A DNA stretch of 64,000 nucleotides from an uncultured Planctomycetia bacterium (GTDB taxonomy: Bacteria > Omnitrophota > Gorgyraeia > Tantalellales > Tantalellaceae), in contig CAZGQR010000001.1 of the NCBI GenBank assembly GCA_964527765.1, positions 182,353 to 246,352 on the forward strand, given 5' to 3'. Within the stretch, counting starts at the first letter, position 1. The number at the start of each line of letters is the position of its first letter. This document shows positions 1-64,000 of this stretch, one piece after another. The notes under the pieces were generated by a model. That model was not told where the DNA came from and did no database searches. It saw nothing but the letters and a program-made list of their open reading frames with translations. Position numbers and translations under genes: made by a program.

Positions 1-348
1 GAGTCTCTGGTCCGAGATCCCGAAATGGTGGGCAAGTTCGTGCTGGACCGTATGCGTTACCAGGCGGATTATTTGCTCGTCCGTCCTGCAGATCCTCTCA
101 ATGTTTTTCTGGAAGATGGAAACTTTATCCGGCATCACCATACCGTATTGATGGCTTCTTCTCGCCAGAGGCACCCCCTGATAAAGACCCAGCACCATCC
201 TCCTGTGAGCGGCATCAACCGATCTGGCCTGCCCCGGGGTGGGTTCATCCTCTATCACCACATCAACATTCTCAAGACTGTCTTTGAAAGTCTGCGGTAG
301 ATCATCGAGCGCTCTTATTACCAGTTTTTCGAAATCCTCGCGTCTCAT
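1..348 (-). CDS. zincin-like metallopeptidase (DUF1025 / Zincin_1 family), 3' end runs off the window
   Basis: Manual minus-strand translation from ATG at 348..346: MRREDFEKLVIRALDDLPQTFKDSLENVDVVIEDEPTPGQ...LGLYQGVPLARRS...VTHTVQHELAHHFGISDQRL. HExxH plus the characteristic LGLY.G.PL architecture. The start lies 5 nt past the upstream gene stop. Not in the ORF track because the frame is open-ended. Confidence 0.5.
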   Translation of the reverse strand, partial: MRREDFEKLVIRALDDLPQTFKDSLENVDVVIEDEPTPGQARSVDAAHRRMVLGLYQGVPLARRSHQYGMVMPDKVSIFQKNIERICRTDEQIIRLVTHTVQHELAHHFGISDQRL

Positions 349-352
349 ATTT

Positions 353-1321
353 TCATCCGCCGGCCCAGTCCTCATCCCGGGCATCCTTGATATAATATTT
401 GCGGCCCTTGATACTGATAAAATCGCTCCAGGCCTTTCCCTCTCTGGCCTGGGAAAGCTGCAGTTCCTTGATCGCGTTGGCCTGAGAGACAAGTTCATCC
501 ACCTGGTATATGATGGTGGCTTCCAGGGTCTTGGGAAGAACGGGAGACTGCTGTTCATATTCGCCGTGGTGGCTCAATATGATATGTTCGAGACGCAGGA
601 GCAGATCGCCGGGGAAATCCTGTATCTCGGCGATCTTTTCCATCAATATCCTGTACCCGATCGCGATATGCCCCACGAGCCCGCCCTCAACAGTATATTC
701 CATCTTTCTGGGATCAAGCTCGTACACCTTCCCTACGTCATGGACAAATGCGCCAAAAAGAGCGATGTCCCTGTCTGCCTCCGGATATATCTTGCACATC
801 TGATCAACGATATACATGACTTCATATGTGTGCTCCAAAAGGCCTCCTATATAAGCATTGTGCCAGCTCTTGCCCCCCAGACCGTCCTTAAAAAGGGCCA
901 TGAGCTTTTCGTCGCCCGTAAAACGTTCCGCGAGATCATGGACCCAGCGATTCTTTATGCCTTCAAGATATTCAAGGACTTTGCCGAAAATTTCATCCCT
1001 GTTCTCAGCCACACGCACCATGTCCTCATACTGAAAGGCCCTTTCATCGGCTTTTGAGATGAAATCCGTTTTAAGCTGTTTCTCTCCCCGGTACTCCCCG
1101 ACGACTCCCTTGATACGGACGATATCACCCGACTCGGCAGCTTCGTTGAACTTCTCGGCATCGTCCCACAGGCGGGCTTCGATCTTCCCCGTCCTGTCGG
1201 AAAGGGTTATCTGGAGATAAGGCTTGTCGTATTTTGTCAGTTTCAATTCCTTCTTATTAAGCATGAAAAAGGAATCGACCTGCTCGTTGATCTTGAAATC
1301 AGATATGAATTTCTTGTCCAT
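353..1321 (-). CDS. YhaM-family 3'-5' exo(ribo)nuclease: N-terminal OB-fold plus HD phosphohydrolase domain
   Basis: 322 aa. The N-terminal ~90 aa resemble an OB-fold nucleic-acid-binding domain. It is followed by HD-domain motifs (LLEHTYEV...FGAFVHDVGK...LSHHGEYE). Confidence 0.7.
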   Translation of the reverse strand: MDKKFISDFKINEQVDSFFMLNKKELKLTKYDKPYLQITLSDRTGKIEARLWDDAEKFNEAAESGDIVRIKGVVGEYRGEKQLKTDFISKADERAFQYEDMVRVAENRDEIFGKVLEYLEGIKNRWVHDLAERFTGDEKLMALFKDGLGGKSWHNAYIGGLLEHTYEVMYIVDQMCKIYPEADRDIALFGAFVHDVGKVYELDPRKMEYTVEGGLVGHIAIGYRILMEKIAEIQDFPGDLLLRLEHIILSHHGEYEQQSPVLPKTLEATIIYQVDELVSQANAIKELQLSQAREGKAWSDFISIKGRKYYIKDARDEDWAGG

Positions 1322-1417
1322 GATCAGACCTCCCCTGTCAATCCCGCCCGAGGCAAAATCAACTATTCCCCTAGTCCCGTTAGAAATGAAACCCGACCTT
1401 CGTGGCTTGGGACATTT

Positions 1418-4400
1418 CTAACGGGGCCAGCATATGGGATCAAATTCGCATCTGGCGCATCTGTCCCTATCGTCTCTTTCGGGCAGTTTTTCAAATTTGA
1501 GCTGCTGCATGTCCCGCCAGCATCTTGTTATCAATTTCTCCAATTCCGTAACCATTTCATCCGTAAGTTCGATATCTATATCCCGGTACTGGCCTTTGTC
1601 AAGTTCATATTTTTTTACCGTTTCCGATGCCGGTTCAAGAAACTGAAGCAAGCCGCGACTGACGGAAGCCTTCTTCCCGTCCCGCTGATTCCTGTCGAAC
1701 ACCATCTTATAGGAAATAAGCTGGCGGTAGTAATCGTCGCATTCATACTCCGAAATATCCCTGCAGTTATGTATCGCCTTGACATGCTTATCCGGTTTAC
1801 CTGTTTTATAATCAACTACCTTCACTGTCCCGTCTTTTTCGATCTCGACCTTATCGAATTTTCCCTTGAAGATAAATCCCTCGGGGAACGAGACCGCAAG
1901 TTCGCTCTCCAGAGAACAGGGCATCACCGGAGTCCGGGATTCTCTTTTATACCAGCCACTCAAGGTATCCAGCCGGGAAAGGCACATGCTCTTTACCGCA
2001 TCGCTTACGCCCTGAAATTCGAGTTCCCTCCTGAACGATTTTTTGAAGAGATCAAACCCGGGGAACTTCTTATTTTCCATATAATGAAGGTATACATCCT
2101 CAAGCGCTTTGTGGGCGCAGTTACCGAAGACTATGTGCTGCGTCTTCCTGCCGGGAAGCCTGAGAACGTAATTATACATGAACTTCCTTCTGCATGTCAG
2201 GTAACTGTTGAGCTTAGTGGGGGTGAGGGAGATCTTGCTCACCATATCCTTCAATATGCCGCGGGTATCCTTGAACGGGTCCCTGTCCGTCTTTGCCTCA
2301 AGAAACTTCCCGAGAAACTTGCCTTCATCCTTCGGTGAACCGGACCCGGGCTGAATACCCGCATGGCTCAAAAAGCGGCTTATTATCACTTTTTCTCCGG
2401 GGGTAGCCGTGTATATCAGGTTGGCCTTTGCTCTCGTGGAAGCGACATAAAAAAGACGGAGCTCATCATAAAAGCTCAGCAGTTTCAGCTTCTTTTTCTC
2501 GTCGACCCTTTCCTTGCTTTTATAGATATCCGGCGGAAGCGGCACCACATCGGGCTTGCTTCGCACCGGCCAGCTTTTCTGCTCAAGGCAGAAAGGCATG
2601 AACACGGTGTAAAACTCAAGCCCCTTCGAGCTATGGGCGGTATAAATGCGGATGCCGTCCTGGCTGAGCGTGGCCAGCTCGCCCTCTATCGGCATATCGT
2701 GCACTTCCCTCAGGTCCAGTTCGCTGGTAAAATCATCCAGTCTCAGCGAAGGCCTGGCCAGGCTCGATTCCTTTATCTTGTTCACGAACGATACCAGGGC
2801 CCTGAGATCCCTGATCCTGAGAACCTTGTTTTGTCTATAATTCTCCAGTATAAACCTGTAGAGTCCCGTATCCTCTATAAACCCCAGCAGGATATCGTGC
2901 ACCGGACGCGTTCTTGCATCCATCAGCAGCCTCTTCACGGCCCACGCCGCCTTGTGAAGAGCGTGAGGGTCTTTTAGGTCCAGTTCCCTGCTTATCTTCA
3001 ACCTGTTCGAATCTTCCCTGGTCGGCGGAGTTTCCGTTCCGCTGGCCGGAAAACGGTCCTGAAATTCCTGAAAAAGATTGAAAGACTTATATGTCCCCAG
3101 GTCCTTGTCTTTTCTGGAAAGACTCTTTTGCCTGTTCACAAAGCCTATGAACTTCAAAATATCGGCATGCGTAGCCCCGATATAATCCGAGGAAAGTATT
3201 TTATACAGGGCCAGGGATTTCTTCTCGTTGTTTTCCATGTCCACGTTTGCGAGCTCCAGCACATCCAGCATCTGCTGGACCCGTTTTTCCTGGCGTATGT
3301 CCTCGCCGCTGTCCGCGGCATACGGAATGCCGGCCTTCAGGAACGCTTCTATCACCTTCTGCCGCTGACTGCGCTTGCGGACAAGAACGGCTATGTTATT
3401 ATAAGGTTTTTCCTTTTCCTCCGGAGACAGTGAAGGGTCATGCCTTATTTTCTCGGCCTGTTTTTCTATCTCACCAATAATAAAAAAGAGCTCCTCTTCC
3501 TCGGTAAGAAATTCCAGAAACTGTATTTTCCCGTTCCTGTAATCAACACGCTTCTTAGGGTCTTTCGCGCTGACCCTTTCGTCTTCTGGAAGCTGAGATA
3601 TGATCCGGGAAGACAGTTCGATCACATCCCGGGTGGACCGGTAATTATCCTTGAGAACAATGGTCTCGAGGAAAGGGATCCTTTCTTTCAGAACGCGGAA
3701 ATTTGACAACGTCGCCCCCTGGAAACGGTATATGGACTGATCATCGTCCCCCACACAGCACAGATTCGGTGCCCCGGGGTCAAGTATTGCGAACAAAAGT
3801 TCCAACTGAGCGCCATTCGTATCCTGGTACTCGTCGACCATGATATATTTGTACTGCCTGCTAAAAGCCTCGCGCAGCTCCGTTTCCCGGCGGAACGCAT
3901 TAAGCGCTATGAGTATCATGTCATCATAATCCTTGCGTCCTCTTTCGTCAAAAAGAAGCGCGCACTCTTTGTCCTTCAGTTCCTCGTACTTTTCGTATAT
4001 TACCGAAAGCGCTTTCAGGCGCGAAACATGTTTCTCCTCAAGATTTATGCCATCCGGCCTGAGGTCTTTAAGCTGCTTCTTCAGGTCGTCCGGAGCAATA
4101 CCCTCGTTTTTGAGTTCACTTATCCGGTTCTGGATCTCCCGGATATGAATATACGGGGCTCCGAAAGGCTTGAGCTCCCCTGCGCCTTTTATATTATCCA
4201 GTATATACTCCAGCGCCCTTACCTTTTCGACCTCAGTCATATCGATCTTGTCCCTGACGTATTTTATCGCTCCCTCGGACTCAAGGACTACGGAATTGGC
4301 AAAGCTGTGAAATGTCTCGACTTCCACGTTGTACCCGTCATGCCCTATGACCGAGGCGAGCCGCTCGCGCATGGCCCTGGCGGCGGCGTTCGTGAACGTG

Positions 4401-4594
4401 ACTATGAGTATGTTCTCGGGATCGCACTTTTTCCGCAGTATGATATTGGCGGCGCGTAACGAAAGGAGTTGCGTCTTGCCTGTGCCGGGGCCGGCAAGAA
4501 TAAGAAGCGCGCCTTCGGTCGTGTCAACGGCCCTTTTCTGTTCGGCATTTAACTTATCATAGTGTTCTTGAAAAGCTTTCATTTCGGCGTGCAT
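1418..4594 (-). CDS. UvrD/PcrA-family SF1 helicase fused to a C-terminal Cas4/AddB-type PD-(D/E)XK nuclease with a 4-Cys cluster
   Basis: 1058 aa. Walker A GPGTGKT, motif II DEYQDT, TAHSSKGLEF, VASTRAK. C-terminal domain has LTCRRKF...VVDYKTGKPD...QLISYK...CARCEFDPIC (C...CxxCx5C), the pattern of iron-sulfur RecB-family nucleases. Confidence 0.8.
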   Translation of the reverse strand: MHAEMKAFQEHYDKLNAEQKRAVDTTEGALLILAGPGTGKTQLLSLRAANIILRKKCDPENILIVTFTNAAARAMRERLASVIGHDGYNVEVETFHSFANSVVLESEGAIKYVRDKIDMTEVEKVRALEYILDNIKGAGELKPFGAPYIHIREIQNRISELKNEGIAPDDLKKQLKDLRPDGINLEEKHVSRLKALSVIYEKYEELKDKECALLFDERGRKDYDDMILIALNAFRRETELREAFSRQYKYIMVDEYQDTNGAQLELLFAILDPGAPNLCCVGDDDQSIYRFQGATLSNFRVLKERIPFLETIVLKDNYRSTRDVIELSSRIISQLPEDERVSAKDPKKRVDYRNGKIQFLEFLTEEEELFFIIGEIEKQAEKIRHDPSLSPEEKEKPYNNIAVLVRKRSQRQKVIEAFLKAGIPYAADSGEDIRQEKRVQQMLDVLELANVDMENNEKKSLALYKILSSDYIGATHADILKFIGFVNRQKSLSRKDKDLGTYKSFNLFQEFQDRFPASGTETPPTREDSNRLKISRELDLKDPHALHKAAWAVKRLLMDARTRPVHDILLGFIEDTGLYRFILENYRQNKVLRIRDLRALVSFVNKIKESSLARPSLRLDDFTSELDLREVHDMPIEGELATLSQDGIRIYTAHSSKGLEFYTVFMPFCLEQKSWPVRSKPDVVPLPPDIYKSKERVDEKKKLKLLSFYDELRLFYVASTRAKANLIYTATPGEKVIISRFLSHAGIQPGSGSPKDEGKFLGKFLEAKTDRDPFKDTRGILKDMVSKISLTPTKLNSYLTCRRKFMYNYVLRLPGRKTQHIVFGNCAHKALEDVYLHYMENKKFPGFDLFKKSFRRELEFQGVSDAVKSMCLSRLDTLSGWYKRESRTPVMPCSLESELAVSFPEGFIFKGKFDKVEIEKDGTVKVVDYKTGKPDKHVKAIHNCRDISEYECDDYYRQLISYKMVFDRNQRDGKKASVSRGLLQFLEPASETVKKYELDKGQYRDIDIELTDEMVTELEKLITRCWRDMQQLKFEKLPERDDRDRCARCEFDPICWPR

Positions 4595-4657
4595 GCTCAG
4601 ATCTAACTGTTACGAGGCAGGTTTTTTCGGGTCCGCCCGGCACCTGATACCTGAAAC

Positions 4658-5263
4658 CTATTTTTTAGATATCTGAAAAATCGCGTTGAGAGCGAAAAGG
4701 TTCGGCATGAATCTTACGGTACCGCTTTCAGCAAGAAAAACACTTTTTTCTATAGTTATTCCCCGCTCCGCGCAAAATATCCTGAAATCCTTGATGCTCA
4801 GAAAGTGAAGGTTCGGCGTATCGTACCAGAAATAAGGCAGGGACGGCGTTATCGGCACATGCCCGCTGAAAAGTATCTGGAGCCTTGCCGTGATATAGCA
4901 AAAATTCGGGAAACCTATTATGACCTTTTTCCCGATCCTCAATGCTTCCATTATGGCTTCGGCGGGCCTGTGGACCTGCTGCATGGTCTGGTTGAAAATG
5001 ACATAATCGAACAGTTTATCGGGATATTCCTTCAGCCCGGAATCAATATCGCCGTGAGACACGCTGAGCCCCTTTTCCACGCACTTGTATATGGCCTCTT
5101 CGCTTATCTCGACACCGCTGCCTTTGACCTCCTTGCGAAGAACAAGATACTCCAGAAGATCGCCGTCGCCGCACCCCATGTCAAGCACCATGGACCCCGG
5201 CTCGATCATGTCGCCGATGACCTTATGATCGACCCTCAACTCCTCTTTTCTTTTGCTCGCCAT
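4658..5263 (-). CDS. metW: methionine biosynthesis protein MetW
   Basis: 201 aa. SAM-MTase-like motif VLDMGCGDGDLL. Typical MetW size. Immediately downstream of metX. Confidence 0.8.
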   Translation of the reverse strand: MASKRKEELRVDHKVIGDMIEPGSMVLDMGCGDGDLLEYLVLRKEVKGSGVEISEEAIYKCVEKGLSVSHGDIDSGLKEYPDKLFDYVIFNQTMQQVHRPAEAIMEALRIGKKVIIGFPNFCYITARLQILFSGHVPITPSLPYFWYDTPNLHFLSIKDFRIFCAERGITIEKSVFLAESGTVRFMPNLFALNAIFQISKK

Positions 5264-5266
5264 ACC

Positions 5267-6409
5267 TTATTTCCCCTGTTTCTTATGCGTCTTTTCCAGA
5301 AAATGCTTTATCAGCCGGCTCTCTTCGGCGTATTCAAGCAGGAAGGCGTCGTGACCGTAATCCGAACTTATTTCGCAATACGTGACATCGATGCCGTTCA
5401 TCTTGAGGGCCCTGACTATTTCCTTTGACTGAAACGGCGGATAAAGCCAATCTGAACTGAACGCGATGATCAAAAACCGCGCGCTTACGCCCCTGAACGT
5501 ATCCTGCAGTTTCTTGCCGTGCTGGAGATCAAAGTAATCCATGGCCTTGGTGATATAGAGATAAGAATTGGCATCAAACCGTTTGACAAAATTGTCCCCC
5601 CTGTAGCGAAGGTATCCTTCGACCTCGAATTCCGTACTGAATTCATACCCCAGTTCTGCTCTCTTCAATGCCCTGCCGAACTTCTTTTCCATGGACTTGT
5701 TGCTCATGTAAGTAATGTGTCCTATCATGCGCGCGACAGCCAGCCCCGCGGAAGGATGCCCTTTCTCATAATAGTTCCCTCCGTTCCAGGCCGGATCCGC
5801 CATAATAGCCTGCCGGCCGACCTCATCGAAAGCGATCTGCTGGGCAGAGTGTTTATAATTTGCGGCTATAGGGATACATGAAACGACCATCTTGGGATAT
5901 GTCACTGCCCACTGGAGGGCCTGCATGCCGCCCATGGACCCCCCGCAGACGGAAAGCAGTTTCTTGATCCCCAGAAAATCAAGCAGCTTTTTCTGCGCAT
6001 GCACCATATCCTTTATGGAGACGATCGGAAAAGCGAGCCCGTAAGGTTTTCCGGTGGATGGATTGATGGAATTGGGGCCGCTTGAACCCTTGCACCCCCC
6101 GATCACGTTCGAACAGATCACAAAATATTTATCCGTATCAAAGGCCTTGCCCGGACCGATCATATCGTTCCACCAGCCGGGTTTTTTGTCGCCGCTATGA
6201 AAACCGGCGACATGCGCATCACCGGAAAGTGCATGACATATAAGGACCGCGTTATTTTTTCGGCTGTTCAGTTCGCCGTACGTCTCGTAAGCGATCTTCA
6301 GCCCGGGAAGCTTCGCGTCGTTTTCCAGGATGAATTCCGCGCCTTCAGGCATGTTGTAATATTTTGTTTCGACAAATCCTAGATCTTTCTTGCCGCTCTT
6401 GTCTGGCAT
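5267..6409 (-). CDS. metX: homoserine O-acetyltransferase
   Basis: 380 aa alpha/beta hydrolase. Nucleophile elbow GGSMGG. Overall MetXA-like sequence, with the metW partner gene adjacent. Confidence 0.85.
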
Positions 6410-6439
6410 ATCCTCACCTGCCCGATATGTTAAAAGTTT

Positions 6440-8702
<2,263 letters not shown>

Positions 8703-8726
8703 TCAATGCTTTACATATTTAAAAAT

Positions 8727-9743
8727 CTATTTCCACAACCAGTATTCGCGGTCATTGAGGCCCGTCACCCGAAGAGGTTCGATCCTGGTATTCCTGCCAA
8801 AAATATATCCGGAACCGTAGAGATCGCGGAACCAGTACATAATCTCCTTCCAGAGATAATATGTAAAGTATTCCCAGAGAGGCGGCGATATCTTCCTCAC
8901 CTCATAGGTCACATAATCGTGGTTGACCATCACCCTGATATAGTGGAGATACCCGCCATCTGCCTCCGGTATCTCTATAAGCATGCCTCCCCCGCCGGTC
9001 ACGATATAATCCACATCATCGAACTTCTCATGTTTGAACATGTGCTTATGACCGGTAAATACCATATCCACATTGTATTCCCCGCAAAGCTTGCGGAACC
9101 TGTAAGCCCACGGACTGTTATCCTCATTATACCATTCCTGCTGGTACGGATCGAAGGGCGGTTTATGCATGGCTATGAATATATGCTCGTATTTCTGCCC
9201 TTTTTTCAATTCTTCTTCCAGCCGGTTAAACTGTGTTTGACTGAGCGCGCCTTCTTCATTGTCCAGCACGATAAAATACGAATTCCTGTCCGCAAAAGCA
9301 AATTCCCTCTCGCCGCAAAACTCCTTAAAAAGCTCCCGATCATCATGGTTGCCTATGGCCGCGATGACGGGATATTTTATGAGCTTCTGCATTTTTTTGT
9401 AAGCCAGAAAATGCGAACGCTTGCCGTCAAGAGAAATATCTCCCACGCTCAGGACAAAATCTATCGGGACCTTGCGGAACCTGTCTTCCCGGTTCATGTG
9501 CCATATCTCCTTGAGAGTGGCCGCATCGTTGAAAATAAGGCCGGAGTGGTTATCTCCAAAGATAATGAACGAAAAATAGGCCCCTTTATTTCCCTCGACC
9601 TTTTCGATATTGGCCCTGTTGTTGTTATCCGGCCGGGCGCCTTTCATGAACCAGAACGGGATAAGCGGCAGAAAAGAATAGATCACCGTGACAATAAGCA
9701 AAATCACGATTACCCTTATCCACCTTACATTGCCTTTGCTCAT
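8727..9743 (-). CDS. membrane-anchored calcineurin-like metallophosphoesterase
   Basis: 338 aa. N-terminal TM helix. Motifs GDNH, GNHD, GHKH characteristic of metallophosphoesterases. Confidence 0.7.
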   Translation of the reverse strand: MSKGNVRWIRVIVILLIVTVIYSFLPLIPFWFMKGARPDNNNRANIEKVEGNKGAYFSFIIFGDNHSGLIFNDAATLKEIWHMNREDRFRKVPIDFVLSVGDISLDGKRSHFLAYKKMQKLIKYPVIAAIGNHDDRELFKEFCGEREFAFADRNSYFIVLDNEEGALSQTQFNRLEEELKKGQKYEHIFIAMHKPPFDPYQQEWYNEDNSPWAYRFRKLCGEYNVDMVFTGHKHMFKHEKFDDVDYIVTGGGGMLIEIPEADGGYLHYIRVMVNHDYVTYEVRKISPPLWEYFTYYLWKEIMYWFRDLYGSGYIFGRNTRIEPLRVTGLNDREYWLWK

Positions 9744-9772
9744 GTTATTTGCCTTTCGTTGCGCGCGCGAAC

Positions 9773-10249
9773 CTATCTCGCAATGCTGACGATCTTGTAC
9801 TTAAGCGTTCCGGCCGGGACCTGGACCTCCACGACATCGCCCGCTTTATGCCCGAGAAGGGCCTTGCCCACCGGCGAGGAGATGGAGATCTTATTCAGAT
9901 CGAAATCGGATTCCTCCTCGGCAACAAGCATATAATCAAACTCCTCCTCCGTATTCTGATCCCTTACCTTCACCGTCGCCCCCAGCAGGGCTTCGTCCGC
10001 GGGCATGGCCTTATCGTCTATCAATCTCGCTCTCATCAAAATATCTTCCAGTTCAGCGATCCTTTTTTCATTCATGGCCTGGGCTTCCTTGGCAGCATCA
10101 TATTCGGCGTTTTCGCTTAAATCGCCGTGGGCCCTGGCCTCGCCAAGAGCTTTTGCTATCTCCTTACGTTTCCTCCCCTTGAGACTTTCCAGTTCCCTGC
10201 AGATCTTATCGCGCCCCTCGCGTGTCAGGTTAACGCTGCCTCCGCCCAT
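9773..10249 (-). CDS. greA: transcription elongation factor GreA
   Basis: 158 aa. Coiled-coil N-terminus with DLSENAEYDAAKE and a C-terminal FKBP-like domain. Classic GreA. Confidence 0.9.
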   Translation of the reverse strand: MGGGSVNLTREGRDKICRELESLKGRKRKEIAKALGEARAHGDLSENAEYDAAKEAQAMNEKRIAELEDILMRARLIDDKAMPADEALLGATVKVRDQNTEEEFDYMLVAEEESDFDLNKISISSPVGKALLGHKAGDVVEVQVPAGTLKYKIVSIAR

Positions 10250-10296
10250 TTCGCCTCCCGCTATATTTATTGGCTCCTAAAGATTAAACTAGTAAT

Positions 10297-10327
10297 GGTG
10301 TATTGATTATAAGGGAATACCGCGCTT
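10297..10327 (-). promoter_or_regulatory. sigma70-like promoter for greA (TTGTCA-17-TATAAT, minus sense)
   Basis: Minus-sense TTGTCAtaagcgcggtattcccTTATAAT about 70 nt upstream of the greA ATG. An SD (GGGAGG) precedes the start. Confidence 0.45.
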
Positions 10328-10439
10328 ATGACAAACAAAAATTTTAATATATTTCAGGGCAGGAAAATCGGGCAAAAAAGGGAATATCAAACGGATAGAG
10401 AGCCTTTGTTAAATATTAAATAGGTAGTTTCATAATCTT

Positions 10440-10637
10440 GCTTTTTAATTTTTTATCATTAAACTTGAATTAGAAACGCGGTTGTTCTTTGTACTGAAGC
10501 ATCAAATCGATAAGGGCAAACTATTCGAAAGAATGGGGCTGCAAAGTCTTGAGCCTAACTCCCCTCCCGGGGACATGGCTGTCGGACCGCCGAAGTTGAT
10601 CTTCTGTGGATTTTCATTTTCAAACTAACTTTTTGTA
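10440..10637 (+). promoter_or_regulatory. candidate cis-regulatory leader or small RNA preceding the glycoside hydrolase gene
   Basis: AT-rich ~400-nt intergenic region. Possible TTGCTT-16-TAAACT promoter near 10440. The region ends in a strong intrinsic terminator placed immediately 5' of the downstream RBS. Confidence 0.25.
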
Positions 10638-10685
10638 ACCCTATTTGAAGGGCTTTGCCTTTATCAAATAGGGTTTTTTATTTTC
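10638..10685 (+). terminator. rho-independent terminator / attenuator hairpin
   Basis: ACCCTATTTGA-loop-TCAAATAGGGT (11-bp perfect stem) followed by TTTTTTATTTT. It lies 8 nt upstream of the AGGAGG RBS of the next + gene. Confidence 0.6.
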
Positions 10686-10702
10686 AAAAAGGAGGCAAGA
10701 AA

Positions 10703-11794
10703 ATGAAGATCCGCCGTACAAACAATAAAATCAGGCTGCTGGCTATTCTGGTCACGATGATTTTTTTGTCATCGACACTTCTGCCTGTTTCTGCATCCCA
10801 TTCCGATGCGGGGCTTTTTTTGCCCCAGAGGGGCATGTGTTACGTTACGTGGGACAAAGAACGATTAGCCTCCAGCTACTCCGATAAATCACTCGCGAAA
10901 CTGATGTCACTCGGGGTCGAATACATATCAATAAGCGTGACACAGTATCAGGAAAGGCATAATTCAACCGATATAAAACGCACCGGCAACACCCCCAGTG
11001 ACCGGAGTCTGATCCATGCGATCAAGAAGGCCCACAAGCTGGGGATGAAAGTCATGCTTAAACCGCATATCGACCTCATTGATAAGTATGACGGTACCTA
11101 CTGGCGTGCCGATATTGGTTTCGCCTGTGAAAGAGATTGGCAAAAATGGTTCGAAAAATACCGGCAATATATACTCCATTACGCGCGTATCGCCAAAAGG
11201 CTGAATGTCGAGATCTTCTGCATCGGAACGGAACTTTCTTTCACCACGCAAAGGGAAGATGAATGGCGCAAGATCATATCAGAAATAAGAAAGGCCTACC
11301 CCGGAAAGATCGTCTACGCCGCCAACTGGGACAACTATCAAAACATAAAATTCTGGCCGGATCTTGATTACGTGGGCATCGACGCGTATTTTCCTCTCAC
11401 CTATGAATCAAATCCGTCCTTGGAGGACCTGAAAAAGGGATGGGAAAAGTGGAGATGCGATATCGAGAAGTGGCAAACCCAGGTCAATAAACCCATTATA
11501 TTCACCGAAATAGGGTATCCCAGCACATCGCACGCGCCTTATGCTCCATGGAAAGGAGGAACAGAAGGCAATGCCGATCCGGAAATACAGGCCAAATGTT
11601 ACAAAGCTTTCTTTGAGACCATGTGGGATCAACCCTGGCTTGCCGGGGTATACTGGTGGAAATGGGATACGAACATACACGCGGGGGGAACGCATAACCG
11701 GCAATTCACCCCCCAGAACAAACCGGCGCAAAGGATCATCGAGGCAAATTACAAAAGTTTCAGAAAAGACGCTACCGCGAATGCCATCCGATGA
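10703..11794 (+). CDS. secreted TIM-barrel glycoside hydrolase (GH5/GH113/Glyco_hydro_cc-like)
   Basis: Start chosen at MKIRRT (internal Met of the 10655 ORF), with RBS AAAAAGGAGG and a signal peptide. Conserved TEIGY and WWKW segments typical of (beta/alpha)8 glycosidases. Family assignment is approximate. Confidence 0.6.
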   Translation: MKIRRTNNKIRLLAILVTMIFLSSTLLPVSASHSDAGLFLPQRGMCYVTWDKERLASSYSDKSLAKLMSLGVEYISISVTQYQERHNSTDIKRTGNTPSDRSLIHAIKKAHKLGMKVMLKPHIDLIDKYDGTYWRADIGFACERDWQKWFEKYRQYILHYARIAKRLNVEIFCIGTELSFTTQREDEWRKIISEIRKAYPGKIVYAANWDNYQNIKFWPDLDYVGIDAYFPLTYESNPSLEDLKKGWEKWRCDIEKWQTQVNKPIIFTEIGYPSTSHAPYAPWKGGTEGNADPEIQAKCYKAFFETMWDQPWLAGVYWWKWDTNIHAGGTHNRQFTPQNKPAQRIIEANYKSFRKDATANAIR

Positions 11795-12194
11795 GCTCGT
11801 TCTCTTTGTTAAAAATAAGGTACACTTTTTCGTCCGAAAAAAAGGATTTATCGCTGGGCTTGTAAACCCATTTCGTCAATATTCCCCCTTCTTCAGACAG
11901 CACTATCACCGGTTCCCCGTATCTCGTTTTTATGCGCTTGGCGGGCTCTCCGTGCTTGAGCTGGCCGCGATCCAGGGCGGCGGCGATCTTCCTGTAATTT
12001 TCGGTCTCTTCCTTGAGCTCCTGGATCATTTTACCGTGGCTTTTAGCGAACGCCATAAGCGCCTTGATCCCGTCTTTGGATTTGACATATTTTACCGGTT
12101 TTTTCCTGCCGGCTTTTTCTTCCGCTCTTACCGCATCGCCCGGTATGCAACAGGACAAAAATAAACCAAGGATAATGACAGCGATCTTGTTCAT
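11772..12194 (-). CDS. small lipoprotein, function unknown
   Basis: 140 aa. Signal peptide with a lipobox-like LSCC. No recognisable domain. Confidence 0.45.
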   Translation of the reverse strand: MNKIAVIILGLFLSCCIPGDAVRAEEKAGRKKPVKYVKSKDGIKALMAFAKSHGKMIQELKEETENYRKIAAALDRGQLKHGEPAKRIKTRYGEPVIVLSEEGGILTKWVYKPSDKSFFSDEKVYLIFNKENELIGWHSR

Positions 12195-12373
12195 TTTGCG
12201 CCCTTCCCTTTGCCTTTGCCCTTACCCCTGCTGTCCAGGAGGGCTTTCTCCAGCACGGTTCTCAGATTGTTAAGTTCCGCTCTTGAAAGAATAAAATGCG
12301 CCCGTACCTTTTTGTCAATCGCCTGGATCTCAAAAATATCGTTTTCTTTTACATACCGGATGTTGATCCTCAT
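12191..12373 (-). CDS. small hypothetical protein with C-terminal (GK)n tail
   Basis: 60 aa ending GKGKGKGKGAK. Overlaps the downstream gene start by 4 nt (translational coupling), immediately after PIN-PhoH2. Confidence 0.35.
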   Translation of the reverse strand: MRINIRYVKENDIFEIQAIDKKVRAHFILSRAELNNLRTVLEKALLDSRGKGKGKGKGAK

Positions 12374-12391
12374 CTTTCTCGCCCTCCGCTG

Positions 12392-13783
12392 TTAAAGGAT
12401 CTCCGCCGCAAGGGAAGCCAGTGAGCTTCTCTCGCTCTTTGTAAGGGTCATATGGCCGAACATCTTCTGGCCTTTCATTCTTTCCGCGCAATATGTCAGA
12501 CCGTTGCTGGACGAGTCCAGATACGGGTTATCTATCTGGTAAGGATCTCCGGTAAGGACCATTTTGGCATGGTTGCCCGCCCGGCTGATAACGGTTTTTA
12601 CTTCGTGGGGCGTCATGTTCTGCGCCTCATCGATTATTATGAACCGGTCAGGGATGCTCCGCCCTCTCATGAACGTCATGGCTTCCAGTTCGATTATTTC
12701 CTCTTTAATGTATTTCTCGACCTGGGACTTGACCTTGCCCTTGACCTCCTTGCTTTTCTTCTCCGCGTGAAATATGTATTCAAGGTTATCAAATATAGGC
12801 CCCATCCAGCTCTCGAGCTTCTCCTCCTTGGTCCCGGGAAGATATCCAATATCTTTTCCGAGCGGCATGACCGGACGCGATATCAGGATTCCCGCATAGG
12901 ACCCGTCCTTGATAACCTTTTGAAGCCCGGCAGCGATCGCCAGAAGGGTCTTTCCGGTCCCCGCCGAACCAACAAGGGTAACCAGGCTGATATCATCGTT
13001 CAGCAATAATTCCATCGCCATGATCTGTTCCTTGTTGCGCGGGCGGATCGACATGACATGTGTCTTGCCGAAGATAAGCGGCATCAATATGTCGAATTCT
13101 TCCTTGTATCTTCCTATCGCGGAATGCTTCGGGTCCGCGCTGTCAACAAGAAGAGCAAATTCGTTGGGGAAGAATTCCTCTTTCTCCGCCTTATACTCTT
13201 TTTTTTCGTAGAAAGCATCTATGTCGTTTTTCTCCACGTTTAAAGTGCGCCAGCCGCTGTAAAAATGCTCAAAATCGATCTTTTGTTTCTCAAAATCCAC
13301 GCTGGTGATCCCGAGGGCATCGGCCTTTATCCTGGCGTTGATATCCTTGGATACGAATATGACCTGTTCACCCTTCTGTTTCATCGTATAGGCGGCAAGC
13401 AATATCCTGTTATCCACTACCTTCTCCGACAGCCCCAATTCCGAGATCCTGTCCGGCTCTATCCCCACGGCGATCTTTAATATCCCTCCATTGTCAAGAG
13501 GATATCCCTCGCCGGGTTCCCCCTTCTGACGGAACTTATCCAGCATGCGTATCGCTATTCTCGCATTGCGGCCTTTTTCATCACGATCCCTCTTGAACTT
13601 GTCAAGTTCCTCCAGCACCTCTATGGGCAGGAGCAAGATATTGTCGGCGAATGACACAAGCGCCTGGGGATTATGCAGTATAACGTTCGTATCCAGTACG
13701 AATGTCTTTCTCAATGTCTCTCCTTTCAGGGTTACGTCATCGTTTTTACCAGAGCGGCGACCTTTCCGCCGAGAGAACGGCAT
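12392..13783 (-). CDS. PhoH2-type protein: N-terminal PIN domain fused to PhoH-like ATPase
   Basis: 463 aa. PIN core FVLDTNVILH...D. PhoH Walker A GSAGTGKT and DEAQN Walker B. Confidence 0.8.
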   Translation of the reverse strand: MPFSRRKGRRSGKNDDVTLKGETLRKTFVLDTNVILHNPQALVSFADNILLLPIEVLEELDKFKRDRDEKGRNARIAIRMLDKFRQKGEPGEGYPLDNGGILKIAVGIEPDRISELGLSEKVVDNRILLAAYTMKQKGEQVIFVSKDINARIKADALGITSVDFEKQKIDFEHFYSGWRTLNVEKNDIDAFYEKKEYKAEKEEFFPNEFALLVDSADPKHSAIGRYKEEFDILMPLIFGKTHVMSIRPRNKEQIMAMELLLNDDISLVTLVGSAGTGKTLLAIAAGLQKVIKDGSYAGILISRPVMPLGKDIGYLPGTKEEKLESWMGPIFDNLEYIFHAEKKSKEVKGKVKSQVEKYIKEEIIELEAMTFMRGRSIPDRFIIIDEAQNMTPHEVKTVISRAGNHAKMVLTGDPYQIDNPYLDSSSNGLTYCAERMKGQKMFGHMTLTKSERSSLASLAAEIL

Positions 13784-14208
13784 TGTTCTTCCGCGCGCGC
13801 ATCAGGGCTTCCGATCGAAACGGGTCCGAAATGGTCTCCCTCGCTGTCACCCTGGACTATCATGCCGTGGATCATCATCGCATTTAAAATACCCGTAATG
13901 GTCGTTTCGTTCCCGCCTCCGATATTGGCGGATGAAGAAAAAGCGCCACCCACCTTCCCGGTCAGTTTTCCGTGGAAACTGACCGAGTCATCAAAAAACT
14001 TCTTTATCTGATACGCCATAGAACCATAATATGTCGGGGATCCGATGATCAGACCGTCGTATTCCAGCGCCTTCCTGGCCGGAAAATCCTCAATGCTCTT
14101 TACGTCCACCTGTATATCGGATTCCGCTTTTGCGCCTTCGGCGACCAGGCGGGCCATGGCCGCCGTATTACCGGTCCCGGAATAATAGACTATCGCCAGC
14201 TTCTTCAT
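13732..14208 (-). CDS. flavodoxin-like FMN-binding protein
   Basis: 158 aa. IVYYSGTGNT flavodoxin phosphate-binding loop. Its 3' end overlaps the annotated PhoH2 start by ~50 nt, so PhoH2 may start at a downstream GTG/TTG. Confidence 0.75.
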   Translation of the reverse strand: MKKLAIVYYSGTGNTAAMARLVAEGAKAESDIQVDVKSIEDFPARKALEYDGLIIGSPTYYGSMAYQIKKFFDDSVSFHGKLTGKVGGAFSSSANIGGGNETTITGILNAMMIHGMIVQGDSEGDHFGPVSIGSPDARAEEQCRSLGGKVAALVKTMT

Positions 14209-14296
14209 GCTTCATTTCCCTCCTTCCGGCAAATTTTCGGTCATCGGTCATATGTATTATAATTTAAAAATTACAAATGTTAAACAAATAAATATC

Positions 14297-15103
14297 TTAA
14301 AGTTCATCCCCCCTTGAGGGCAAGTTAATGTATGAATCGAAATCCGTATATCCCTTGATAAACTTTTTAAGGTAGGCAATACGCTCGGAAAGATAGGGAT
14401 GGCTCCTGTAAAAAGAATATCTCGCCCTTGGCGCTTTTTTGCGCAGTTCTTTGAGCTTTTCCATAGCATTGACAGCACCGTTCGGGTCGAACCCGGCCCG
14501 CCGCATGTATTTTACCGAAAGTTCGTCGGCCTGTCTTTCGTCATGCCGGGAATAAGCGGACATCAACTGGCCGATAGCCGCGTTCGCTTTCTCAGGCGTA
14601 CCCCTTTCCTTCTGCATCTGAGCTCCCAGCAGCATAAGCGCGGTAAGCCCCAGATTTGCCTGCAACCGTTTGACGGAGTGCCGGGCTTCCACATGCCCTA
14701 TTTCATGCGCCAGGACCGCTGCCACATTGTCGTCAGTCTCCAGGACTTCCACCAGGTCCTCGAACACGTAAACATACCCGCCCGGCGCGGCAAAAGCGTT
14801 ATAGTAGTCGTCTTTCTCATGGTTAAGAACGGTGAACCGGTATACAACGTCTTTCCTGTCCGCCCCGAGAGCGAGTTTTTCGCCGATCTCCTCCACCCGT
14901 TTCTGCGTTAAAGGGTCCACCGGAAGATCAAATTGCTCGCGGACCTGCTGGTCGATCTTCCTGCCCATATTTCTCTCTTTGACGGCCGGTATCAGCACAA
15001 GTTCTTCTTCTTCGGTCGCCGGGTTGATCGACATCACGCCGCCGGCCAGGAAGGGCAGAAAAAATAAAACCGTCAAAAATACAAGTGTCTTGTTTTTTCG
15101 CAT
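14297..15103 (-). CDS. periplasmic M48-family zinc metallopeptidase
   Basis: 268 aa. Signal peptide. HEIGH zinc motif plus downstream E. M48 (BepA/LoiP-like) without TPR. Confidence 0.75.
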   Translation of the reverse strand: MRKNKTLVFLTVLFFLPFLAGGVMSINPATEEEELVLIPAVKERNMGRKIDQQVREQFDLPVDPLTQKRVEEIGEKLALGADRKDVVYRFTVLNHEKDDYYNAFAAPGGYVYVFEDLVEVLETDDNVAAVLAHEIGHVEARHSVKRLQANLGLTALMLLGAQMQKERGTPEKANAAIGQLMSAYSRHDERQADELSVKYMRRAGFDPNGAVNAMEKLKELRKKAPRARYSFYRSHPYLSERIAYLKKFIKGYTDFDSYINLPSRGDEL

Positions 15104-15891
15104 TACTTACCTTGCGGTTCTCGGTCGCCGCTTTTTATCACGAGTATCTCTTCTGTCGGGATCTCTGTTATATATTCGTCCTTTACCCTGTGCGGTGCTT
15201 TCAGGATATTGGTCTTCACATCCCGGTTGGCCCTTGCAAGCCGGGCTATTATATCCCTGACAAGGACACGTTTGGAATCGCGGTCCCTCGGACAGCCTGA
15301 CTTGATCTCAGGCAAACCTGCATCCCTTGCGTACCTGCGGATCTCTCTTTCCTCCAATAGCACCAGCGGCCTGATGATCGCGATCTTTCCCCCGAACAGG
15401 CTTTGAACCGGGTTCATGCCCGATATCTCCCCGTTGAAGATCATGTTCATAAGTATGGTCTCCACTATATCGTCCTTGTGATGCCCCAGGGCGATTTTAT
15501 TGAATCCCAGTTCCTCGGCTGTCTCGAACAGCGCTTTGCGTCTGTTCCACGAACACCAGAAGCAGTCCTGTCTCGCGAGCCGGTTTTTCCCGGCAATGGC
15601 TATTTCCTTGAAAACATAATCGCATCCGATCGATTCGAAATACCTCCTGAGCTCTTTTGTCTTTACCCGGGAACGCTGGTCGTAATCAGTGATCACATGT
15701 ATTGCCTTGACCGCGTAATCTACGGGAAGCCAGATCTTGCGCTGCTCGAGTATCCTGAGCAGGGCCAGGCTGTCCTTCCCGCCGGAAACCCCCACCAGCA
15801 CTTTATCGCCCGCGCCGATCATGCCGTAACGGTTTATCGCCATTCCGGCTTTTTTCGAGATGAAATATTCTGCCTTATTTAGTCTTTTCAT
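15103..15891 (-). CDS. ttcA: tRNA 2-thiocytidine(32) synthetase TtcA-like PP-loop ATPase
   Basis: 262 aa. SGGKDS PP-loop and CxxC...C motifs typical of the TtcA family. Confidence 0.8.
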   Translation of the reverse strand: MKRLNKAEYFISKKAGMAINRYGMIGAGDKVLVGVSGGKDSLALLRILEQRKIWLPVDYAVKAIHVITDYDQRSRVKTKELRRYFESIGCDYVFKEIAIAGKNRLARQDCFWCSWNRRKALFETAEELGFNKIALGHHKDDIVETILMNMIFNGEISGMNPVQSLFGGKIAIIRPLVLLEEREIRRYARDAGLPEIKSGCPRDRDSKRVLVRDIIARLARANRDVKTNILKAPHRVKDEYITEIPTEEILVIKSGDREPQGK

Positions 15892-15907
15892 GCCTGCTGT
15901 CCTAAAG

Positions 15908-16726
15908 CTAAATATCTTCCACTGACTTCAGCGTAGCCGTGACTCTGCCGAAAGGTATCAAGACCACCCCGTAGAGGGGGTACCGGTTTTTATCCGCGGC
16001 GAAATACATCCAGGCGCTTCCTTTCTTAACGCGTTTTCTTTTCAGCTCGGCGTAAGGCCTCACCTTAAACGCCGGGAAGGACCCGAGGTGAGGAAGCTTC
16101 ACGACATTAACGTTCTCTATTTTCCCAAAAAGCCGATAATTCTTTTCATTCAGATTTACCGTTATGCTGGCTTTTTCGCCGGGCTTTACCGGCAGCATCA
16201 TAAAATAGCATATGGCGCTTACCGGATCCTGCACGTTCTCTTCGATCGTGCACCGTTTTACGGACCCGTCCGTAAGATTCGTGTATATTGCTTCCATTTT
16301 CTCAAAATCATATTCCACCACAACATGTTTCCTGTAATTGCCTTCTTTTCTGTCGGCTTCATATCGACGGCTTGTCATCGTCTGCGTATCTATGAAAGAT
16401 GTATATGTATCTTCGACCCTGTAGATCTTGGAAAGGAACTTATTGGATTCCGTTACCAGGGTCACGACGTACACGTCGCGGCCGCGATAATTCTCTATAT
16501 TGCCGCTCTCGGCGCGGATCACTCCTATCGGGATATTGTTCCAGGCCATCAGGTAGGTGAGTCTCTTCCGGGCATGAAACCCGGGTCTTGTCAGCATGGA
16601 ACTTAAGACCTTCTCTTCGGAAACATCTCCGGCAGACTTAAGCGCTTTTATTGTCCCGGTATTGGCACAACCCAGGACATTCAAAAGCATCAACGAAGAA
16701 ATAACTATGGCCTGTAATTTTCTCAT
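15908..16726 (-). CDS. lipoprotein, DUF3108-like
   Basis: 272 aa. Signal peptide with LGC lipobox. The domain call is from memory and is weak. Confidence 0.4.
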   Translation of the reverse strand: MRKLQAIVISSLMLLNVLGCANTGTIKALKSAGDVSEEKVLSSMLTRPGFHARKRLTYLMAWNNIPIGVIRAESGNIENYRGRDVYVVTLVTESNKFLSKIYRVEDTYTSFIDTQTMTSRRYEADRKEGNYRKHVVVEYDFEKMEAIYTNLTDGSVKRCTIEENVQDPVSAICYFMMLPVKPGEKASITVNLNEKNYRLFGKIENVNVVKLPHLGSFPAFKVRPYAELKRKRVKKGSAWMYFAADKNRYPLYGVVLIPFGRVTATLKSVEDI

Positions 16727-16822
16727 ATTTTATATTATAATCAAAAGCGGCTAAAATCGCCACAGGTATCAGATCCTACGCCCCGGATATGGATGCTCAC
16801 TAAAACCAAAAGGAGGCCCGCA

Positions 16823-17368
16823 ATGGCTTTTCTCGAACTGGCAAAATCCAGAAAAAGCGTCCGCGCATATGACAACCGCTGCGTCAGGCGAAAGGACCTG
16901 GAACTATGCGTTGAAGCAGCGTGCCTGGCGCCCTCGACCTGCAATTCCCAAGCATGGAAATTTATCATAATAGACGAACACGCCAAGAGGGAGGCGGTCG
17001 CAAAAACCGTCTTTTCCGGTCTTTATAAAATGAACGCATTCGCGAGTGAAGCTGCCGCTTTCATAGTCCAGATCTCGGAAAGAGTGAAATTCCCCGCCTG
17101 GGTCGGCGGAAAGCTCAGGAATACCGATTTCAGGCGTATAGATGCAGGTATCGCCTGCGCGCATCTCATTTTACAGGCACAGGAGCTCGGCATCGGAACA
17201 TGTATTCTCGGCTGGTTCGACGAGAAAAGATTAAAAAAGATACTTTCCGTACCCTCGGGAAAGAAGATCGAGCTTGTAATCGCCCTGGGATATCCGGCAC
17301 AACCGGAGCAGCTTCCCGAGAAACGCCTCAAGGATAAAAACGAAGTTGTTTCGTTCAACAAATACTAG
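16823..17368 (+). CDS. nitroreductase family protein
   Basis: Start chosen at MAFLEL with RBS AAAAGGAGG. Conserved SVRAY...PS..N.Q.W nitroreductase motifs. Confidence 0.8.
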   Translation: MAFLELAKSRKSVRAYDNRCVRRKDLELCVEAACLAPSTCNSQAWKFIIIDEHAKREAVAKTVFSGLYKMNAFASEAAAFIVQISERVKFPAWVGGKLRNTDFRRIDAGIACAHLILQAQELGIGTCILGWFDEKRLKKILSVPSGKKIELVIALGYPAQPEQLPEKRLKDKNEVVSFNKY

Positions 17369-17436
17369 TTTTGAGTCATCCCTGCCGAGGTCTTTCGCGG
17401 GACTTCGCGGGATGTTACAAAATGACAATGCCGCAA

Positions 17437-17472
17437 GAAAAAGCCCGTCCTGCTAAGCAGGACGGGCTTTTT
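17437..17472. terminator. bidirectional intrinsic terminator between convergent genes
   Basis: AAAAAGCCCGTCCTGC-TAA-GCAGGACGGGCTTTTT. 13-bp perfect stem flanked by A and T runs. Confidence 0.65.
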
Positions 17473-17492
17473 AAATAAGTTCAAACTATTCT

Positions 17493-17783
17493 TTAATCGG
17501 TACTCTCACTCTCCGGATACCAGAAAGTGGCTATTCTCCAGATACCTTCGACAAACCTGGCAATGCCTCTACCCGCATCATCGCTCGTGTGGGCCGTATT
17601 GTCCACGCCGGACGGCGTGCCTTTCGTATTGGTTTCGGTAAGATTGTCAGGAACTTCAACCGGCCCGTACACCAATTCATCCAACCCCTCACCGAGGTTC
17701 TCCAAAGGTTTATTCGTAGAAGCGAACGCGCTAATGTTAAATAACATTACAAATATGGCCAAAAATATCAAAAGCTTCTTCAT
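17493..17783 (-). CDS. small secreted hypothetical protein
   Basis: About 96 aa, signal peptide. ATG at 17783 is preferred over the upstream GTG because of SD AAGGGGGTG. Confidence 0.45.
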   Translation of the reverse strand: MKKLLIFLAIFVMLFNISAFASTNKPLENLGEGLDELVYGPVEVPDNLTETNTKGTPSGVDNTAHTSDDAGRGIARFVEGIWRIATFWYPESESTD

Positions 17784-17810
17784 CTTCACCCCCTTTAACC
17801 TTTAAGCTGA

Positions 17811-17839
17811 AGTATATCCCATATACCGGCAATTGTCAA
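17811..17839 (-). promoter_or_regulatory. sigma70-like promoter (TTGACA-17-TATACT)
   Basis: Minus sense TTGACAattgccggtatatgggaTATACT about 25 nt upstream of the SD of the small secreted protein gene. Confidence 0.45.
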
Positions 17840-17890
17840 GTTTGAAAACCTAATTGCCGGTTACATCAGAAAGCCAAATACCCCGACCCG

Positions 17891-18400
17891 TCACAAGATA
17901 CCGGCGAAACTCAGCGCGGCTATGGTCTTGGAATCATTTATCCTGCCGTTTTTGAACAATCTTCGGGTCCCGCGCCTGGTGAACCGTTCCACCCTGATCA
18001 GTTCATCACCGTCTTTTCGCCCTTTTTTCCTGCTTTCGCACCTGGCTTTGAATATATATATTTTCTCGTTGCAGAAACCGGGCGTGCTGTATACAAGGCC
18101 TATCCTCTTAAGGTCCTTTACCGTGTAGCCGGTTTCTTCCACCACTTCTCTTTTCGCACAGGCATAAGGCGTTTCGCCCGGCTCAAGCGTCCCGGCCGGT
18201 AATTCCCAGATATATTTCCCTATAACGCCTCTGTACTGGCGGATAAAGACGATCTTATCTTTGACAAAAGGTATAATGAGAGCCGCCCCGGGATGGTCGA
18301 CCTCTTCAAAATATGCCTTCCGGCCGTTGGGAAGCTTTTTCCTGCCCTTAAAGACCCTGAAAAGGCGTCCTTTAAACACTTCCCTCCGGCTAAGCCGCAT
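17891..18400 (-). CDS. NUDIX hydrolase
   Basis: 169 aa. Nudix box GTLEPGETPYACAKREVVEETG. Confidence 0.75.
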   Translation of the reverse strand: MRLSRREVFKGRLFRVFKGRKKLPNGRKAYFEEVDHPGAALIIPFVKDKIVFIRQYRGVIGKYIWELPAGTLEPGETPYACAKREVVEETGYTVKDLKRIGLVYSTPGFCNEKIYIFKARCESRKKGRKDGDELIRVERFTRRGTRRLFKNGRINDSKTIAALSFAGIL

Positions 18401-18815
18401 CCGTGCCTTCCCCCAAACGCTTTATCTGCAAATTCAGCACTTTGAGCATTACCACCTTTTCAAGGTAACTCAGGCTGAACGGTTTGATTATATAATCGTC
18501 GGCACCCAGCTTGAACGCCTCGTCAATGACATCCTCATCGGACACGCTGGTCATCATTATAACCCTTGTGTCCGGGGCGGCCTCCTTTATCTCCTTAAGC
18601 ACCTGTATGCCGTCCTTGCCCCACCCCAGCTTTACATCCAAAAGAACAAACGCGGGAGACTCTTTTTTTACCAGCTGGAGAGCTTTGCCGCCATTGGTGG
18701 CCTGCAAAACTTCATAATTCTTATGTGTGAAAAAATCATAAAGAAAAGATACGATACCGACCTGGTCATCGACTATAAGCATCCTGGGCTTATTGCCCTT
18801 CTTCTCATTATTCAT
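18390..18815 (-). CDS. stand-alone response regulator receiver domain protein
   Basis: 141 aa CheY-like protein (LIVDDQ...D...T...K). No output domain. Confidence 0.8.
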   Translation of the reverse strand: MNNEKKGNKPRMLIVDDQVGIVSFLYDFFTHKNYEVLQATNGGKALQLVKKESPAFVLLDVKLGWGKDGIQVLKEIKEAAPDTRVIMMTSVSDEDVIDEAFKLGADDYIIKPFSLSYLEKVVMLKVLNLQIKRLGEGTDAA

Positions 18816-18983
18816 TATCTACCGTCCTTCATTAGTTAAGTTCCGGCATCGGAACAAAGACATAGAAAAGTATACATAATACATCTGGATTTTTCAAGAA
18901 TTGTCTATGGAACACGAACAGACACGGGAGCGGTTTCCTTTGACTTTGTTCGGAACAGGCCGGCCGCAAGCAAAAGCGTGCAG

Positions 18984-19016
18984 TAAAAAAAGGAGCCGAT
19001 CGGCTCCTTTTTTTAT
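18984..19016. terminator. intrinsic terminator (palindromic GGAGCCGATCGGCTCC flanked by A and T runs)
   Basis: AAAAAAAGGAGCCGATCGGCTCCTTTTTTTAT, 26 nt downstream of the 19042..19416 minus-strand gene. Confidence 0.55.
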
Positions 19017-19041
19017 CCCTGCTCAAGGTCTTCTGTTATTT

Positions 19042-19416
19042 TTATTTTTTCAGATACTCCAGCATGGCCTCTTCCTTTTTCTCGTCCCACTCCTGCTTAA
19101 AATCGGCCCTGTGCTTTGTCTTCAAAGCGGGTGTTATCGTGCAGGTATTGTGGAAGCTCGGGCGTGCCGGGGTACCGGTCTTTTCATTGCTCGCGATCGG
19201 AGTAACTTTAAAAAGAAGTGCCGAAAACACCATAACTACAGCTATACCGGCGGCGCTATATTTCTTAACCTGGTGGGCCCAGAGTGACACCGTTTTGCAT
19301 CTCATCTCGACGCCGAAATCGATCTCCCCCTTAAGATAATCACCTGCGGTATTGATGGCATCTTCTTTGTCCGATGCGTTGCATATCAATTCAATCAATG
19401 TCCTGTATTTCATCAC
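19042..19416 (-). CDS. hypothetical protein
   Basis: 124 aa. One hydrophobic segment. Has its own strong promoter and terminator. Confidence 0.4.
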   Translation of the reverse strand: MMKYRTLIELICNASDKEDAINTAGDYLKGEIDFGVEMRCKTVSLWAHQVKKYSAAGIAVVMVFSALLFKVTPIASNEKTGTPARPSFHNTCTITPALKTKHRADFKQEWDEKKEEAMLEYLKK

Positions 19417-19458
19417 ACTACCCCCATACTAACAAAAACTCTTACTTTTGTTTACCTT

Positions 19459-19497
19459 ATTTTAACCTGCTGAATGCTCCCTGTCAACTAACTATTT
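19459..19497 (-). promoter_or_regulatory. sigma70 promoter (TTGACA-17-TAAAAT)
   Basis: Minus sense GTTGACAgggagcattcagcaggtTAAAAT about 50 nt upstream of the start of the 19042..19416 gene. Confidence 0.5.
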
Positions 19498-19602
19498 TAA
19501 ACTTAACATCAAGAAACATTTTATAAAAACTAGCTATTTTTGTTGTTTTTACTAACTTTTTTAACACTAATTCTGGGGGTAAGTTTAGAATTAAAAAATT
19601 GA

Positions 19603-19687
19603 GGGACAGGTCTGGGATTGATTCAGGGACAGGTCTGGGATTGATTCAGGGACAGGTCTGGGATTAAAATTTTTTACGGTCTGGGTT
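19603..19687. repeat. tandem direct repeat: 3 units of 23 bp (GGGACAGGTCTGGGATTGATTCA) plus a degenerate fourth unit
   Basis: Units at 19603-19625 and 19626-19648 are identical. The 18-nt unit at 19649-19666 is truncated, followed by an AT spacer and a GGTCTGGG remnant. No unique spacers between units. Confidence 0.8.
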
Positions 19688-20481
19688 CAATTTGAAAAAC
19701 GTCCCCTTATTAAAAGGTTGAGCATTTCTTTGTGGATCCTGCCGTTGGTTGCCAGTATCTCCTTTTTAAAAATATCGAACCGGTCACCCTTAAGCGTCGT
19801 CACTGTCCCCCCGGCTTCTTTCACGATCAACAGTCCCGCGGCCGTATCCCAGGGGGCAAGACCTGATTCCCAAAAACCGTCAAACCTGCCGCACGCGACG
19901 TAACAAAGGTCTATCACCGCCGAGCCGGCCCGTCTAACGGCCTGCGCCTTCTGCAGCATTACCTTAAAACGATCAACATTGGCGATCTTCCCTTCAACGT
20001 TATAGGCAAACCCCGTGGCGATCAGCGAATCCTGCACCGCTTCGCTTCTGGAGACCTTTATCCGGTTGCCGTTCAGGAACGCCCCCTTCCCTTGTTCGGC
20101 CGTAAAGAGCTCGTCCCGTGTCGGATCGTACACAACGCCCACTATGATCGAACCGCCCGACATGACTCCTATCGACATGCAGAAAAAAGGAAAACCGTGG
20201 GTATAATTCGTCGTTCCGTCAAGCGGATCGATGACCCACTTGAAAACGCCGCCGGACGCATGCTCCCCGCTTTCTTCCGCCAGTATTGAGTGGGACGGGA
20301 ATGCCTTATTTATCCTGCCGATGATGATCTCTTCACACGTTCTGTCCACATCCGTGACAAGATTATTAAAACCTTCCTTATGTTCTATCTTCCCCAGATC
20401 ATCAATACGCCTTAGAGCATACTTCCCGGCTTCCCTGGCCGCGCTTGCCGCGGTTTCTGTGATCCTATTTAATTCCTCCAT
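19687..20481 (-). CDS. suhB: inositol monophosphatase family protein
   Basis: 264 aa. Motifs DPLDGT and WDTAAG. Confidence 0.8.
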   Translation of the reverse strand: MEELNRITETAASAAREAGKYALRRIDDLGKIEHKEGFNNLVTDVDRTCEEIIIGRINKAFPSHSILAEESGEHASGGVFKWVIDPLDGTTNYTHGFPFFCMSIGVMSGGSIIVGVVYDPTRDELFTAEQGKGAFLNGNRIKVSRSEAVQDSLIATGFAYNVEGKIANVDRFKVMLQKAQAVRRAGSAVIDLCYVACGRFDGFWESGLAPWDTAAGLLIVKEAGGTVTTLKGDRFDIFKKEILATNGRIHKEMLNLLIRGRFSN

Positions 20482-20494
20482 ACCGGGATAGAAC

Positions 20495-20782
20495 TTACAA
20501 CTTATAGACCTGGTCCCCTCTTCTTGTCTTTCCCTTGACTTTTACGGCGACTTCCTGACCGGCCGAAACACTTTCCACCGCTTCATGCTCGATCTGCATG
20601 GACGGGATCTTCTCCTGGAAATCGGTCGTGTGCCCCTTGACCCTTATGTGGTCGCCGACGGATAACGTACCCTTATCGATCTTGATAACGGAAGCTTTAA
20701 CGTGAGGAAAATAATGCACCACGGTGCCGATAGGCTCCCCTTCTACCGGCTTTTCCTTTTTCCTGAACAACCCGAAGATCAT
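20495..20782 (-). CDS. small protein with an EF-Tu domain-2-like beta-barrel
   Basis: 95 aa. The G.V.HYF...VGD.I.V.G...RRGD pattern resembles translation-factor domain II. Weak call. Confidence 0.35.
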   Translation of the reverse strand: MIFGLFRKKEKPVEGEPIGTVVHYFPHVKASVIKIDKGTLSVGDHIRVKGHTTDFQEKIPSMQIEHEAVESVSAGQEVAVKVKGKTRRGDQVYKL

Positions 20783-20837
20783 GACATCCTCCCTTCTTTT
20801 TGCCTTTGGCAGATAATTAAAAACCGGCGATCAAACG

Positions 20838-21509
20838 CTAAATACCGTTAAGCGGACAATTCCCGCACAGCGGTTCCTTCTTCCTGCAAAACCTTTTCGC
20901 TGTTTCTACCAGAAGCGCGTGAAACTGGTTCAGGGCCTTCTCATCCGGCGGAAAACAGCTGTGCACAAGGGACTGCACCTCATCATAAGAGGCGTCCTGG
21001 CGTATCAGCCCGTGGCGTGAAAATATGCGTTTCGTATAGGCATCCACAACGAATACGGGTTTTTTCAGGGCGTATACAAGAATGGAATCGGCTGTCTCCG
21101 GACCGACCCCCTTGACCGCAAGAAGCTTTTCCCTGATGTTCCCGGCATCCTTTCTCCTCAGTCCCCGCAGCTTACCGTTGCACTCCGACATGACAAAGCG
21201 GCTGATCTCCTTCAGCCGCCGGGCCTTTATGCGATAATACCCGACAGGCCGTATGATGCGGGCCAGGCGCGCCGTACGTGTCTTCATGATCTCGGCGGGA
21301 CCCAAGAGCTTTCCGCTCCTCAACCGGCCCATTACCTTCTCAACATTCGACCATGCGGTATTCTGTGTCAATATGGCCCCTACTACCACCTCGAACGCGG
21401 ATCTGGCCGGCCACCATCCGAGATCCCCGAAATGCCCTTCAAGTGATTCATATATTTTCCTGATCTTCGTTCCGCGTCTTTTGGCGGACCTGCTCTTACC
21501 TTTTGACAT
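20838..21509 (-). CDS. endonuclease III-like HhH-GPD DNA glycosylase with Fe-S cluster
   Basis: 223 aa. HhH LKGVGPETAD, catalytic D, and C-terminal Cx6CxxCx5C. Confidence 0.7.
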   Translation of the reverse strand: MSKGKSRSAKRRGTKIRKIYESLEGHFGDLGWWPARSAFEVVVGAILTQNTAWSNVEKVMGRLRSGKLLGPAEIMKTRTARLARIIRPVGYYRIKARRLKEISRFVMSECNGKLRGLRRKDAGNIREKLLAVKGVGPETADSILVYALKKPVFVVDAYTKRIFSRHGLIRQDASYDEVQSLVHSCFPPDEKALNQFHALLVETAKRFCRKKEPLCGNCPLNGI

Positions 21510-22620
21510 ACGTATCTCTCGCGGCCTCCGCCATGCGGATCCTTTCAGCGATCGGCGGATGATTATAAAGAAAGATTTTCTTCAGCCGCGAGGGCGCTAC
21601 ATCCGCCAGGTTCGTGGAAGCCAGTTTTCTCATGACCGAAATAAATTCCTCCGGTTTTCCTGTAATGTCCAGCGCGAACCTGTCCGCCTGGCGTTCCAGG
21701 ACCCGCGAGAGGAAGTTTTGTGCCGGCAGCAGGATGATGCCGAAGATGACCGCCAGGAGCACAAGAACGGGAAAAAGATAAAGATCGGACAGCCCCGAGG
21801 CCCCGGTCAGAACAACGATTTTCTTTGCGATGAGAGAAAGGATAAAAAACCCTGCCACGGTCATGGTCCCGGAAAAGATCAGCAGTTGCCACATGTGTCC
21901 GTGCTTGAAATGCCCGAACTCATGGGCGACAACGACCCCGACCTCTTCCGGGGTGAATCCTTCCGTCAATGTATCCGCCAGGACGACCCTGCGTGTTTTT
22001 CCGAGGCCGACCAGCGCGGCATTTGCCTTGCTGGTCTTGCGGCTGAGATCGATCTTGCACACATCCATGAGGCGTATTCCCGCTTTCTTCGCCAGGGCCA
22101 TGATCTTTTCCCTGAGCGAGCTGTCTTCGATCGGGAGATATTTAAAAAATACCGGTATGATCAGCACCGGCAGGAACCGGGCCAGCACTATCGTGAAAAA
22201 GATCCATGCCGCCGCGGCTATGACCCACCAGCCTGCCGGAAAATTACGCAGGACCAGATAAAACACCTGGATACAGGCGATCGACAGCGCAAAGGCGAGT
22301 GCCGCGGACTTGGCCTCGTCAGCAAGCCAGGCCCCGAAACCCTGTCTCGATAGCCCGAAACGCCGCTCCACGAAAAAAGAACCCGCAAGATGAAGCGGGA
22401 AACTCGCGATATACATGAAAACCAGAAACGCGCAAGCAAATAAAAAACAGGCAACATAAAAATTAGAGTGAATATCAAAGACTGTCCGCGAAACAGGGCG
22501 TGACAGGAAAAGTTGAAATATCACAAGCAGGGCGACCGTAAGGATAAGATCTGCCACAAAGATTCGCGACTTTATCGCGGAATACTTCTTCGCCTGAGCC
22601 GAAGTGTATTCCTCGCTCAT
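21496..22620 (-). CDS. membrane M48-family peptidase (HtpX/Ste24-like)
   Basis: 374 aa. Multiple TM helices. HEFGH zinc motif. Confidence 0.75.
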   Translation of the reverse strand: MSEEYTSAQAKKYSAIKSRIFVADLILTVALLVIFQLFLSRPVSRTVFDIHSNFYVACFLFACAFLVFMYIASFPLHLAGSFFVERRFGLSRQGFGAWLADEAKSAALAFALSIACIQVFYLVLRNFPAGWWVIAAAAWIFFTIVLARFLPVLIIPVFFKYLPIEDSSLREKIMALAKKAGIRLMDVCKIDLSRKTSKANAALVGLGKTRRVVLADTLTEGFTPEEVGVVVAHEFGHFKHGHMWQLLIFSGTMTVAGFFILSLIAKKIVVLTGASGLSDLYLFPVLVLLAVIFGIILLPAQNFLSRVLERQADRFALDITGKPEEFISVMRKLASTNLADVAPSRLKKIFLYNHPPIAERIRMAEAARDTYVKR

Positions 22621-24227
22621 GTTCTTGAGTTTATCTCCGCCAATGCTTCTTCTGCCTTTTTTCTGAGACGGGTGGATTCCACCTGTGTAAGTGATTCCAG
22701 GAGCGCTTTTTCGCTACCGCCGCCCATTTTGCCGATGACCTCCACGGAAGCCAGTTTCACCGCCATGTTCCTGTCATTGACATGGACCCTGGCGGTCGAC
22801 AGAGCCTTTTTGCTTTTTCTTTCCCCAAGCGCAATGATCGCCCGGCTGACGATCCTGGGATCGGGATTGTCAGCCGCCTTGACCAATTGCTCGTCGGCGC
22901 CGTCGACCTTCATCTTGCTGATCTTTTCAACCGCCAGCACCCTGACATTGAGATCGGGGTCTGCCATGAGCTTTACCAGCGGCTGGAGGCAATCCTTTGT
23001 GTCGATCTTCGCCAGCGTCCTGACGAGTTCAAGGCGGATACCGGGATCGGCATCCGTCACAAGCCGTGAAAGAGCGAAAACGGCTTCAGCGGATCTAAGG
23101 TCTCCCAAAGCGATGACCGCGACCATGCGCACCCGCGGATCAGGATCGCCGAGGGCGTCAATAAACGAATCTGTTTCATTCTTACCGCCCTGGCCGGTCA
23201 GCGCTTTTACATTATGATACTTGATGTCATCCAGCGCCTGCTGGGCTTTCTGCCTGAGGAGAGTGGATTCAGCGCTTAGAAGAGATTCCAGAAGCTGCCT
23301 TTCGCTTTCGCCGCCTATCTTGCCGATGACCTCCACGGAAGCCAGCTTTACGGACATGTGCTCATCATTCAGATGGGCCTTGGCGACTTCCATGGCCTTA
23401 TCGCTTTTCCTGTTCCCGAGCGCAATGATCGCCCGGCTGGCGATCCTCGGGTCCGGGTTGTTCGCCGCCTTGACCAGGGGGGCGTCGATGCCGTCAAGAC
23501 GCATCCGGCTGATCTCTTCGATCGCCAGCACTCTGACACCTACATCCGGATCCGACATAAGCCACACCAGCGGCTGCAGGCAATCCTGCGTGCCGATCTT
23601 CGCCAGCGCTATGACGAGTTCACGCCGCACGCCGGGATCGACATCTCTCACCATCTGCGATAGATATGGGACTGCCTTCTTCGCCTTGAGATCACCGAGG
23701 GCGATGATCGCGAACAGGCGTACCCGCGGATCATAATCACCGAGAACGGCGATGAACAGGTCCACTTCGTCCTTGGGCTTTAATCTGGCCAGCGCTTTTA
23801 CGGCGTTATACCGGACATTCGGATCGTAATCGTTCAAAAGACTTTTTAACGGCCCGACGGAAGACTGCTTCTCGCCTATCACGCTCAGGGTCCTGGCCGC
23901 GATCTGCCTTACCCTCGGCTTATTGTCGTTCAGCAGGGTAACGACCTCATCCTCCATTGAAGAATCATGGACACTGGCTATGATGTTCAGCGCCGCGATC
24001 TGGACAGAGGCATTGCTTCTATCCTGAAGCGCGGATAACAGGTGCTCGGAAACTTCCGTACCGTAACTTGAAAGCTGCCTCTGGGCGTCCATGGCGCTGC
24101 TTCTGTCGTATAGCTGGGAAACCAGGCGCTTGATCTTATAAGCTTTTCGGTTCGTTGCTGCATGAGACGATAACGGTATACACGCCAGCATGATCGCAAG
24201 CACTGTAACGATCGTTTTCTTGACCAT
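22617..24227 (-). CDS. secreted HEAT/PBS-lyase-repeat protein with internal duplication
   Basis: 536 aa. Signal peptide. Repeated DPDPRVR...AIIALGDL...DCLQPLV blocks. Confidence 0.75.
   Translation of the reverse strand: MVKKTIVTVLAIMLACIPLSSHAATNRKAYKIKRLVSQLYDRSSAMDAQRQLSSYGTEVSEHLLSALQDRSNASVQIAALNIIASVHDSSMEDEVVTLLNDNKPRVRQIAARTLSVIGEKQSSVGPLKSLLNDYDPNVRYNAVKALARLKPKDEVDLFIAVLGDYDPRVRLFAIIALGDLKAKKAVPYLSQMVRDVDPGVRRELVIALAKIGTQDCLQPLVWLMSDPDVGVRVLAIEEISRMRLDGIDAPLVKAANNPDPRIASRAIIALGNRKSDKAMEVAKAHLNDEHMSVKLASVEVIGKIGGESERQLLESLLSAESTLLRQKAQQALDDIKYHNVKALTGQGGKNETDSFIDALGDPDPRVRMVAVIALGDLRSAEAVFALSRLVTDADPGIRLELVRTLAKIDTKDCLQPLVKLMADPDLNVRVLAVEKISKMKVDGADEQLVKAADNPDPRIVSRAIIALGERKSKKALSTARVHVNDRNMAVKLASVEVIGKMGGGSEKALLESLTQVESTRLRKKAEEALAEINSRT
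22640..23820. repeat. tandem duplication (2 x 591 bp) internal to the HEAT-repeat gene
   Basis: Anchors gccgatgacctccacggaagccag (22731 / 23322) and gcaatgatcgcccggctg (22831 / 23422) recur at an exact 591-bp offset. About 75-80% nucleotide identity. Antisense ORFs 22513..23217 and 23221..23736 mirror each other. Confidence 0.7.
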
Positions 24228-24250
24228 TTTATCCCCCGTTCTTGGTTTGC

Positions 24251-24607
24251 TTACTTTTTCTTTGAAGTTTTTTTGCTCTTACCGGCTATATTTATACGCG
24301 ACAGCTTTTTCTTAACTTTTGCGCCTTCTGAGTCTATCCTGAAAAGCTGTTTCTTGTATTTTTCCAGCTCGGGAACATCAAATTCCCCCTTTGCGAGTTT
24401 CCCGGCAACATACTTGCCAAGCTCATGATAAAGTTTTTCCTTCTGCAGGTTCTTCATCTGTATCTCCACATGAGCCTGTGCCACCTTGTACATCTTGGAA
24501 ATGTCATCTTCGGCGATCTTTACCGCTTTTGCCAGCTGTTCGCCCGTTTTCTTCACAACGGGCTGATATTTCTTCATCAGTTTGTCCAGGTCAGTTTTCT
24601 TAACCAT
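24251..24607 (-). CDS. Lys-rich coiled-coil hypothetical protein
   Basis: 118 aa. Low-complexity K-rich tail. Confidence 0.35.
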   Translation of the reverse strand: MVKKTDLDKLMKKYQPVVKKTGEQLAKAVKIAEDDISKMYKVAQAHVEIQMKNLQKEKLYHELGKYVAGKLAKGEFDVPELEKYKKQLFRIDSEGAKVKKKLSRINIAGKSKKTSKKK

Positions 24608-24655
24608 CTTGTCCCCTTTCGTTTTACCCGTGCCTTTACCCCGGATCTTTTCTAA

Positions 24656-25456
24656 TTATCCTTCGTCAAAATAATCTTTCCTGTCATACTTGTATTTGCA
24701 GATCCCCCTCTCGGAAGATTCCACGAACGAAACAAGCCGGGCGATCTCATCCGAATGAAAAGAACCCCTTATCCTGGCAAGGGCATCCTGAGTGGACATC
24801 TCCGAGAGAAACAGTATCTTATACGCCTCTTTTATTTCCTTTATTGTCTCCCGGCTGAACCCGGCCCGCCTGAGACCCACAAGATTTACCCCTCTCACCA
24901 CCGAAGGGCCCCTCACGAGCATATACGGGGGGACGTCCTTGTTCACGCCCGTGAAACCTCCTATCATGACCAATCGGCCTATGCGGCAGAACTGGTGAAA
25001 GACCACGTTCCCGGATATGAAAGTGCCCCTTCCGACCTGCACGTGCCCCGCCAGGAGCGCCCCGTTGGCAATAACAATATCATCTTCTATGACGCAATTG
25101 TGCCCGATATGCGCCTGGACCATCAGAAAATTGTTATCACCTATGACGGTCGCCGAACCTTCGGCGGTACCGCGGTGTATTGTAACGTATTCCCGGATGA
25201 TGTTATTCCTGCCGATCCTCGTAAAGGCCTCCGCTCCTTTATACGAATGATCCTGGGGTTCGTTCCCAATAACCGCTCCGTTGTGGATGACAGTCCCCTC
25301 TCCTATCTCGGTGCCCCTGTATATATACGCATTGGATGCGATCCTGACGCCCGGGTGGATCCGCACCCCTCCCTCAACTATTACGCCGGGTCCGATATCC
25401 GCAGAGGGATCTATTTCGGCAGACTTGTCAATTATGGCCGTCTTATGTATGCCCAT
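24656..25456 (-). CDS. lpxA: acyl-ACP--UDP-GlcNAc O-acyltransferase
   Basis: 266 aa. Hexapeptide-repeat left-handed beta-helix plus LpxA-specific C-terminal helical domain. Confidence 0.85.
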   Translation of the reverse strand: MGIHKTAIIDKSAEIDPSADIGPGVIVEGGVRIHPGVRIASNAYIYRGTEIGEGTVIHNGAVIGNEPQDHSYKGAEAFTRIGRNNIIREYVTIHRGTAEGSATVIGDNNFLMVQAHIGHNCVIEDDIVIANGALLAGHVQVGRGTFISGNVVFHQFCRIGRLVMIGGFTGVNKDVPPYMLVRGPSVVRGVNLVGLRRAGFSRETIKEIKEAYKILFLSEMSTQDALARIRGSFHSDEIARLVSFVESSERGICKYKYDRKDYFDEG

Positions 25457-25852
25457 TTATCTCTGCCCTTTTGCATCGTCCAGCTTATCGACAAGATCGT
25501 TTATCACGTCCGCTATCGGACCGAGGTCATGGTCCCTGCTGATCTGAAGCCTGACGCTGTAATCCCCTTCATCGATCCTCTTTATGTCCTCTTCCAGCCG
25601 TTCCAACGGCGCAACAAACCTGTATGACAGGACAATGGCCCACGTCAGCAGGACAATGAAGACCACGGGCAGGCCTATAACAAGGATGAAATTGATCCTC
25701 TGGATGACCGGCAGAAGATCCCTGGCAATGACATCGGGAAGGGCGATCTGTTCCGCCATGATGGCCAGAATAAGATAATAGAGGCATCCGCCCACGACCA
25801 CCGTGGGGATCACCATCGAAAGTATAAGAATAAACAGATAGCGTGATTGCAA
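25457..25852 (-). CDS. small membrane protein with HAMP-like helical segment
   Basis: 131 aa. Two TM helices followed by an amphipathic helix. Confidence 0.4.
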   Translation of the reverse strand: MQSRYLFILILSMVIPTVVVGGCLYYLILAIMAEQIALPDVIARDLLPVIQRINFILVIGLPVVFIVLLTWAIVLSYRFVAPLERLEEDIKRIDEGDYSVRLQISRDHDLGPIADVINDLVDKLDDAKGQR

Positions 25853-25895
25853 TGACCTATTTAAATACCTGATGATAGCTCCTTCCGTTAAAAAT

Positions 25896-26804
25896 TTACT
25901 GTCCTTCTGTTTTTTCTTCTGCCCCTTCTGTGTCTTTTTTCTTTTCCTCTGCTTTCGGTTCCGGTTCTTTTTTCTTTTCCGGTTCCGACCTGTCCGGCAC
26001 CTCCGGTTTCACCTCTTCCATCACGCCTGTCTCCGGCTCCGGCTCTATCTCTTTCTTTGGCTCCTCCTTCGCTTCGACGGCCGGGACCTGACCGGTTTCC
26101 AGATAACCGATCTCGATATCGCCGTAATATGCCGCCGCATCGGAGCCCGTGCTGTCAGAATCCGTCATGAACGATATTGCCGTCACGTCCTTCTCGAGCT
26201 CTTCCCCGAAAAGATCCCGGAAATCGCTCCTTATGTCCCTCTCCTCGTGCTTCCACTGGTCAGACTCGCCCGATTCCAGGACCAGGAGCTTGACCTTTTT
26301 TGTGTACGGGCTCGGCGCGACAGTTCCCGCGGGAATATCATGCGTCCATACATATTGAATGGCCTTGGCGTTAAGAAAGAACCTGGCGTGAAAAATAACA
26401 TATACCTGGGCTACAAAATCGAACTCGGCCTTTTTGTCCAGGGTCTCCTTCTTTTTTCGGGAAGGGAACTTTTCGGCTTTCCAGTCCCAGCTGATGAAAG
26501 GATTCCTATTGCAGGAAAGGCGCTGCCGGTAAAAAAGCGCCGAAGCGGAGTCACAACTGACGGCCTTCACGCAATCCTTCCCGTCGCACTTTGCCACGCT
26601 GTAATCAGTGCTCTTCTGCGACAGCCGTTTCTCCTGCCATTCGCCGAGGCTTCGGTCGGACGAAAACAAAAAACGTTTTATTGTTTCGCGCCTGGCGGCT
26701 CCGGGCGGCCTTTTAACCGTCAGGAAAACATATATCCCGAGCGTGACTGTGACGACAGCGATGATCAGGGAAATAATAATAAGGAATCTTCGCGGTCGTT
26801 TCAC
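25896..26804 (-). CDS. membrane-anchored hypothetical protein (DUF3047-like) with E/K/P-rich C-terminal tail
   Basis: 302 aa. N-terminal TM anchor. Low-complexity acidic tail EPKKEIEPEPE.... The DUF assignment is tentative. Confidence 0.4.
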   Translation of the reverse strand: MKRPRRFLIIISLIIAVVTVTLGIYVFLTVKRPPGAARRETIKRFLFSSDRSLGEWQEKRLSQKSTDYSVAKCDGKDCVKAVSCDSASALFYRQRLSCNRNPFISWDWKAEKFPSRKKKETLDKKAEFDFVAQVYVIFHARFFLNAKAIQYVWTHDIPAGTVAPSPYTKKVKLLVLESGESDQWKHEERDIRSDFRDLFGEELEKDVTAISFMTDSDSTGSDAAAYYGDIEIGYLETGQVPAVEAKEEPKKEIEPEPETGVMEEVKPEVPDRSEPEKKKEPEPKAEEKKKDTEGAEEKTEGQ

Positions 26805-26819
26805 ATAACTCCCTTGCCG

Positions 26820-27161
26820 CTACACGTTTATTTTCTCGGCCCACTCGCCTATTACGGGCATCTTCCACTTGTTCCCCATGAGCACCTGAACGATCCCCGC
26901 AAGAGAAAGCAGCGCGCAAACAAGTATCCCGAGCGTGTAAATGACCGGGCCGAGTATCGGTATTATCCCTATGATCGCAACGCCTATCTCGACAATAAAA
27001 AGTATGAGGCCCTGACGTACGTGAAACCGCACAAATTCGCCTTCTTTTTTCATCAGGAGCGGGACAAGGCAAAGGATCCACAAGTATGCCAGTATGGCGT
27101 ACGCATTCTCTCCTGAAACGGGCGTCCTGGTCCGGGGCGCTTTCTTTTCTTCTTCCATCAT
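26820..27161 (-). CDS. DUF4870-family small membrane protein
   Basis: 113 aa. YAILAYLWILCLVPLL motif typical of the family. Two TM helices. Confidence 0.55.
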   Translation of the reverse strand: MMEEEKKAPRTRTPVSGENAYAILAYLWILCLVPLLMKKEGEFVRFHVRQGLILFIVEIGVAIIGIIPILGPVIYTLGILVCALLSLAGIVQVLMGNKWKMPVIGEWAEKINV

Positions 27162-27260
27162 CCCTCCTTTTACTGTTTTATGCGCTGAAATATCCTAATA
27201 TTAACTTATATTCTAATGTTTATATATTAAAAGTCAATAGATTACTATCCCGACGGATAA

Positions 27261-27295
27261 AAAACCCCGGTCCGCTTTAAGCGGACCGGGGTTTT
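27261..27295. terminator. intrinsic terminator (perfect 15-bp stem, AAAA/TTTT flanks)
   Basis: AAAACCCCGGTCCGC-TTTAA-GCGGACCGGGGTTTT, 24 nt downstream of the OMP gene stop. Confidence 0.65.
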
Positions 27296-27318
27296 AAAAC
27301 TTCCGAGCTGGATATAAC

Positions 27319-28758
27319 TTAGAAGCTGAGCTTTACGGTACCGACTATGTCGGTAGCGGTGTCCTTATTGGGGCTCTGGAAGTGCTTGCCCGGGAAGAAC
27401 CATGCTGCCAGAAGATTGAAGGATACATCCTCTGTGTAGTCCCAGGTCAGGCTGAGGTCGACTTCGTCGCCGAGATTCTTGTTGCTAAGCGCCGGAGTCC
27501 ACTGCTCCTGAAGCCAGAAATGGCCGTAGAGAGCCTCAAAAGTAAGGCTGTCGGTCGGCTCCACCGAACCTCTTACCAGTATCTGGTGCTGGTTGGTAAA
27601 GGACGGCGAGCTGGCCTGAGCCGTGGCGTAATACACGTTCTGGAACTCTCTGATGGCCGTATCGAACTTGCCTCTGAACATCACGTCCCAGCCCTGGTAA
27701 TCACCGGTTGTGTTGGCATTCATAAGACCCTGATCGTTCTCACCGGAGTAGAAAATATACTCCACACCGAGCACGGGTCTCCAGGCGAAATCATCCTGCC
27801 AGTAACGGCATTCGATCATGGCGTCTATCGCCCAGGCGCTTCTGTCTCTGCCATTAACCTGGCTGTTTATGCCCAGGTATTGACCGCACTGATAGGCCGC
27901 TTCCACGGCGATCGTCCAGTCCTCGATCGGATCGAAGCTGCCGCGGCCGCCGAGCGTGTGGACGCTGTTGTCATCATGGCCGTTCATGCTGGTGATGCTT
28001 GTGCCATTGGCGGTTCCCGGGTTCCTGGACTGTTTCCACCACCAGTAACCTTCCGCTTCCGCGTTGTAAACATCGAACACGTAACCGATGTTCACGCCCC
28101 AGAGGTTCACATCATCATCGGACCTTCTCATATTCTCGCTTATCTTGGCGTACACGCCGTCGATGGTCCAGGGATCATAATCCAGTGTAGCTCTTACGGC
28201 GTCAAAAGAACGGATCGCTGTATATTCCTTTGGATAGATGTTGAACTGAGGATCCTGCAAGTTTGCGCCGATTATGAACCCTTTACCGAACCAGAGATCC
28301 TGACGGCCTATCCTCAGTGTAAGAGGAGAGTACAGGAACTCTTTCAGTTCGATGTAAGCCAAGTCAACATCGAGCTTCAGCTCCATGCTGTCGTTACCTA
28401 TGACTCTGTTCTCCACAATACCGTTGACGGTGATATTTCTTAATTCACCACCGGCGACGCTATTGTACCGCCAGTCACCCCACACTCTCTGGTTGACCAG
28501 TCTGATCACACCGGAAACATTGTCGGTGAGATCGGCGTCGACCTGAACTTCCGCAGTGCTCAGCAGGTAAGTCGCCCAGTCATTCGATTCACCACCGGTA
28601 TTGACTTCCGCATCGTCGCGGTTCAGATCATAATCGCCTCTCGCGAAGGCGCGCAGCGCGATATCGCCGCTTACCTTCACACTCTGCGTTTCGGCATATG
28701 CGACCGCGGAAACCGCGAACACAAGAGCCAGAACGCACAGAACTTTCAAACACTTCAT
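27319..28758 (-). CDS. outer-membrane beta-barrel protein (alginate-export/porin-like)
   Basis: 479 aa. Signal peptide. Alternating amphipathic beta-strand pattern. C-terminal F. Confidence 0.6.
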   Translation of the reverse strand: MKCLKVLCVLALVFAVSAVAYAETQSVKVSGDIALRAFARGDYDLNRDDAEVNTGGESNDWATYLLSTAEVQVDADLTDNVSGVIRLVNQRVWGDWRYNSVAGGELRNITVNGIVENRVIGNDSMELKLDVDLAYIELKEFLYSPLTLRIGRQDLWFGKGFIIGANLQDPQFNIYPKEYTAIRSFDAVRATLDYDPWTIDGVYAKISENMRRSDDDVNLWGVNIGYVFDVYNAEAEGYWWWKQSRNPGTANGTSITSMNGHDDNSVHTLGGRGSFDPIEDWTIAVEAAYQCGQYLGINSQVNGRDRSAWAIDAMIECRYWQDDFAWRPVLGVEYIFYSGENDQGLMNANTTGDYQGWDVMFRGKFDTAIREFQNVYYATAQASSPSFTNQHQILVRGSVEPTDSLTFEALYGHFWLQEQWTPALSNKNLGDEVDLSLTWDYTEDVSFNLLAAWFFPGKHFQSPNKDTATDIVGTVKLSF

Positions 28759-28810
28759 GTTACCTCCTTAAAGGTAATTATTGCTTTCAAACAGTATTTC
28801 AAACGAACAG

Positions 28811-28843
28811 CTTTTCCGCTGTTCTTGTTTTTTCTATATACGT
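28811..28843 (+). terminator. possible plus-strand intrinsic terminator inside the OMP upstream region
   Basis: GAACAGC-ttttccg-GCTGTTC followed by TTGTTTTTTCT. No annotated + gene upstream. Confidence 0.25.
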
Positions 28844-29088
28844 ATCGCCCTGAAAGTTGACAGCTTCTGGCATTTTATCCACCTTTTTTATTTCCTCCCC
28901 CCTTTCTCTGCCGGAATCGAAGCCGCCTCGGCGGTACATGCGATAAAAAGAACATCACGTTATATCTGTAAGCTCTATATTACGGATAGATAGACCTATA
29001 GATATAACTTTTGACAGAAAGTATAGCATGAAAATCCCTGATGTCAAGTCTCGGGCGAACAAAAATTTGATGTTAAAAGAATAGAAAT

Positions 29089-29742
29089 TTAACCTTTCCT
29101 GAGTCTTCCCACGATCTCTTCTGAATTTCGCAGGATGGCCGAGCGGACGTCTTCGGCGTCCGTCAAGGACCGAAGGACCTCGTCTATTCTCTTCGGAGTG
29201 AGGATATCTTCCGGAGAATGCGCATCCGTATTCAAGACCAGTTTGGCTCCCGTTCCGGCCGAGATATCGAAGACGTGCCTGTTCGCATCAGAATGCCCCC
29301 TGCGGGATGTTATCTCGAGATAGACCCCTTTCTCCGCGGCAAGGGACGCATCCTCTTCGGAGATGAATCCCGGATGAGCAAGTATATCCGCGCCGGCCTG
29401 AATAGCGGCGGAGTTGGTCCCGGGAAGCACGGGTTCGACCGGGGATTCGCCGTGTGCGATCACTATCCCGGCGCCTTTCTTTCGCGCGCGCTTTACAAGC
29501 TCGGCGAAGGTCTCCACCGGGACATGCGTGATCTCCACGCCGGGTATCACGAAAATGTCCCAGTACCTGTTCAGCACTTTTGATACCCTGACCAGGCTAT
29601 CAAGCACCGCGTCGATATTCGAATGATCGACATGGTCGGTCAGGGCTATCGCGCTGTGCCCGGCAACGTGCGCGCGCCTTACAAGTTCGCTGGGGATAAG
29701 CTCCCCGTCGCTGAGGATCGTATGGGTGTGCAGGTCTATCAT
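29089..29742 (-). CDS. PHP-domain metal-dependent phosphoesterase
   Basis: 217 aa. N-terminal DLHTHT and further His/Asp metal ligands of the PHP fold. Confidence 0.75.
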   Translation of the reverse strand: MIDLHTHTILSDGELIPSELVRRAHVAGHSAIALTDHVDHSNIDAVLDSLVRVSKVLNRYWDIFVIPGVEITHVPVETFAELVKRARKKGAGIVIAHGESPVEPVLPGTNSAAIQAGADILAHPGFISEEDASLAAEKGVYLEITSRRGHSDANRHVFDISAGTGAKLVLNTDAHSPEDILTPKRIDEVLRSLTDAEDVRSAILRNSEEIVGRLRKG

Positions 29743-29785
29743 CCGCGTCTCCGTGCGTTATTCAAAAACGGCATTCATGTTTTTA

Positions 29786-29948
29786 CAGATCACTGTTTGA
29801 GCTGTTTGGAACGGGGCATCGAAAGGCTGAGCGGGCACGGTTCCCGAAGGCCTGAAAGGCCTGAGGGAGAGCGAAGACTTTCGCTGAGTCCGATTCTCAC
29901 GCTGGGAGAATCGGACGTCCCCGTGAAAAACAGCTCAAACAGTGATCT
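29786..29948 (+). repeat. structured palindromic element, copy 1 (163 bp; candidate ncRNA or MITE-like element)
   Basis: 21-bp terminal inverted repeat (cagatcactgtttgagctgttt ... aaacagctcaaacagtgatctg) enclosing nested hairpins ACGGGG/CCCCGT, GGCCTGAAAGGCC, AGCGAA-GACT-TTCGCT, GTCCGATTCTC/GAGAATCGGAC. About 91% identical in the core to copy 2. Confidence 0.7.
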
Positions 29949-29967
29949 AAAAGATCCAAATCCTGAC

Positions 29968-30228
29968 TTATCTTGTCAGCTTGTTGTATAAAAGGGCGAA
30001 GATCGCGCAGCCGATACCGGCATCAAAAAAACCATAGACCGCGCCTATCACGCTTCCTATCGGGGTAAGCTCGTAGCCGACATAATACGTCTTGCCGATA
30101 TACTGGGCGACGTCTCCGGAAACGCTCAAGGTCCCCGGGAACTGCATGACCCACCATGTGAGAATGAACATGGAGGCCCCCCACAGGATCCCGCCCGCCA
30201 GAGCAAAAGCCCTTACATTCAGTTTCAT
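29968..30228 (-). CDS. small integral membrane protein
   Basis: 86 aa with two predicted TM helices. Chosen over the overlapping out-of-frame 30023..30325 ORF. Confidence 0.4.
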   Translation of the reverse strand: MKLNVRAFALAGGILWGASMFILTWWVMQFPGTLSVSGDVAQYIGKTYYVGYELTPIGSVIGAVYGFFDAGIGCAIFALLYNKLTR

Positions 30229-30337
30229 CTTGTTCTCCTTTCGCTTTTTTTCTAAAGCCGACTGCGGTCAGAGCCCGGGGCGCCGGCCGCTTCCTCATAA
30301 GGTCAAGTATAAGAATATTTCGCAAAAATTCAAGCCC

Positions 30338-30955
30338 TCAGCCTGTCCCCCGAACCCTGAGATCCTCCAGCCAGCTGTTCAATCCCTCGGAAAACCTGGA
30401 GAGTTCCAGTTTTTCCGGCAGACTGTAACTGAGCAGCTTTTCCCTGAACGCCTTTTCCCTTTCGCGGACATCCCCATGAACAGATTCTTCCAGCGGCTTT
30501 ACGGCGTTTATGAGGTCGCTTTTTCCGTCCCAACTTTCGTTCACCGGAAACCCGGCTTTCTTCAGGGGCAGATCCCACGTGGCATCCACCAGGACCCACC
30601 TGTCCTCAATGAACGCTTTGCACGCCAGATGATACGTTACCGGTATCTTGTCCGCCTGTTCTTTCAGCTCCGCAGGATAATCCGCGCCCAGCTCACTCCA
30701 CCTGAACGAATAAGTGCAATATCTGACCGCCACGCCGATCCTCTGGTACATCATTCCCAGCAGGTGATGTTTCGGCACGCAAAACCCCTTATTTCGGAAC
30801 AGCATCTCTCCGGGGCCCTTTTTAAGACTGAAAAGTTCCAGCACTATGGCAAAAGGGATGTCCCTTATTCTCTCGAATATCCTTATCCTGCTCTCTTCGG
30901 GAGGCAACCCTTCAGTCCACTCCTCAAATTTTTTTTCAACTATGTCTTTGTTCAT
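30338..30955 (-). CDS. transglutaminase-like cysteine peptidase superfamily protein
   Basis: 205 aa. The candidate Cys (GFCVPKHH) ... His (YHLACK) ... Asp (VLVDATWD) arrangement resembles the transglutaminase-like core. Moderate confidence. Confidence 0.45.
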   Translation of the reverse strand: MNKDIVEKKFEEWTEGLPPEESRIRIFERIRDIPFAIVLELFSLKKGPGEMLFRNKGFCVPKHHLLGMMYQRIGVAVRYCTYSFRWSELGADYPAELKEQADKIPVTYHLACKAFIEDRWVLVDATWDLPLKKAGFPVNESWDGKSDLINAVKPLEESVHGDVREREKAFREKLLSYSLPEKLELSRFSEGLNSWLEDLRVRGTG

Positions 30956-31003
30956 AGGCCTAAGTTATGAATTATATAGGGGCTAGATAAAGCTATGCTA
31001 AGA

Positions 31004-31157
31004 TAGATGTTTGAACTGTTTGGAGCGGGGCATCGAAAGGCCGAGCGGGCACGGTTCCCGAAGGCCCGAAGGGCCTGAGGGAGAGCGAGGACTTTCGCTG
31101 AGTACGATTTTCTCGCCGGGAAAATCGGACGTCCCCGCGAAAATAGCTCAAACATCT
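31004..31157 (+). repeat. structured palindromic element, copy 2 (154 bp)
   Basis: Same orientation as copy 1. The terminal inverted repeat and all internal hairpins are conserved, with compensatory substitutions. The 3' end overlaps the stop of the GT2 gene. Confidence 0.7.
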
Positions 31158-32236
31158 AATTTATCCTCCTTAATGGCTTTTTCGAACACCTTCAGCCAGA
31201 ACAGGAGAGGATATATTACGTGAAGAACGGACCAGATAAGGCCGTAAACGCCGTCCCTGTATCCGCGGTGCTTGATATAATGCTTATAAAACAATTTGAG
31301 GGACCTGTGCAGCAGCCGCTTTTTCAGAAATCCGCTTTTTTCAAAGCCCCGGGCATCAAGGTACGCAGCCGCCTCGGTATCGGTATAGCGGTTCCATCGC
31401 GCGATAACCTCGCCTATGGAATCAAAATTATAATGAAGCACATCCGCCTTTATATCCCCGATCTTGCCGTCAACCCTTAATGTCTCGTGTACTTTACTCC
31501 CCACATAACGGGCTCTTTTTTTTCTGAACAGTTTCACGCCCTTCCCCTGCATTGAATTGCGGAGAGGGACGCCGAACACGCAGTCACGCCGGATCAGCGT
31601 AAAGGCATCGTGGTCTCCCTTTCGCTCGATCGCCCGCCGTATCGCGTCGCGGGTCCCGGGGGTGACCTCCTCGTCGGCATCCATTTGCAGTATCCATTCT
31701 CCGGAGGCAGCTTCAATGCCTATATTGCGCTGGTTGTCGAAATTCAGGCCGGACCGATTGACGATGACCTTTGCCCCGTATTCCCCGCGCGCTATGGCCG
31801 CCGTATTATCCGTTGATTCGTCATCGACCACAACGGTCTCTGTCGCCAGGCCCCGCACGGAATCAAGGCACCGGCGTATCTTCTTTTCTTCATTTCTGGT
31901 TATGACAACAGCCGAAAGCGATAGTTCGCCCATATCTTCCTGTCCTTTCCTTATGTCCCTGAACAGTGTATACTTGGGATAATGCCGTACCGGTTCATCG
32001 CGCGGGAGATAAAAATGAAAAAGTGGTCCGTTTTTGAAAAAATGTCCATAGCGGAATTTTCCATTTTCCTGATCATAGTCGTCACCCTCATACTGGCCCT
32101 TATATACTTCATATTTTTCAGAGAGATGGACAGGGAGCTCAGGACCATAGAAATCCGGCAAACGGGCATGCCTATAAGATAAATCCCCGGGCAGAGAATC
32201 TTCTCCGGAGGAATGGACAAGAAGCATCGCCTTCAA
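31148..32236 (-). CDS. family-2 glycosyltransferase with ~100-aa N-terminal extension
   Basis: The GT2 core (LSAVVITRNEE...DDESTD...DADE) begins near the internal Met at 31933. The long ORF start overlaps the histidine-kinase stop by 4 nt, so either start is possible. Confidence 0.65.
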   Translation of the reverse strand: MKAMLLVHSSGEDSLPGDLSYRHARLPDFYGPELPVHLSEKYEVYKGQYEGDDYDQENGKFRYGHFFKNGPLFHFYLPRDEPVRHYPKYTLFRDIRKGQEDMGELSLSAVVITRNEEKKIRRCLDSVRGLATETVVVDDESTDNTAAIARGEYGAKVIVNRSGLNFDNQRNIGIEAASGEWILQMDADEEVTPGTRDAIRRAIERKGDHDAFTLIRRDCVFGVPLRNSMQGKGVKLFRKKRARYVGSKVHETLRVDGKIGDIKADVLHYNFDSIGEVIARWNRYTDTEAAAYLDARGFEKSGFLKKRLLHRSLKLFYKHYIKHRGYRDGVYGLIWSVLHVIYPLLFWLKVFEKAIKEDKLDV

Positions 32237-34539
32237 GCGGCCGGCAAAAAGAATGAGAAAGTGCTTCCTTCTCCGTATTTCGACCTGCCCCAGATCCTGC
32301 CCCCGTGCTGCTCAACGATCTTCTTGGATATTACAAGCCCGAGTCCCGTGCCTCTGGTCTTTCCTCCTCTTGTATCGACAAGCTGGGTAAAACTCTGAAA
32401 AAGTTTATCCTTTTCCTTTTCCCTTATCCCGACACCGGTATCTTTTACCGAGACTCGTATCCCGCCCGCGGCTTTAGCGGTCATGATCGTAACACGGCCT
32501 TTATCTGTGAATTTTATGGCGTTACCCACCAGATTCATCAGGACCTGCGTGATCCTGTCCGTGTCGAATTTCAGTTCCGGCAGGTCTTTTGCCAGGCGAA
32601 CGCTGAGCTTTATCCCCTTCTCTTCCGCCAGCGATGACATTTCCCTTCCGATCTCTCCTGCCAGCTTGTTGATATTCCATTCTCTCATATCAAAGCTCAT
32701 TTTCCCGGCGACAAGTTTCTGGTAATCCAGGACATCGTTTATCAGGCGGTCCAGTCTCTCGACGTTCTTTCGCGTGATGTCAAAAAACTTCTTCTGCTCG
32801 GGGCTGATGTCCTTGCCCAGTTTGCTCATCGCGATAAAAACGCTTTCCTTGATGATGGCAAGAGGCGTCCTGAGCTCGTGAGACACGGTATTGACGAATT
32901 CATCCTTGAGCTGTTCCAGCCTCCTGCGTTCCGTAACATCATTGAAAAATCCGAGCAAATAGTTCTTTCCCCCCAGTATTATCGGGGCCGCGTTGATATC
33001 GGCATAAAAAATGCTGCCGTCCTTTCTCTTCACCGGCATGTTCCTGCTCATCATGATCTTGCCGCCGGCCAACTTCTCGAACTGGTCCAGAGCGTGGGGC
33101 AGGTCTTCCCGGGCGTGAATATCTTCGACCTTCAATTCCTTGAATTCCCTTTCGCTATAGCCCGTCATCTGGCAAAACTTCCTATTCACCATGTAGGTCT
33201 CTCTGGTCTCCACGTCCACGACATACATTCCGATGTTCGCGTTGTCGCAAATGACCCTGAATCTCTGTTCGGATTCCCTGAGTATCTCTTCAGCTTTCTT
33301 GCGTTCAGTGATATCCCTATCAATGCCCCTGTACCCTCTCAACTTGCCCTCTTCGTCAAAAAGAGGAATTCCGCTTGTCTCTAAAACCACCAGGTATCCC
33401 TTTTTATGGCGGTTTATATTCTCCATCCCATGGAACGGCACCTTTTTCCCGGCCTTTTCCCTGAAAAATCTGCTCGTTTTCTTCGCATCTTCTTTAAGCA
33501 TGAAATCAAACGGGGTTCTACCCAGCACCTCATCGACCTCATAGCCCAATATATCTCTGACCTTAGGGCTGGCATAAGTATATACGCCGTTCTTGTCCAC
33601 TTCCCATATCCAGTCGGAAATGCTTTCGGTCAGGTCCCTGAATTTTTGTTCGGACTCTTTCAGCGCTTTTTCTGTTTTCTTGCGTTCAGTGATGTCCGAT
33701 TGCACTGAAATGCTGTGAAGTATCTTCCCGCCGGCACCCCTGACAGCGTTGACGTTAAGCAGGACGGTCCTCTTCTCGCCGGTCCTGGTGATTATATCCA
33801 GTTCCTCGTTCTCTATCTTTCCTTTTCTTTTCCAGCGCTTGAACAGTTTTCTGGCTTTTTCGCGGGAGGACGGCGCGTAAACAGTCGTGATGAGAGACCT
33901 GCCGAGGACCTCCTCTTTTGCATACCCGAGTGTTTTCAGGGCGACCTTGTTGACGTCCAGTATTTTTCCTTCGAGAGAGATCATATAGCAGTAGTCGGGA
34001 TCGTTCTCAAAAAAACGTCTGAATTTTTCCTCACTCTCCCTCAATGCTTCTTCCGTCCTCTTGAGCCCGGTGACATCCTGGACAAAAACCAGCACCTTTC
34101 TTTCTCCGTTCTCTTCCAGCGGCACCCCGGTGAAATTCCTGTAGGTGGTCTTTTTCCCGATATAAGAAGTGTATTTGACCGGCCCCATCCGGAAATACTT
34201 TCCCTTGAACCCTGCCCTTATCTTGTCAGAGAGCCCGAGCTCCTTATAGGGCGGCAGCTTAAGCAGGTCAAGGCCCATGAATACCTTGCGGGGGTCTCCC
34301 GCTATCCTGAGCATGGCGGGGTTCACGTACTCGACCTTGCCTTTTTTGCTGATTATATACACGCCGAAGGGGGCCTTCTCTATGGTATCCCGATACGTCT
34401 TGTAGGCTTTTCTGAGTTTTTTTTCCGCCAGCCGGTGCCTGAATTCGCACTTCTCAAGCTCAGCTACCTGCCGACGCAATGACCGTATCCGCTTGGCGGG
34501 ACCCTTACGTCTCTTTCTGCCTTTGCCTGTCTTTTTCAT
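32233..34539 (-). CDS. cytoplasmic multi-PAS sensor histidine kinase
   Basis: 768 aa. Four PAS/PAC modules. HisKA H-box SHELRTPL. HATPase_c N/G1/G2 boxes. No TM segments. Confidence 0.85.
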   Translation of the reverse strand: MKKTGKGRKRRKGPAKRIRSLRRQVAELEKCEFRHRLAEKKLRKAYKTYRDTIEKAPFGVYIISKKGKVEYVNPAMLRIAGDPRKVFMGLDLLKLPPYKELGLSDKIRAGFKGKYFRMGPVKYTSYIGKKTTYRNFTGVPLEENGERKVLVFVQDVTGLKRTEEALRESEEKFRRFFENDPDYCYMISLEGKILDVNKVALKTLGYAKEEVLGRSLITTVYAPSSREKARKLFKRWKRKGKIENEELDIITRTGEKRTVLLNVNAVRGAGGKILHSISVQSDITERKKTEKALKESEQKFRDLTESISDWIWEVDKNGVYTYASPKVRDILGYEVDEVLGRTPFDFMLKEDAKKTSRFFREKAGKKVPFHGMENINRHKKGYLVVLETSGIPLFDEEGKLRGYRGIDRDITERKKAEEILRESEQRFRVICDNANIGMYVVDVETRETYMVNRKFCQMTGYSEREFKELKVEDIHAREDLPHALDQFEKLAGGKIMMSRNMPVKRKDGSIFYADINAAPIILGGKNYLLGFFNDVTERRRLEQLKDEFVNTVSHELRTPLAIIKESVFIAMSKLGKDISPEQKKFFDITRKNVERLDRLINDVLDYQKLVAGKMSFDMREWNINKLAGEIGREMSSLAEEKGIKLSVRLAKDLPELKFDTDRITQVLMNLVGNAIKFTDKGRVTIMTAKAAGGIRVSVKDTGVGIREKEKDKLFQSFTQLVDTRGGKTRGTGLGLVISKKIVEQHGGRIWGRSKYGEGSTFSFFLPAA

Positions 34540-34547
34540 CGTCCCCC

Positions 34548-34895
34548 TTATTCCACAGCGGACGCCTTCTTTAAGGCGTCGTTAACGGCCCTTTTGAGGT
34601 TCTCACTGCTTACGGTGGCGCCGGTCACGGCATCAACGTCCGTCGATTGTTCACGTATGATCTCGTCGATAAGGGGCATTACCATCTCAGCGTACTCCTC
34701 GCCGCCGCCCCCGTGCCTGATCATTTTGATGTCAGCGATCCTGCCGTTTTCTACCGTAACGGCAACCGTTACGAAAGAATACTTCCCCTCATAGTTGCCG
34801 TCCCTGAGCCGATCTTCAGCCCCGCACAGGGCAATACAGGAAAATAAGACAGCCGCTGCTATAAAGCTGAGGCTGGAAAGCCTGAAACCGGTCAT
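34548..34895 (-). CDS. FMN-binding domain lipoprotein
   Basis: 115 aa. Signal peptide with Cys. FMN_bind signature DAVTGATVSS. Confidence 0.6.
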   Translation of the reverse strand: MTGFRLSSLSFIAAAVLFSCIALCGAEDRLRDGNYEGKYSFVTVAVTVENGRIADIKMIRHGGGGEEYAEMVMPLIDEIIREQSTDVDAVTGATVSSENLKRAVNDALKKASAVE

Positions 34896-34969
34896 AGCGA
34901 GGCTCCTTTCTTGCCTGAATGATACCGCGCCTGCTGCCGCACTGCGCGCAGAATATCTTTGATCCGTCG

Positions 34970-35299
34970 TTACTTCCCGGGCTTCGCTCCTGCCATCTGT
35001 TCCTGAACGGCCATCGCATCCTGGGCTTTTCTGATCAGTGTTTTGGCTTCCTTGGAATTAGCGTCCACGTTCCGCAGGACATACTGGGACAGGTTGATCG
35101 TTCCCTGAAAATCCTTGGAATCCAGAAAAAGCTGCGCCTGCTTCAGCAGGTAATCCGTTTTCTTCTCCGCCGTGTTTATCGTCTGGGCTTTCTTGACAGC
35201 ATCCTGGATCGTCGCGGCTTTTCTCGGACGATAATAGCTTATCAGCGCGAGGCCGACGACCAGGCACAACGCTATAACAATAACTACGATCTTTTTCAT
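34970..35299 (-). CDS. secreted hypothetical protein
   Basis: 109 aa. N-terminal TM/signal sequence. Confidence 0.35.
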   Translation of the reverse strand: MKKIVVIVIALCLVVGLALISYYRPRKAATIQDAVKKAQTINTAEKKTDYLLKQAQLFLDSKDFQGTINLSQYVLRNVDANSKEAKTLIRKAQDAMAVQEQMAGAKPGK

Positions 35300-35357
35300 G
35301 CGATCCTTCCTTTCATTGAAAAATTAACGGCCTGTTTCTCTTTTCTATCCCGACAAA

Positions 35358-35726
35358 CTACTCAACATAAACATAAATGGCGTTCCTTCTGCCCTCTCTC
35401 ATGTTATACTCGACCCTCACATCGTCCCCTTCCTCGATCTCCCTCGTGGACCCCACGTTGTCGAGCTCAGCGCTTGGATCAATAGAATACGTAACATCCT
35501 CATTCCTGCCGGTATCAGCATTGTATTCGTTCAGGGTGATCCTGTCCGGGGACACGCCTACTACTGTACCATACGCGTAGCCGGTCTCCTTCTGGATGTC
35601 CCGGGTATATTCAATATTCTTCTGCGTGAAATCGACCTCTTCGTCTTCCCGGCTGAAAGATGCCGTCTGAAAAAGCCCCGCCGCAAGCATCAGCGCCAAA
35701 AAACAAACGAGAAGCGTTTTTCGCAT
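35358..35726 (-). CDS. secreted hypothetical protein
   Basis: 122 aa. Signal peptide. Confidence 0.35.
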   Translation of the reverse strand: MRKTLLVCFLALMLAAGLFQTASFSREDEEVDFTQKNIEYTRDIQKETGYAYGTVVGVSPDRITLNEYNADTGRNEDVTYSIDPSAELDNVGSTREIEEGDDVRVEYNMREGRRNAIYVYVE

Positions 35727-35741
35727 TTCTGTTTTTCTCCA

Positions 35742-35788
35742 TTAAAAAAAACAAGGGACGGTCCCGGCCGTTTCCGAACCCGTCCCTT
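35742..35788 (-). terminator. intrinsic terminator for the 35807..36091 gene
   Basis: Minus sense AAGGGACGG-loop-CCGTCCCTT followed by GTTTTTTTTTT. Confidence 0.6.
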
Positions 35789-35806
35789 CAAATCTTAAAT
35801 ACCGCG

Positions 35807-36091
35807 TTATTCCGTTTTTTCCGGAGCTTCGCTTTTTTCCGCTTTCAGGGCCTCTTTCTCTTTCACAAGCTCCTGATACTTTGCCTGCAATGTCTTGTTC
35901 GCGGCCGTGAGCCTGGCGACCTGCGCCTCGAGGTCCTTGCTCTTCTTCTTAAGCGCATCATTCTCTTTTTGCGCCTGGCTGAACTTGTCCGTGAGCGCCT
36001 GATGCTCGCTCTTCGGCACTCCGCAGCCGACGAGTACAAACACCACTGCGACCAGCACCGCGTATTGGGCAGCGCGCATCATGTTCCTCAT
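35807..36091 (-). CDS. coiled-coil lipoprotein
   Basis: 94 aa. Lipobox LVGC. Heptad-rich remainder. Confidence 0.45.
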   Translation of the reverse strand: MRNMMRAAQYAVLVAVVFVLVGCGVPKSEHQALTDKFSQAQKENDALKKKSKDLEAQVARLTAANKTLQAKYQELVKEKEALKAEKSEAPEKTE

Positions 36092-36194
36092 CTTGCCTCC
36101 TTGTTTTTCGTTCTTACAAACAGCTGTCTGCAGCCTGTCTTATTAGAAATATACCCCAGAAAGAAAAATTTGCAAGGCCATTATGAAAGCGGGC

Positions 36195-37088
36195 TTAAAT
36201 CAGTCCCCTGAAACCGATCCCCCGATAGATCACCAGGTGATCCTGCAGCTGTACCAGCGGCCTTTTTTTCCGCCAGAACCTCTTATAAACGAACTCCGTG
36301 ATCTCCTCTTTCTGGCTCGCGTTATATCTGTGCACGTCCGGATAAAGAAGGATCATCCAGACTACCGCCATGAATTTTCCGAAATCGTCCACGAAAAACC
36401 GGACATGATTGGTCTTTGAAAGCATCTGAGCCCTGTTGAAAAGACGCCTGTTCTCCAGCTCTTTTTTAAACTTAAGAAGGTCCTGATCGTTACGGTGCCC
36501 GAAGAACTTCCCGGCAAAATGATTATAAAGCCCGGTGGTGGTGTGCTCACTCTTGCCCCTTGCCCCCATAAGCACGGCATGTATCGCCCCCCTGGGCGCC
36601 AGGATCCTCCGGTACAGGTTCTCAAAGATCGTGTGCCACATCTCCTCTTCGCAATAATAAAGAGAGTGGTGAAGGGTGATGAGGTTCACTCTCTTCCCGT
36701 CAAGTTTATCTTTAAGAAAACCTTCTGTTTTCCGGGAATCCGGAAAGACTTTATTATAATCATCGCGTATGGTCACGACATGATCCGTACGCTGCCTGGT
36801 GATGCGCTCCCTGACAGCGTCAAGCGCCTCCCTGTCCACATCGAACAGATAAAGCCCTCCGCGGAACGCGGTCTCCAGGATCCGGAACTGCGGTTCATCG
36901 CTGGACCCGATCGAAAGAGCCCTCATGGTCTTCGATAAAGCAAAGGCCTTGTTCAGCGTCCTTATGACCCCGGCGAGCTGTTCCCCTATATCGACCTTGT
37001 CGTTGCTGTAACGGGACCATATTTTTCCTTCTTCATACAATTTGGAATCAGCGGCTCTGATCCCGGCCTCGATGATATTCCTGTTCAT
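36195..37088 (-). CDS. hypothetical protein, possibly Rossmann-fold methyltransferase-like
   Basis: 297 aa. Only weak motif resemblance (ALSIGSSDEP, LFDVD). Low confidence. Confidence 0.3.
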   Translation of the reverse strand: MNRNIIEAGIRAADSKLYEEGKIWSRYSNDKVDIGEQLAGVIRTLNKAFALSKTMRALSIGSSDEPQFRILETAFRGGLYLFDVDREALDAVRERITRQRTDHVVTIRDDYNKVFPDSRKTEGFLKDKLDGKRVNLITLHHSLYYCEEEMWHTIFENLYRRILAPRGAIHAVLMGARGKSEHTTTGLYNHFAGKFFGHRNDQDLLKFKKELENRRLFNRAQMLSKTNHVRFFVDDFGKFMAVVWMILLYPDVHRYNASQKEEITEFVYKRFWRKKRPLVQLQDHLVIYRGIGFRGLI

Positions 37089-37255
37089 GATTCCTTGAAC
37101 ACCAGAACCGTTGCGCTCAGGAACAATGCTATGAACGCTACAATAGAAACCCGCGATACTTCGCTGACAAAAACATACATGGATACCAGGTGTGCCGCCT
37201 CAGCGATCACTTCTGCCGCAAAAACTATACCGATAACCATCAGCCATTTCTTCAT
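37085..37255 (-). CDS. unannotated small hydrophobic ORF (56 aa), translationally coupled to the downstream gene
   Basis: Manual translation MKKWLMVIGIVFAAEVIAEAAHLVSMYVFVSEVSRVSIVAFIALFLSATVLVFKES. SD GAAAGGAAACAGCA before the ATG. ATGA stop/start overlap with 36195..37088. Below the 60-aa track cutoff. Confidence 0.35.
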   Translation of the reverse strand: MKKWLMVIGIVFAAEVIAEAAHLVSMYVFVSEVSRVSIVAFIALFLSATVLVFKES

Positions 37256-37311
37256 TGCTGTTTCCTTTCGTTAAACCTTGATGTTCCCCGTTCCGGGGGG
37301 ATTTTAAGAAG

Positions 37312-37388
<77 letters not shown>

Positions 37389-37397
37389 ACGAGGCCC

Positions 37398-38261
37398 CTA
37401 CCGTCTTCTTTTCTTTCGCTTCTTCGCTTTCTTCGTGAGCCGTGCTTCCGCTTCTTTTTCCTGTTCTTCCATCATCTTGCGCAGCTTCACCATGCACGTC
37501 GCCTCGATCTGCCTGACCCTTTCGCGGGTGATGCCGAAATGCTTGGCAGTATCCCTGAGAGTATGCGCAACGCCGTCCTTGCCGAGCCCGAACCTTAACT
37601 GTAATATCTTTTTCTCGCGCGGGGACATCTTCTCCAGAAGGCCTTCGATCCTCTCGTGGAGGAGGAATTTAGAAAGCTCGTCAACGGAAGTGACGATACT
37701 CTCATCCTCGATAAGGTCCATGAATTCGGAGTCCCCTGATTCTCCGATGGGAGCGTTCAGGCTGGAGATATTCGATGCCATGTGGTTGAGCTGCCGGATG
37801 CGGGATACCGGCATCTTCATCTTCTTGGCTATGTCGCTCAGCTGCGGGGTTTTCTTCTGCTTCTGCAAAAGCTGTTTCTTCACCTTCTGGAATCGCATGA
37901 GCATTTCCATGACATACACGGGTATGCGGACGGTCTTACCCTGATTCGCCACGGCTCTTGTGATAAACTGCTTGATCCACCACGCGGCATAAGTGCTGAA
38001 GCGGTATCCCTTGTCCGGATCATACTTGGTAACGGCCTTCATCAGGCCCAGGTTGCCTTCCTCTATAAGGTCCAACATGGGAACGCCCAGGTAACTGTAT
38101 TTCTTCGCGATATTGATGACCAGCCGCAGGTTGCTCTTGATCATCCGCTGCCGGGCCTTCTTATCGCCTCTCCTGACCTTTTTTGCAAGCTCTTTTTCCT
38201 CTTCGGCCGTAAGGAGCGGCAGGTCTCGTATGTCTTTCAGGTAAAGTTTTATCGCTTCCAT
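37398..38261 (-). CDS. RNA polymerase sigma-70 family factor (RpoD/RpoS-like, regions 2-4)
   Basis: Start placed at MEAIKLY (no SD, apparently leaderless). Region 2 YAAWWIKQFITRA and region 4.2 helix-turn-helix present. Confidence 0.8.
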   Translation of the reverse strand: MEAIKLYLKDIRDLPLLTAEEEKELAKKVRRGDKKARQRMIKSNLRLVINIAKKYSYLGVPMLDLIEEGNLGLMKAVTKYDPDKGYRFSTYAAWWIKQFITRAVANQGKTVRIPVYVMEMLMRFQKVKKQLLQKQKKTPQLSDIAKKMKMPVSRIRQLNHMASNISSLNAPIGESGDSEFMDLIEDESIVTSVDELSKFLLHERIEGLLEKMSPREKKILQLRFGLGKDGVAHTLRDTAKHFGITRERVRQIEATCMVKLRKMMEEQEKEAEARLTKKAKKRKKRRR

Positions 38262-38307
38262 TTGAAAAATACAGTGACTGGCTCGAGCCGGGGGCATGCC
38301 GCCGTGA

Positions 38308-38324
38308 ACCTGTCCCGCCTTTCT
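38308..38324 (-). promoter_or_regulatory. recurrent intergenic motif GAAAGGCGGGACAGGTT (minus sense), instance A
   Basis: Starts 1 nt after the ppdK TAG stop. 37 nt upstream of TATTTTTCAA, which directly abuts the sigma-factor ATG. Confidence 0.3.
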
Positions 38325-41093
38325 CTATCCTCTTGTAAGCGCCGCCTGTGCCGCGGCAAGCCTTGCTATCGGCACGCGAAACGGCGAACAGCTCACATAA
38401 TTCATTCCCGCGGCGTAGCAAAAAGCAATGGAATCCGGGTCGCCGCCGTGCTCCCCGCAGATCCCTACTTTCAGTTCCGGCCGGGTCTTCCTTCCCCGAT
38501 CTATGCCGACCTTTATAAGCTGACCTACTCCTTCCTGGTCAAGCGACTGGAACGGGTCCTGCGGAAGGATATGCTTGTTCAGGTACGGCGAAAGGAACGA
38601 TCCCATGTCATCACGCGAGAAACCATAGCTCATCTGCGTCAGATCATTGGTGCCGAACGAGAAGAAATCCGCTACCCTGGCGATCTTATCCGCCGTAAGG
38701 GCGGCGCGGGGTATTTCTATCATGGTACCGACCATGAACGGAAGTTTTTTGATATGGTACTTTGCCGTTACTTCTTTCCGCACGCGGTCGATTATCTCGC
38801 TCTGGTCGCTTATTTCCTTATCGGTACCGACAACGGGTATCATGATCTCGGGATACACTTTTTTTCTTCTCTTTATCAATTCTGCCGTGGCTTCGAGTAT
38901 GGCCCTTACCTGCATTTCGGTGATCTCCGGATAAGTCACGCCCAAACGCACGCCCCGGTGTCCCATCATGGGATTGCTCTCCTTAAGAAGCGCGATACGT
39001 TTCTCGAGATTGGACATATCGACCTTCAGGCTTTTCGCCAGTTCCTTGAGCTGTTCTTTCTGATGCGGCACGAACTCGTGCAGCGGCGGGTCCAGGAGCC
39101 TCACCGTGACCGGCAGTCCCGCCATCGCCTCGAGTGTGCCCTTGATATCGGACTTCACGTACGGATACAGCTCCCTAAGAGCTCTTTCCCTTTCTTCGAC
39201 TGAATCGGAAAGTATCATCTTGCGAAGCTTGAAAAGCGGCTTCTCCGAACCCTCGCCGTAGAACATGTGTTCCGTCCTGAAAAGACCTATGCCTTCCGCG
39301 CCGAAATCGCGGGCTCTCCTGGCGTCTTCAGGCGTATCCGCATTGGTCCTGATCTTCATCTTCCTGGCCGAATCACAGATCTTCAGAAAACTGTTAAGTA
39401 CCTTGTTCTCTTTTGTCGCGTCCATCATCGGAAGAACGCCCCTGTATACAAGCCCCTTCGTGCCGTTAAGCGTGATCCTGTCGCCTTCTTTAAGAAGCGT
39501 ATCACCGGCGATCTTAACGGTCTTTTTGCTATAATCTATATCCAGGTCTCCGCAGCCGACTATGCAGCATTTGCCCCAGCCGCGGGCGACAAGCGCCGCG
39601 TGAGACGTCATGCCGCCGCGCGCGGTAAGTATCGCCTGCGCGGCTCTCATGCCTTCGACGTCTTCGGGATTTGTCTCCTCGCGGACCAATATGACCCTCC
39701 TGCCTTTTTTCGCCCATTCCACGGAAGCGTCCGAGTCGAAGACTATCATGCCGCTCGCCGCGCCGGGTCCTGCGGGAAGACCCTTGGTCAGGGGTTTGTT
39801 CTTTTTCTCGGCCGCGGGATCGATTATCGGATGAAGAAGCTCGTCAAGCTGGGACGGTCTTACCCTCATGATCGCCTCTTTCTTGCCGATAAGTCCCTCT
39901 CTGACCATATCGACAGCCATCTTCACGGCAGCCGGCCCGTTACGTTTGCCCGTGCGCGTCTGAAGCAGGAAGAGCCTGCCGTTCTCAATGGTGAACTCGA
40001 TATCCTGCATGTCGCGATAATGTCTTTCAAGTCTCTTCTGGATACTGTCAAGCTGTTTGTACGCCTTGGGCATAAAATCTTTAAGCATGACCTCGTGTTT
40101 ATTGTGCTCACTTTGCGAGTTTTTATTTATCGGAGCGGGAGTCCTTATGCCCGCAACGACATCCTCGCCCTGCGCGTTGATCAGATACTCGCCATAGAAC
40201 CTGTTATCACCGTTGCCGGGATTACGCGTAAAGGCGACACCGGTACCGGAATGATCGCCCATATTGCCGAACACCATGGTCTGGACGTTTACCGCTGTTC
40301 CCCATTCGTCGGGAATATTCTCGATACGACGGTACGATATCGCCCTCTTGCCGTTCCATGAAGAAAAGACGGCGCCGATACCGCCCCAGAGCTGCTTATC
40401 GGCATTGTCCGGGAATTCTTTGCCAAGAACCTGTTTTACCTTTTTCTTGTACTTTTCACAGAGATCTTTGAGGTCGCCGGCATCGAGTTCAGTGTCCAGC
40501 TTAACGCCCCTTTCGCGTTTCTTCGCCTCCAGCAATCTCTCAAGCTGCTGGCGCACGCCTTTACCTTCTTTTGTTTCTATCCCGGCGGCTTTTTCCATCA
40601 CAACGTCCGAATACATCGTTATAAGCCGCCTGTACGCATCGTATGCAAGCCTTTCATTGCCGGTCTGCCTGATAATACCGGGGATGGTCCTGGTTGTCAG
40701 GCCTATATTAAGCACCGTCTCCATCATTCCCGGCATGGACTGGCGCGCGCCGGATCGTACGGAGACAAGAAGCGGATTTTTCGGATCCCCGAAGTTCTTA
40801 TGCATGATCTTCTCGACCTTTTTCAGGGCCGAGGCGACCTCTCTCTCAAGCCCTGCCGGGTACTTGCCTTTGCTCTTGTAATAATACGTGCATACATCCG
40901 TGGTTATGGTAAACCCGGGGGGCACGGGGATCCTCAGTGCCGGATGCCCCGCCATCTCTGCAAGGTTGGCGCCCTTGCCGCCCAGCAAGTTCTTCATACT
41001 GCTGTCGCCGTCGGCTTTTCCTCCGCCGAAAAAATACACATTTTTCTTCGCCTTCCCCCTCGCTGTCTTCTTCCTGCTGCTTTTTTTGATCAT
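38325..41093 (-). CDS. ppdK: pyruvate, phosphate dikinase
   Basis: 922 aa. ATP-grasp N-terminus. Phosphohistidine domain GGMTSHAALVARGWG. PEP-utilising C-terminal TIM barrel. Confidence 0.9.
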   Translation of the reverse strand: MIKKSSRKKTARGKAKKNVYFFGGGKADGDSSMKNLLGGKGANLAEMAGHPALRIPVPPGFTITTDVCTYYYKSKGKYPAGLEREVASALKKVEKIMHKNFGDPKNPLLVSVRSGARQSMPGMMETVLNIGLTTRTIPGIIRQTGNERLAYDAYRRLITMYSDVVMEKAAGIETKEGKGVRQQLERLLEAKKRERGVKLDTELDAGDLKDLCEKYKKKVKQVLGKEFPDNADKQLWGGIGAVFSSWNGKRAISYRRIENIPDEWGTAVNVQTMVFGNMGDHSGTGVAFTRNPGNGDNRFYGEYLINAQGEDVVAGIRTPAPINKNSQSEHNKHEVMLKDFMPKAYKQLDSIQKRLERHYRDMQDIEFTIENGRLFLLQTRTGKRNGPAAVKMAVDMVREGLIGKKEAIMRVRPSQLDELLHPIIDPAAEKKNKPLTKGLPAGPGAASGMIVFDSDASVEWAKKGRRVILVREETNPEDVEGMRAAQAILTARGGMTSHAALVARGWGKCCIVGCGDLDIDYSKKTVKIAGDTLLKEGDRITLNGTKGLVYRGVLPMMDATKENKVLNSFLKICDSARKMKIRTNADTPEDARRARDFGAEGIGLFRTEHMFYGEGSEKPLFKLRKMILSDSVEERERALRELYPYVKSDIKGTLEAMAGLPVTVRLLDPPLHEFVPHQKEQLKELAKSLKVDMSNLEKRIALLKESNPMMGHRGVRLGVTYPEITEMQVRAILEATAELIKRRKKVYPEIMIPVVGTDKEISDQSEIIDRVRKEVTAKYHIKKLPFMVGTMIEIPRAALTADKIARVADFFSFGTNDLTQMSYGFSRDDMGSFLSPYLNKHILPQDPFQSLDQEGVGQLIKVGIDRGRKTRPELKVGICGEHGGDPDSIAFCYAAGMNYVSCSPFRVPIARLAAAQAALTRG

Positions 41094-41114
41094 CTCGTCC
41101 TCTTCCTCCTTTTT

Positions 41115-42434
41115 TTACAGTCCCAGTTTCTCCTCCATGAACTCCTTGAGCTTAGAAACCTCTACCCTGTCCTGTTCCATGGTATCCCTTTCTCTGACCG
41201 TGACTTTGCCGTCGCTCAGAGAATCCACGTCCACGGTGATACAATAAGGCGTTCCGATCTCATCCTGCCTGCGATAAAGCCTCCCGATGGCAGCCGTGTC
41301 GTCATAAACGGCCCGGTAATTTCCGCTGATATCTTTTCGTATCTTGTGCGCCATCTCCACTATCTCGGGCCTGTTCTTGAGAAGCGGAAGGACCGCCACC
41401 TTGATCGGAGCGATACGCCTGTCGAATGAAAGATAGACCCGTTTTCTTTCCCTTACGGTCTCGGACCTGTATGCGTCAACAAGAAACGCCAGGACCGTTC
41501 TGTCTATTCCTCCCGAGGGTTCTATGACATACGGGACATAACGTTCGGATGTGGTATCATCAAAATATTGAAGGTCCTTACCGCTGATCTTTGAGTGCTG
41601 TTTGAGGTCGAAATCCTTCCTGTTGGCAATGCCTTCCAGTTCCGACCACCCCATCGGGAAAAGATATTCTATATCATGGCATCTTTTAGCGTAATGTGCC
41701 AGTTCTTCCTTTTTGTGTTCGCGCAGTCTCAGGTTTTCCCTTTTTATGCCCAGCGAGACATACCAGTTCATGCGCTCGTCCAGCCAGTACTCATACCACT
41801 TTTCATCTTCGCCGGGCTTGACAAAATACTCAAGTTCCATCTGCTCGAACTCCCGGCTCCTGAAGGTAAAATTGCCGGTGGTTATCTCGTTGCGGAAGGC
41901 TTTACCTATCTGGGCAACGCCGAACGGAAGCTTGCGCCGGCTGGAATTGATTATGTTTTCAAAGTTCACGAATATTCCCTGGGCCGTTTCCGGCCGCAGA
42001 TAGACGTCCTGAGCCTGCCCTTCCACGGATCCCACCTGCGTCTTGAACATGAGGTTGAAACTTTTCGGTTCGGTAAGCGCTCCACCGCATTCCGGGCATT
42101 TATTTTCCTTAAGCTGGTCGATCCGGAATCTTTTTTTACATTCCCTGCAGTCGACCAGCATGTCCGCAAAAGACGTGACATGTCCCGATGCCTTCCATGT
42201 CTCGGGATTCATGAGTATGGCGGCATCCAGCCCCTCGACGTCGTTGCGGTCATATACCATGGACTTCCACCACCGGTCTTTCACGTTCTTCTTGAGTTCA
42301 GCGCCGAGCGGACCGTAATCCCACACGCTGCCTATGCCGCCGTATATCTCGCTGTCCTGGAATACGAACCCGCGTCTCTTGCAAAGATTCGCTATCTCTT
42401 TCAGTGTCACACCGGTATTCCTGTCCTCAGCCAT
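41115..42434 (-). CDS. glyQS: glycine--tRNA ligase (dimeric class II type)
   Basis: 439 aa. Class II motifs and GlyRS-specific N-terminus RGFVFQDSEIYGG. Confidence 0.9.
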   Translation of the reverse strand: MAEDRNTGVTLKEIANLCKRRGFVFQDSEIYGGIGSVWDYGPLGAELKKNVKDRWWKSMVYDRNDVEGLDAAILMNPETWKASGHVTSFADMLVDCRECKKRFRIDQLKENKCPECGGALTEPKSFNLMFKTQVGSVEGQAQDVYLRPETAQGIFVNFENIINSSRRKLPFGVAQIGKAFRNEITTGNFTFRSREFEQMELEYFVKPGEDEKWYEYWLDERMNWYVSLGIKRENLRLREHKKEELAHYAKRCHDIEYLFPMGWSELEGIANRKDFDLKQHSKISGKDLQYFDDTTSERYVPYVIEPSGGIDRTVLAFLVDAYRSETVRERKRVYLSFDRRIAPIKVAVLPLLKNRPEIVEMAHKIRKDISGNYRAVYDDTAAIGRLYRRQDEIGTPYCITVDVDSLSDGKVTVRERDTMEQDRVEVSKLKEFMEEKLGL

Positions 42435-42436
42435 GT

Positions 42437-43201
42437 TTATGCTATCCCTACTTTTTGAAGTTCTTCTAAAAATTTAAGCGACCTCACCGGCCTGTTTATG
42501 TAATACTGCAGAAATCTTTTCAGGGCCTCCTCCGTCTCCCTGCCGACTTCCTTGCTGACCTTGATCCGGGCGGTCTTGGCCATATCGCTCAGCTGTATCT
42601 TGTGCATGAATTTTACCGTCCCCGGCGACAGGCGCAGACACGCGTCGTCCTTTTTGCCGCAACCGGCGCACAGCATGCCGCCGCTCTTTACGCTGAAGCA
42701 GCCTTTCCCCTCGACAGCCGCGCCGCACCTGACACATTCATCCAGCCGTGGAGCGAGACCCAGTGTTTCCAAAAGTTTCAGTTCAAAGATCCTCGAAACA
42801 CGTTTTGCGCTGGCACCCGAACTCAGCATCCGGAGGCTTTCCAGCAGAACATGGTAAAGCCCCTTGTTCACATCGTAATCCCTGGTAACTATGTTTACTA
42901 ATTCTATAAAATAATTGGCGTATGTCAACCTTTCAATATCTTTTCTTACCGGAAGGAAAAAATCCAGCGCTTCGCATTGGGTGATCAGGTCCATAAGTTT
43001 CTTCTTTTTTCTGTAAAAGAGCAATTGACACCGCGTGAAGATCTCAAAATTCCCCCCGAACTGGGGATAGGGGTCCCTCACCCCCTTCATGACCCCTCTT
43101 ATCTTGCCGAATTCCTTCGTGAACACGACCAGAACATAACTGGTCTCCCTCAGGTAATACTTCCTGAGTATGATTCCTTCCGCACTCTGCGCCGCTGCCA
43201 T
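42437..43201 (-). CDS. recO: DNA repair protein RecO
   Basis: 254 aa. OB N-terminus and C-terminal zinc motif CVRCG...CAGCG. Confidence 0.8.
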   Translation of the reverse strand: MAAAQSAEGIILRKYYLRETSYVLVVFTKEFGKIRGVMKGVRDPYPQFGGNFEIFTRCQLLFYRKKKKLMDLITQCEALDFFLPVRKDIERLTYANYFIELVNIVTRDYDVNKGLYHVLLESLRMLSSGASAKRVSRIFELKLLETLGLAPRLDECVRCGAAVEGKGCFSVKSGGMLCAGCGKKDDACLRLSPGTVKFMHKIQLSDMAKTARIKVSKEVGRETEEALKRFLQYYINRPVRSLKFLEELQKVGIA

Positions 43202-43204
43202 GGC

Positions 43205-43864
43205 TTAACCTGTCCCGCCAGCTTCTTCTTCCGCTGCTATCTGGTACGACGGGGATACCGAACCTCCGGAAATGTGAAGTTTCATGCCGTCTTCCACGCT
43301 CATTTTCAAAAAACGAATATTTTCTTTCGGCACGACCAGAAAAATACCGCTTGTGGGGTTCGGCGTCGTCGGGATGAACACGTTGACGCCGCTTCCGCCT
43401 ATGAACTCCCTTATCTCGCCTTTCGTGGTGCCGGTCGTGAACCCTATGGAATACAAGCCCTTCCGCGGATATTCCACAAGAACGACCTGCTTGAATATCG
43501 TCTTGCCCTGCCCCAGGAACGCCGAGAATATCTGCTTCGCGGCGTTGTATATCCTCCCCATTACCGGGACCTTGAGCAAGAGGTTCTCCCCCAGGGAAAA
43601 CATCCGGTTGATGAACCATATTTTCGCCCCCCACCCGATGACAGCTATTGTGACTATAACGATAAAGAAGATCAGTGCCTTGGCTATGTAAATATGCTGG
43701 GTTTCCCATGATACCGGCGCAAAAAACCTGGCTATGGGATTCAATACTATATTGTTGAGCTGCACCACGAGAAACCTGATGAGCGCTGCCGTAACAGCCA
43801 CCGGCAATAACAACACGACACCGTTGACAAAATTCACGAAAAATCTGTTCCATAATTTTCTCAT
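43205..43864 (-). CDS. DUF502-family membrane protein
   Basis: 219 aa. Two N-terminal TM helices and conserved PTTPNPTSG motif. Confidence 0.6.
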   Translation of the reverse strand: MRKLWNRFFVNFVNGVVLLLPVAVTAALIRFLVVQLNNIVLNPIARFFAPVSWETQHIYIAKALIFFIVIVTIAVIGWGAKIWFINRMFSLGENLLLKVPVMGRIYNAAKQIFSAFLGQGKTIFKQVVLVEYPRKGLYSIGFTTGTTKGEIREFIGGSGVNVFIPTTPNPTSGIFLVVPKENIRFLKMSVEDGMKLHISGGSVSPSYQIAAEEEAGGTG

Positions 43865-43885
43865 GATTCTTCCTCCAGCAAAACG

Positions 43886-44611
43886 TCACGACAACAATTG
43901 AAACACAAGCAAAGCTGTCAGCGCTCCAAGAACGCTGCCCGCGATGACCTGCCACAGCGTATGGATCTTGCCCGCCATGCGGCTTTTAGCGATAAGCACG
44001 GCCAGGAAAAATACCAGGAGGCTCACCAGGGCGTTTTCGGTAATAAGCGAAACTGCTGCCCAGATCGCGAATGCAACAGCGGCATGGCCGCTGGGCATAC
44101 CGCCTCTCAGAAGAGACCCTTCCCTCCGCGCCACCTTTATAAAGAGTACCAGTCCGATAGCTATCAGAAGCGCTATCAATGTCACGTGCCAGGGGGATTG
44201 TTTGATCTTAAGGAACGCTCCGTCAAAAGGCCATCCTATGCGCTTGAACACCAGTATGTACCCCACAATGGCCGCGTTGACCGCCGCGACAAAGACCGCG
44301 CCTGCCGCGATGTCCTTGATGATCTTGAACAGCGGATGATACTGATCGCTGACAAAATCTATTGCGTGCTCGACGGCCGTATTGAACATCTCAGCGACAA
44401 GAACGAATGTAACTGCAAAACATAGCAACAGGAATTCCACCGCGCTCAAATTGAAATATACGCCCGCGATAAGGACCAGGAATCCCATCAGGAAATGCAA
44501 CCGCATGTTCCTCTCTGACTTGAGCGTGTGGACGATCCCTTCAAGAGCGGCGTTCACGCTGTAGATAAATCCCTTGCTATAGGAACTTCCTGATTTTTTG
44601 TAAGAGTTCAT
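43886..44611 (-). CDS. diacylglycerol kinase (DgkA) fused to PAP2-family phosphatase
   Basis: 241 aa. N-terminal half has DgkA motifs (NTAVEHAIDF). C-terminal half has the PAP2 PSGH motif. Confidence 0.6.
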   Translation of the reverse strand: MNSYKKSGSSYSKGFIYSVNAALEGIVHTLKSERNMRLHFLMGFLVLIAGVYFNLSAVEFLLLCFAVTFVLVAEMFNTAVEHAIDFVSDQYHPLFKIIKDIAAGAVFVAAVNAAIVGYILVFKRIGWPFDGAFLKIKQSPWHVTLIALLIAIGLVLFIKVARREGSLLRGGMPSGHAAVAFAIWAAVSLITENALVSLLVFFLAVLIAKSRMAGKIHTLWQVIAGSVLGALTALLVFQLLS

Positions 44612-45002
44612 TCTCTTTTTCCCGCATTATTTTCCGGCTTTTCCCCGTGGTGTCCTTGTACCCTGCAAGATGCAGTATACCGTGTATCAGGCAAAGAGCT
44701 ATTTCCTCGCCAAACGTCACACCGTAGATCCCGGCATTCTGCGCCGCCCTATCAGAGGATATGGCTATATCCCCCAGGAACTTGTCCTCTCCGGACGCAA
44801 ACGCTATCACATCCGTTGCCGCATCCACGCCGAGATAGGCGCGGTTAAGCGCGCGGATCTTCTGGTTGCTGAAAAATACTATGTCCAGCTCGACACCGTC
44901 TTTTCCGAGCATCTTCAGGACTGTTTTCGCGACTTTTTCAGTTTTTGAAAGATCAATCCTTCTTTTTCTGTTTCGGTTTTCGCTGTTTATTTTTATTGTC
45001 AT
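44577..45002 (-). CDS. ybeY: rRNA maturation endoribonuclease YbeY
   Basis: 141 aa. HGILHLAGYKD zinc-binding motif. Confidence 0.85.
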   Translation of the reverse strand: MTIKINSENRNRKRRIDLSKTEKVAKTVLKMLGKDGVELDIVFFSNQKIRALNRAYLGVDAATDVIAFASGEDKFLGDIAISSDRAAQNAGIYGVTFGEEIALCLIHGILHLAGYKDTTGKSRKIMREKENELLQKIRKFL

Positions 45003-47214
45003 TCGGCAACGTTTCGCTCTTGGACGGTTTCCTCGATTCCTCCGGGTAGTCCAGCCGGGTATGGAAGATCCCCATGAGCACCCTTATAAAACTCTCAGCG
45101 ATCTTATGCATGTCTTTCAGCGTAAGGTCGCATGCATCGAGCTGGGCGTCGATAAACTTATTGTTAATGATCTTCCTTACCAGGTTCTTGATGCTGGACG
45201 GCGTCGGGTCGTCAAGGGTGCGGCTCGCAGCTTCTACCGCATCGGCCAGAAGGATGATCGCGCTCTCCTTGGTCTGGGGCTTCGGACCCGGGTAACGAAA
45301 ATTCTCCTCCCGCAGCACCGTCCCTTCTTCGGACTTTTCGATCGCTTTCTGATAGAAATAAGATATGAGACTGTCCCCGTGATGCTGGTTGATGAAATCG
45401 ATTATCTTGCTGTTCAGCTTATATTTTTTTGCCAGCTCCGCGCCTTCCTTCACGTGTTTGCTTATTATGAGAGCGCTCATCGAAGGCGCCAGTTTTGAAT
45501 GCCTGGATCCGGCGCCCATCTCGTTCTCGCTGAAATATTCGGCCTTGCCCATCTTGCCTATATCGTGGTAATACGCCCCGACCCTTGCAAGCAGGCTGTT
45601 CGCGCCTATCGCGTCACAGGCCGCCTCCGCCAGGTTACCTACCATGATGCTGTGATAATATGTCCCCGGGGCTTCCAGGGCCAGTTTCTTCAAAAGCGGA
45701 TGATTAAGGTCCGAAAGTTCCAGAAGGCTGATGTCCGTGGGGACCTTGAAAAGGTGCTCAAAAAGGGGCAGAAGCCCCATCACGATAAAACCGGAAAAGA
45801 GTCCGCTGGCTATCCCCCAAACGCCGTCCTTGATGTAAAAATCCATATCCATGCTGTTGATGAGCCCCACACAGGCGATCGCCAGGAATTTGGCCAGACC
45901 GACCAGGAGGCCTGCCCATAATATCTTCGCGCGGCGTCTTACGTCTTTCACGGCGAACATCCCGACCACGCTTCCCACCATCAGCACCAGCGCGACCTCT
46001 ATGCCGCCTCCCACGAGCAGGGATATCAGGATGCTCATCAGCACAACGCTCAGGAACGCCACGTTAAAACTCACCAGAAGCGTGATTATCATGCCCATGC
46101 CCGCCATGGGAATAAAATAACTGGGCTGCGGGGAACGCATGACGAAATCCGCAAGAATGATCGTAAAAAGCATACTCAAGAGAACGATCGCCACGCTCTT
46201 CGTGTCCCGCAGGAAATGCGCTTTCTGGGTAAAAGACGTATGAATGACCGCGATGAGGCTCAGCAGGAGGAACAAAAGCAGTACCCCGAGAAAAAATGTC
46301 GGCGTCATGCCCGGCCGGAAGACCCGCCTGATCTGGGATATCTGTGCTATGTGGCGCGCATTGACCCTTTTACCTTTTTCTACGATGAGTTCATTTTTCT
46401 CGACTGTCCAGCTGTGGTACACCGGTTTGACCTTCTTGGTCGTCTCTTCTTTTTTCGTTTCCGTCCTTTTTTCATCCGGTTTCAGGTTAGGCAGGATATA
46501 TCCGGAGATAAGCGCAACTGCCGCCTGTTTTATGTTACGGTCGCCCGCCAACTGCTTCGCAACATAATCCCCTATTGCGCCGTTGAGTTCCTGTTTTTCC
46601 AGGAGACCTTTCGGGAGCCGTTCTATCTCGGTGCCTGTTCTTTCGTTAAAAATAGCTACCCTGCGCGCGCCGCTTTTCTTTAAATAGTCCAGGTCTTCCT
46701 TGCTGATATAACCTATCAGAAAAACATTCTCAAGTATATTCAACACTTTTTCCTTCAGGCGCTTCGGGTTCGGATATTCCAGAAGAGATTTGATGTTCCT
46801 GTCCGAAAGCCTTTCGCCTGTTCTGGCTTTCATGTTAACGACTTTATCGTCTATCGGAATATCCTGTTCCTTTTCTGCATCAAGAGCTGTAAAGAAGTTC
46901 CCGATCTCGGATCTCACTTTTTCCTCGACGGCAAGATCGCGCCGTAATACCGGCATCACGGATGCCGCGGCGGCTTCCTTTGCTTTCTGGGTACCTTCCT
47001 CGTCGACCCCCCAGAAATAGGTAAAATCATAAGGAGCGTATACGTCCTTGAGCGCTATATCGCCCTCGTGTATGCTTCCCCGGTACCAGCGCGGGCTGAG
47101 AAATATGCTGAAAAAGGCCGCTGCAAGGAATACCACGATCAGCAGGATGGAAATCGTTTCCCTGCTGAGCAGCTTATCCGATATTCTCTTAAATAACTGC
47201 GCTCTGTTCATCAT
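44953..47214 (-). CDS. 7TM receptor with intracellular HD hydrolase (7TMR-HDED / PgpH-like)
   Basis: 753 aa. Periplasmic N-domain, 7 TM helices, C-terminal HD domain YYHSIMVGN...HDIGKM. Confidence 0.8.
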   Translation of the reverse strand: MMNRAQLFKRISDKLLSRETISILLIVVFLAAAFFSIFLSPRWYRGSIHEGDIALKDVYAPYDFTYFWGVDEEGTQKAKEAAAASVMPVLRRDLAVEEKVRSEIGNFFTALDAEKEQDIPIDDKVVNMKARTGERLSDRNIKSLLEYPNPKRLKEKVLNILENVFLIGYISKEDLDYLKKSGARRVAIFNERTGTEIERLPKGLLEKQELNGAIGDYVAKQLAGDRNIKQAAVALISGYILPNLKPDEKRTETKKEETTKKVKPVYHSWTVEKNELIVEKGKRVNARHIAQISQIRRVFRPGMTPTFFLGVLLLFLLLSLIAVIHTSFTQKAHFLRDTKSVAIVLLSMLFTIILADFVMRSPQPSYFIPMAGMGMIITLLVSFNVAFLSVVLMSILISLLVGGGIEVALVLMVGSVVGMFAVKDVRRRAKILWAGLLVGLAKFLAIACVGLINSMDMDFYIKDGVWGIASGLFSGFIVMGLLPLFEHLFKVPTDISLLELSDLNHPLLKKLALEAPGTYYHSIMVGNLAEAACDAIGANSLLARVGAYYHDIGKMGKAEYFSENEMGAGSRHSKLAPSMSALIISKHVKEGAELAKKYKLNSKIIDFINQHHGDSLISYFYQKAIEKSEEGTVLREENFRYPGPKPQTKESAIILLADAVEAASRTLDDPTPSSIKNLVRKIINNKFIDAQLDACDLTLKDMHKIAESFIRVLMGIFHTRLDYPEESRKPSKSETLPNDNKNKQRKPKQKKKD

Positions 47215-48164
47215 TTGATCTCGGCTTCCTCTTTATAGACTTTTATTATTTTCTTGACGAGTTCATGCCTGACGACGTCCTGCCCCTTGAGAATGACGAA
47301 TTTTATGCCGTCGATCTTCGAGAGAAGGTCCTTGGCATGGATAAGTCCCGGCTTTTTATCTTTCGGGAGATCGCTCTGCGTGATATCGCCGGTTATGACC
47401 GTTTTGGAATCGAACCCCAGGCGCGTCAGGAACATCTTCATCTGCTCCTGGGTCGAATTCTGCGCCTCGTCCATTATTATGAACGAATCGTTAAGCGTTC
47501 TCCCTCTCATGAAAGCCAGGGGGGCCACTTCTATTATGCCCCTATCAAGATAATCCTTGATCATGTGCGGTTCCACCATATCATAAAGAGCATCGTACAG
47601 GGGGCGCAAGTACGGGTTGACCTTCTCATACATATCCCCGGGGAGATACCCCAGGCTCTCGCCCGCTTCGACAGCCGGCCTGGTAAGTATTATCCGCGAG
47701 ACGAGATTTTTTCTAAGCGCGTTGACCGCCATGGCCATTGCCAGATAGGTCTTCCCCGTCCCCGCGGGCCCGATACCGAAGACCACATCGTATTTTCGGA
47801 TGGCGTCGATATAATGTTTCTGCCCCTCGCTCCTCGGCGTGATATAAACCCGCTTGGAGCTCACTTCTATCTTGTCCAGAAAAATATCATCGAGGTGCAT
47901 GGAGATCCCGGTGTTCCTTATCGCGTAATCTATGTCCTCGGGCAATAAATGCCCTCCTTTTCTTATTACGATAAGAAATTCGTTTATGATCCTTTCAGAG
48001 TCCTTGAGAGACGATTCGTCGTCCGACCTTATTTTAAGATCGCCGTTACGGAACGCCGTAGCAACACCGAGTTCTTTCTCTATCTTTTTCAGGTTTTCGT
48101 CATGCTTCCCGAAAAGGATCCTTGCTTCGGAGTCGCTGTTTATCTTGATCGTGATCTCCGCCAT
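47211..48164 (-). CDS. phoH: PhoH-family ATPase (YbeZ-like)
   Basis: 317 aa. Walker A GPAGTGKT, DEAQN. Classic phoH-(7TM-HD)-ybeY gene order. Confidence 0.85.
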   Translation of the reverse strand: MAEITIKINSDSEARILFGKHDENLKKIEKELGVATAFRNGDLKIRSDDESSLKDSERIINEFLIVIRKGGHLLPEDIDYAIRNTGISMHLDDIFLDKIEVSSKRVYITPRSEGQKHYIDAIRKYDVVFGIGPAGTGKTYLAMAMAVNALRKNLVSRIILTRPAVEAGESLGYLPGDMYEKVNPYLRPLYDALYDMVEPHMIKDYLDRGIIEVAPLAFMRGRTLNDSFIIMDEAQNSTQEQMKMFLTRLGFDSKTVITGDITQSDLPKDKKPGLIHAKDLLSKIDGIKFVILKGQDVVRHELVKKIIKVYKEEAEIK

Positions 48165-48500
48165 CTATTTTACCCATTCCTCCTTGCCTCTCGCTTTTTC
48201 TTTTGCAGCAGGTTTTGTTTCTTTTTTCGGCCGTTCTTCCGCTTCTGTTTCTTCTTCGGCTTTCCCGCCGATAAGCCCCGAAGGCAGTTCTATGTCCACG
48301 CCGATAAGCGTCCTTTTGGAGCTTCTTTTCTTTTCGGGCATATCTGCCGGTTTTCCCGAAATGTACCCCTGATTGCCCTCGAGTTCCTGATCGACCCTGT
48401 CTTTTTTAAAAGTGTATATATCTATCGCATCGGCCGCGGATCCGGCCACGAGCACCGTCACAAATCCCGCAACGATCAACATTCCTGATACCTTTCGCAT
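48165..48500 (-). CDS. secreted hypothetical protein with acidic/lysine-rich tail
   Basis: 111 aa. Signal peptide. Confidence 0.35.
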   Translation of the reverse strand: MRKVSGMLIVAGFVTVLVAGSAADAIDIYTFKKDRVDQELEGNQGYISGKPADMPEKKRSSKRTLIGVDIELPSGLIGGKAEEETEAEERPKKETKPAAKEKARGKEEWVK

Positions 48501-48502
48501 CT

Positions 48503-50269
48503 TTACCTCCCTTTTCTGAGTTTAAGCCCCAGCTCTCTCAGCTGCGCATCGTTAACGCTCGAAGGCGCTCCGGTGAGCGAGCAGATGCCTTTTTGCGTCT
48601 TCGGAAACGGAATAACTTCACGTATCGATGGGTCCCCGGTAAAAAGCGTGACCACCCTGTCCATGCCGAACGCTATGCCTCCATGCGGCGGAGGACCGTA
48701 ACGGAAAGCCTCAAGAAGAAAACCGAACCTTCTCCTGCATTCTTCGCTGCTCAGGCCCAGCGCGCCGAATATCTTCTCCTGTACGTCTCTTTTATGTATC
48801 CTTATGCTTCCCGACCCTATCTCGCTTCCGTTCAATACCAGGTCATAGGACCTGGATCTCACCTTCGCCAGCTCACCTTTCTCCAGAAACTCCATGTCCT
48901 CTTCTTTGAACCCGGTGAACGGGTGGTGTTCGGATACCCATCTGTTTTCATCCCTGTTGAACTTGAATAGCGGAAAATTGACCACCCAGAGAAAATCGAA
49001 CCTGTCGCTGTCTATAAGATCTTTTTCGCGGCCGATCTTCAGCCTTAATGCCCCCAGCGACTCGCACGCGACTTCCCTGGAATCGGCGACCATGAATATC
49101 ATATCCCCCGGCCTTGCGCCGGTCTCTTCGCGAAAAAGACGAAGCGTGTCCCGGGAAAAGAATTTCGTTACGGGCGAGGTAAGCTCTTTTTCCTCGACCT
49201 TGAAATATGCCAGCCCTTTGGCGCCGTACTCCCCCGCAAAAGCTGTCAGTTCATCTATTTTTTTGCGGCTTATATCTCCATAACCGGGCGCGGCCAGGGC
49301 CATCACCCTGCCGCCTGAAGAAACCGCGTTCTGAAAAACCTTGAAATCACACTTGCCTGCCGCCCGGGTAAGATCGTGCAGAAACACCTCAAATCTGGTA
49401 TCCGGCTTATCGGTGCCGTACCGGGTGAAGGCTTCTTCGTAATCCATCCTCACGAACGGTATCTTTATCTCGCGCCCCATCACTTCCGCGAAAAGCCCTT
49501 TGAACAGACGTTCACATACCTCCAGGATATCATCCTGCTCCACGAACGACATTTCCATGTCCAGCTGCGTAAACTCCGGCTGCCTGTCGGCCCTGAGATC
49601 CTCATCGCGGAAACATCGCACGATCTGAAAATATTTCTCCACTCCCGCCACCATGAGCAACTGCTTGAATATCTGGGGTGATTGGGGAAGGGCATAAAAA
49701 CTGCCCTGCTGCACCCTGGAAGGAACGAGATAATCGCGCGCGCCTTCCGGGGTGGATTTAGTGAGCACGGGTGTTTCCACGGAAACAAACTCCTCATCGT
49801 CAAGAAAATCCGTTACAAACCTGTAGATCTTATGTTTTATCAGGAGTTTTTTCTGCATGGGAGCACGCCTCAGGTCAAGATAGCGATATTTCAACCGGAC
49901 TTCCTCGGTAACATCGATCTTCTCCTTGACCTCAAAAGGCGGCGTGTCGGATTCCGAAAGGATCTCTATTTCCTTGATCTCTATCTCGATCTCTCCGGTA
50001 TTGATCTTCGGATTGACCGTTCCTTCGGGCCTTCTCGAAACTTTCCCGGTAACCTTCACGCAATATTCATTCCTGAGCTGGTGGGCTTTCCTGTGGGCAT
50101 CTTTGTTCTTTTCCGGGTCAAAGACTATCTGCGTCACGCCGTGCTTATCCCTGACGTCCATGAAAATTATCTCGCCGTGATCTCTTCTTGAAGCGATCCA
50201 CCCGCAAAGACAGACTTCCTTAGAAAGATCCTTTACGGTAAGTTCCCCGCAATTATGCGTTCGTATCAT
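48503..50269 (-). CDS. aspS: aspartate--tRNA ligase
   Basis: 588 aa. OB anticodon-binding N-terminus, class II motifs 1-3, GAD insertion. Confidence 0.9.
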   Translation of the reverse strand: MIRTHNCGELTVKDLSKEVCLCGWIASRRDHGEIIFMDVRDKHGVTQIVFDPEKNKDAHRKAHQLRNEYCVKVTGKVSRRPEGTVNPKINTGEIEIEIKEIEILSESDTPPFEVKEKIDVTEEVRLKYRYLDLRRAPMQKKLLIKHKIYRFVTDFLDDEEFVSVETPVLTKSTPEGARDYLVPSRVQQGSFYALPQSPQIFKQLLMVAGVEKYFQIVRCFRDEDLRADRQPEFTQLDMEMSFVEQDDILEVCERLFKGLFAEVMGREIKIPFVRMDYEEAFTRYGTDKPDTRFEVFLHDLTRAAGKCDFKVFQNAVSSGGRVMALAAPGYGDISRKKIDELTAFAGEYGAKGLAYFKVEEKELTSPVTKFFSRDTLRLFREETGARPGDMIFMVADSREVACESLGALRLKIGREKDLIDSDRFDFLWVVNFPLFKFNRDENRWVSEHHPFTGFKEEDMEFLEKGELAKVRSRSYDLVLNGSEIGSGSIRIHKRDVQEKIFGALGLSSEECRRRFGFLLEAFRYGPPPHGGIAFGMDRVVTLFTGDPSIREVIPFPKTQKGICSLTGAPSSVNDAQLRELGLKLRKGR

Positions 50270-51545
50270 ATTCGCCTTTCAAGCGCCTGAGAGCCCCCTC
50301 AAAAGACAGCGTTTTCTGCTCGCCGCTCTCCATGTCTTTGAGAAGCAGTTTCCCGCTTTTTATCTCTTCTTCGCCTATTATGATGACGAATTTCCTCCCG
50401 TCCTTATGGGCCTTGCGCATCTGCCCTTTGACCGACCGGCCGGAATGGTCCATCTCGCACGGCACGCCTCCGGCCCGCAATCTGTTGGTGCTACGGAATG
50501 CCTCCGGGCGTGATCCGTCATCTACGGGGATCACCAGGACCCCGGGCAGCGAATCCGAAAGGGCATTTTTCCCGTCAACGACAAGGAGCAACCTTTCAAC
50601 GCCGATAGCGTGTCCTGTCGCCCCCGCGTCCGGGCCTCCCATTTGTCTTGCAAGATTGTCATACCTGCCGCCTGCGGCTATCGCATCCTGCGCTCCCAGC
50701 GAAGGATGAACCACTTCGAATATTGTCCCCGTGTAGTAATCCAGCCCCCTCACCAGGTCTTTTTTCTCGCGAAAAGGCACTTTCATGTCCGAAAGGATCC
50801 CTTTCAGGGCGCGGTAGTCTTCCCGGCACCTTTTACACAGGTGATCCAGGATACCGGGAGCTTTTTTCACTATATCCTTGCACTCTTTTCTCTTGCAATC
50901 CAGCACGCGCAGCACGTTCCTCTTGACCCTTCTCCTGCAGTCATCGCACAAGCCGGAGCTTTTTGCGGCCAGGTAATCTGCCAGTGTTTTCTGGTAACCG
51001 GCCCGGTCTTTGTCGCATCCCAGCGAGTTAAGCAATATGGTAAAACCGTCGACCTTAAAGCTTTTCAAGAGCGCCTCAAGGTTGAGTATGATCTCGGCGT
51101 CCACGTAAGGCCCCGAAGCGCCTATTATTTCCGCCCCTATCTGGTGAAACTGCCTGAGGCGCCCTTTCTGAGGACGTTCCCCCCTGAACATGGGGCCAAA
51201 ATAATACAACTTGACCGTATCTCGCTTGTTATGCCAGCCGTGCTCTATATATGCCCGTATGATCGAAGCTGTTCCTTCGGGCCGAAGCGAGACATTCTTG
51301 CCTCCCCTGTCGGTGAAGGAATACATCTCCTTTTCGACTATATCCGTATCCTCTCCTATGCTGCGCGTAAAGACTTCCGTCTCTTCAAGAAGGGGAATAC
51401 GTATTTCATCATACCCGAACGTATGAAACACGCCCCGCGCCTTATCTTCTACCCAGCGCATCACGGCTGCTTTTTCGGGAAGAACATCGGGCATACCTCT
51501 AAGCGACTTGTACTTGAGCTCACCCACGCTAACCCCTATTCTCAC
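50253..51545 (-). CDS. hisS: histidine--tRNA ligase
   Basis: 430 aa. Class IIa motifs and HisRS-specific regions. The annotated start is GTG. The downstream MPDVLP Met is an alternative start. Confidence 0.9.
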   Translation of the reverse strand: MRIGVSVGELKYKSLRGMPDVLPEKAAVMRWVEDKARGVFHTFGYDEIRIPLLEETEVFTRSIGEDTDIVEKEMYSFTDRGGKNVSLRPEGTASIIRAYIEHGWHNKRDTVKLYYFGPMFRGERPQKGRLRQFHQIGAEIIGASGPYVDAEIILNLEALLKSFKVDGFTILLNSLGCDKDRAGYQKTLADYLAAKSSGLCDDCRRRVKRNVLRVLDCKRKECKDIVKKAPGILDHLCKRCREDYRALKGILSDMKVPFREKKDLVRGLDYYTGTIFEVVHPSLGAQDAIAAGGRYDNLARQMGGPDAGATGHAIGVERLLLVVDGKNALSDSLPGVLVIPVDDGSRPEAFRSTNRLRAGGVPCEMDHSGRSVKGQMRKAHKDGRKFVIIIGEEEIKSGKLLLKDMESGEQKTLSFEGALRRLKGEYDTNA

Positions 51546-51593
51546 AAAAGTAAATGGAACGGCCCTACTCCCGGCCTCACGCCACTACGGTAG

Positions 51594-51609
51594 ACCTGTC
51601 CCGCCTTTC
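51594..51609 (-). promoter_or_regulatory. recurrent motif instance B
   Basis: 12 nt after the HU stop. 39 nt upstream of ATTTACTTTTGTG at the hisS start. Confidence 0.3.
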
Positions 51610-51620
51610 ATGCCGTATTC

Positions 51621-51902
51621 TTATCGACCTTGCTCCACGTCCAGCTTCATTTTCATTCCCGGCTTAAAGGACACTACCTTTTTGTCGGGGATTGAAACAC
51701 TTTCACCTGTCCTGGGGTTCCTCCCCAATCTTCCCTTGCGGGTCTTTACCTTGAAAATGCCGAAGTTCCTCAGTTCGACCTTGTCATTGCGGCGGAGGCT
51801 TTCGATTATCATGTCGAAAGTGCGCTGCACGACTTCCTTGACTTCGACCTGTTTCAGGCCGGTCTCGTCGGAGATCTTCATGATGATGTCTTTCTTTGTC
51901 AT
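51621..51902 (-). CDS. HU/IHF-family nucleoid-associated DNA-binding protein
   Basis: 93 aa. NFGIFKVKTRKGRLGRNPRTGE arm motif. Confidence 0.8.
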   Translation of the reverse strand: MTKKDIIMKISDETGLKQVEVKEVVQRTFDMIIESLRRNDKVELRNFGIFKVKTRKGRLGRNPRTGESVSIPDKKVVSFKPGMKMKLDVEQGR

Positions 51903-51984
51903 ATATGCTCCCTTCCTTTAATGAGCTCACAACTTACGCGACTGAAAGGAGTGTAAGTTGTATGAGCGAATTAATCCGGCACTA

Positions 51985-52012
51985 ATTTTATAAAAAATCA
52001 GCGCCGGGTCAA
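51985..52012 (-). promoter_or_regulatory. sigma70-like promoter for the HU gene (TTGACC-16-TAAAAT)
   Basis: Minus sense TTGACCcggcgctgattttttaTAAAAT. A second TTGACA-17-TAACAT lies further upstream near 52090-52125. Confidence 0.4.
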
Positions 52013-52128
52013 GCTCGGCCAGTGGACTCATGTTTGCTCGCTTTGCTCGCTCCATAAGTCCGGGGCTCACTTGATAAGTCCTTATGTTATCATTGGTTAT
52101 GCATTGTGTCAACGTCAAAAAGACGTTT

Positions 52129-55100
52129 CTACCTTGTCAGGAATTTCACATTCCCTATGCCGACTATCGTTTCAACCTTGTCGACCAGTTCCTTGGTCGG
52201 ATGAACGAACAGCTCACTATCCGTGGAAAGCCGGACTTTGCGTCCTTCCGGAGAAACAAACTCTATAAATACCGGGGTCTTGCCCTTGAACGATTCGATC
52301 GCTCTTTTGATCTTTTTCATCATCCGGTCTTCAAGGCCGGTCGTGGATATCTTAATAAGAACTGCCTTGGTGAACTTTTCCTTCACTTTCTCCAGCGCTA
52401 TGATCTCTTCTGCTATTATCTTTGGTTCTTCCTCGCGGAGACTGAGCCGGCCATGCACGTACACCATTTTATCTTCCTTCGCGAGCTCGGGGGCCTTTCT
52501 GTACGTCTTCGGAAAAACAAGCACTTCGACAAAATTATCAAGATCCTCCAGGCTGAGTATCGCCATCTTCTCCGACTTCTTACGCGTAACGGTCGTTCTG
52601 ACTTTGCTCACTATTCCCCCTATCAAGACCTTCTGCCCGTCGGACAGGCCCGATAATTCGGATATCTTGCAGGTCGAATACGCGCTAAGGAGTCTTTCGA
52701 ACCTGGCCAGGGGATGCTTGGTAATATAAAAACCCAGCATCTCTTTTTCGTTCGCAAGAAGCTCATGTTCCGGCCATTCCGGTATATCGGGCATATCCTG
52801 AAAATTATCCTTGAAACTTTCATCCGTGTTGGTGTCGTCAAAAAATGACATCTGCCCGAGATCCCTGTCCTTGTTGGCCTTGGCGGCCATGGCCAGGACC
52901 TTGTCCAGCACCGCCATCGCCTGGGACCGGCGTATGCCTATAGAATCAAAGGCTCCGCACTTTATGAGGCTTTCCAGGACCTTTCTGTTGACCGTCCTGA
53001 GATCGACCTTCCGCGTGAAATCATATATGGACTCGAATTTTCCGTCATTTTGTCGCGTGGCTATGATCGATTCAGCGGCGCCTTCTCCCACGTTCTTCAC
53101 GGCTGAAAGCCCGAACCTGATGTCTTTCCCGACAACCGTGAAATCCTTGAAGCTTTCGTTGACGTCCGGCGGCAATATGTCTATGGTCATGCGGATAGCC
53201 TCGTTTATATAATCCGCTATCTTATCGGAATTGTTTTTCTCGCTTGTCAGAAGCGCCGTCATGAACTCGACGGGATAATTCGCCTTGAGATATGCCGTTC
53301 TGTAACTGACCATGGCATACGCCGCGCTGTGCGATTTGTTGAACCCGTATCCGGCGAAATAAGCTATAAAGTCCCATATCTTCTCGGCCGTCAAACTGTC
53401 AACACCGTTCTTCTTGGCGCCTTCCATGAACTTCACTTTGATCCCCGCCATCGCCTCCGGGTTTTTCTTGGACATTATCTTCCTCACGTCATCCGCTTCT
53501 GCCATGTTGAAACCGGCAAGGGCGGAAACGATCTGCATCACCTGTTCCTGGAAGACTATTATCCCGTATGTCTCTTTCAGTATCGGCTCAAGCATCGGAT
53601 GATCGTACTTGACATCAATGTGCCCCTGTTTCCTTTTTATGAAATCGTCCAGCATTCCGCTTCCCATGGGCCCGGGCCGATAGAGCGCCAGGATCGCTAT
53701 CAGGTCCTCGAACCTCCCGGGGTTAAGTTTCCTCAGCAGGTCCCGCATCCCGCCCGACTCAAGCTGGAACACGCCCGCGGTCTCTGCCCTCTGCAGGAGC
53801 TCGAACGTCGGTTTATCGTCAAGGGGGATCTTATCGATATCGATATCTTCTTCTCTGGTGCGTTTCACGATCTTGAGCGTATGGTCGATCACCGTCAGCG
53901 TTTTCAGGCCCAAAAAATCCATCTTCAGCATGCCTATCTTTTCCAGCGATTTCATGGCAAAACCGGTGCTTACCTGGTCATCCGTCGTTTTAAAAAGAGG
54001 GATGCGTTTCTGCAGGGGCTTGTCCGATATCACTACGCCGGCCGCATGCGTTGAGGCGTGGCGGTTGAGACCTTCCAGTCGCTCCGATATATCTATGAGT
54101 TGGCGGACCACGGGATCATCCTCATACCGATCATTAAGTTCGGGCTCGATCTCCAGTGCCCTCTCCAGGGTTATGCCGGGATCGTTGGGAACAAGCTTCG
54201 CTATTTTATCCACTTCAGCGTAAGGTATGCTCATAACGCGCCCCACGTCCCTCAGGACACCTTTGGCCATCATGGTCCCGAACGTGATTATCTGGGCCAC
54301 GTTTTCCTTGGAATATTTCTCGATCACATAATCTATGACCTCGCTTCTTTTCTCAAAGCAAAAATCTATGTCGATATCAGGCATGGTAACCCTTTCGGGA
54401 TTAAGAAACCTTTCAAATATGAGACCGTACTTGAGCGGGTCCAGGTCGGTGATCCCCAGGGCATAGCTTACAATGCTGCCGGCCGCGGAGCCCCTGCCCG
54501 GCCCCACGGGTATGCCTTTTTCCTTCGCATGGCTGATAAAGTCCCAGACTATGAGAAAATAACTTACGTACCCGGAGGAGCGGATGATCTTCAATTCGTG
54601 TTCAACGCGTTCCCTGACCTCGTCCGTGATCGTCTCATATCGCTTTTTGATCCCCTCGCTGACAAGGCGGTTGAAAAAGGCGGTATTTTCCTCGTTTCCC
54701 GGAGCCTGAAAATGAGGAAGATGCAGCTCGTTGAAATCAAGCTCCAGCTGGCACATCTCCGCGATCTTCACGGTATTCGTCACGGCTTCCGGCACGTCGG
54801 AAAAGGCGTTCTGCATTTCCTCGGGAGATTTGAAATATAACTGGTCGGTCTGGAACCTCATACGGTTAGGATCGTCCAGCGTGGCCTGGGTCTGGATACA
54901 TAAAAGCGCTTCATGCGCTTTCGCGTCGCTTTTGTCCAGATAGTGCACATCGTTAGTGGCTACCAGGGGCAGGTCCAGTTCGCGCGCGAGTTTGATCATC
55001 TCGGCATTGACCTTATACTGCTGTTCGAACTGATTATCCTGCACTTCAAGGTAAAAATTGTCCCTGCCGAATATGTCCGCGTATTCTGACGCGGTCTTTC

Positions 55101-55581
55101 TTGCCTGTTCCCCCTGGTCCGACAGGAGAAGATGTGCTATCTCGCCCCTGAGGCAGGCTGACAGGGCGATCAGGCCTTTTGAGCATCTGGCGAGCACTTC
55201 CTTGTCCACCCTGGGCCTGTAATAAAAACCTTCCAGGTAACCGATAGAAACGATCTCCATTAAATTCCTGTACCCGGTCATGTTCCTGGCCAGAAGGACC
55301 AGGTGATATGATGCCCCCCTGATCCCGTGACTTGTCTTATCGAAACGGCTTTCCGGGGCCACATATATCTCGCATCCGATAATGGGCTTGATCCCTCTTC
55401 TCCTGGCTTTTTCATAAAATTCAATAACGCCGAACATGTTCCCGTGATCGGTTATCGCGCATGCCGGCATGTTATATTTATTGGCAAGGTCAAGCAGTTC
55501 GTCGAGTCGGCATGCGCCGTCAAGAAGGCTGTACTGGGTATGGACATGCAAATGCACAAAGTTGGACTGCGGTTCTGTCAT
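52129..55581 (-). CDS. dnaE: DNA polymerase III alpha subunit
   Basis: 1150 aa. PHP N-terminus HVHTQYSLLDG, polymerase core, OB-fold C-terminus. Confidence 0.9.
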   Translation of the reverse strand: MTEPQSNFVHLHVHTQYSLLDGACRLDELLDLANKYNMPACAITDHGNMFGVIEFYEKARRRGIKPIIGCEIYVAPESRFDKTSHGIRGASYHLVLLARNMTGYRNLMEIVSIGYLEGFYYRPRVDKEVLARCSKGLIALSACLRGEIAHLLLSDQGEQARKTASEYADIFGRDNFYLEVQDNQFEQQYKVNAEMIKLARELDLPLVATNDVHYLDKSDAKAHEALLCIQTQATLDDPNRMRFQTDQLYFKSPEEMQNAFSDVPEAVTNTVKIAEMCQLELDFNELHLPHFQAPGNEENTAFFNRLVSEGIKKRYETITDEVRERVEHELKIIRSSGYVSYFLIVWDFISHAKEKGIPVGPGRGSAAGSIVSYALGITDLDPLKYGLIFERFLNPERVTMPDIDIDFCFEKRSEVIDYVIEKYSKENVAQIITFGTMMAKGVLRDVGRVMSIPYAEVDKIAKLVPNDPGITLERALEIEPELNDRYEDDPVVRQLIDISERLEGLNRHASTHAAGVVISDKPLQKRIPLFKTTDDQVSTGFAMKSLEKIGMLKMDFLGLKTLTVIDHTLKIVKRTREEDIDIDKIPLDDKPTFELLQRAETAGVFQLESGGMRDLLRKLNPGRFEDLIAILALYRPGPMGSGMLDDFIKRKQGHIDVKYDHPMLEPILKETYGIIVFQEQVMQIVSALAGFNMAEADDVRKIMSKKNPEAMAGIKVKFMEGAKKNGVDSLTAEKIWDFIAYFAGYGFNKSHSAAYAMVSYRTAYLKANYPVEFMTALLTSEKNNSDKIADYINEAIRMTIDILPPDVNESFKDFTVVGKDIRFGLSAVKNVGEGAAESIIATRQNDGKFESIYDFTRKVDLRTVNRKVLESLIKCGAFDSIGIRRSQAMAVLDKVLAMAAKANKDRDLGQMSFFDDTNTDESFKDNFQDMPDIPEWPEHELLANEKEMLGFYITKHPLARFERLLSAYSTCKISELSGLSDGQKVLIGGIVSKVRTTVTRKKSEKMAILSLEDLDNFVEVLVFPKTYRKAPELAKEDKMVYVHGRLSLREEEPKIIAEEIIALEKVKEKFTKAVLIKISTTGLEDRMMKKIKRAIESFKGKTPVFIEFVSPEGRKVRLSTDSELFVHPTKELVDKVETIVGIGNVKFLTR

Positions 55582-55634
55582 GGTTTTGGTGCGGTTTTTA
55601 GAAATAATAACTCATTGACCCGGACATGATAGGA

Positions 55635-56795
55635 TCATTTTCGCATCCCGACACGCTGGGCGGTCTGGTAGACTTTTCCCTCCGTCTGGATCGAAGGCGC
55701 TATGATCATATCTACGTGCTGCATCTCGCGGATATTGTGCGCCCCGAGATTGCCCATGCTCGTAGCAAGAGCACCTACAAGATTTTGCGTGCCGTCGTCG
55801 AGCCGGGCGGGACCGTACAGGATCTCTTCGAGCGTACTCGTAGTGCCTACCTCTATACGGGTTCCTCTCGGAAGAGAAGGATGAGGCATTGCCATGCCCC
55901 AGTGATAACCTCTGCCGGGTGCTTCGGTAGCCCTGGCAAAAGCGTTGCCCAGCATAACGGCATCGGCGCCCGCGGCAAATGCTTTACAAATATCACCGCC
56001 GGTGGCCATACCGCCATCGGTGATTATCGGGATATACTTGCCGGTTTCTTTGTAATAAAAATCCCTGGCAGCGGCGCAATCACAGGTCGCGGTGATCTGC
56101 GGCACGCCTATCCCGAGAACCCCGCGTGAAGTACACGCCGTTCCCGGTCCGATACCGACAAAGATCCCCTGACATCCGGTCTTCATAAGTTCGGTAGCTA
56201 CGTCGTAGCTGACGCAATTACCGAAAAGTACGGGTATCTTCATCTTTCCGCAGAACTTGGTAAGATCCAGGGGTTTATATTTGTTCGACTCGTGTTTTAT
56301 GCTGATAACAGTGGACTGGACTGCAAAGATATCGCATCCCGCATCCTGCGCGATGGGACCGAATCTTTCAGCCACCTGGGGATTACAACTGACGACCGCG
56401 GGCGCACCGGCGGCTTTTATCTCTTTGATCCTCTTGGTTATGAGGTCTTCCTTGATCGGTTCGGAATAAACATCCTGTATGGCCTTGGTGCTTTCCTTCG
56501 CATCGCAGTTCACGATCTTTTCGATAGCTCCGGAAGGATCGTTATATCTGGTCGAAATGCCTTCAAGATGCAGAACGGCTATCCCTCCAAGCTTGCCCAT
56601 CGCTATGGCGAAATTAACATCCACTACACCGTCCATCGAAGATGCCATTATCGGGACCTGAAATTTTATCCCCCCTATCTCGCAGGAAGTATCGACATCA
56701 TCAGGGTTTATCGTAAGGTTGCCCGGAACCAGAGAGACCTCGTCAAAACCGTAACTGCGCCTGGCTTTTCGCCCCATACCGATCCACATTCCCAT
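55635..56795 (-). CDS. IMP dehydrogenase/GMP reductase-family protein lacking CBS pair
   Basis: Start placed at MGMWIG (SD GAGGAGG 6 nt upstream) rather than the 56879 ORF start. Begins YGFDEVSLVPG like IMPDH. Catalytic-loop-like GIGPGTACTSR. Confidence 0.7.
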   Translation of the reverse strand: MGMWIGMGRKARRSYGFDEVSLVPGNLTINPDDVDTSCEIGGIKFQVPIMASSMDGVVDVNFAIAMGKLGGIAVLHLEGISTRYNDPSGAIEKIVNCDAKESTKAIQDVYSEPIKEDLITKRIKEIKAAGAPAVVSCNPQVAERFGPIAQDAGCDIFAVQSTVISIKHESNKYKPLDLTKFCGKMKIPVLFGNCVSYDVATELMKTGCQGIFVGIGPGTACTSRGVLGIGVPQITATCDCAAARDFYYKETGKYIPIITDGGMATGGDICKAFAAGADAVMLGNAFARATEAPGRGYHWGMAMPHPSLPRGTRIEVGTTSTLEEILYGPARLDDGTQNLVGALATSMGNLGAHNIREMQHVDMIIAPSIQTEGKVYQTAQRVGMRK

Positions 56796-57010
56796 AATTG
56801 CCTCCTCTATCAAAATTTGGTCCTTCGGCCGGCCTTCTGATGTAATCGGCCGCCTTCGGCCCCTTCGGGCTGTTGGCAAACACAGCCAAATTTTTTTAAT
56901 GGGGAACCAATGGTTCCCCCTTAATGTTCCCCCTCCTTCATTGGAAGGGCCTCTGTGCTACCGACACATGTGCCGGCTCTATGTTAATATCAAATAAAGA
57001 TTTAGATAGT

Positions 57011-57039
57011 ATGATACAAAAGAGAGAGGTATTTGTCAA
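57011..57039 (-). promoter_or_regulatory. sigma70 promoter (TTGACA-17-TATCAT) giving a ~200-nt structured leader
   Basis: Minus sense ATTGACAaatacctctctcttttgTATCAT. The leader contains hairpins GGGGAACC-ATT-GGTTCCCC and GGCTGT-GTTTGCCA-ACAGCC. Confidence 0.45.
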
Positions 57040-57143
57040 TAGCAGCACTAATCAATAGCCGGTACCCGGGTTTAAGCCGCGGGTGCATTGTTTCCGAAGG
57101 ATAAGGACTTGTATCGTTGGAACATCGGCTGAAAAGCGCGATA

Positions 57144-58838
57144 TCAGAAGGAAGCCTGTTCGGCTGCCACAGGTGCCTGTTCGTGGCCTTTCCATCTCAT
57201 CTCGCTGATCACGCCCTGGGCCACGTTGGTAAGATGGTCGCCTATTTTCTCCAGGTTATCGACAAAATCCATAAAAACGATCCCTGACCTCAGGTCGCAA
57301 AGGCCGTTATTAAGCCGGTTCACATGCGACTTCTTAAGATTCTCCTGGAATTTATTCACCTGCTGTTCCCTTTTTAATACATCTTCGGCTATGCGCGGAT
57401 CGTTCTTCTTTAGTGCCGCTTCCGCCTCTATCATCATGCTGTTCAGCTCATTCCACATCAAATTAAGTTCCTTGATGGCATCATCGGTGAACGGAAGCTT
57501 CTTTTCTATCTTGCGTTCGGCAAGTTCCACGATATTCTCGGAATGGTCCCCTATCCTCTCAATATCATTGACGTTGTGGATCAAAACAGGAAGTTCTTCC
57601 GATTCCTGCTGGCTGAGGGTCCTCTGCGAAAGTTCGACAAGGTACTGCGTGATCTCCGACTGGAGATTATCAACGGCCTGTTCCAGTTTCGTCACCGGTT
57701 TTAAGGCATTGATGTCGTTCTCGAGAAAACCTTTAACTGCGCTTGATACCGACTTGCGGGCCAGGCCCATCATCCAGACGGTCTCCCTGCGGGCCTGTTC
57801 CATGGCGATGGGCGGCGTTTCCAGCAGGTGTTTCTCAAGATACTGCGGCCCCGCCTCAATAGCTCCTTTTCTTTTGGGAACGAGAAAAATGCTCGCTTTC
57901 TCAAGAAGCCCGATAAACGGCAGAAAAAGACAGGCGTTGAAGATCTTAAAAACACTGTTGGCGACAGCGATATGGAACATAACATTTTTAAGAGTGATCT
58001 CACCGGGAATAATGAAGTCTATCGCCTTCACGAACCATCCTGTATAGACAAAAACAAGCATATAACCAACACCTATGACGTTAAACAGGGTATGCGACAT
58101 GGCCGCCCGTCTTGCCGGCAGATTCGTGCCCACGGCCGCCAGCTGCGCGGTGATGGTCGTCCCTATATCATCGCCGAGCACCAGGGGAATGGCGGCGGGA
58201 AAACTTATAAGACCGTTAAAAGCCATGACCTGGACTATAGCTATGGTCGCGCTGGAGGACTGGATCAGCATGGTGACAAGCATGCCTACAAGCACACCCA
58301 GGATGGGGTTATCGCTAAAGCTAATAAACAGGTCTTTTACGTGCTGACTTTGCTTCAGGGGCTCGAAGGCGTCTTTCATGAACCCCAGCCCCACAAAAAG
58401 AAGACCGAACCCCATGATCGTCTGTCCCCAGAATTTGGTATTTTTGGTCCGGCCGAATGTCTTGACGGCAAAACCAATGCCGATGATCGGAAGAGCGTAA
58501 TTGGTGATCCTGAAAACCGACATGGAAGAGACGAGCCACGCGGTAAATGTCGTCCCGATATTCGCCCCCATCACCACGCTTATGGCCTGTTTTAGCGCAA
58601 GAAGTCCGGCATTGACAAACCCGACGACCATGACCGTGGTGGCACTTGAGGACTGGATCAGACAGGTTATCGCAGCTCCGACCAGAATTCCGAGAACAGG
58701 GAGCTTCGTAACTATGCGGAGGATATTCTTGAGACGGTCACCGGCTATTTTCTTGAGCCCTTCGGACATGGTCTGCATCCCGAAAAAGAAAAGCCCGAGA
58801 CCGCCTATAAGCATGAATATCAGATGAACACTCATCAC
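57144..58838 (-). CDS. Na+/phosphate cotransporter (PNaS/NptA family) fused to PhoU-like domains
   Basis: 564 aa. Duplicated QSSSAT transporter repeats. C-terminal PhoU-like helices with two D..RIGDH motifs. Confidence 0.75.
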   Translation of the reverse strand: MMSVHLIFMLIGGLGLFFFGMQTMSEGLKKIAGDRLKNILRIVTKLPVLGILVGAAITCLIQSSSATTVMVVGFVNAGLLALKQAISVVMGANIGTTFTAWLVSSMSVFRITNYALPIIGIGFAVKTFGRTKNTKFWGQTIMGFGLLFVGLGFMKDAFEPLKQSQHVKDLFISFSDNPILGVLVGMLVTMLIQSSSATIAIVQVMAFNGLISFPAAIPLVLGDDIGTTITAQLAAVGTNLPARRAAMSHTLFNVIGVGYMLVFVYTGWFVKAIDFIIPGEITLKNVMFHIAVANSVFKIFNACLFLPFIGLLEKASIFLVPKRKGAIEAGPQYLEKHLLETPPIAMEQARRETVWMMGLARKSVSSAVKGFLENDINALKPVTKLEQAVDNLQSEITQYLVELSQRTLSQQESEELPVLIHNVNDIERIGDHSENIVELAERKIEKKLPFTDDAIKELNLMWNELNSMMIEAEAALKKNDPRIAEDVLKREQQVNKFQENLKKSHVNRLNNGLCDLRSGIVFMDFVDNLEKIGDHLTNVAQGVISEMRWKGHEQAPVAAEQASF

Positions 58839-58959
58839 TTCTTATTTTCTGATATATTGTATTGTTATTAGTCTTGTTAAGGAAGTCATCACTGTCAGGC
58901 ATAAGTTAACATGAAGCATTGACGGTGTCAAGGGGGAAAACCTGAAAGCAGAGATCGGA

Positions 58960-59796
58960 CTATGTCCCTATGCGGACAGTGTCGAAATATCCTTCAAGTG
59001 AAGCGATGGCTGCCAGAACAGCAAGATAGCTTGTCCCGGGATTACCGGGGGAGGGCACGTTTTCGGCACGCGTTGTGAGGGTTCCCGCCTTGCTTTTGAC
59101 CTCTATTTCATGCGTGTTTTTCGTATATTCGCCAGAGACCACTATTTTGACCCTGGTGTTTTCGGCGCCTATGCCGGCCAATGAAAGAAGCGCGGAAACG
59201 TTGATATTTTTCGGAAAACCTTTTATCGCATCCAGCGCACTACCCTCGAAAATAACGGTCTCGTCCGTTATCGTTTCCACGTCGATGCCTTTCTCTGAAA
59301 GATACGGCGCTCCTTTAACGGACCGGGGCGGCTTGCGTGTAGTGAGGGTCACGCTCTCGATACCCGCAAGTCCCGCGGACTTTAAGGCGTCAATGCCGGC
59401 AACGGCCCCGGACGGAAGGATCAATCTTATGTTCTTTTCCCGTACTTCGGCAAGAAGGCCTTCGTTGCCTATGAATCCTCCTATGCTCATGACCATGACA
59501 TCCTTCCCCTGCCCCAGAGCCGCTTTCACGAGATCCGGCACGACCTGGGGGGAAGCGGCTTCTATTATAAGGTCCGCTTTTTTCAGTGTTTCTTCCGCGC
59601 TGTTCGCGACCACAGCGTTCTGAATTTTTTCCGCGAGCACTTCGGCCTTGCGGATATCGCTATCGCAAAGAATTATTTCCGCAATAATTTTTGTCAGGCT
59701 CTTCCCCGCATGTTCGGCAAGAGCTGATCCTATAACGCCGCACCCGACAATCCCTATAATTTTTTTGCTCATGCTTGAACCCCTGGTTTTGTACAT
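58960..59796 (-). CDS. nadX: L-aspartate dehydrogenase
   Basis: Rossmann GIVGCGVIGS. C-terminal block ENVPSPGNPGTSYLAVLAAIASL matches the NadX signature. Adjacent nadA. The first ATG (leaderless) versus MSKKIIG start is unresolved. Confidence 0.8.
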   Translation of the reverse strand: MYKTRGSSMSKKIIGIVGCGVIGSALAEHAGKSLTKIIAEIILCDSDIRKAEVLAEKIQNAVVANSAEETLKKADLIIEAASPQVVPDLVKAALGQGKDVMVMSIGGFIGNEGLLAEVREKNIRLILPSGAVAGIDALKSAGLAGIESVTLTTRKPPRSVKGAPYLSEKGIDVETITDETVIFEGSALDAIKGFPKNINVSALLSLAGIGAENTRVKIVVSGEYTKNTHEIEVKSKAGTLTTRAENVPSPGNPGTSYLAVLAAIASLEGYFDTVRIGT

Positions 59797-59850
59797 AAAA
59801 GTAAAAATATAGGGACCGGTTCAGACCATAGATTATGCTACTGCAGTGAA

Positions 59851-59865
59851 CCTGTCCCGCCTTTC
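59851..59865 (-). promoter_or_regulatory. recurrent motif instance C
   Basis: 4 nt after the nadA stop. 43 nt upstream of TTTTTACTTTTATG at the nadX first ATG. Confidence 0.3.
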
Positions 59866-59869
59866 AGCC

Positions 59870-60808
59870 CTACTGCGCCACTTCAAGCATTCTCTTCAGC
59901 GCCCTGCGCGCTTTTTCTGCCGTCTTTCCCGGCACTTCGATCCTGTAGACCATCTTCTCGAGAGACCTGGCGAGCCAGCCAAGGGTCGTAAGCTTCATGT
60001 TGGCGCAGATAAATTGATCTGTGGGGATATAAAATTTCTTGTCCGGATTATCCCGTTTTAATTTATAAACGATACCCATCTCTGTCCCCACGATGAATTC
60101 CCCTGCCGGGCTTTGCTTGACATATTTTATCATGCCGGCGGTGCTTCCTATATAGTCCGCCAGTTCAAGCACTTCTTTGCGGCATTCGGGGTGCGCTATG
60201 AATTCCGCGCGAGGATGGAGTTTCTTTGTCTTGATCACATTTTCCCTGATCAATCGCATGTGCACGGTGCAGTATCCATCCCAGAGAATAAGTTCTTTTT
60301 CCGGAACCTGCTCGGCGACATAACGACCGAGGTTCCTGTCGGGAACGAATAACACTCTGTTCTCTTTCAACGACCTTACCACCTGGACCGCGTTGGAGGA
60401 AGTACAGCATATATCGCTTTCCGCCTTGACCGCCGCCGTGGAATTGACATAACACACCACGGCCGCATCGGGATACTCTTCTTTTTTGTTCCTGAGCTTT
60501 TCAGCCGTAGCCATATCCGCGAGAGGGCATCCCGCTTCTTCCACGGGGAGAAGCACTGTCTTGTCGGGACTGAGCATATAAGCACTTTCTGCCATGAACC
60601 TCACGCCGCAGAATACAACGACTTTTTCCCCGGCTTTGGTGATCCTGCGGGCAAGAGCGTAAGAATCTCCGGTAATGTCGGCGATCTCCTGCACTTCGTC
60701 ACGCTGATAATTATGCGCGACTATAAGCGCCCCTCTCTCCTTCTTCAGGTCCAGTATCTTCCTCCTGAGGTGCTCTTTATACTTCTGGTCAAACTCGGGT
60801 TTCAGCAT
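59870..60808 (-). CDS. nadA: quinolinate synthase
   Basis: 312 aa. Three conserved Cys for the Fe-S cluster. NadA-typical HNYQ and HPEC motifs. Confidence 0.85.
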
Positions 60809-61665
60809 ATATGTTCCTCGCGACGAATCACCACATTATCGATCAGCCTCGTACCCCCCACAAAAACAGCTACCGCTATCAACGTATTGTTTTTCACTGT
60901 TTCAAGCGGAGCGAGATTCTCCGCATCTACTATCTCGACATAATCTATCCGGACGTCTTTGCCTTTCCTCAGGTTCTTTTCCATCTCCTCTTTGATCCGC
61001 TTGGCCGAGATATCCCCGCCGGCCACCATCTCTTTCGCCCGTTCCAGGGAAAGGAAAAGCCCCAGCGCCTGCCTCCTCTCGTCCACGGAAAGATAGGTAT
61101 TGCGTGAGCTCATTGCCAGGCCGTCCTCTTCCCGGATTATCGGCATCACGCGTATCTCGAGTGGTATGTTCAGGTCCTTGACCATACGTTTCACGACAGC
61201 GGCCTGCTGAGCGTCTTTCTGTCCGAAATAGCTTACGTGCGGCTGTACAATATCAAAAAGTTTCGCGACAACGGTAGTAACTCCCCTGAAATGGCCCGGC
61301 CTGGATCTCCCGCACAAGGTCTCTGTAAGAGGCCCTGTAACCTCAACATAAGTAATAGAACCTTCCGGGTACATTTCCCCGGCGGAAGGCGCAAAGATAA
61401 CATCAGCCCCCTCTTCCCCGGCAAGGCGCTTGTCCCTTTCCATATCACGCGGATATTCGCTAAAATCTTCACCGGGCGCGAACTGGGTCGGGTTGACGAA
61501 GATGCTGACAACAACGATGTCGCATTCTTCCCGTGCCGCCCTGACAAGGCTGAGGTGCCCCCCGTGCAGATAACCCATGGTGGGGACAAAACCGATAGTT
61601 TTGCCTTCCTGCCTCGCCTTGCGCGAGTAATCTCTCATCCCGTCAATTGTCGTGATTATTTGCAT
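60802..61665 (-). CDS. panC: pantoate--beta-alanine ligase
   Basis: 287 aa. [14 protein letters not shown]-type motif. Confidence 0.9.
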
Positions 61666-61712
61666 CGTATAAAAGTAAAAACGCGCGGGGGCGGTCTATT
61701 CCCGGCCTTACC

Positions 61713-62213
61713 CTACTGCCGTAGGCCTGTCCCGCCTTTCACTTCCTTATCACCCTTCACCTGTCCGTACAATTCCGCTGCTGTCCTGCCAAGCAGGGGG
61801 TGCATGACCTCGGGGGCGATCTCCGCAAGACCGCGCAGAACAAAATACCTCTCATGCATCCTGGGATGCGGAATATCAAGCCTGCCGGTCTTCAGCACCA
61901 GACTGCCATAGAGAAGGATGTCGATATCGATGACCCGCGGATGGTTTCGTGCTCCGGTTGTCCCGCGCCCCATATCTTTTTCAATATCCTTGAGAACGCC
62001 AAGAAATTTCTCTGGTGGGATCTCTGTCTCGACCTTCAGGACGCCATTCAGATAATTCTCCTGCGGCGGGCCGCCTACGGAACGCGTCTGGTAAAAACGC
62101 GAACGCGTTATTATCCTTATACCTTCGGCCGTTTGCAGGCGCCTGACCGCTTCATTGCAATTTGACTCTTTATCACCGATGTTTGACCCTAAGCCAAGGT
62201 AAGCAACAGACAT
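61713..62213 (-). CDS. folK: 2-amino-4-hydroxy-6-hydroxymethyldihydropteridine pyrophosphokinase
   Basis: 166 aa. LGLGSNIGD and IDIDILLYG HPPK motifs. The last codons read through the recurrent GAAAGGCGGGACAGG motif. Confidence 0.8.
   Translation of the reverse strand: MSVAYLGLGSNIGDKESNCNEAVRRLQTAEGIRIITRSRFYQTRSVGGPPQENYLNGVLKVETEIPPEKFLGVLKDIEKDMGRGTTGARNHPRVIDIDILLYGSLVLKTGRLDIPHPRMHERYFVLRGLAEIAPEVMHPLLGRTAAELYGQVKGDKEVKGGTGLRQ
61726..61740 (-). promoter_or_regulatory. recurrent motif instance D
   Basis: Within the last codons of folK (encodes KGGTGL). 44 nt upstream of TTTTTACTTTTATACG-ATG of panC. Confidence 0.3.
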
Positions 62214-62214
62214 T

Positions 62215-63384
62215 TTAGCTGAAAAATATTTTCTTTACGCGATCCACCGCTTCTTTCAGTTTATCCGATCCCACGGTGAGCGCCATGCGGACGTAACCTT
62301 CCCCGGACTTGCCGAAACCGCTTCCGGGAGTAATGACGATATCGGCCTTCTCCAGAAAAGCCCTTGCCAGGGAGGCCGAATCGTATCCTCCGAACACCGG
62401 AGCCCATACATAAAAAGTGGCCAGGGGCTTCGGGATCTTCCAGCCGGCCCCGTTCAGCCCATCTACGAGCACATCACGCCTTTCGGCGTACATCCTGTTG
62501 AAGTTCCCCTTCACTTCACCGCTGCGTTTAAGGGACTCGATGGCGGCTACCTGAACGGCGGTAAAAATGCCGGAATCCACGTTGGACTTGACTTTAGCCA
62601 GGCCTTCCAGCACTTCAGCGTTACCGACAGCCATACCGACTCTCCATCCGGTCATGTTGAACGTCTTGGAAAGAGAATGAAATTCTATGCCTACATCCTT
62701 CGCCCCGGGGACTTCGAGGAAACTCGGCGGCGTATACCCGTCAAAGCTTATCTCCGTATATGCCGCATCGGAGCACACGATGATATCGTTCTCTTTCGCG
62801 AAAGCGACAACTTCCTCGTAAAACGCCCTGTCGCACACTGCCGCTGTAGGGTTATTGGGATAATTTATGTGCATCAGTTTGCACTTTTTGGCAACTTTCT
62901 TATCGATCGCCGCCAGGTCGATCAGAAATTCATTCTCAGCGCGAAGCGGCATAAAATGCGGCTTGCCCCCGGCAAATACGGTACCGGAATTATACGGCGG
63001 GTACCCCGGATCGGGAATGAGCACCTCATCTCCCGGATTGATAAAAGCCAGAGGAATATGCGAGATCCCGTCCTTTGATCCCAGAAGAGGTAATATTTCA
63101 GTATCCGGATCAAGGTCCACATCGAACCGGGACTTATACCAGCTGGTCATCTCTTCTCTTAAGCCCCGCAATCCTTTATTGAGGGCGTACTTGTGGGTCG
63201 CGGGATCGCGGCTGGCTTCCTGAAGTTTTTCAACGATGAAATCCGGTGTCGGACTGTCGGGGTCGCCTACCCCCAGATCAATGATCGGTCGGCCTTCTCT
63301 GACCGCTTTCTGCTTGGCCTTATCTATTTCCGCGAATAGATACGGCGGCAGCTTCTTCAATCTCTCCGCATACTCAATATTCAT
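62215..63384 (-). CDS. class I/II PLP aminotransferase, likely LL-diaminopimelate aminotransferase
   Basis: 389 aa. PLP lysine region SLSKTFNMTGWRVG. Directly downstream of dapB. Confidence 0.6.
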   Translation of the reverse strand: MNIEYAERLKKLPPYLFAEIDKAKQKAVREGRPIIDLGVGDPDSPTPDFIVEKLQEASRDPATHKYALNKGLRGLREEMTSWYKSRFDVDLDPDTEILPLLGSKDGISHIPLAFINPGDEVLIPDPGYPPYNSGTVFAGGKPHFMPLRAENEFLIDLAAIDKKVAKKCKLMHINYPNNPTAAVCDRAFYEEVVAFAKENDIIVCSDAAYTEISFDGYTPPSFLEVPGAKDVGIEFHSLSKTFNMTGWRVGMAVGNAEVLEGLAKVKSNVDSGIFTAVQVAAIESLKRSGEVKGNFNRMYAERRDVLVDGLNGAGWKIPKPLATFYVWAPVFGGYDSASLARAFLEKADIVITPGSGFGKSGEGYVRMALTVGSDKLKEAVDRVKKIFFS

Positions 63385-63408
63385 CCGATCCTCTTTCGCC
63401 TTTCAGTG

Positions 63409-64000
63409 TTATTTTAATCCCAGCACGTCCGCCATGCTGTACAAGCCGGTTTTTCTCCCCGACACGAACCGTGCTGCTTTAATAGCCCCGGCGGCGAACA
63501 CATCCCGGCTCTTGGCATCATGCCGTATCTCAAGCTTCTCGTATTTACCGTCAAAGACGACCCCGTGATTGCCTATGACTTCCCCCTCCCTGAACGCCTC
63601 TATGGGAACATCCCCGCCGGTGATCTCACTGATCGCTCTTGCTATCATCTTGGCCGTCCCGCTGGGAGAATCCTTCTTATGGACATGGTGCGTTTCATCT
63701 ATCCTCACGTTGAAATCATGCCCCAGAACGCGGGCAGCTTCCCGCACTATATTGAAAAGAAGGTTCACCCCCACGGCCATGTTAGGGGAGAACACTACCG
63801 GGATCTTCTCTGCCGCCTGCCTGATCTTTTTCTCGCCTTCGGCATCCAGCCCGGTAGTCCCTATGACCATCGCTACTCCGCTGCTGCTGCAGGCCTCCAC
63901 GTGTTCCAGCGTGGCAGCCGGTGAGCTGAACTCTACAAGGCAGTCCACGCCGCGACAGGCCTTTTCCGCATCTGAAGTGATCTTTATCCCGAGCTCCCCG
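63409..64000 (-). CDS. dapB: 4-hydroxy-tetrahydrodipicolinate reductase, 5' end beyond window
   Basis: The visible 179 aa correspond to the central and C-terminal DapB region (E.HH..K.D.PSGTA). The reading frame stays open to the window edge. Confidence 0.75.
   Translation of the reverse strand, partial: GELGIKITSDAEKACRGVDCLVEFSSPAATLEHVEACSSSGVAMVIGTTGLDAEGEKKIRQAAEKIPVVFSPNMAVGVNLLFNIVREAARVLGHDFNVRIDETHHVHKKDSPSGTAKMIARAISEITGGDVPIEAFREGEVIGNHGVVFDGKYEKLEIRHDAKSRDVFAAGAIKAARFVSGRKTGLYSMADVLGLK

Follow-up and report, generated by a model that had tools for sequence, protein, structure and literature searches.

A dispersed family of folded inverted repeats with a conserved three-way junction in Omnitrophota

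Bacterial MITEs include the Correia/NEMIS elements of Neisseria, ERIC of the enterobacteria, RUP and BOX of the pneumococci and bcr of Bacillus cereus; in some bcr groups compensatory changes hint that structure matters, and roles in the processing or stability of mRNA have been reported for REP, ERIC and Correia elements. Integron attC sites, imperfect palindromes of 60-140 nt, are recognised as a folded single strand and not by their sequence, and the bottom strand that recombines is antisense to the genes. IS200/IS605 elements carry subterminal hairpins in direct orientation, lack terminal inverted repeats and have their active strand on the lagging-strand template. REPINs are mobile hairpins formed by REP doublets, in which compensatory changes are common (PMC3116915).

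The 64-kb stretch of DNA analysed here (the window) holds two copies of a structured element, and these are members of an undescribed dispersed repeat family of Omnitrophota, whose whole elements measure 150-250 bp. Like REPINs and REP-BIME units (PMC3116915), they are short, non-coding, extragenic dispersed repeats with a long hairpin in ssDNA or mRNA, fall into several co-resident sequence groups with compensatory changes in the hairpin, are non-autonomous and occasionally cluster in alternating orientation, as in an inverted pair of B and D copies on contig L037. REPINs, however, are symmetric doublets of a 20-25-nt REP around an unimportant spacer, whereas in this family only the outer arms are symmetric, and the centre that they enclose, about 105 nt long, forms a conserved three-way junction that lacks their symmetry; moreover, no RAYT gene was seen among the neighbours, the hosts are Omnitrophota and not Proteobacteria, and the element is 2-3 times longer. 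With palindromic MITEs the family shares a length in the range of 100-250 bp, terminal inverted repeats, an intergenic and often intra-operonic position with co-transcription, differences in presence or absence between relatives, and orientation effects on neighbouring genes. Unlike them, it shows no consistent target-site duplication, no parent IS with the same ends was found in the DNA examined, and types with different arms and helices retain the core, a pattern that the binding of inverted repeats by a transposase does not account for.

Two window copies and their fold

The two copies and their arms lie as follows.

29787-29948, + strand: copy 1, whole element, 162 nt (from inverted repeat, fold and covariance models)
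29787-29807, + strand: copy 1, 5' arm of the outer stem, AGATCACTGTTTGAGCTGTTT, pairs with 29928-29948
29928-29948, + strand: copy 1, 3' arm of the outer stem, AAACAGCTCAAACAGTGATCT, pairs with 29787-29807
31004-31158, + strand: copy 2, whole element, 155 nt (model core 31016-31145)
31004-31021 and 31141-31158, + strand: copy 2, arms, an 18-bp pair with 2 mismatches

The first-pass annotation had placed two homologous structured copies here in the same orientation, and correctly so: they are 90% identical over 143 nt without a gap, and their RNA folds have z = -10.0 (copy 1) and -5.9 (copy 2), values that shuffled sequences never equalled. Folded with DNA parameters, copy 1 has z = -10.7, again with no equal shuffle. 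The ends of the elements were set by arm-to-arm alignment, as minimum-energy folding with wide flanks gave spurious outer pairs. The terminal inverted repeat of copy 1 is perfect over 21 bp (21 Watson-Crick pairs, no mismatch) and 90% complementary when stretched to 30 nt; its 3' end reads ...cagtgatcta, and not ...ctg as annotated before, and a weaker palindrome (TTTTA.../...TAAAA) may stretch the copy to about 29781-29952. The outermost stem differs between the copies in a structure-preserving way, CACT/AGTG in copy 1 being absent, or AGA/TCT, in copy 2, whose 3' arm takes in the TGA stop (31148-31150) of the upstream glycosyltransferase ORF on the - strand.

Copy 1 (29802-29932) reaches 141 bits with covariance model R1 and 138 bits with R2, copy 2 reaches 128 and 124 bits, and the reverse strand scores 21-24 bits as against 138-141 bits. 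A 19-mer of the core occurs twice in the window against none expected; this count, together with homologous copies in other genomes, rules out a chance origin. A third window match of R2 (28620-28736, - strand, 49 bits) was treated as a false positive: it lies in the signal-peptide/N-terminal coding part of an alginate-export-like gene with a good RBS, its alignment to the model includes many non-canonical pairs, and its minimum-energy fold is unlike the junction.

The architecture is common to all members: a long outer stem, which measures 20 to about 85 bp, leads into a three-way junction of P1b, P2-P3 and P4. In copy 1 its parts are these.

29811-29817, + strand: helix P1b, 5' strand ACGGGGC, pairs with 29917-29924 (GTCCCCGT), T29918 bulged (from fold and pair counts)
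29820-29828, + strand: long-range helix P2, 5' strand CGAAAGGCT, pairs with 29875-29883 (AGACTTTCG)
29829-29840, + strand: conserved unpaired junction GAGCGGGCACGG, with a family-wide minimum of GCNNGG just 5' of P3
29841-29869, + strand: P3/P3b hairpin, TTCCC-GAA-GGCCT-GAA-AGGCC-TGA-GGGAG
29888-29916, + strand: P4 hairpin, 11-bp stem GTCCGATTCTC/GAGAATCGGAC, 7-nt loop ACGCTGG at 29899-29905

The three compensatory pairs noted earlier between the copies hold up, namely A-T to G-C in ACGGGG/CCCCGT, an extra pair in GGCC/GGCC and C-G to T-A in the GATTCTC hairpin. Within the long-range helix P2 a further pair changes from T-A to C-G (29828 with 29875); changes on both sides are seen at 8 of its 9 pairs in the sequence-based alignment and at all 9 in the model alignment, and the minimum-energy fold of copy 1 with DNA parameters recovers the same helix. 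Here the previous reading has to be revised. The family alignment does not support a local hairpin AGCGAR/TTCGCT with a 'GNRA-like' cGAAAg loop; instead, CGAAAG (29820-29825) pairs with CTTTCG (29878-29883) in P2 and covaries in every subfamily, and the A-to-G change once taken for a G-U wobble belongs to a P2 pair that is compensated on its other side.

Unpaired motifs are invariant across types, namely GCNNGG, GAG and the P4 loop CGCUGG. The junction at 29829-29840 is nearly invariant in alignments A3 and A5 and lay outside the metagenome search pattern; types C and D keep GCUUGG at the position of GCNNGG. In most copies P3/P3b contains a 3x3 G/A internal loop; in the L045/L035 type Watson-Crick pairs replace it throughout. 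The P4 stem is hypervariable yet always paired, with changes on both sides at 7 of 11 pairs (sequence alignment) or 9 of 11 (model alignment), and its CGCUGG loop is identical across all four types. Types B-D carry a symmetric GUA/GUA internal loop. The C(NAA)G triloops and tandem G-A mismatches of these elements are features known for their stability in DNA hairpins.

A covarying family across Omnitrophota

A covariance-model search for further copies had been proposed. Scans of public genomes and metagenomes, followed by the covariance model, yielded about 17, all on Omnitrophota contigs and several from close relatives of the window organism. At least four sequence types can be told apart among the copies, and four of them (A, B, C and D) occur within 11 kb of the single contig L037. 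Metagenome Ga0164318, from Guaymas Basin sediment, contains at least 11 copies over 8 contigs, and type C copies from two different genomes are 86% identical. The arms, 18-21 bp in the window, reach about 60-85 bp outside it, and most contain a GCTGTTT box that is common to types A-D and the window copies.

When the copies were aligned by sequence only, 36 pairs were 93% paired, compared with at most 57% when the partners were slid, and 17 of the 36 pairs changed on both sides, a count equalled in 0 of 500 shuffles. The model-fitted alignment gave 94% pairing over 41 pairs, 35 of which changed on both sides. The covariation first suspected from two copies is true covariation in a structured family, and the fold is under selection. 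The further step from covariation to an ncRNA does not follow, because compensatory changes of the same kind are common in REPIN hairpins too (PMC3116915).

Known families and genes did not account for the elements. The view that they are unnamed in Rfam agrees with the scans: at the gathering threshold of Rfam 15 no family overlaps either copy in the whole window, at E <= 10 over 29700-31250 nothing matches the elements on either strand, and at E <= 1 nothing overlaps the type C, type D and L045 copies. A literature search returned no description of Omnitrophota repeats or ncRNAs, and BLAST of copy 1 against plasmid and phage collections gave no match. A scan of viral contigs with a 17-mer of the core gave two matches, both due to chance, with similarity ending there. 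The overlapping ORF-track entries had been dismissed as artefacts; consistent with this, a profile of the frame that is most often open matched none of 5.8 billion proteins at E <= 1.

Insertion, loss and the folded strand

The elements insert into narrow gaps between housekeeping genes that are unrelated to one another (murC/murB/murD, aspS, fur, mutL/nth, tatC, PFOR and etfA), and related genomes differ by their gain and loss. At four orthologous sites one genome carries an element that a relative lacks: 3' of aspS, a 2-nt gap in the window corresponds to an insert of about 270 nt in L038; 5' of an HD gene, L048 is filled and the window empty; between the 86-aa gene and a PHP gene, an element is present in the window and in L055 and missing from L056; and 3' of an inositol-phosphatase gene, L059 has one that L057, L060 and the window lack. 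Several sequence types are co-resident, and individual copies can decay: the L056 orthologue of copy 2 has lost its core and folds with z = -1.2, and L039 is likewise a degraded copy. The earlier alternative of a MITE gains most from these data, with multiple dispersed copies, several subfamilies per genome, unrelated neighbours, terminal inverted repeats and presence or absence at orthologous sites.

Among 17 copies inspected for target-site duplications, one is clean (L043) and one degenerate (L038), and the other 15, including both window copies, have none. On the two sides of the L043 insert stand CAGGAGGAA and CAAGGAGGAA, symmetrically placed, although the duplicated stretch is a Shine-Dalgarno-like sequence and could reflect convergence. 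No partner transposase, RAYT, recombinase or reverse transcriptase was found among the genes around the copies, no Y1 transposase among the Pfam-scanned neighbours, and no solo arms flanking any gene in the 64 kb or in locus fragments of up to about 20 kb each. The missing partner enzyme and the single clean duplication in 17 copies count against a mobile element.

Between two strains, copy 1 shows 99.4% identity, as against 84-97% for the genes that flank it. Genome distance was gauged by aspS and its neighbours; a pair of HhH-GPD proteins was discarded as a gauge, being non-orthologous at 23% identity. Together with the identity of the type C copies, that of copy 1 resembles the outcome of purifying selection on a useful molecule more than it resembles junk, and to this extent both values speak against a mobile element; the constraint signal from copy 1 is weak, however, because the low-divergence tract around it takes in neighbouring DNA too.

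In the core, G-U pairs outnumber A-C mismatches by 23 to 5 on the + strand, and in the arms by 18 to 7. U-G pairs in the P3/P3b hairpin also favour this strand, the loops and unpaired segments are purine-rich on it, and the single difference between strains in copy 1 produces a G-T pair there. The G-U excess and the purine-rich loops point to the + strand fold as the one selected. This is the strand that the first-pass annotation had chosen as antisense to the flanking genes, and it is antisense to its neighbours in 13 of 15 interpretable loci. In the window the folded strand is opposite a co-oriented gene run, with a GC skew of -0.07 to -0.14, and is presumed to be the leading-strand template; since nearly all genes in the 64 kb lie on one strand, gene-relative and replication-relative orientation are inseparable there. 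A fold on the leading-strand template is the opposite of what an IS200/IS605 model of ssDNA transposition predicts and to that degree counts against mobility. Ends of IS200/IS605 elements, an earlier alternative, or PATE were rejected, given the long terminal inverted repeats and the presumed leading-strand template fold; the defining features of such ends fail here.

Readings of the element

Our leading interpretation, on which we are evenly divided, takes the family for a mobile element of the REPIN/MITE kind that is non-autonomous and selected for its single-strand fold. A long inverted repeat closes the core, which consists of P1b, of P2 with its asymmetric GCNNGG bulge and apical P3, and of P4. 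Copies might spread in trans via a single-stranded intermediate, for which we lean towards ssDNA, RNA being possible. An enzyme encoded elsewhere would recognise the folded junction and not the primary sequence of the stems, by a logic that may resemble that of REP/REPIN with RAYT or of attC with IntI. Copies would then persist in operons mainly in the orientation that is harmless to the expression of surrounding genes. A classical DDE-type MITE needs no conserved, asymmetric and covarying core, a further point against mobility.

The same fold can be read as a rather unlikely but substantial alternative, in which the copies are structured ncRNA genes of several 'isotypes' on the + strand, antisense to operons, with the outer stem as a processing stalk (for example for RNase III) and the three-way junction as the mature protein- or ligand-binding RNA. 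Strong covariation, the + strand G-U excess, the low divergence of copy 1 relative to its flanking genes and the similarity of type C across genomes all fit such genes, as do the purine-rich unpaired motifs GCNNGG, GAG and CGCUGG that are common to types with wholly different helices. However, neither window copy has beside it a sigma-70-like promoter (by consensus scan; Omnitrophota promoters are uncharacterised) or an intrinsic terminator for a + strand transcript of its own, no upstream motif is conserved across copies, and it is unusual for a cellular RNA to have stems that reach about 75-85 bp. Close relatives also differ by gain, loss and decay of copies, for copies to enter 2-nt gaps between coupled genes insertion must be an active process, and the reach of the low-divergence tract around copy 1 into adjacent DNA weakens the argument from constraint. 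HEARO and omega RNAs of IS200/IS605 (Rfam) are similar in being structured and multi-copy, roughly 100-300 nt long and built of covarying helices; the present elements differ in having no Rfam match, no adjacent TnpB, IscB or other ORF, and a long terminal closing stem.

We consider it improbable that the elements act in cis on the sense polycistronic mRNA, with a - strand RNA hairpin serving as an RNase III site, exonuclease barrier or partial terminator that uncouples cistrons. Lying between co-directional genes, they must be transcribed within operons, they are biased 13 to 2 in orientation relative to the genes, and good folds are obtained for the - strand too (z = -8.9 and -5.9 for the two window copies). 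On that strand, though, G-U pairs would be rare (5 and 7, against 23 and 18), the loops would be pyrimidine-rich and a U-tract after the stem is absent; a plain hairpin would also suffice, so that the conserved asymmetric junction is left unexplained.

Integron attC sites, with the two window copies as a two-site CALIN around a cassette of the 205-aa and 86-aa genes, are very hard to reconcile with the wider data. Two direct, 90%-identical copies do flank this 1.05-kb two-gene unit, and attC sites also have conserved unpaired bases, about 90% likeness of copies within a genome, conservation of structure rather than sequence, and a folded strand that is antisense to genes like the recombined bottom strand. 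Yet the R''/R' motifs are absent and the polarity of the boxes is reversed, as the arms read 5'-GTTTGAG...CTCAAAC-3' on both strands and not 5'-RYYYAAC...GTTRRRY-3'; the box is absent from other types, including L045 and L040; there are no arrays and no adjacent integrase; and most copies are single insertions among housekeeping genes (mur, aspS, mutL, tatC). The idea of a gene cassette between two sites is refuted by synteny in L056, which keeps the same two genes (209 aa and 80 aa) with one side empty and only a decayed element on the other. An inverton, with inverted repeats flanking a promoter segment of about 110 bp flipped by a site-specific recombinase, is scarcely credible: there are indeed inverted repeats of 18-30 bp around about 100 bp, several homologous copies per genome and a glycosyltransferase gene next to one window copy, but four independent assemblies of the locus show one orientation and no inversion, 13 of 15 loci share their orientation, no promoter motif was found and the covarying helices inside the segment are left unexplained.

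Omnitrophota are an uncultivated and poorly understood phylum, and their repeat family shows that covariation alone cannot tell an RNA gene from a mobile hairpin; it provides a test case where selection acts on an elaborate three-way junction and not on a plain palindrome. As a tentative and somewhat doubtful proposal, the junction (GCNNGG bulge, GAG linker, CGCUGG loop and, in types B-D, GUA/GUA) may be the substrate of new structure-specific machinery in Omnitrophota, belonging either to a new class of ssDNA or RNA mobile elements recognised by shape, as attC and REP are, with a far more elaborate fold, or to a new family of cellular RNAs in several isotypes that would be cut out of long processing stems. 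Structure-specific enzyme activities have repeatedly proved useful, as with IntI, TnpA/RAYT and the IS110 bridge systems. Should there be a partner enzyme, it would act on nucleic acid in a structure-specific way and on a new substrate; an element that proved to be an RNA would represent a new multi-copy RNA class. In either case, the covariance model can flag these elements against misreading by gene callers and assemblers.

Copies in the window and in related genomes

The two homologous palindromic elements proposed in the first-pass annotation are borne out: they share 90% identity over 143 nt, lie 1.2 kb apart, are closed by terminal inverted repeats and fold far more stably than dinucleotide shuffles (RNA z-scores of -10.0 for copy 1 and -5.9 for copy 2; DNA z-score of -10.7 for copy 1). 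The genes around them all lie on the - strand.

Copies 1 and 2 and their neighbouring genes
29089-29742, -, PHP-domain hydrolase
29787-29948, +, copy 1; perfect 21-bp terminal inverted repeat
29968-30228, -, 86-aa membrane protein
30338-30955, -, 205-aa transglutaminase-like protein
31004-31158, +, copy 2; 18-bp terminal inverted repeat with two mismatches
31148-32236, -, family-2 glycosyltransferase; stop codon inside the 3' arm of copy 2

That annotation recognised no named RNA family, and Rfam likewise gave no match to either copy on either strand, even at E <= 10. A core 19-mer scanned over one genome per GTDB species recovered three homologous copies, all in one Omnitrophota MAG of the Guaymas Basin, Candidatus Makaraimicrobium thalassicum. 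Scanning JGI metagenomes with a 21-base gapped pattern yielded copies on eight contigs of the same Guaymas sample, three contigs of a second sample and one further contig; five other matches were due to chance. A covariance model built from 12 copies, the kind of search that the annotation had recommended, found only copies 1 and 2 in the 64-kb window with filters off, and in related genomes it added divergent members unseen by sequence search, namely types C and D on contig L037 and type C in L059. L037 carries four copies of four sequence types within 11 kb. On this contig, type B (5666-5796, -) and type D (5913-6032, +) form an inverted pair 117 nt apart between murC and murB, resembling the alternating clusters of REP/BIME units.

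The window's source contig spans 214 kb, and the closest homologues of its PHP protein are all annotated as Candidatus Omnitrophota. Because proteins of the aspS operon are ~75-80% identical between the window and one Guaymas contig, the two organisms are fairly close relatives. The repeat family appears to be undescribed and seems confined to some Omnitrophota.

A 49-bit match of the family covariance model R2 at 28620-28736 (-) was judged a false positive, although such a score is high for chance; it lies inside the signal-peptide/N-terminal coding region of an alginate-export-like outer-membrane gene, where the sequence imitates the CCGAA-hairpin-GAAGG motif as well as a CGCGAG loop. In L055, a relative sharing the PHP/86-aa gene neighbourhood, the orthologous position scores 61 bits. 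The surrounding region (27319-28758) belongs to a conserved neighbourhood common to several Omnitrophota relatives (L051, L057-L060), comprising genes for a PHP hydrolase, an alginate-export-like porin, a MamF/MmsF-family protein, DUF3047, a HAMP protein and a hexapeptide transferase. As some Omnitrophota are magnetotactic, the MamF/MmsF homologue deserves notice.

Architecture, covariation and the folded strand

All copies share a long outer stem followed by a three-way junction, which is closed by helix P1b. Enclosed by the long-range helix P2 are an asymmetric, conserved bulge and, at the apex, hairpin P3. The paired P2 strands read, for example, CGAAAG/CTTTCG (window), GGATGTCC/GGACATCC (type A), AGGCTGCCC/GGGCAGCCT (type B) and AAATTTCCC/GGGAAATTT (L045 type). 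Hairpin P4 has an 11-bp stem and a constant CGCUGG loop. This loop, GCNNGG directly 5' of P3 and a GAG linker before P4 are unpaired elements invariant in all types, and in types B, C and D a symmetric internal loop, GUA/GUA, separates the outer stem from P1b. Outer arms range from ~20 bp (window) to ~75-85 bp (L050, L045) and contain a GCTGTTT box in most types.

In a MAFFT alignment fitted to no structure, the 36 proposed pairs are 93% paired, 17 of them with changes on both sides; sliding the partners by 1-3 columns lowers pairing to <=57%, and none of 500 shuffles attains the observed values. An alignment fitted to the model, with types C and D added, has both-sided changes in 35 of 41 pairs; by construction it leans towards the structure. 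The invariance of GGCC...GGCCTGAGGGAGAGCGA is partly a product of the search pattern that retrieved the copies, while conservation of GAGCGGGC, the P4 loop and the linker is independent of it. The three compensatory pairs reported earlier hold, whereas the local hairpin AGCGAR/TTCGCT and its 'GNRA' loop give way to P2, and the A-to-G change read as a wobble becomes one half of a compensated P2 pair.

Two signs of constraint point away from a mobile element. First, the type C elements of L037 and L059 are 86% identical over ~190 nt, 32-bp arms included. Their differences cluster in the P4 stem: four to five of its pairs are exchanged, fully compensated, and the loop stays constant. Apical P4 pairs are also hypervariable yet paired within types A, B and the window (TTTTC/GAAAA, TTTCC/GGAAA, TTCCC/GGGAA, TTCTC/GAGAA). 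This variability could stem from selection on master copies of a mobile family or from correction of the DNA itself, one hairpin arm serving as template for the other, and either process would produce 'compensatory' changes without RNA function. Second, a single position of the 162 in copy 1 distinguishes the window from L055, with flanking genes 84-97% identical; the resulting signal of constraint is weak, because the low-divergence tract also spans adjacent intergenic DNA and the 86-aa gene.

The core has 23 G-T/T-G cells against 5 A-C/C-A cells, or 11 against 5 without one column that is always U-G, and four of the five A-C cells sit in L039, a visibly degraded copy; the outer arms give 18 against 7. 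The sole copy 1 difference between the window and a strain with a 96%-identical PHP protein makes a + strand G-T pair, and unpaired segments are purine-rich on the + strand. Thus, the + strand is the one that folds, as RNA or as ssDNA. Minimum-energy folding of copy 1 recovers the family P2 with DNA parameters, but not with RNA parameters. DNA hairpins could at least accommodate the C(NAA)G triloops and the tandem G-A mismatches.

Flanking genes are unrelated housekeeping genes (murD, murC|murB, aspS, fur, mutL|nth, tatC, PFOR, etfA, MGDG synthase, glycogen phosphorylase), which excludes a pathway-specific riboswitch or leader. Relative to Pfam-supported flanking genes, the + strand of the element is antisense at 13 loci, agreeing with the earlier description of both window copies, and sense at two (L035 and the type D copy of L037); the L045 element lies between divergent genes. 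A role in sense mRNA is disfavoured, as the wobble statistics point against it. Gene-strand bias in the window (1-64000) is extreme, with almost every non-shadow ORF of at least 200 aa on the - strand; + strand GC skew is uniformly negative across the 64 kb (-0.07 to -0.14), and AT skew is negative too. Since nearly all window genes are on the - strand, orientation to transcription is inseparable from orientation to replication. If replication runs in the same direction as the genes, the leading-strand template would be the strand that folds.

 A c-di-GMP-I riboswitch aptamer at 10505-10594 (+; Rfam RF01051, 60 bits, above gathering) precedes ORF 10655-11794, among the few + strand genes. A 46-nt direct-repeat family ending in CCTGTCCCGCCTTTCA (51565-51610, 59821-59866, 61696-61741; 65-85% identity; no Rfam match) precedes, by 20-30 nt when read along the - strand, the starts of the - strand genes 50253-51545, 58960-59796 and 60802-61665, and is perhaps a leader or promoter motif that they share. 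A perfect 32-nt palindrome at 18984-19015 (TAAAAAAAGGAGCCGA/TCGGCTCCTTTTTTTA), flanked on either side by A/T runs, has the appearance of an intrinsic terminator acting in both directions.

Gain, loss and decay

Filled and empty sites were found in four orthologous comparisons.

Orthologous sites with and without an element
Downstream of aspS: L038, ~270-nt insert with type A element; window, 2-nt gap to the next gene
Upstream of HD-domain gene: L048, type B element; window, 96-nt gap without element
Between 86-aa and PHP genes: window and L055, copy 1; L056 (82% identical), 75-nt gap with a short unrelated palindrome only
Downstream of inositol-phosphatase gene: L059, type C element; L057, L060 and window, none

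In L056 (a second relative with the PHP/86-aa neighbourhood), the orthologue of copy 2 keeps the arms and the 3' third and has lost the core, and this remnant folds no better than chance (z = -1.2). Copies 1 and 2 do not delimit a cassette, because L056 retains both intervening genes without intact flanking elements. The L043 insert, between mutL and nth, has symmetric flanks CAGGAGGAA and CAAGGAGGAA, perhaps a target duplication, 9-10 bp long, of the Shine-Dalgarno region; a degenerate version of this pattern is present at L038, and no flanking duplication was found at the other copies.

Two of these sites hold short palindromes. In the window gap between genes 353-1321 and 1418-4594, a palindrome with a 13-bp stem (CCCGTTAGAAATG...CATTTCTAACGGG, ~1335-1400) occupies the exact site of the L048 element; its arm AGAAATGT resembles type B outer arms (AAGAAATGTGAC), and it could be an element remnant or excision footprint. 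In L056, a short perfect palindrome, GCCGGGGTTTAAAC(C/T)CCGGC, occurs twice, in consecutive intergenic gaps (4470-4500, 4855-4890), once at the site of copy 1, which suggests a second family of short, REP-like repeats in these genomes.

A probable mobile repeat family

A family of non-autonomous mobile elements, with the single-strand fold as the selected feature, fits the observations best. Compensatory changes across a hairpin are documented in REPINs, which are mobile, RAYT-dependent repeats (PMC3116915). REPINs share such changes with the present family, but they are symmetric REP doublets, whereas the core here is elaborate and asymmetric. Inverted repeats, dispersal and the presence/absence pattern are those of MITEs; the likeness is incomplete, with candidate target duplications only at L043 (possible) and L038 (degenerate). 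The R-box polarity that defines attC sites is lacking. IS200/IS605-type ends, an alternative raised in the first-pass annotation, fail on the presence of terminal inverted repeats and on the folding of the wrong strand.

A free-standing + strand ncRNA family, the reading preferred in that annotation, is a serious rival that we nevertheless regard as unlikely: a consensus scan showed no promoter or terminator signals beside either window copy, the stems are very long, and the pattern of gain, loss and decay speaks against it. The annotation's second reading, a MITE-like family, fits better.

Follow-up and report, generated by a model that had tools for sequence, protein, structure and literature searches.

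The 64-kb window (the whole stretch of DNA analysed here) contains four copies of a repeat unit of 70-80 nt, all of them between genes of the minus strand and reading in the sense of those genes, and one solitary stretch that resembles only the 5' end of the unit. Their positions and parts are given below, with scores from a covariance model built on the unit.

38257..38326, minus strand: copy A, separating the stop codon of the gene for pyruvate phosphate dikinase (PPDK) from the rpoD ATG; 5' box 38309-38323, hairpin 38274-38316, T tail 38262-38273, rpoD ATG 38261-38259; 62.4 bits
51539..51612, minus strand: copy B, in the spacer from the gene for HU to hisS; 5' box 51595-51609, hairpin 51556-51602, T tail 51543-51555; 74.7 bits
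59790..59868, minus strand: copy C, between nadA and nadX; 5' box 59851-59865, hairpin 59812-59858, T tail 59794-59811; 90.1 bits
61664..61743, minus strand: copy D, between folK and panC; 5' box 61726-61740, hairpin 61687-61733, T tail 61669-61686, panC ATG 61665; 80.3 bits
43207..43219, minus strand: solo 5' box, AACCTGTCCCGCC (sense GGCGGGACAGGTT), with neither hairpin nor T tail and with no covariance-model match

The 5' end of the unit is a recurring 15-mer, CCTGTCCCGCCTTTC, found exactly four times on the plus strand, at 38309, 51595, 59851, and 61726. A sequence-only reading had reported all four, the first two displaced by one nucleotide (38308 and 51594), and had rightly seen a partial copy near 43213, where the core GGCGGGACAGG occupies 43209-43219. 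With up to three mismatches allowed, the 15-mer has 10 matches in the window (3.1 expected), and none of 100 shuffles reaches 10. The core at no more than one mismatch has 7 matches (1.8 expected), and GGGACAGGT has 8 (0.28 expected). The motif lies 1-12 nt past the stop codon of the upstream gene or lies within its last codons, and in two genes it is indeed translated, at the C-termini VKGGTGLRQ (folK) and AGGTG (the DUF502 gene). The folK frame runs into copy D and terminates at a TAG in the loop of its hairpin, and the solo box encodes the C-terminal GGTG of the DUF502 protein, 3 nt ahead of the recO ATG. A T-rich box follows the 5' box at a distance of 35-46 nt, and copies B and D are homologous (85% identity over 46 nt); the sequence-only reading had noticed both the T-rich box and this homology. 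The genes flanking copy A were identified through Pfam as PPDK and the primary sigma-70 factor.

Read in the direction of the flanking genes, the unit starts with a 5' box, (T)GAAAGGCGGGACAGG, which mostly opens with TGA and looks like the junction of a stop codon and a ribosome-binding site. Its final eight bases, together with TTYA, make up the 5' arm, GGGACAGG(TTYA), of an imperfect hairpin of 43-47 nt whose 3' arm is TRAACCNGTCCC (in short form the arms of the unit are GGGACAGGTTTAC). A T-rich tail, ATTTTTACTTTTAT(G), comes next. The stem of 11-14 bp, with GGGAC/GTCCC at its base, encloses a loop of about 20 nt, and the free energy of the structure is -13 to -23 kcal/mol. Pairing is found in 91% of cells, a share that falls to 23-56% if the partner is shifted by 1-3 columns, and three pairs of the hairpin show compensatory changes. 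The tail extends 12-24 nt past the stem, T accounts for 5-8 of its first 10 bases, and in half of the copies the T run begins 4-5 nt past the stem. Folding energies of the sense and antisense strands show no consistent difference (5 of the 10 copies known favour the sense strand). The consensus has stop codons in all three frames, and an in-loop TAG is kept in 6 of 10 copies. A conserved stop codon in frame 1 (TAA/TAG/TGA) was considered and dropped, the absence of TGG among nine copies not being significant.

Copies elsewhere and the junctions that lack them

The covariance model, trained on six copies, gives those in the window 62-90 bits and the next best match in the 64 kb 14.8 bits. With it, ten copies are found across three Omnitrophota lineages, and a divergent variant of the unit in a fourth (L033). 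Copies E, F, and G belong to the same genome as the window and lie just outside it, in L024 (about 81 kb of this genome was examined); the others are in L010, L011, and L019/L022. All ten are co-oriented with the upstream gene and follow a stop codon. Copies are placed exactly between that stop and the ribosome-binding site or start of the next gene, and nine of the ten are within operons, between co-directional genes. Copy F is at a convergent junction, with no downstream gene to transcribe, and copy G is followed by a separate promoter (TTGACA-17-TATACT) serving mraZ. Partial tandem copies are seen at F and G.

The distribution of the unit is narrow. It is absent from the relatives L015, L018/L021, L027/L028, and L030/L032 and from locus L029, together about 110 kb of distinct sequence, and a scan of 185,579 species-representative genomes for GAAAGGCGGGACAGGYYYAC, a collection that evidently lacks the source species, returned only four unrelated matches, in coding sequences. 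Of seven stretches returned by a metagenome scan, two (L010 and L011) are true members and the other five are not. The one match of a scan of viral contigs (L023), to the box only and at 19.9 bits, is probably due to chance. A limited text search turned up no description of a dispersed repeat family in Omnitrophota.

Five junctions can be compared in filled and empty form. The gene order argD...folK-panC-nadA-nadX...dnaE-HU-hisS is kept in L015, L018/L021, and L019, and at folK|panC, nadA|nadX, and HU|hisS the genes of these relatives overlap or are up to 41 nt apart, as compared to 74-97 nt here. In particular, folK and panC overlap or are separated by 8 nt in L015, L018, and L019; the nadA|nadX spacers of the same three are 17, 41, and 23 nt, with the arrangement from ribosome-binding site to ATG preserved; and between HU and hisS there are 30 nt in L018 versus 93 nt in the window. 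The junction of PPDK and rpoD is empty in L033, where the genes overlap as TAATG. The reverse case is provided by L019, which carries a copy at panC|nadA, where the genes of the window overlap. Since orthologous junctions are empty in syntenic relatives and L019 has a copy where the window has none, the unit is an insertion-polymorphic dispersed repeat. A family of short intergenic repeats was one of two proposals in the sequence-only reading, and the ten homologous copies, the unrelated junctions at which they lie, and the empty orthologous sites bear it out. As with MITEs, the copies (ten, from three lineages) are short, homologous, and non-coding, they are scattered over unrelated loci, and relatives differ in their presence or absence.

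The inverted repeat of the unit is internal, the 5' box and T tail lying outside it, and no clear terminal inverted repeats were found at the extreme ends. Nor was a general target-site duplication found: a test for flanking repeats was significant only for copy F (24 nt). Copies E and L011 are flanked by direct repeats of 5-6 nt (TGAAA/ATGAAA), while flanking repeats picked by eye for B (AGAATASGG), L010 (AAAGGCG), and L019 (TTACC) were no better than those of shuffled sequences. A search for a transposase near the copies found no such domain in the ten uncharacterised ORFs of the window. BioD-BioA fusion proteins were considered as possible in-frame insertions of the unit and set aside: the linker of P0124 is a fourfold repeat of TPGVA, and P0164 is ambiguous.

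Gene starts downstream of the unit

At four sites the T-rich box had been thought to abut a start codon lacking a Shine-Dalgarno sequence. This is so for rpoD, whose start is set by orthologues all beginning M(E/D)AIKLYLKDI, and for panC, but not for hisS and nadX. Orthologue alignment and JGI gene calls put the true hisS start at the second GTG (51527) and the true nadX start at the second ATG (59772), 16 and 21 nt past the T box, each preceded by AGGGG. Outside the window, smr (copy E) and bioA (L011) resemble rpoD and panC: all four begin 0-4 nt past the T tail, without a ribosome-binding site. In contrast to these, aroQ (L010) and nadA (L019) join hisS and nadX in having a leader of 16-26 nt with a ribosome-binding site. 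Of the 39 called genes of this genome, 27 have a match to a ribosome-binding site of 4 nt or more, and among the 12 that have none, five have no element ahead of them and no match whatever. Starts without a Shine-Dalgarno sequence are therefore not special to sites with the element. Gene callers err near the copies, calling panC 9 codons short and rpoD 13 codons long and extending folK into the element.

The four starts directly past a T tail, without a ribosome-binding site, are an argument for a distinct promoter class, recognised by an alternative sigma factor or dependent on an activator, with GGCGGGACAGG near -50 and TACTTTTAT as a -10-like element, giving rise to leaderless mRNAs. In addition, TACTTTTG/TACTTTTA follows the pattern TAnnnT, as a -10 element does. 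However, the distance from box to T box in clean copies is 40, 40, 45, 45, or 46 nt, i.e., it falls into two classes half a helical turn apart. In three scans, no sigma-70-like -35/-10 pair was found on the sense strand wholly inside any scanned copy; the sole sense-strand match is to a TTTTCA that belongs to the tail of copy G and a TATAAT that lies beyond the copy, and canonical TTGACA/TATAAT-like sites are present elsewhere in the genome. Copy F has no gene to promote, and copy G has a canonical promoter of its own after it. Where hisS, nadX, aroQ, and nadA follow the unit, they retain leaders with ribosome-binding sites, and in relatives the same junctions lack the element, their genes overlapping and clearly sharing a transcript. 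A promoter of this kind is thus very improbable, and the promoter component of both earlier proposals, that of a promoter class and that of repeats carrying their own promoter, is not supported. The leaderless interpretation fares no better, the starts of hisS and nadX being further downstream and dependent on ribosome-binding sites. A new promoter class with leaderless mRNAs would have been a tempting lead, and a false one.

In two of the ten copies, E and L011, the stop in the loop has mutated to CAG, opening a 24-codon ORF through the element. The ORF starts on the upstream stop (GTGA/ATGA) and ends on the downstream start (ATGA). An ORF through a terminator-like hairpin recalls attenuation by a leader peptide, and one might suppose that the unit is a conserved cis-regulatory RNA (riboswitch, protein-binding leader, or attenuator) that co-regulates rpoD, hisS, nadX, panC, bioA, and aroQ. 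It is structured, conserved in sequence, and presumably transcribed along with the genes, in their sense, and several of the downstream genes lead to cofactors or amino-acid-related products. But the downstream genes have no pathway in common, one copy has no downstream gene at all, the ORF is confined to two copies, and orthologous positions are not kept, the occupied junctions differing between lineages. Rfam has nothing at gathering thresholds over the whole window, and with E up to 10 it yields only chance-level matches to microRNAs. Hardly any weight can be given to co-regulation.

The 5' box poses a different question. It is more conserved than its pairing partner in the hairpin, and it is retained in the divergent variant of L033, there outside the stem. 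A model based on the hairpin leaves this conservation unaccounted for, in L033 as well. Perhaps the unit serves to maintain translation, the box GAAAGGCGG acting as a ribosome-binding or standby site that the hairpin brings near the start; the unit would then bring with it what is needed to express a gene behind its landing site. The box is one base off an extended Shine-Dalgarno sequence (GAAAGGAGG), and TGAAAGGCG is found also at ordinary junctions of stop and ribosome-binding site (dapB|aminotransferase and hisS|aspS). The four starts that lack a ribosome-binding site directly after a copy would fit such a function, as would the conservation of the box. The tail past the stem, however, is 12-24 nt long, more than the normal spacing of a ribosome-binding site, and the genes after B, C, L010, and L019 have ribosome-binding sites of their own, while F has no gene to serve. 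On balance this function is quite unlikely.

Relation to known mobile repeats

The motif is probably the 5' end of a MITE-like, non-coding interspersed repeat of 70-80 nt that has spread within a narrow group of uncultured Omnitrophota and may act at the level of RNA. That makes it one more small mobile repeat, of a general kind already known, rather than a novel promoter type. Its transcribed hairpin and U-tract may act as a weak intrinsic terminator, or as a stem protecting the 3' end of the message of the upstream cistron, in which case the "TTTTTACTTTTAT box" would be the U-tract that follows the hairpin rather than a -10 element. Canonical terminators of this genome have perfect stems of 9-16 bp and loops of 3 nt. 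Because the hairpin of the unit is unlike them and strong termination would do harm within operons, the setting of nine of the ten copies, any terminator activity may be weak or even lacking. Where insertion separated a downstream gene from its ribosome-binding site, expression may have been rescued in some other way; in E and L011 this would be the change of the loop stop to CAG and the coupled 24-codon ORF.

Among described elements, the nearest are SPRITE, which resembles a terminator, and the MIRU. SPRITE (2011, PMC3049150) too is a small interspersed repeat with a long stem and then a U-rich tract, located near the 3' ends of genes, resembling the terminators of its host yet distinct from them, and limited to a narrow group of related species, and for it too neither a cognate transposase nor a target-site duplication has been identified. 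However, SPRITE is AT-rich, about 105 nt long, with a duplex of 18 bp, and is strongly enriched between convergent genes. The present element has no sequence relationship to it and resides in a different phylum; it is about 75 nt long, with a G+C content of 41-57%, its loop is large and its 5' box G-rich and conserved, and it lies between co-directional genes in nine of ten copies.

REP/BIME sequences and MITEs, among them the Correia elements of Neisseria, are short, palindromic, extragenic repeats just past stop codons, which can serve as mRNA-stabilising stems or terminators or carry promoters (PMC3184786). REP sequences, at 21-65 nt, occur in both orientations and have at their 5' end a GTAG head to which RAYT transposases respond, whereas the unit is 70-80 nt long, has its GTAG in the hairpin loop, and is uniform in orientation. 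Correia elements have TA duplications and terminal inverted repeats of 26 bp; the unit has an internal inverted repeat, and no consistent duplication was found for it.

The other close analogue is the MIRU (mycobacterial interspersed repetitive unit), as described by Supply et al. (1997) in the summaries of PMC12548453 and PMC3184786. According to these, MIRUs are units of 40-100 nt in operons, oriented as the flanking genes, with sites filled in some relatives and empty in others and with short flanking direct repeats; inserted at a start codon, they supply an internal ORF with a 4-nt overlap to the downstream gene, as E and L011 do. Partial tandem copies, here F and G, are a further likeness. 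In location and orientation nine of the ten copies are like MIRUs, while the coupled ORF is found in E and L011 only. The consensus differs from that of MIRUs in having stops in all three frames, so that the ORF appears only after mutation of the loop TAG, and long tandem arrays are absent; the hairpin and T tract are prominent, and the likeness is drawn from published descriptions.

One might go further and regard the unit as mobile DNA that targets the stop/start junctions of tightly packed operons and neutralises its own effect on expression. It would carry stops in three frames towards its 5' end and a hairpin, its 3' end, TTTTATGA, would restore a start or a coupled stop-start overlap, and the invariant 5' box, one mismatch away from the extended Shine-Dalgarno sequence, would be an active module that binds ribosomes or a protein, beyond its part in the hairpin. 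So elaborate a design seems unlikely; if real, it would combine MIRU-like and terminator-like features. On the simpler reading, that of a MITE-like repeat, the unit occupies conserved biosynthetic operons, and its copies offer natural presence/absence markers for strain typing. The ORFs of E and L011 would then be a second, independent case of the solution known from MIRUs, by which a repeat can land on a start codon without silencing the gene.

Anatomy and extent of the repeat

The 15-mer CCTGTCCCGCCTTTC recurs exactly four times on the + strand of the window, at 38309, 51595, 59851, and 61726 (the sequence-only reading had reported these four, the first two one position lower), and the partial copy it described is also there: a further exact match to the 11-nt core GGCGGGACAGG, the fifth, lies at 43209-43219. 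When up to three mismatches are allowed, the window contains 10 matches to the 15-mer against 3.1 expected (none of 100 shuffles gave as many), and GGGACAGGT is found 8 times against 0.28 expected. Read in the sense of the minus-strand genes, every copy is GAAAGGCGGGACAGG, and each lies, again as noticed earlier, 1-12 nt past a stop codon or within the last codons; at the ends of folK (...VKGGTGLRQ) and the DUF502 gene (...AGGTG) it is translated up to the stop. The motif is genuine, but it forms one end of a small repeat, dispersed and hairpin-shaped.

When the spacers are aligned, the homology spans the entire 70-80 nt and is not confined to two separate boxes, and each copy folds into one long hairpin of 43-47 nt. 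The last part of the junction motif (GGGACAGG), together with TTYA, makes up the 5' arm of this hairpin; the 3' arm is TRAACCNGTCCC, just 5' of the T-rich stretch (T box). The unit is therefore a 5' box, (T)GAAAGGCGGGACAGG, a hairpin overlapping it, and then a tail, ATTTTTACTTTTAT(G), in which T occupies 5-8 of the first ten bases after the hairpin. Over 10 copies, standard pairs fill 91% of pair cells, compared with 23-56% after the 3' partner has been shifted by 1-3 columns, and there are compensatory changes (UA to CG) at three hairpin pairs. The hairpin's free energy is -13 to -23 kcal/mol. The 5' box is conserved more strongly than its pairing partner. In each of the three frames the consensus has a stop: TGA at the 5' side, GTAG within the loop, and, two codons further on, TAA/TAG/TGA. 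The element accounts for three gene-call artefacts: PanC as publicly called (P0001) lacks 9 codons (window 61638-61665), the publicly called RpoD (P0241) has 13 too many, starting from an ATG in the hairpin loop (38262-38297), and folK has about 5 extra codons, running into the element (61713-61740).

A covariance model built from six copies gave the four minus-strand copies of the window (A to D) 62-90 bits, the next best score in the 64 kb being 14.8 bits. With this model, three further copies (E, F, and G; locus L024) were found in 9.6 kb of the source genome beyond the window start and none in 7.6 kb beyond its end (L005). The family also includes L010 and L011, which share metagenome contig Ga0180432_10000170, and L019/L022, and a variant of the unit is present in L033. 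Among 185,579 species-representative genomes and among viral contigs, only chance matches came up, and other Omnitrophota loci, amounting to about 110 kb of distinct sequence, held no copy. By its PanC, RpoD, and BioA homologues, the window belongs to Candidatus Omnitrophota. Its sequence has also been assembled independently by JGI, ENA, and Logan (L005-L007, L024-L026), so the repeats are not assembly artefacts.

Filled and empty junctions

The gene order argD...dapB-aminotransferase-folK-panC-nadA-nadX-NaPi-IMPDH-dnaE-HU-hisS is kept in relatives whose PanC is 70-78% identical. In these, folK and panC overlap or are 8 nt apart, the nadA/nadX gap is 17-41 nt, and the HU/hisS gap is 30 nt; in the window genome, the same three gaps are 74-97 nt. 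At nadA/nadX, the native spacer of 22-23 nt, with its ribosome-binding site, is retained 3' of the element. In the related locus L033 (RpoD 95% identical), PPDK stops and rpoD starts within a shared TAATG; in the window, copy A lies exactly between stop and start. The reverse is found at panC/nadA, where L019/L022 have a copy and the genes of the window overlap. On this comparison of sequences, the copies are insertions relative to the relatives. The lineages therefore carry copies at differing junctions of one conserved operon, the pattern characteristic of a repeat that is mobile or spreads in some other way, rather than of a regulatory site under conservation.

The 5' box is found outside standard copies as well. 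It stands alone, with no full copy, at 43207-43219, and it appears again beside copy F, where it forms the second arm of a direct repeat of 24 nt without mismatch, TTCCCGGTAGCGGGCGGGACAGGT (L024 11346-11369 and 11425-11448), that flanks the core of the copy and takes in the last codons and stop of the upstream gene. This repeat represents a partial tandem copy or else a target duplication of unusual length. Copy G has an additional 3' half in front. At L033 4815-4885, the box (AAGGGCGGGACAGGTTT) lies directly 3' of the rpoD stop, and the perfect hairpin after it, GTAGCCGGGG-TTTAAA-CCCCGGCTAC, with a T-rich tail, is a different one; since the box precedes this different hairpin, it is outside the stem. 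That unit is upstream of a candidate tRNA gene (recognized by eye), and in the window just 9 nt separate rpoD from tRNA-Arg. A single base separates the 5' box from the extended Shine-Dalgarno sequence GAAAGGAGG, and TGAAAGGCG is present also at ordinary junctions of a stop and a ribosome-binding site. The box may serve a mobilising enzyme as its recognition site or mimic a ribosome-binding site, or it may survive from the junction at which the element originated.

Promoter reading and coupled frames

The sequence-only reading had proposed, as one of two alternatives, a promoter class giving leaderless mRNAs, with the T box abutting starts that lack a Shine-Dalgarno sequence. The T box does abut the start at rpoD (fixed by seven orthologues) and at panC, but not at the other two genes: orthologue alignment and ribosome-binding sites place the hisS start at GTG 51527, 16 nt past the T box, and the nadX start at ATG 59772, 21 nt past it, both with AGGGG in front. 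The distance from 5' box to T box is 40 or 45-46 nt. Three scans found no sense-strand -35/-10 pair wholly inside any copy (the sole sense-strand match joins TTTTCA in the tail of copy G to a TATAAT outside it); canonical TTGACA/TATAAT-like sites are present elsewhere in the source genome. Copy F lies between convergent genes, immediately 3' of the stop of the minus-strand gene, so orientation follows the upstream gene and a downstream gene is not required. Copy G is followed by a separate promoter, TTGACA-17-TATACT, ahead of mraZ. A ribosome-binding match of at least 4 nt precedes 27 of the 39 called genes, and five of the 12 without one have neither a preceding element nor any match at all; starts without a ribosome-binding site are not peculiar to element sites. 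Given the variable spacing, the lack of an internal -35/-10 pair, copies F and G, and the hisS and nadX starts, there is no support for interpreting the motif as a promoter of leaderless mRNAs.

Copy E (between an arfB-like gene and smr) and the copy at L011 (between bioD and bioA) differ in a common way. In both, the upstream gene stops at a TGA that belongs to the element and overlaps a GTG or ATG start (GTGA/ATGA); CAG has replaced TAG in the loop; and a 24-codon ORF runs through the hairpin to a TGA that overlaps the ATG of the downstream gene, which is without its own ribosome-binding site. TGAAA/ATGAAA stands on either side of each. As read from their sequences, E and L011 illustrate the way in which an insertion at a start codon is tolerated, and the bioD/bioA junction before insertion can be read as AAGGAG-CTTAA-ATGA. 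Frame 2 is open in three of the four copies that adjoin a start without a ribosome-binding site and in none of the five whose downstream gene has its own site, a link that is suggestive only. Several Omnitrophota have bioD and bioA fused; P0124 (L027 10001-12136) is a BioD-BioA fusion with a (TPGVA)x4 linker.

MIRUs are mobile, insert at start codons with an internal ORF coupled at -4, and have short flanking repeats and both filled and empty sites among relatives (PMC12548453, PMC3184786). The arrangement at E and L011 is MIRU-like in its coupled through-ORF at a start codon and its flanking repeats, and the family shares the filled and empty sites.

Possible function and other repeats

Every copy is oriented like the gene it follows, and a stem and U-rich tract so placed would have the outline of an intrinsic terminator or of a stem protecting 3' ends. 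Two terminators of the genome itself served as reference for ordinary ones:

17438-17473, bidirectional, at a convergent junction: terminator with a perfect G+C-rich stem and flanking A and T tracts
27262-27297, bidirectional, at a convergent junction: terminator with a perfect G+C-rich stem and flanking A and T tracts

These have perfect stems of 9-16 bp and loops of 3 nt, compared with about 20 nt in the loop of the element. Any termination by the element must be partial, because nine of 10 copies are inside operons. Folding energies of the copies show no consistent difference between sense and antisense.

The SPRITE element of Streptococcus pneumoniae consists of a stem and U-tract near the 3' ends of genes, has a narrow host range, and is without an identified transposase or target duplication (PMC3049150). 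Our element matches it in its stem and U-tract, in nearness to gene 3' ends, and in host range, and likewise no transposase or target duplication was identified. It does not fit the description of REP/RAYT sequences and fits that of MITEs only in part.

Other intergenic palindromic elements with similar arms occur in other Omnitrophota, for example at the loci L027 (GGGGTCAGGTCTAC...) and L029 (GGGACACCTT...). Those of L027 (12694-12750 and 14215-14287) are perfect inverted repeats of 23-26 bp, GGGGTCAGGTCTACACATTTACA; at L029 3300-3509, an inverted repeat with a span of about 210 nt, GGGACACCTT/AAGGTGTCCC, fills the bioD/bioA junction.

The window has further repeats. Positions 29787-29929 and 31001-31143 (+) are direct copies, 90% identical, of a multi-hairpin sequence of about 150 nt, and flank an ORF (30092-30970, 292 aa, no Pfam match). 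Their differences are compensatory in two stems (GGCCTGAAAGGCC vs GGCCCGAAGGGCC; GATTCTC...GAGAATC vs GATTTTC...GAAAATC). The sequence has no Rfam match, even at E ≤1, and is a candidate for an undescribed structured RNA or element. A c-di-GMP-I riboswitch (10505-10594, +, 60.2 bits) lies upstream of ORF 10655-11794. At 19598-19666 (+), three tandem 23-nt units, ATTSAGGGACAGGTCTGGGATTG, occupy an AT-rich spacer after the inositol monophosphatase gene (19687-20481, minus) and before the next minus-strand gene; they have GGGACAGGTCT in common with copy B, in opposite orientation relative to transcription. Finally, one long minus-strand ORF has an internal repeat (22630-22929 / 23221-23520, period 591 nt, 72% identity) and another has three internal 381-nt units (33255-34078), both probably duplicated protein domains.
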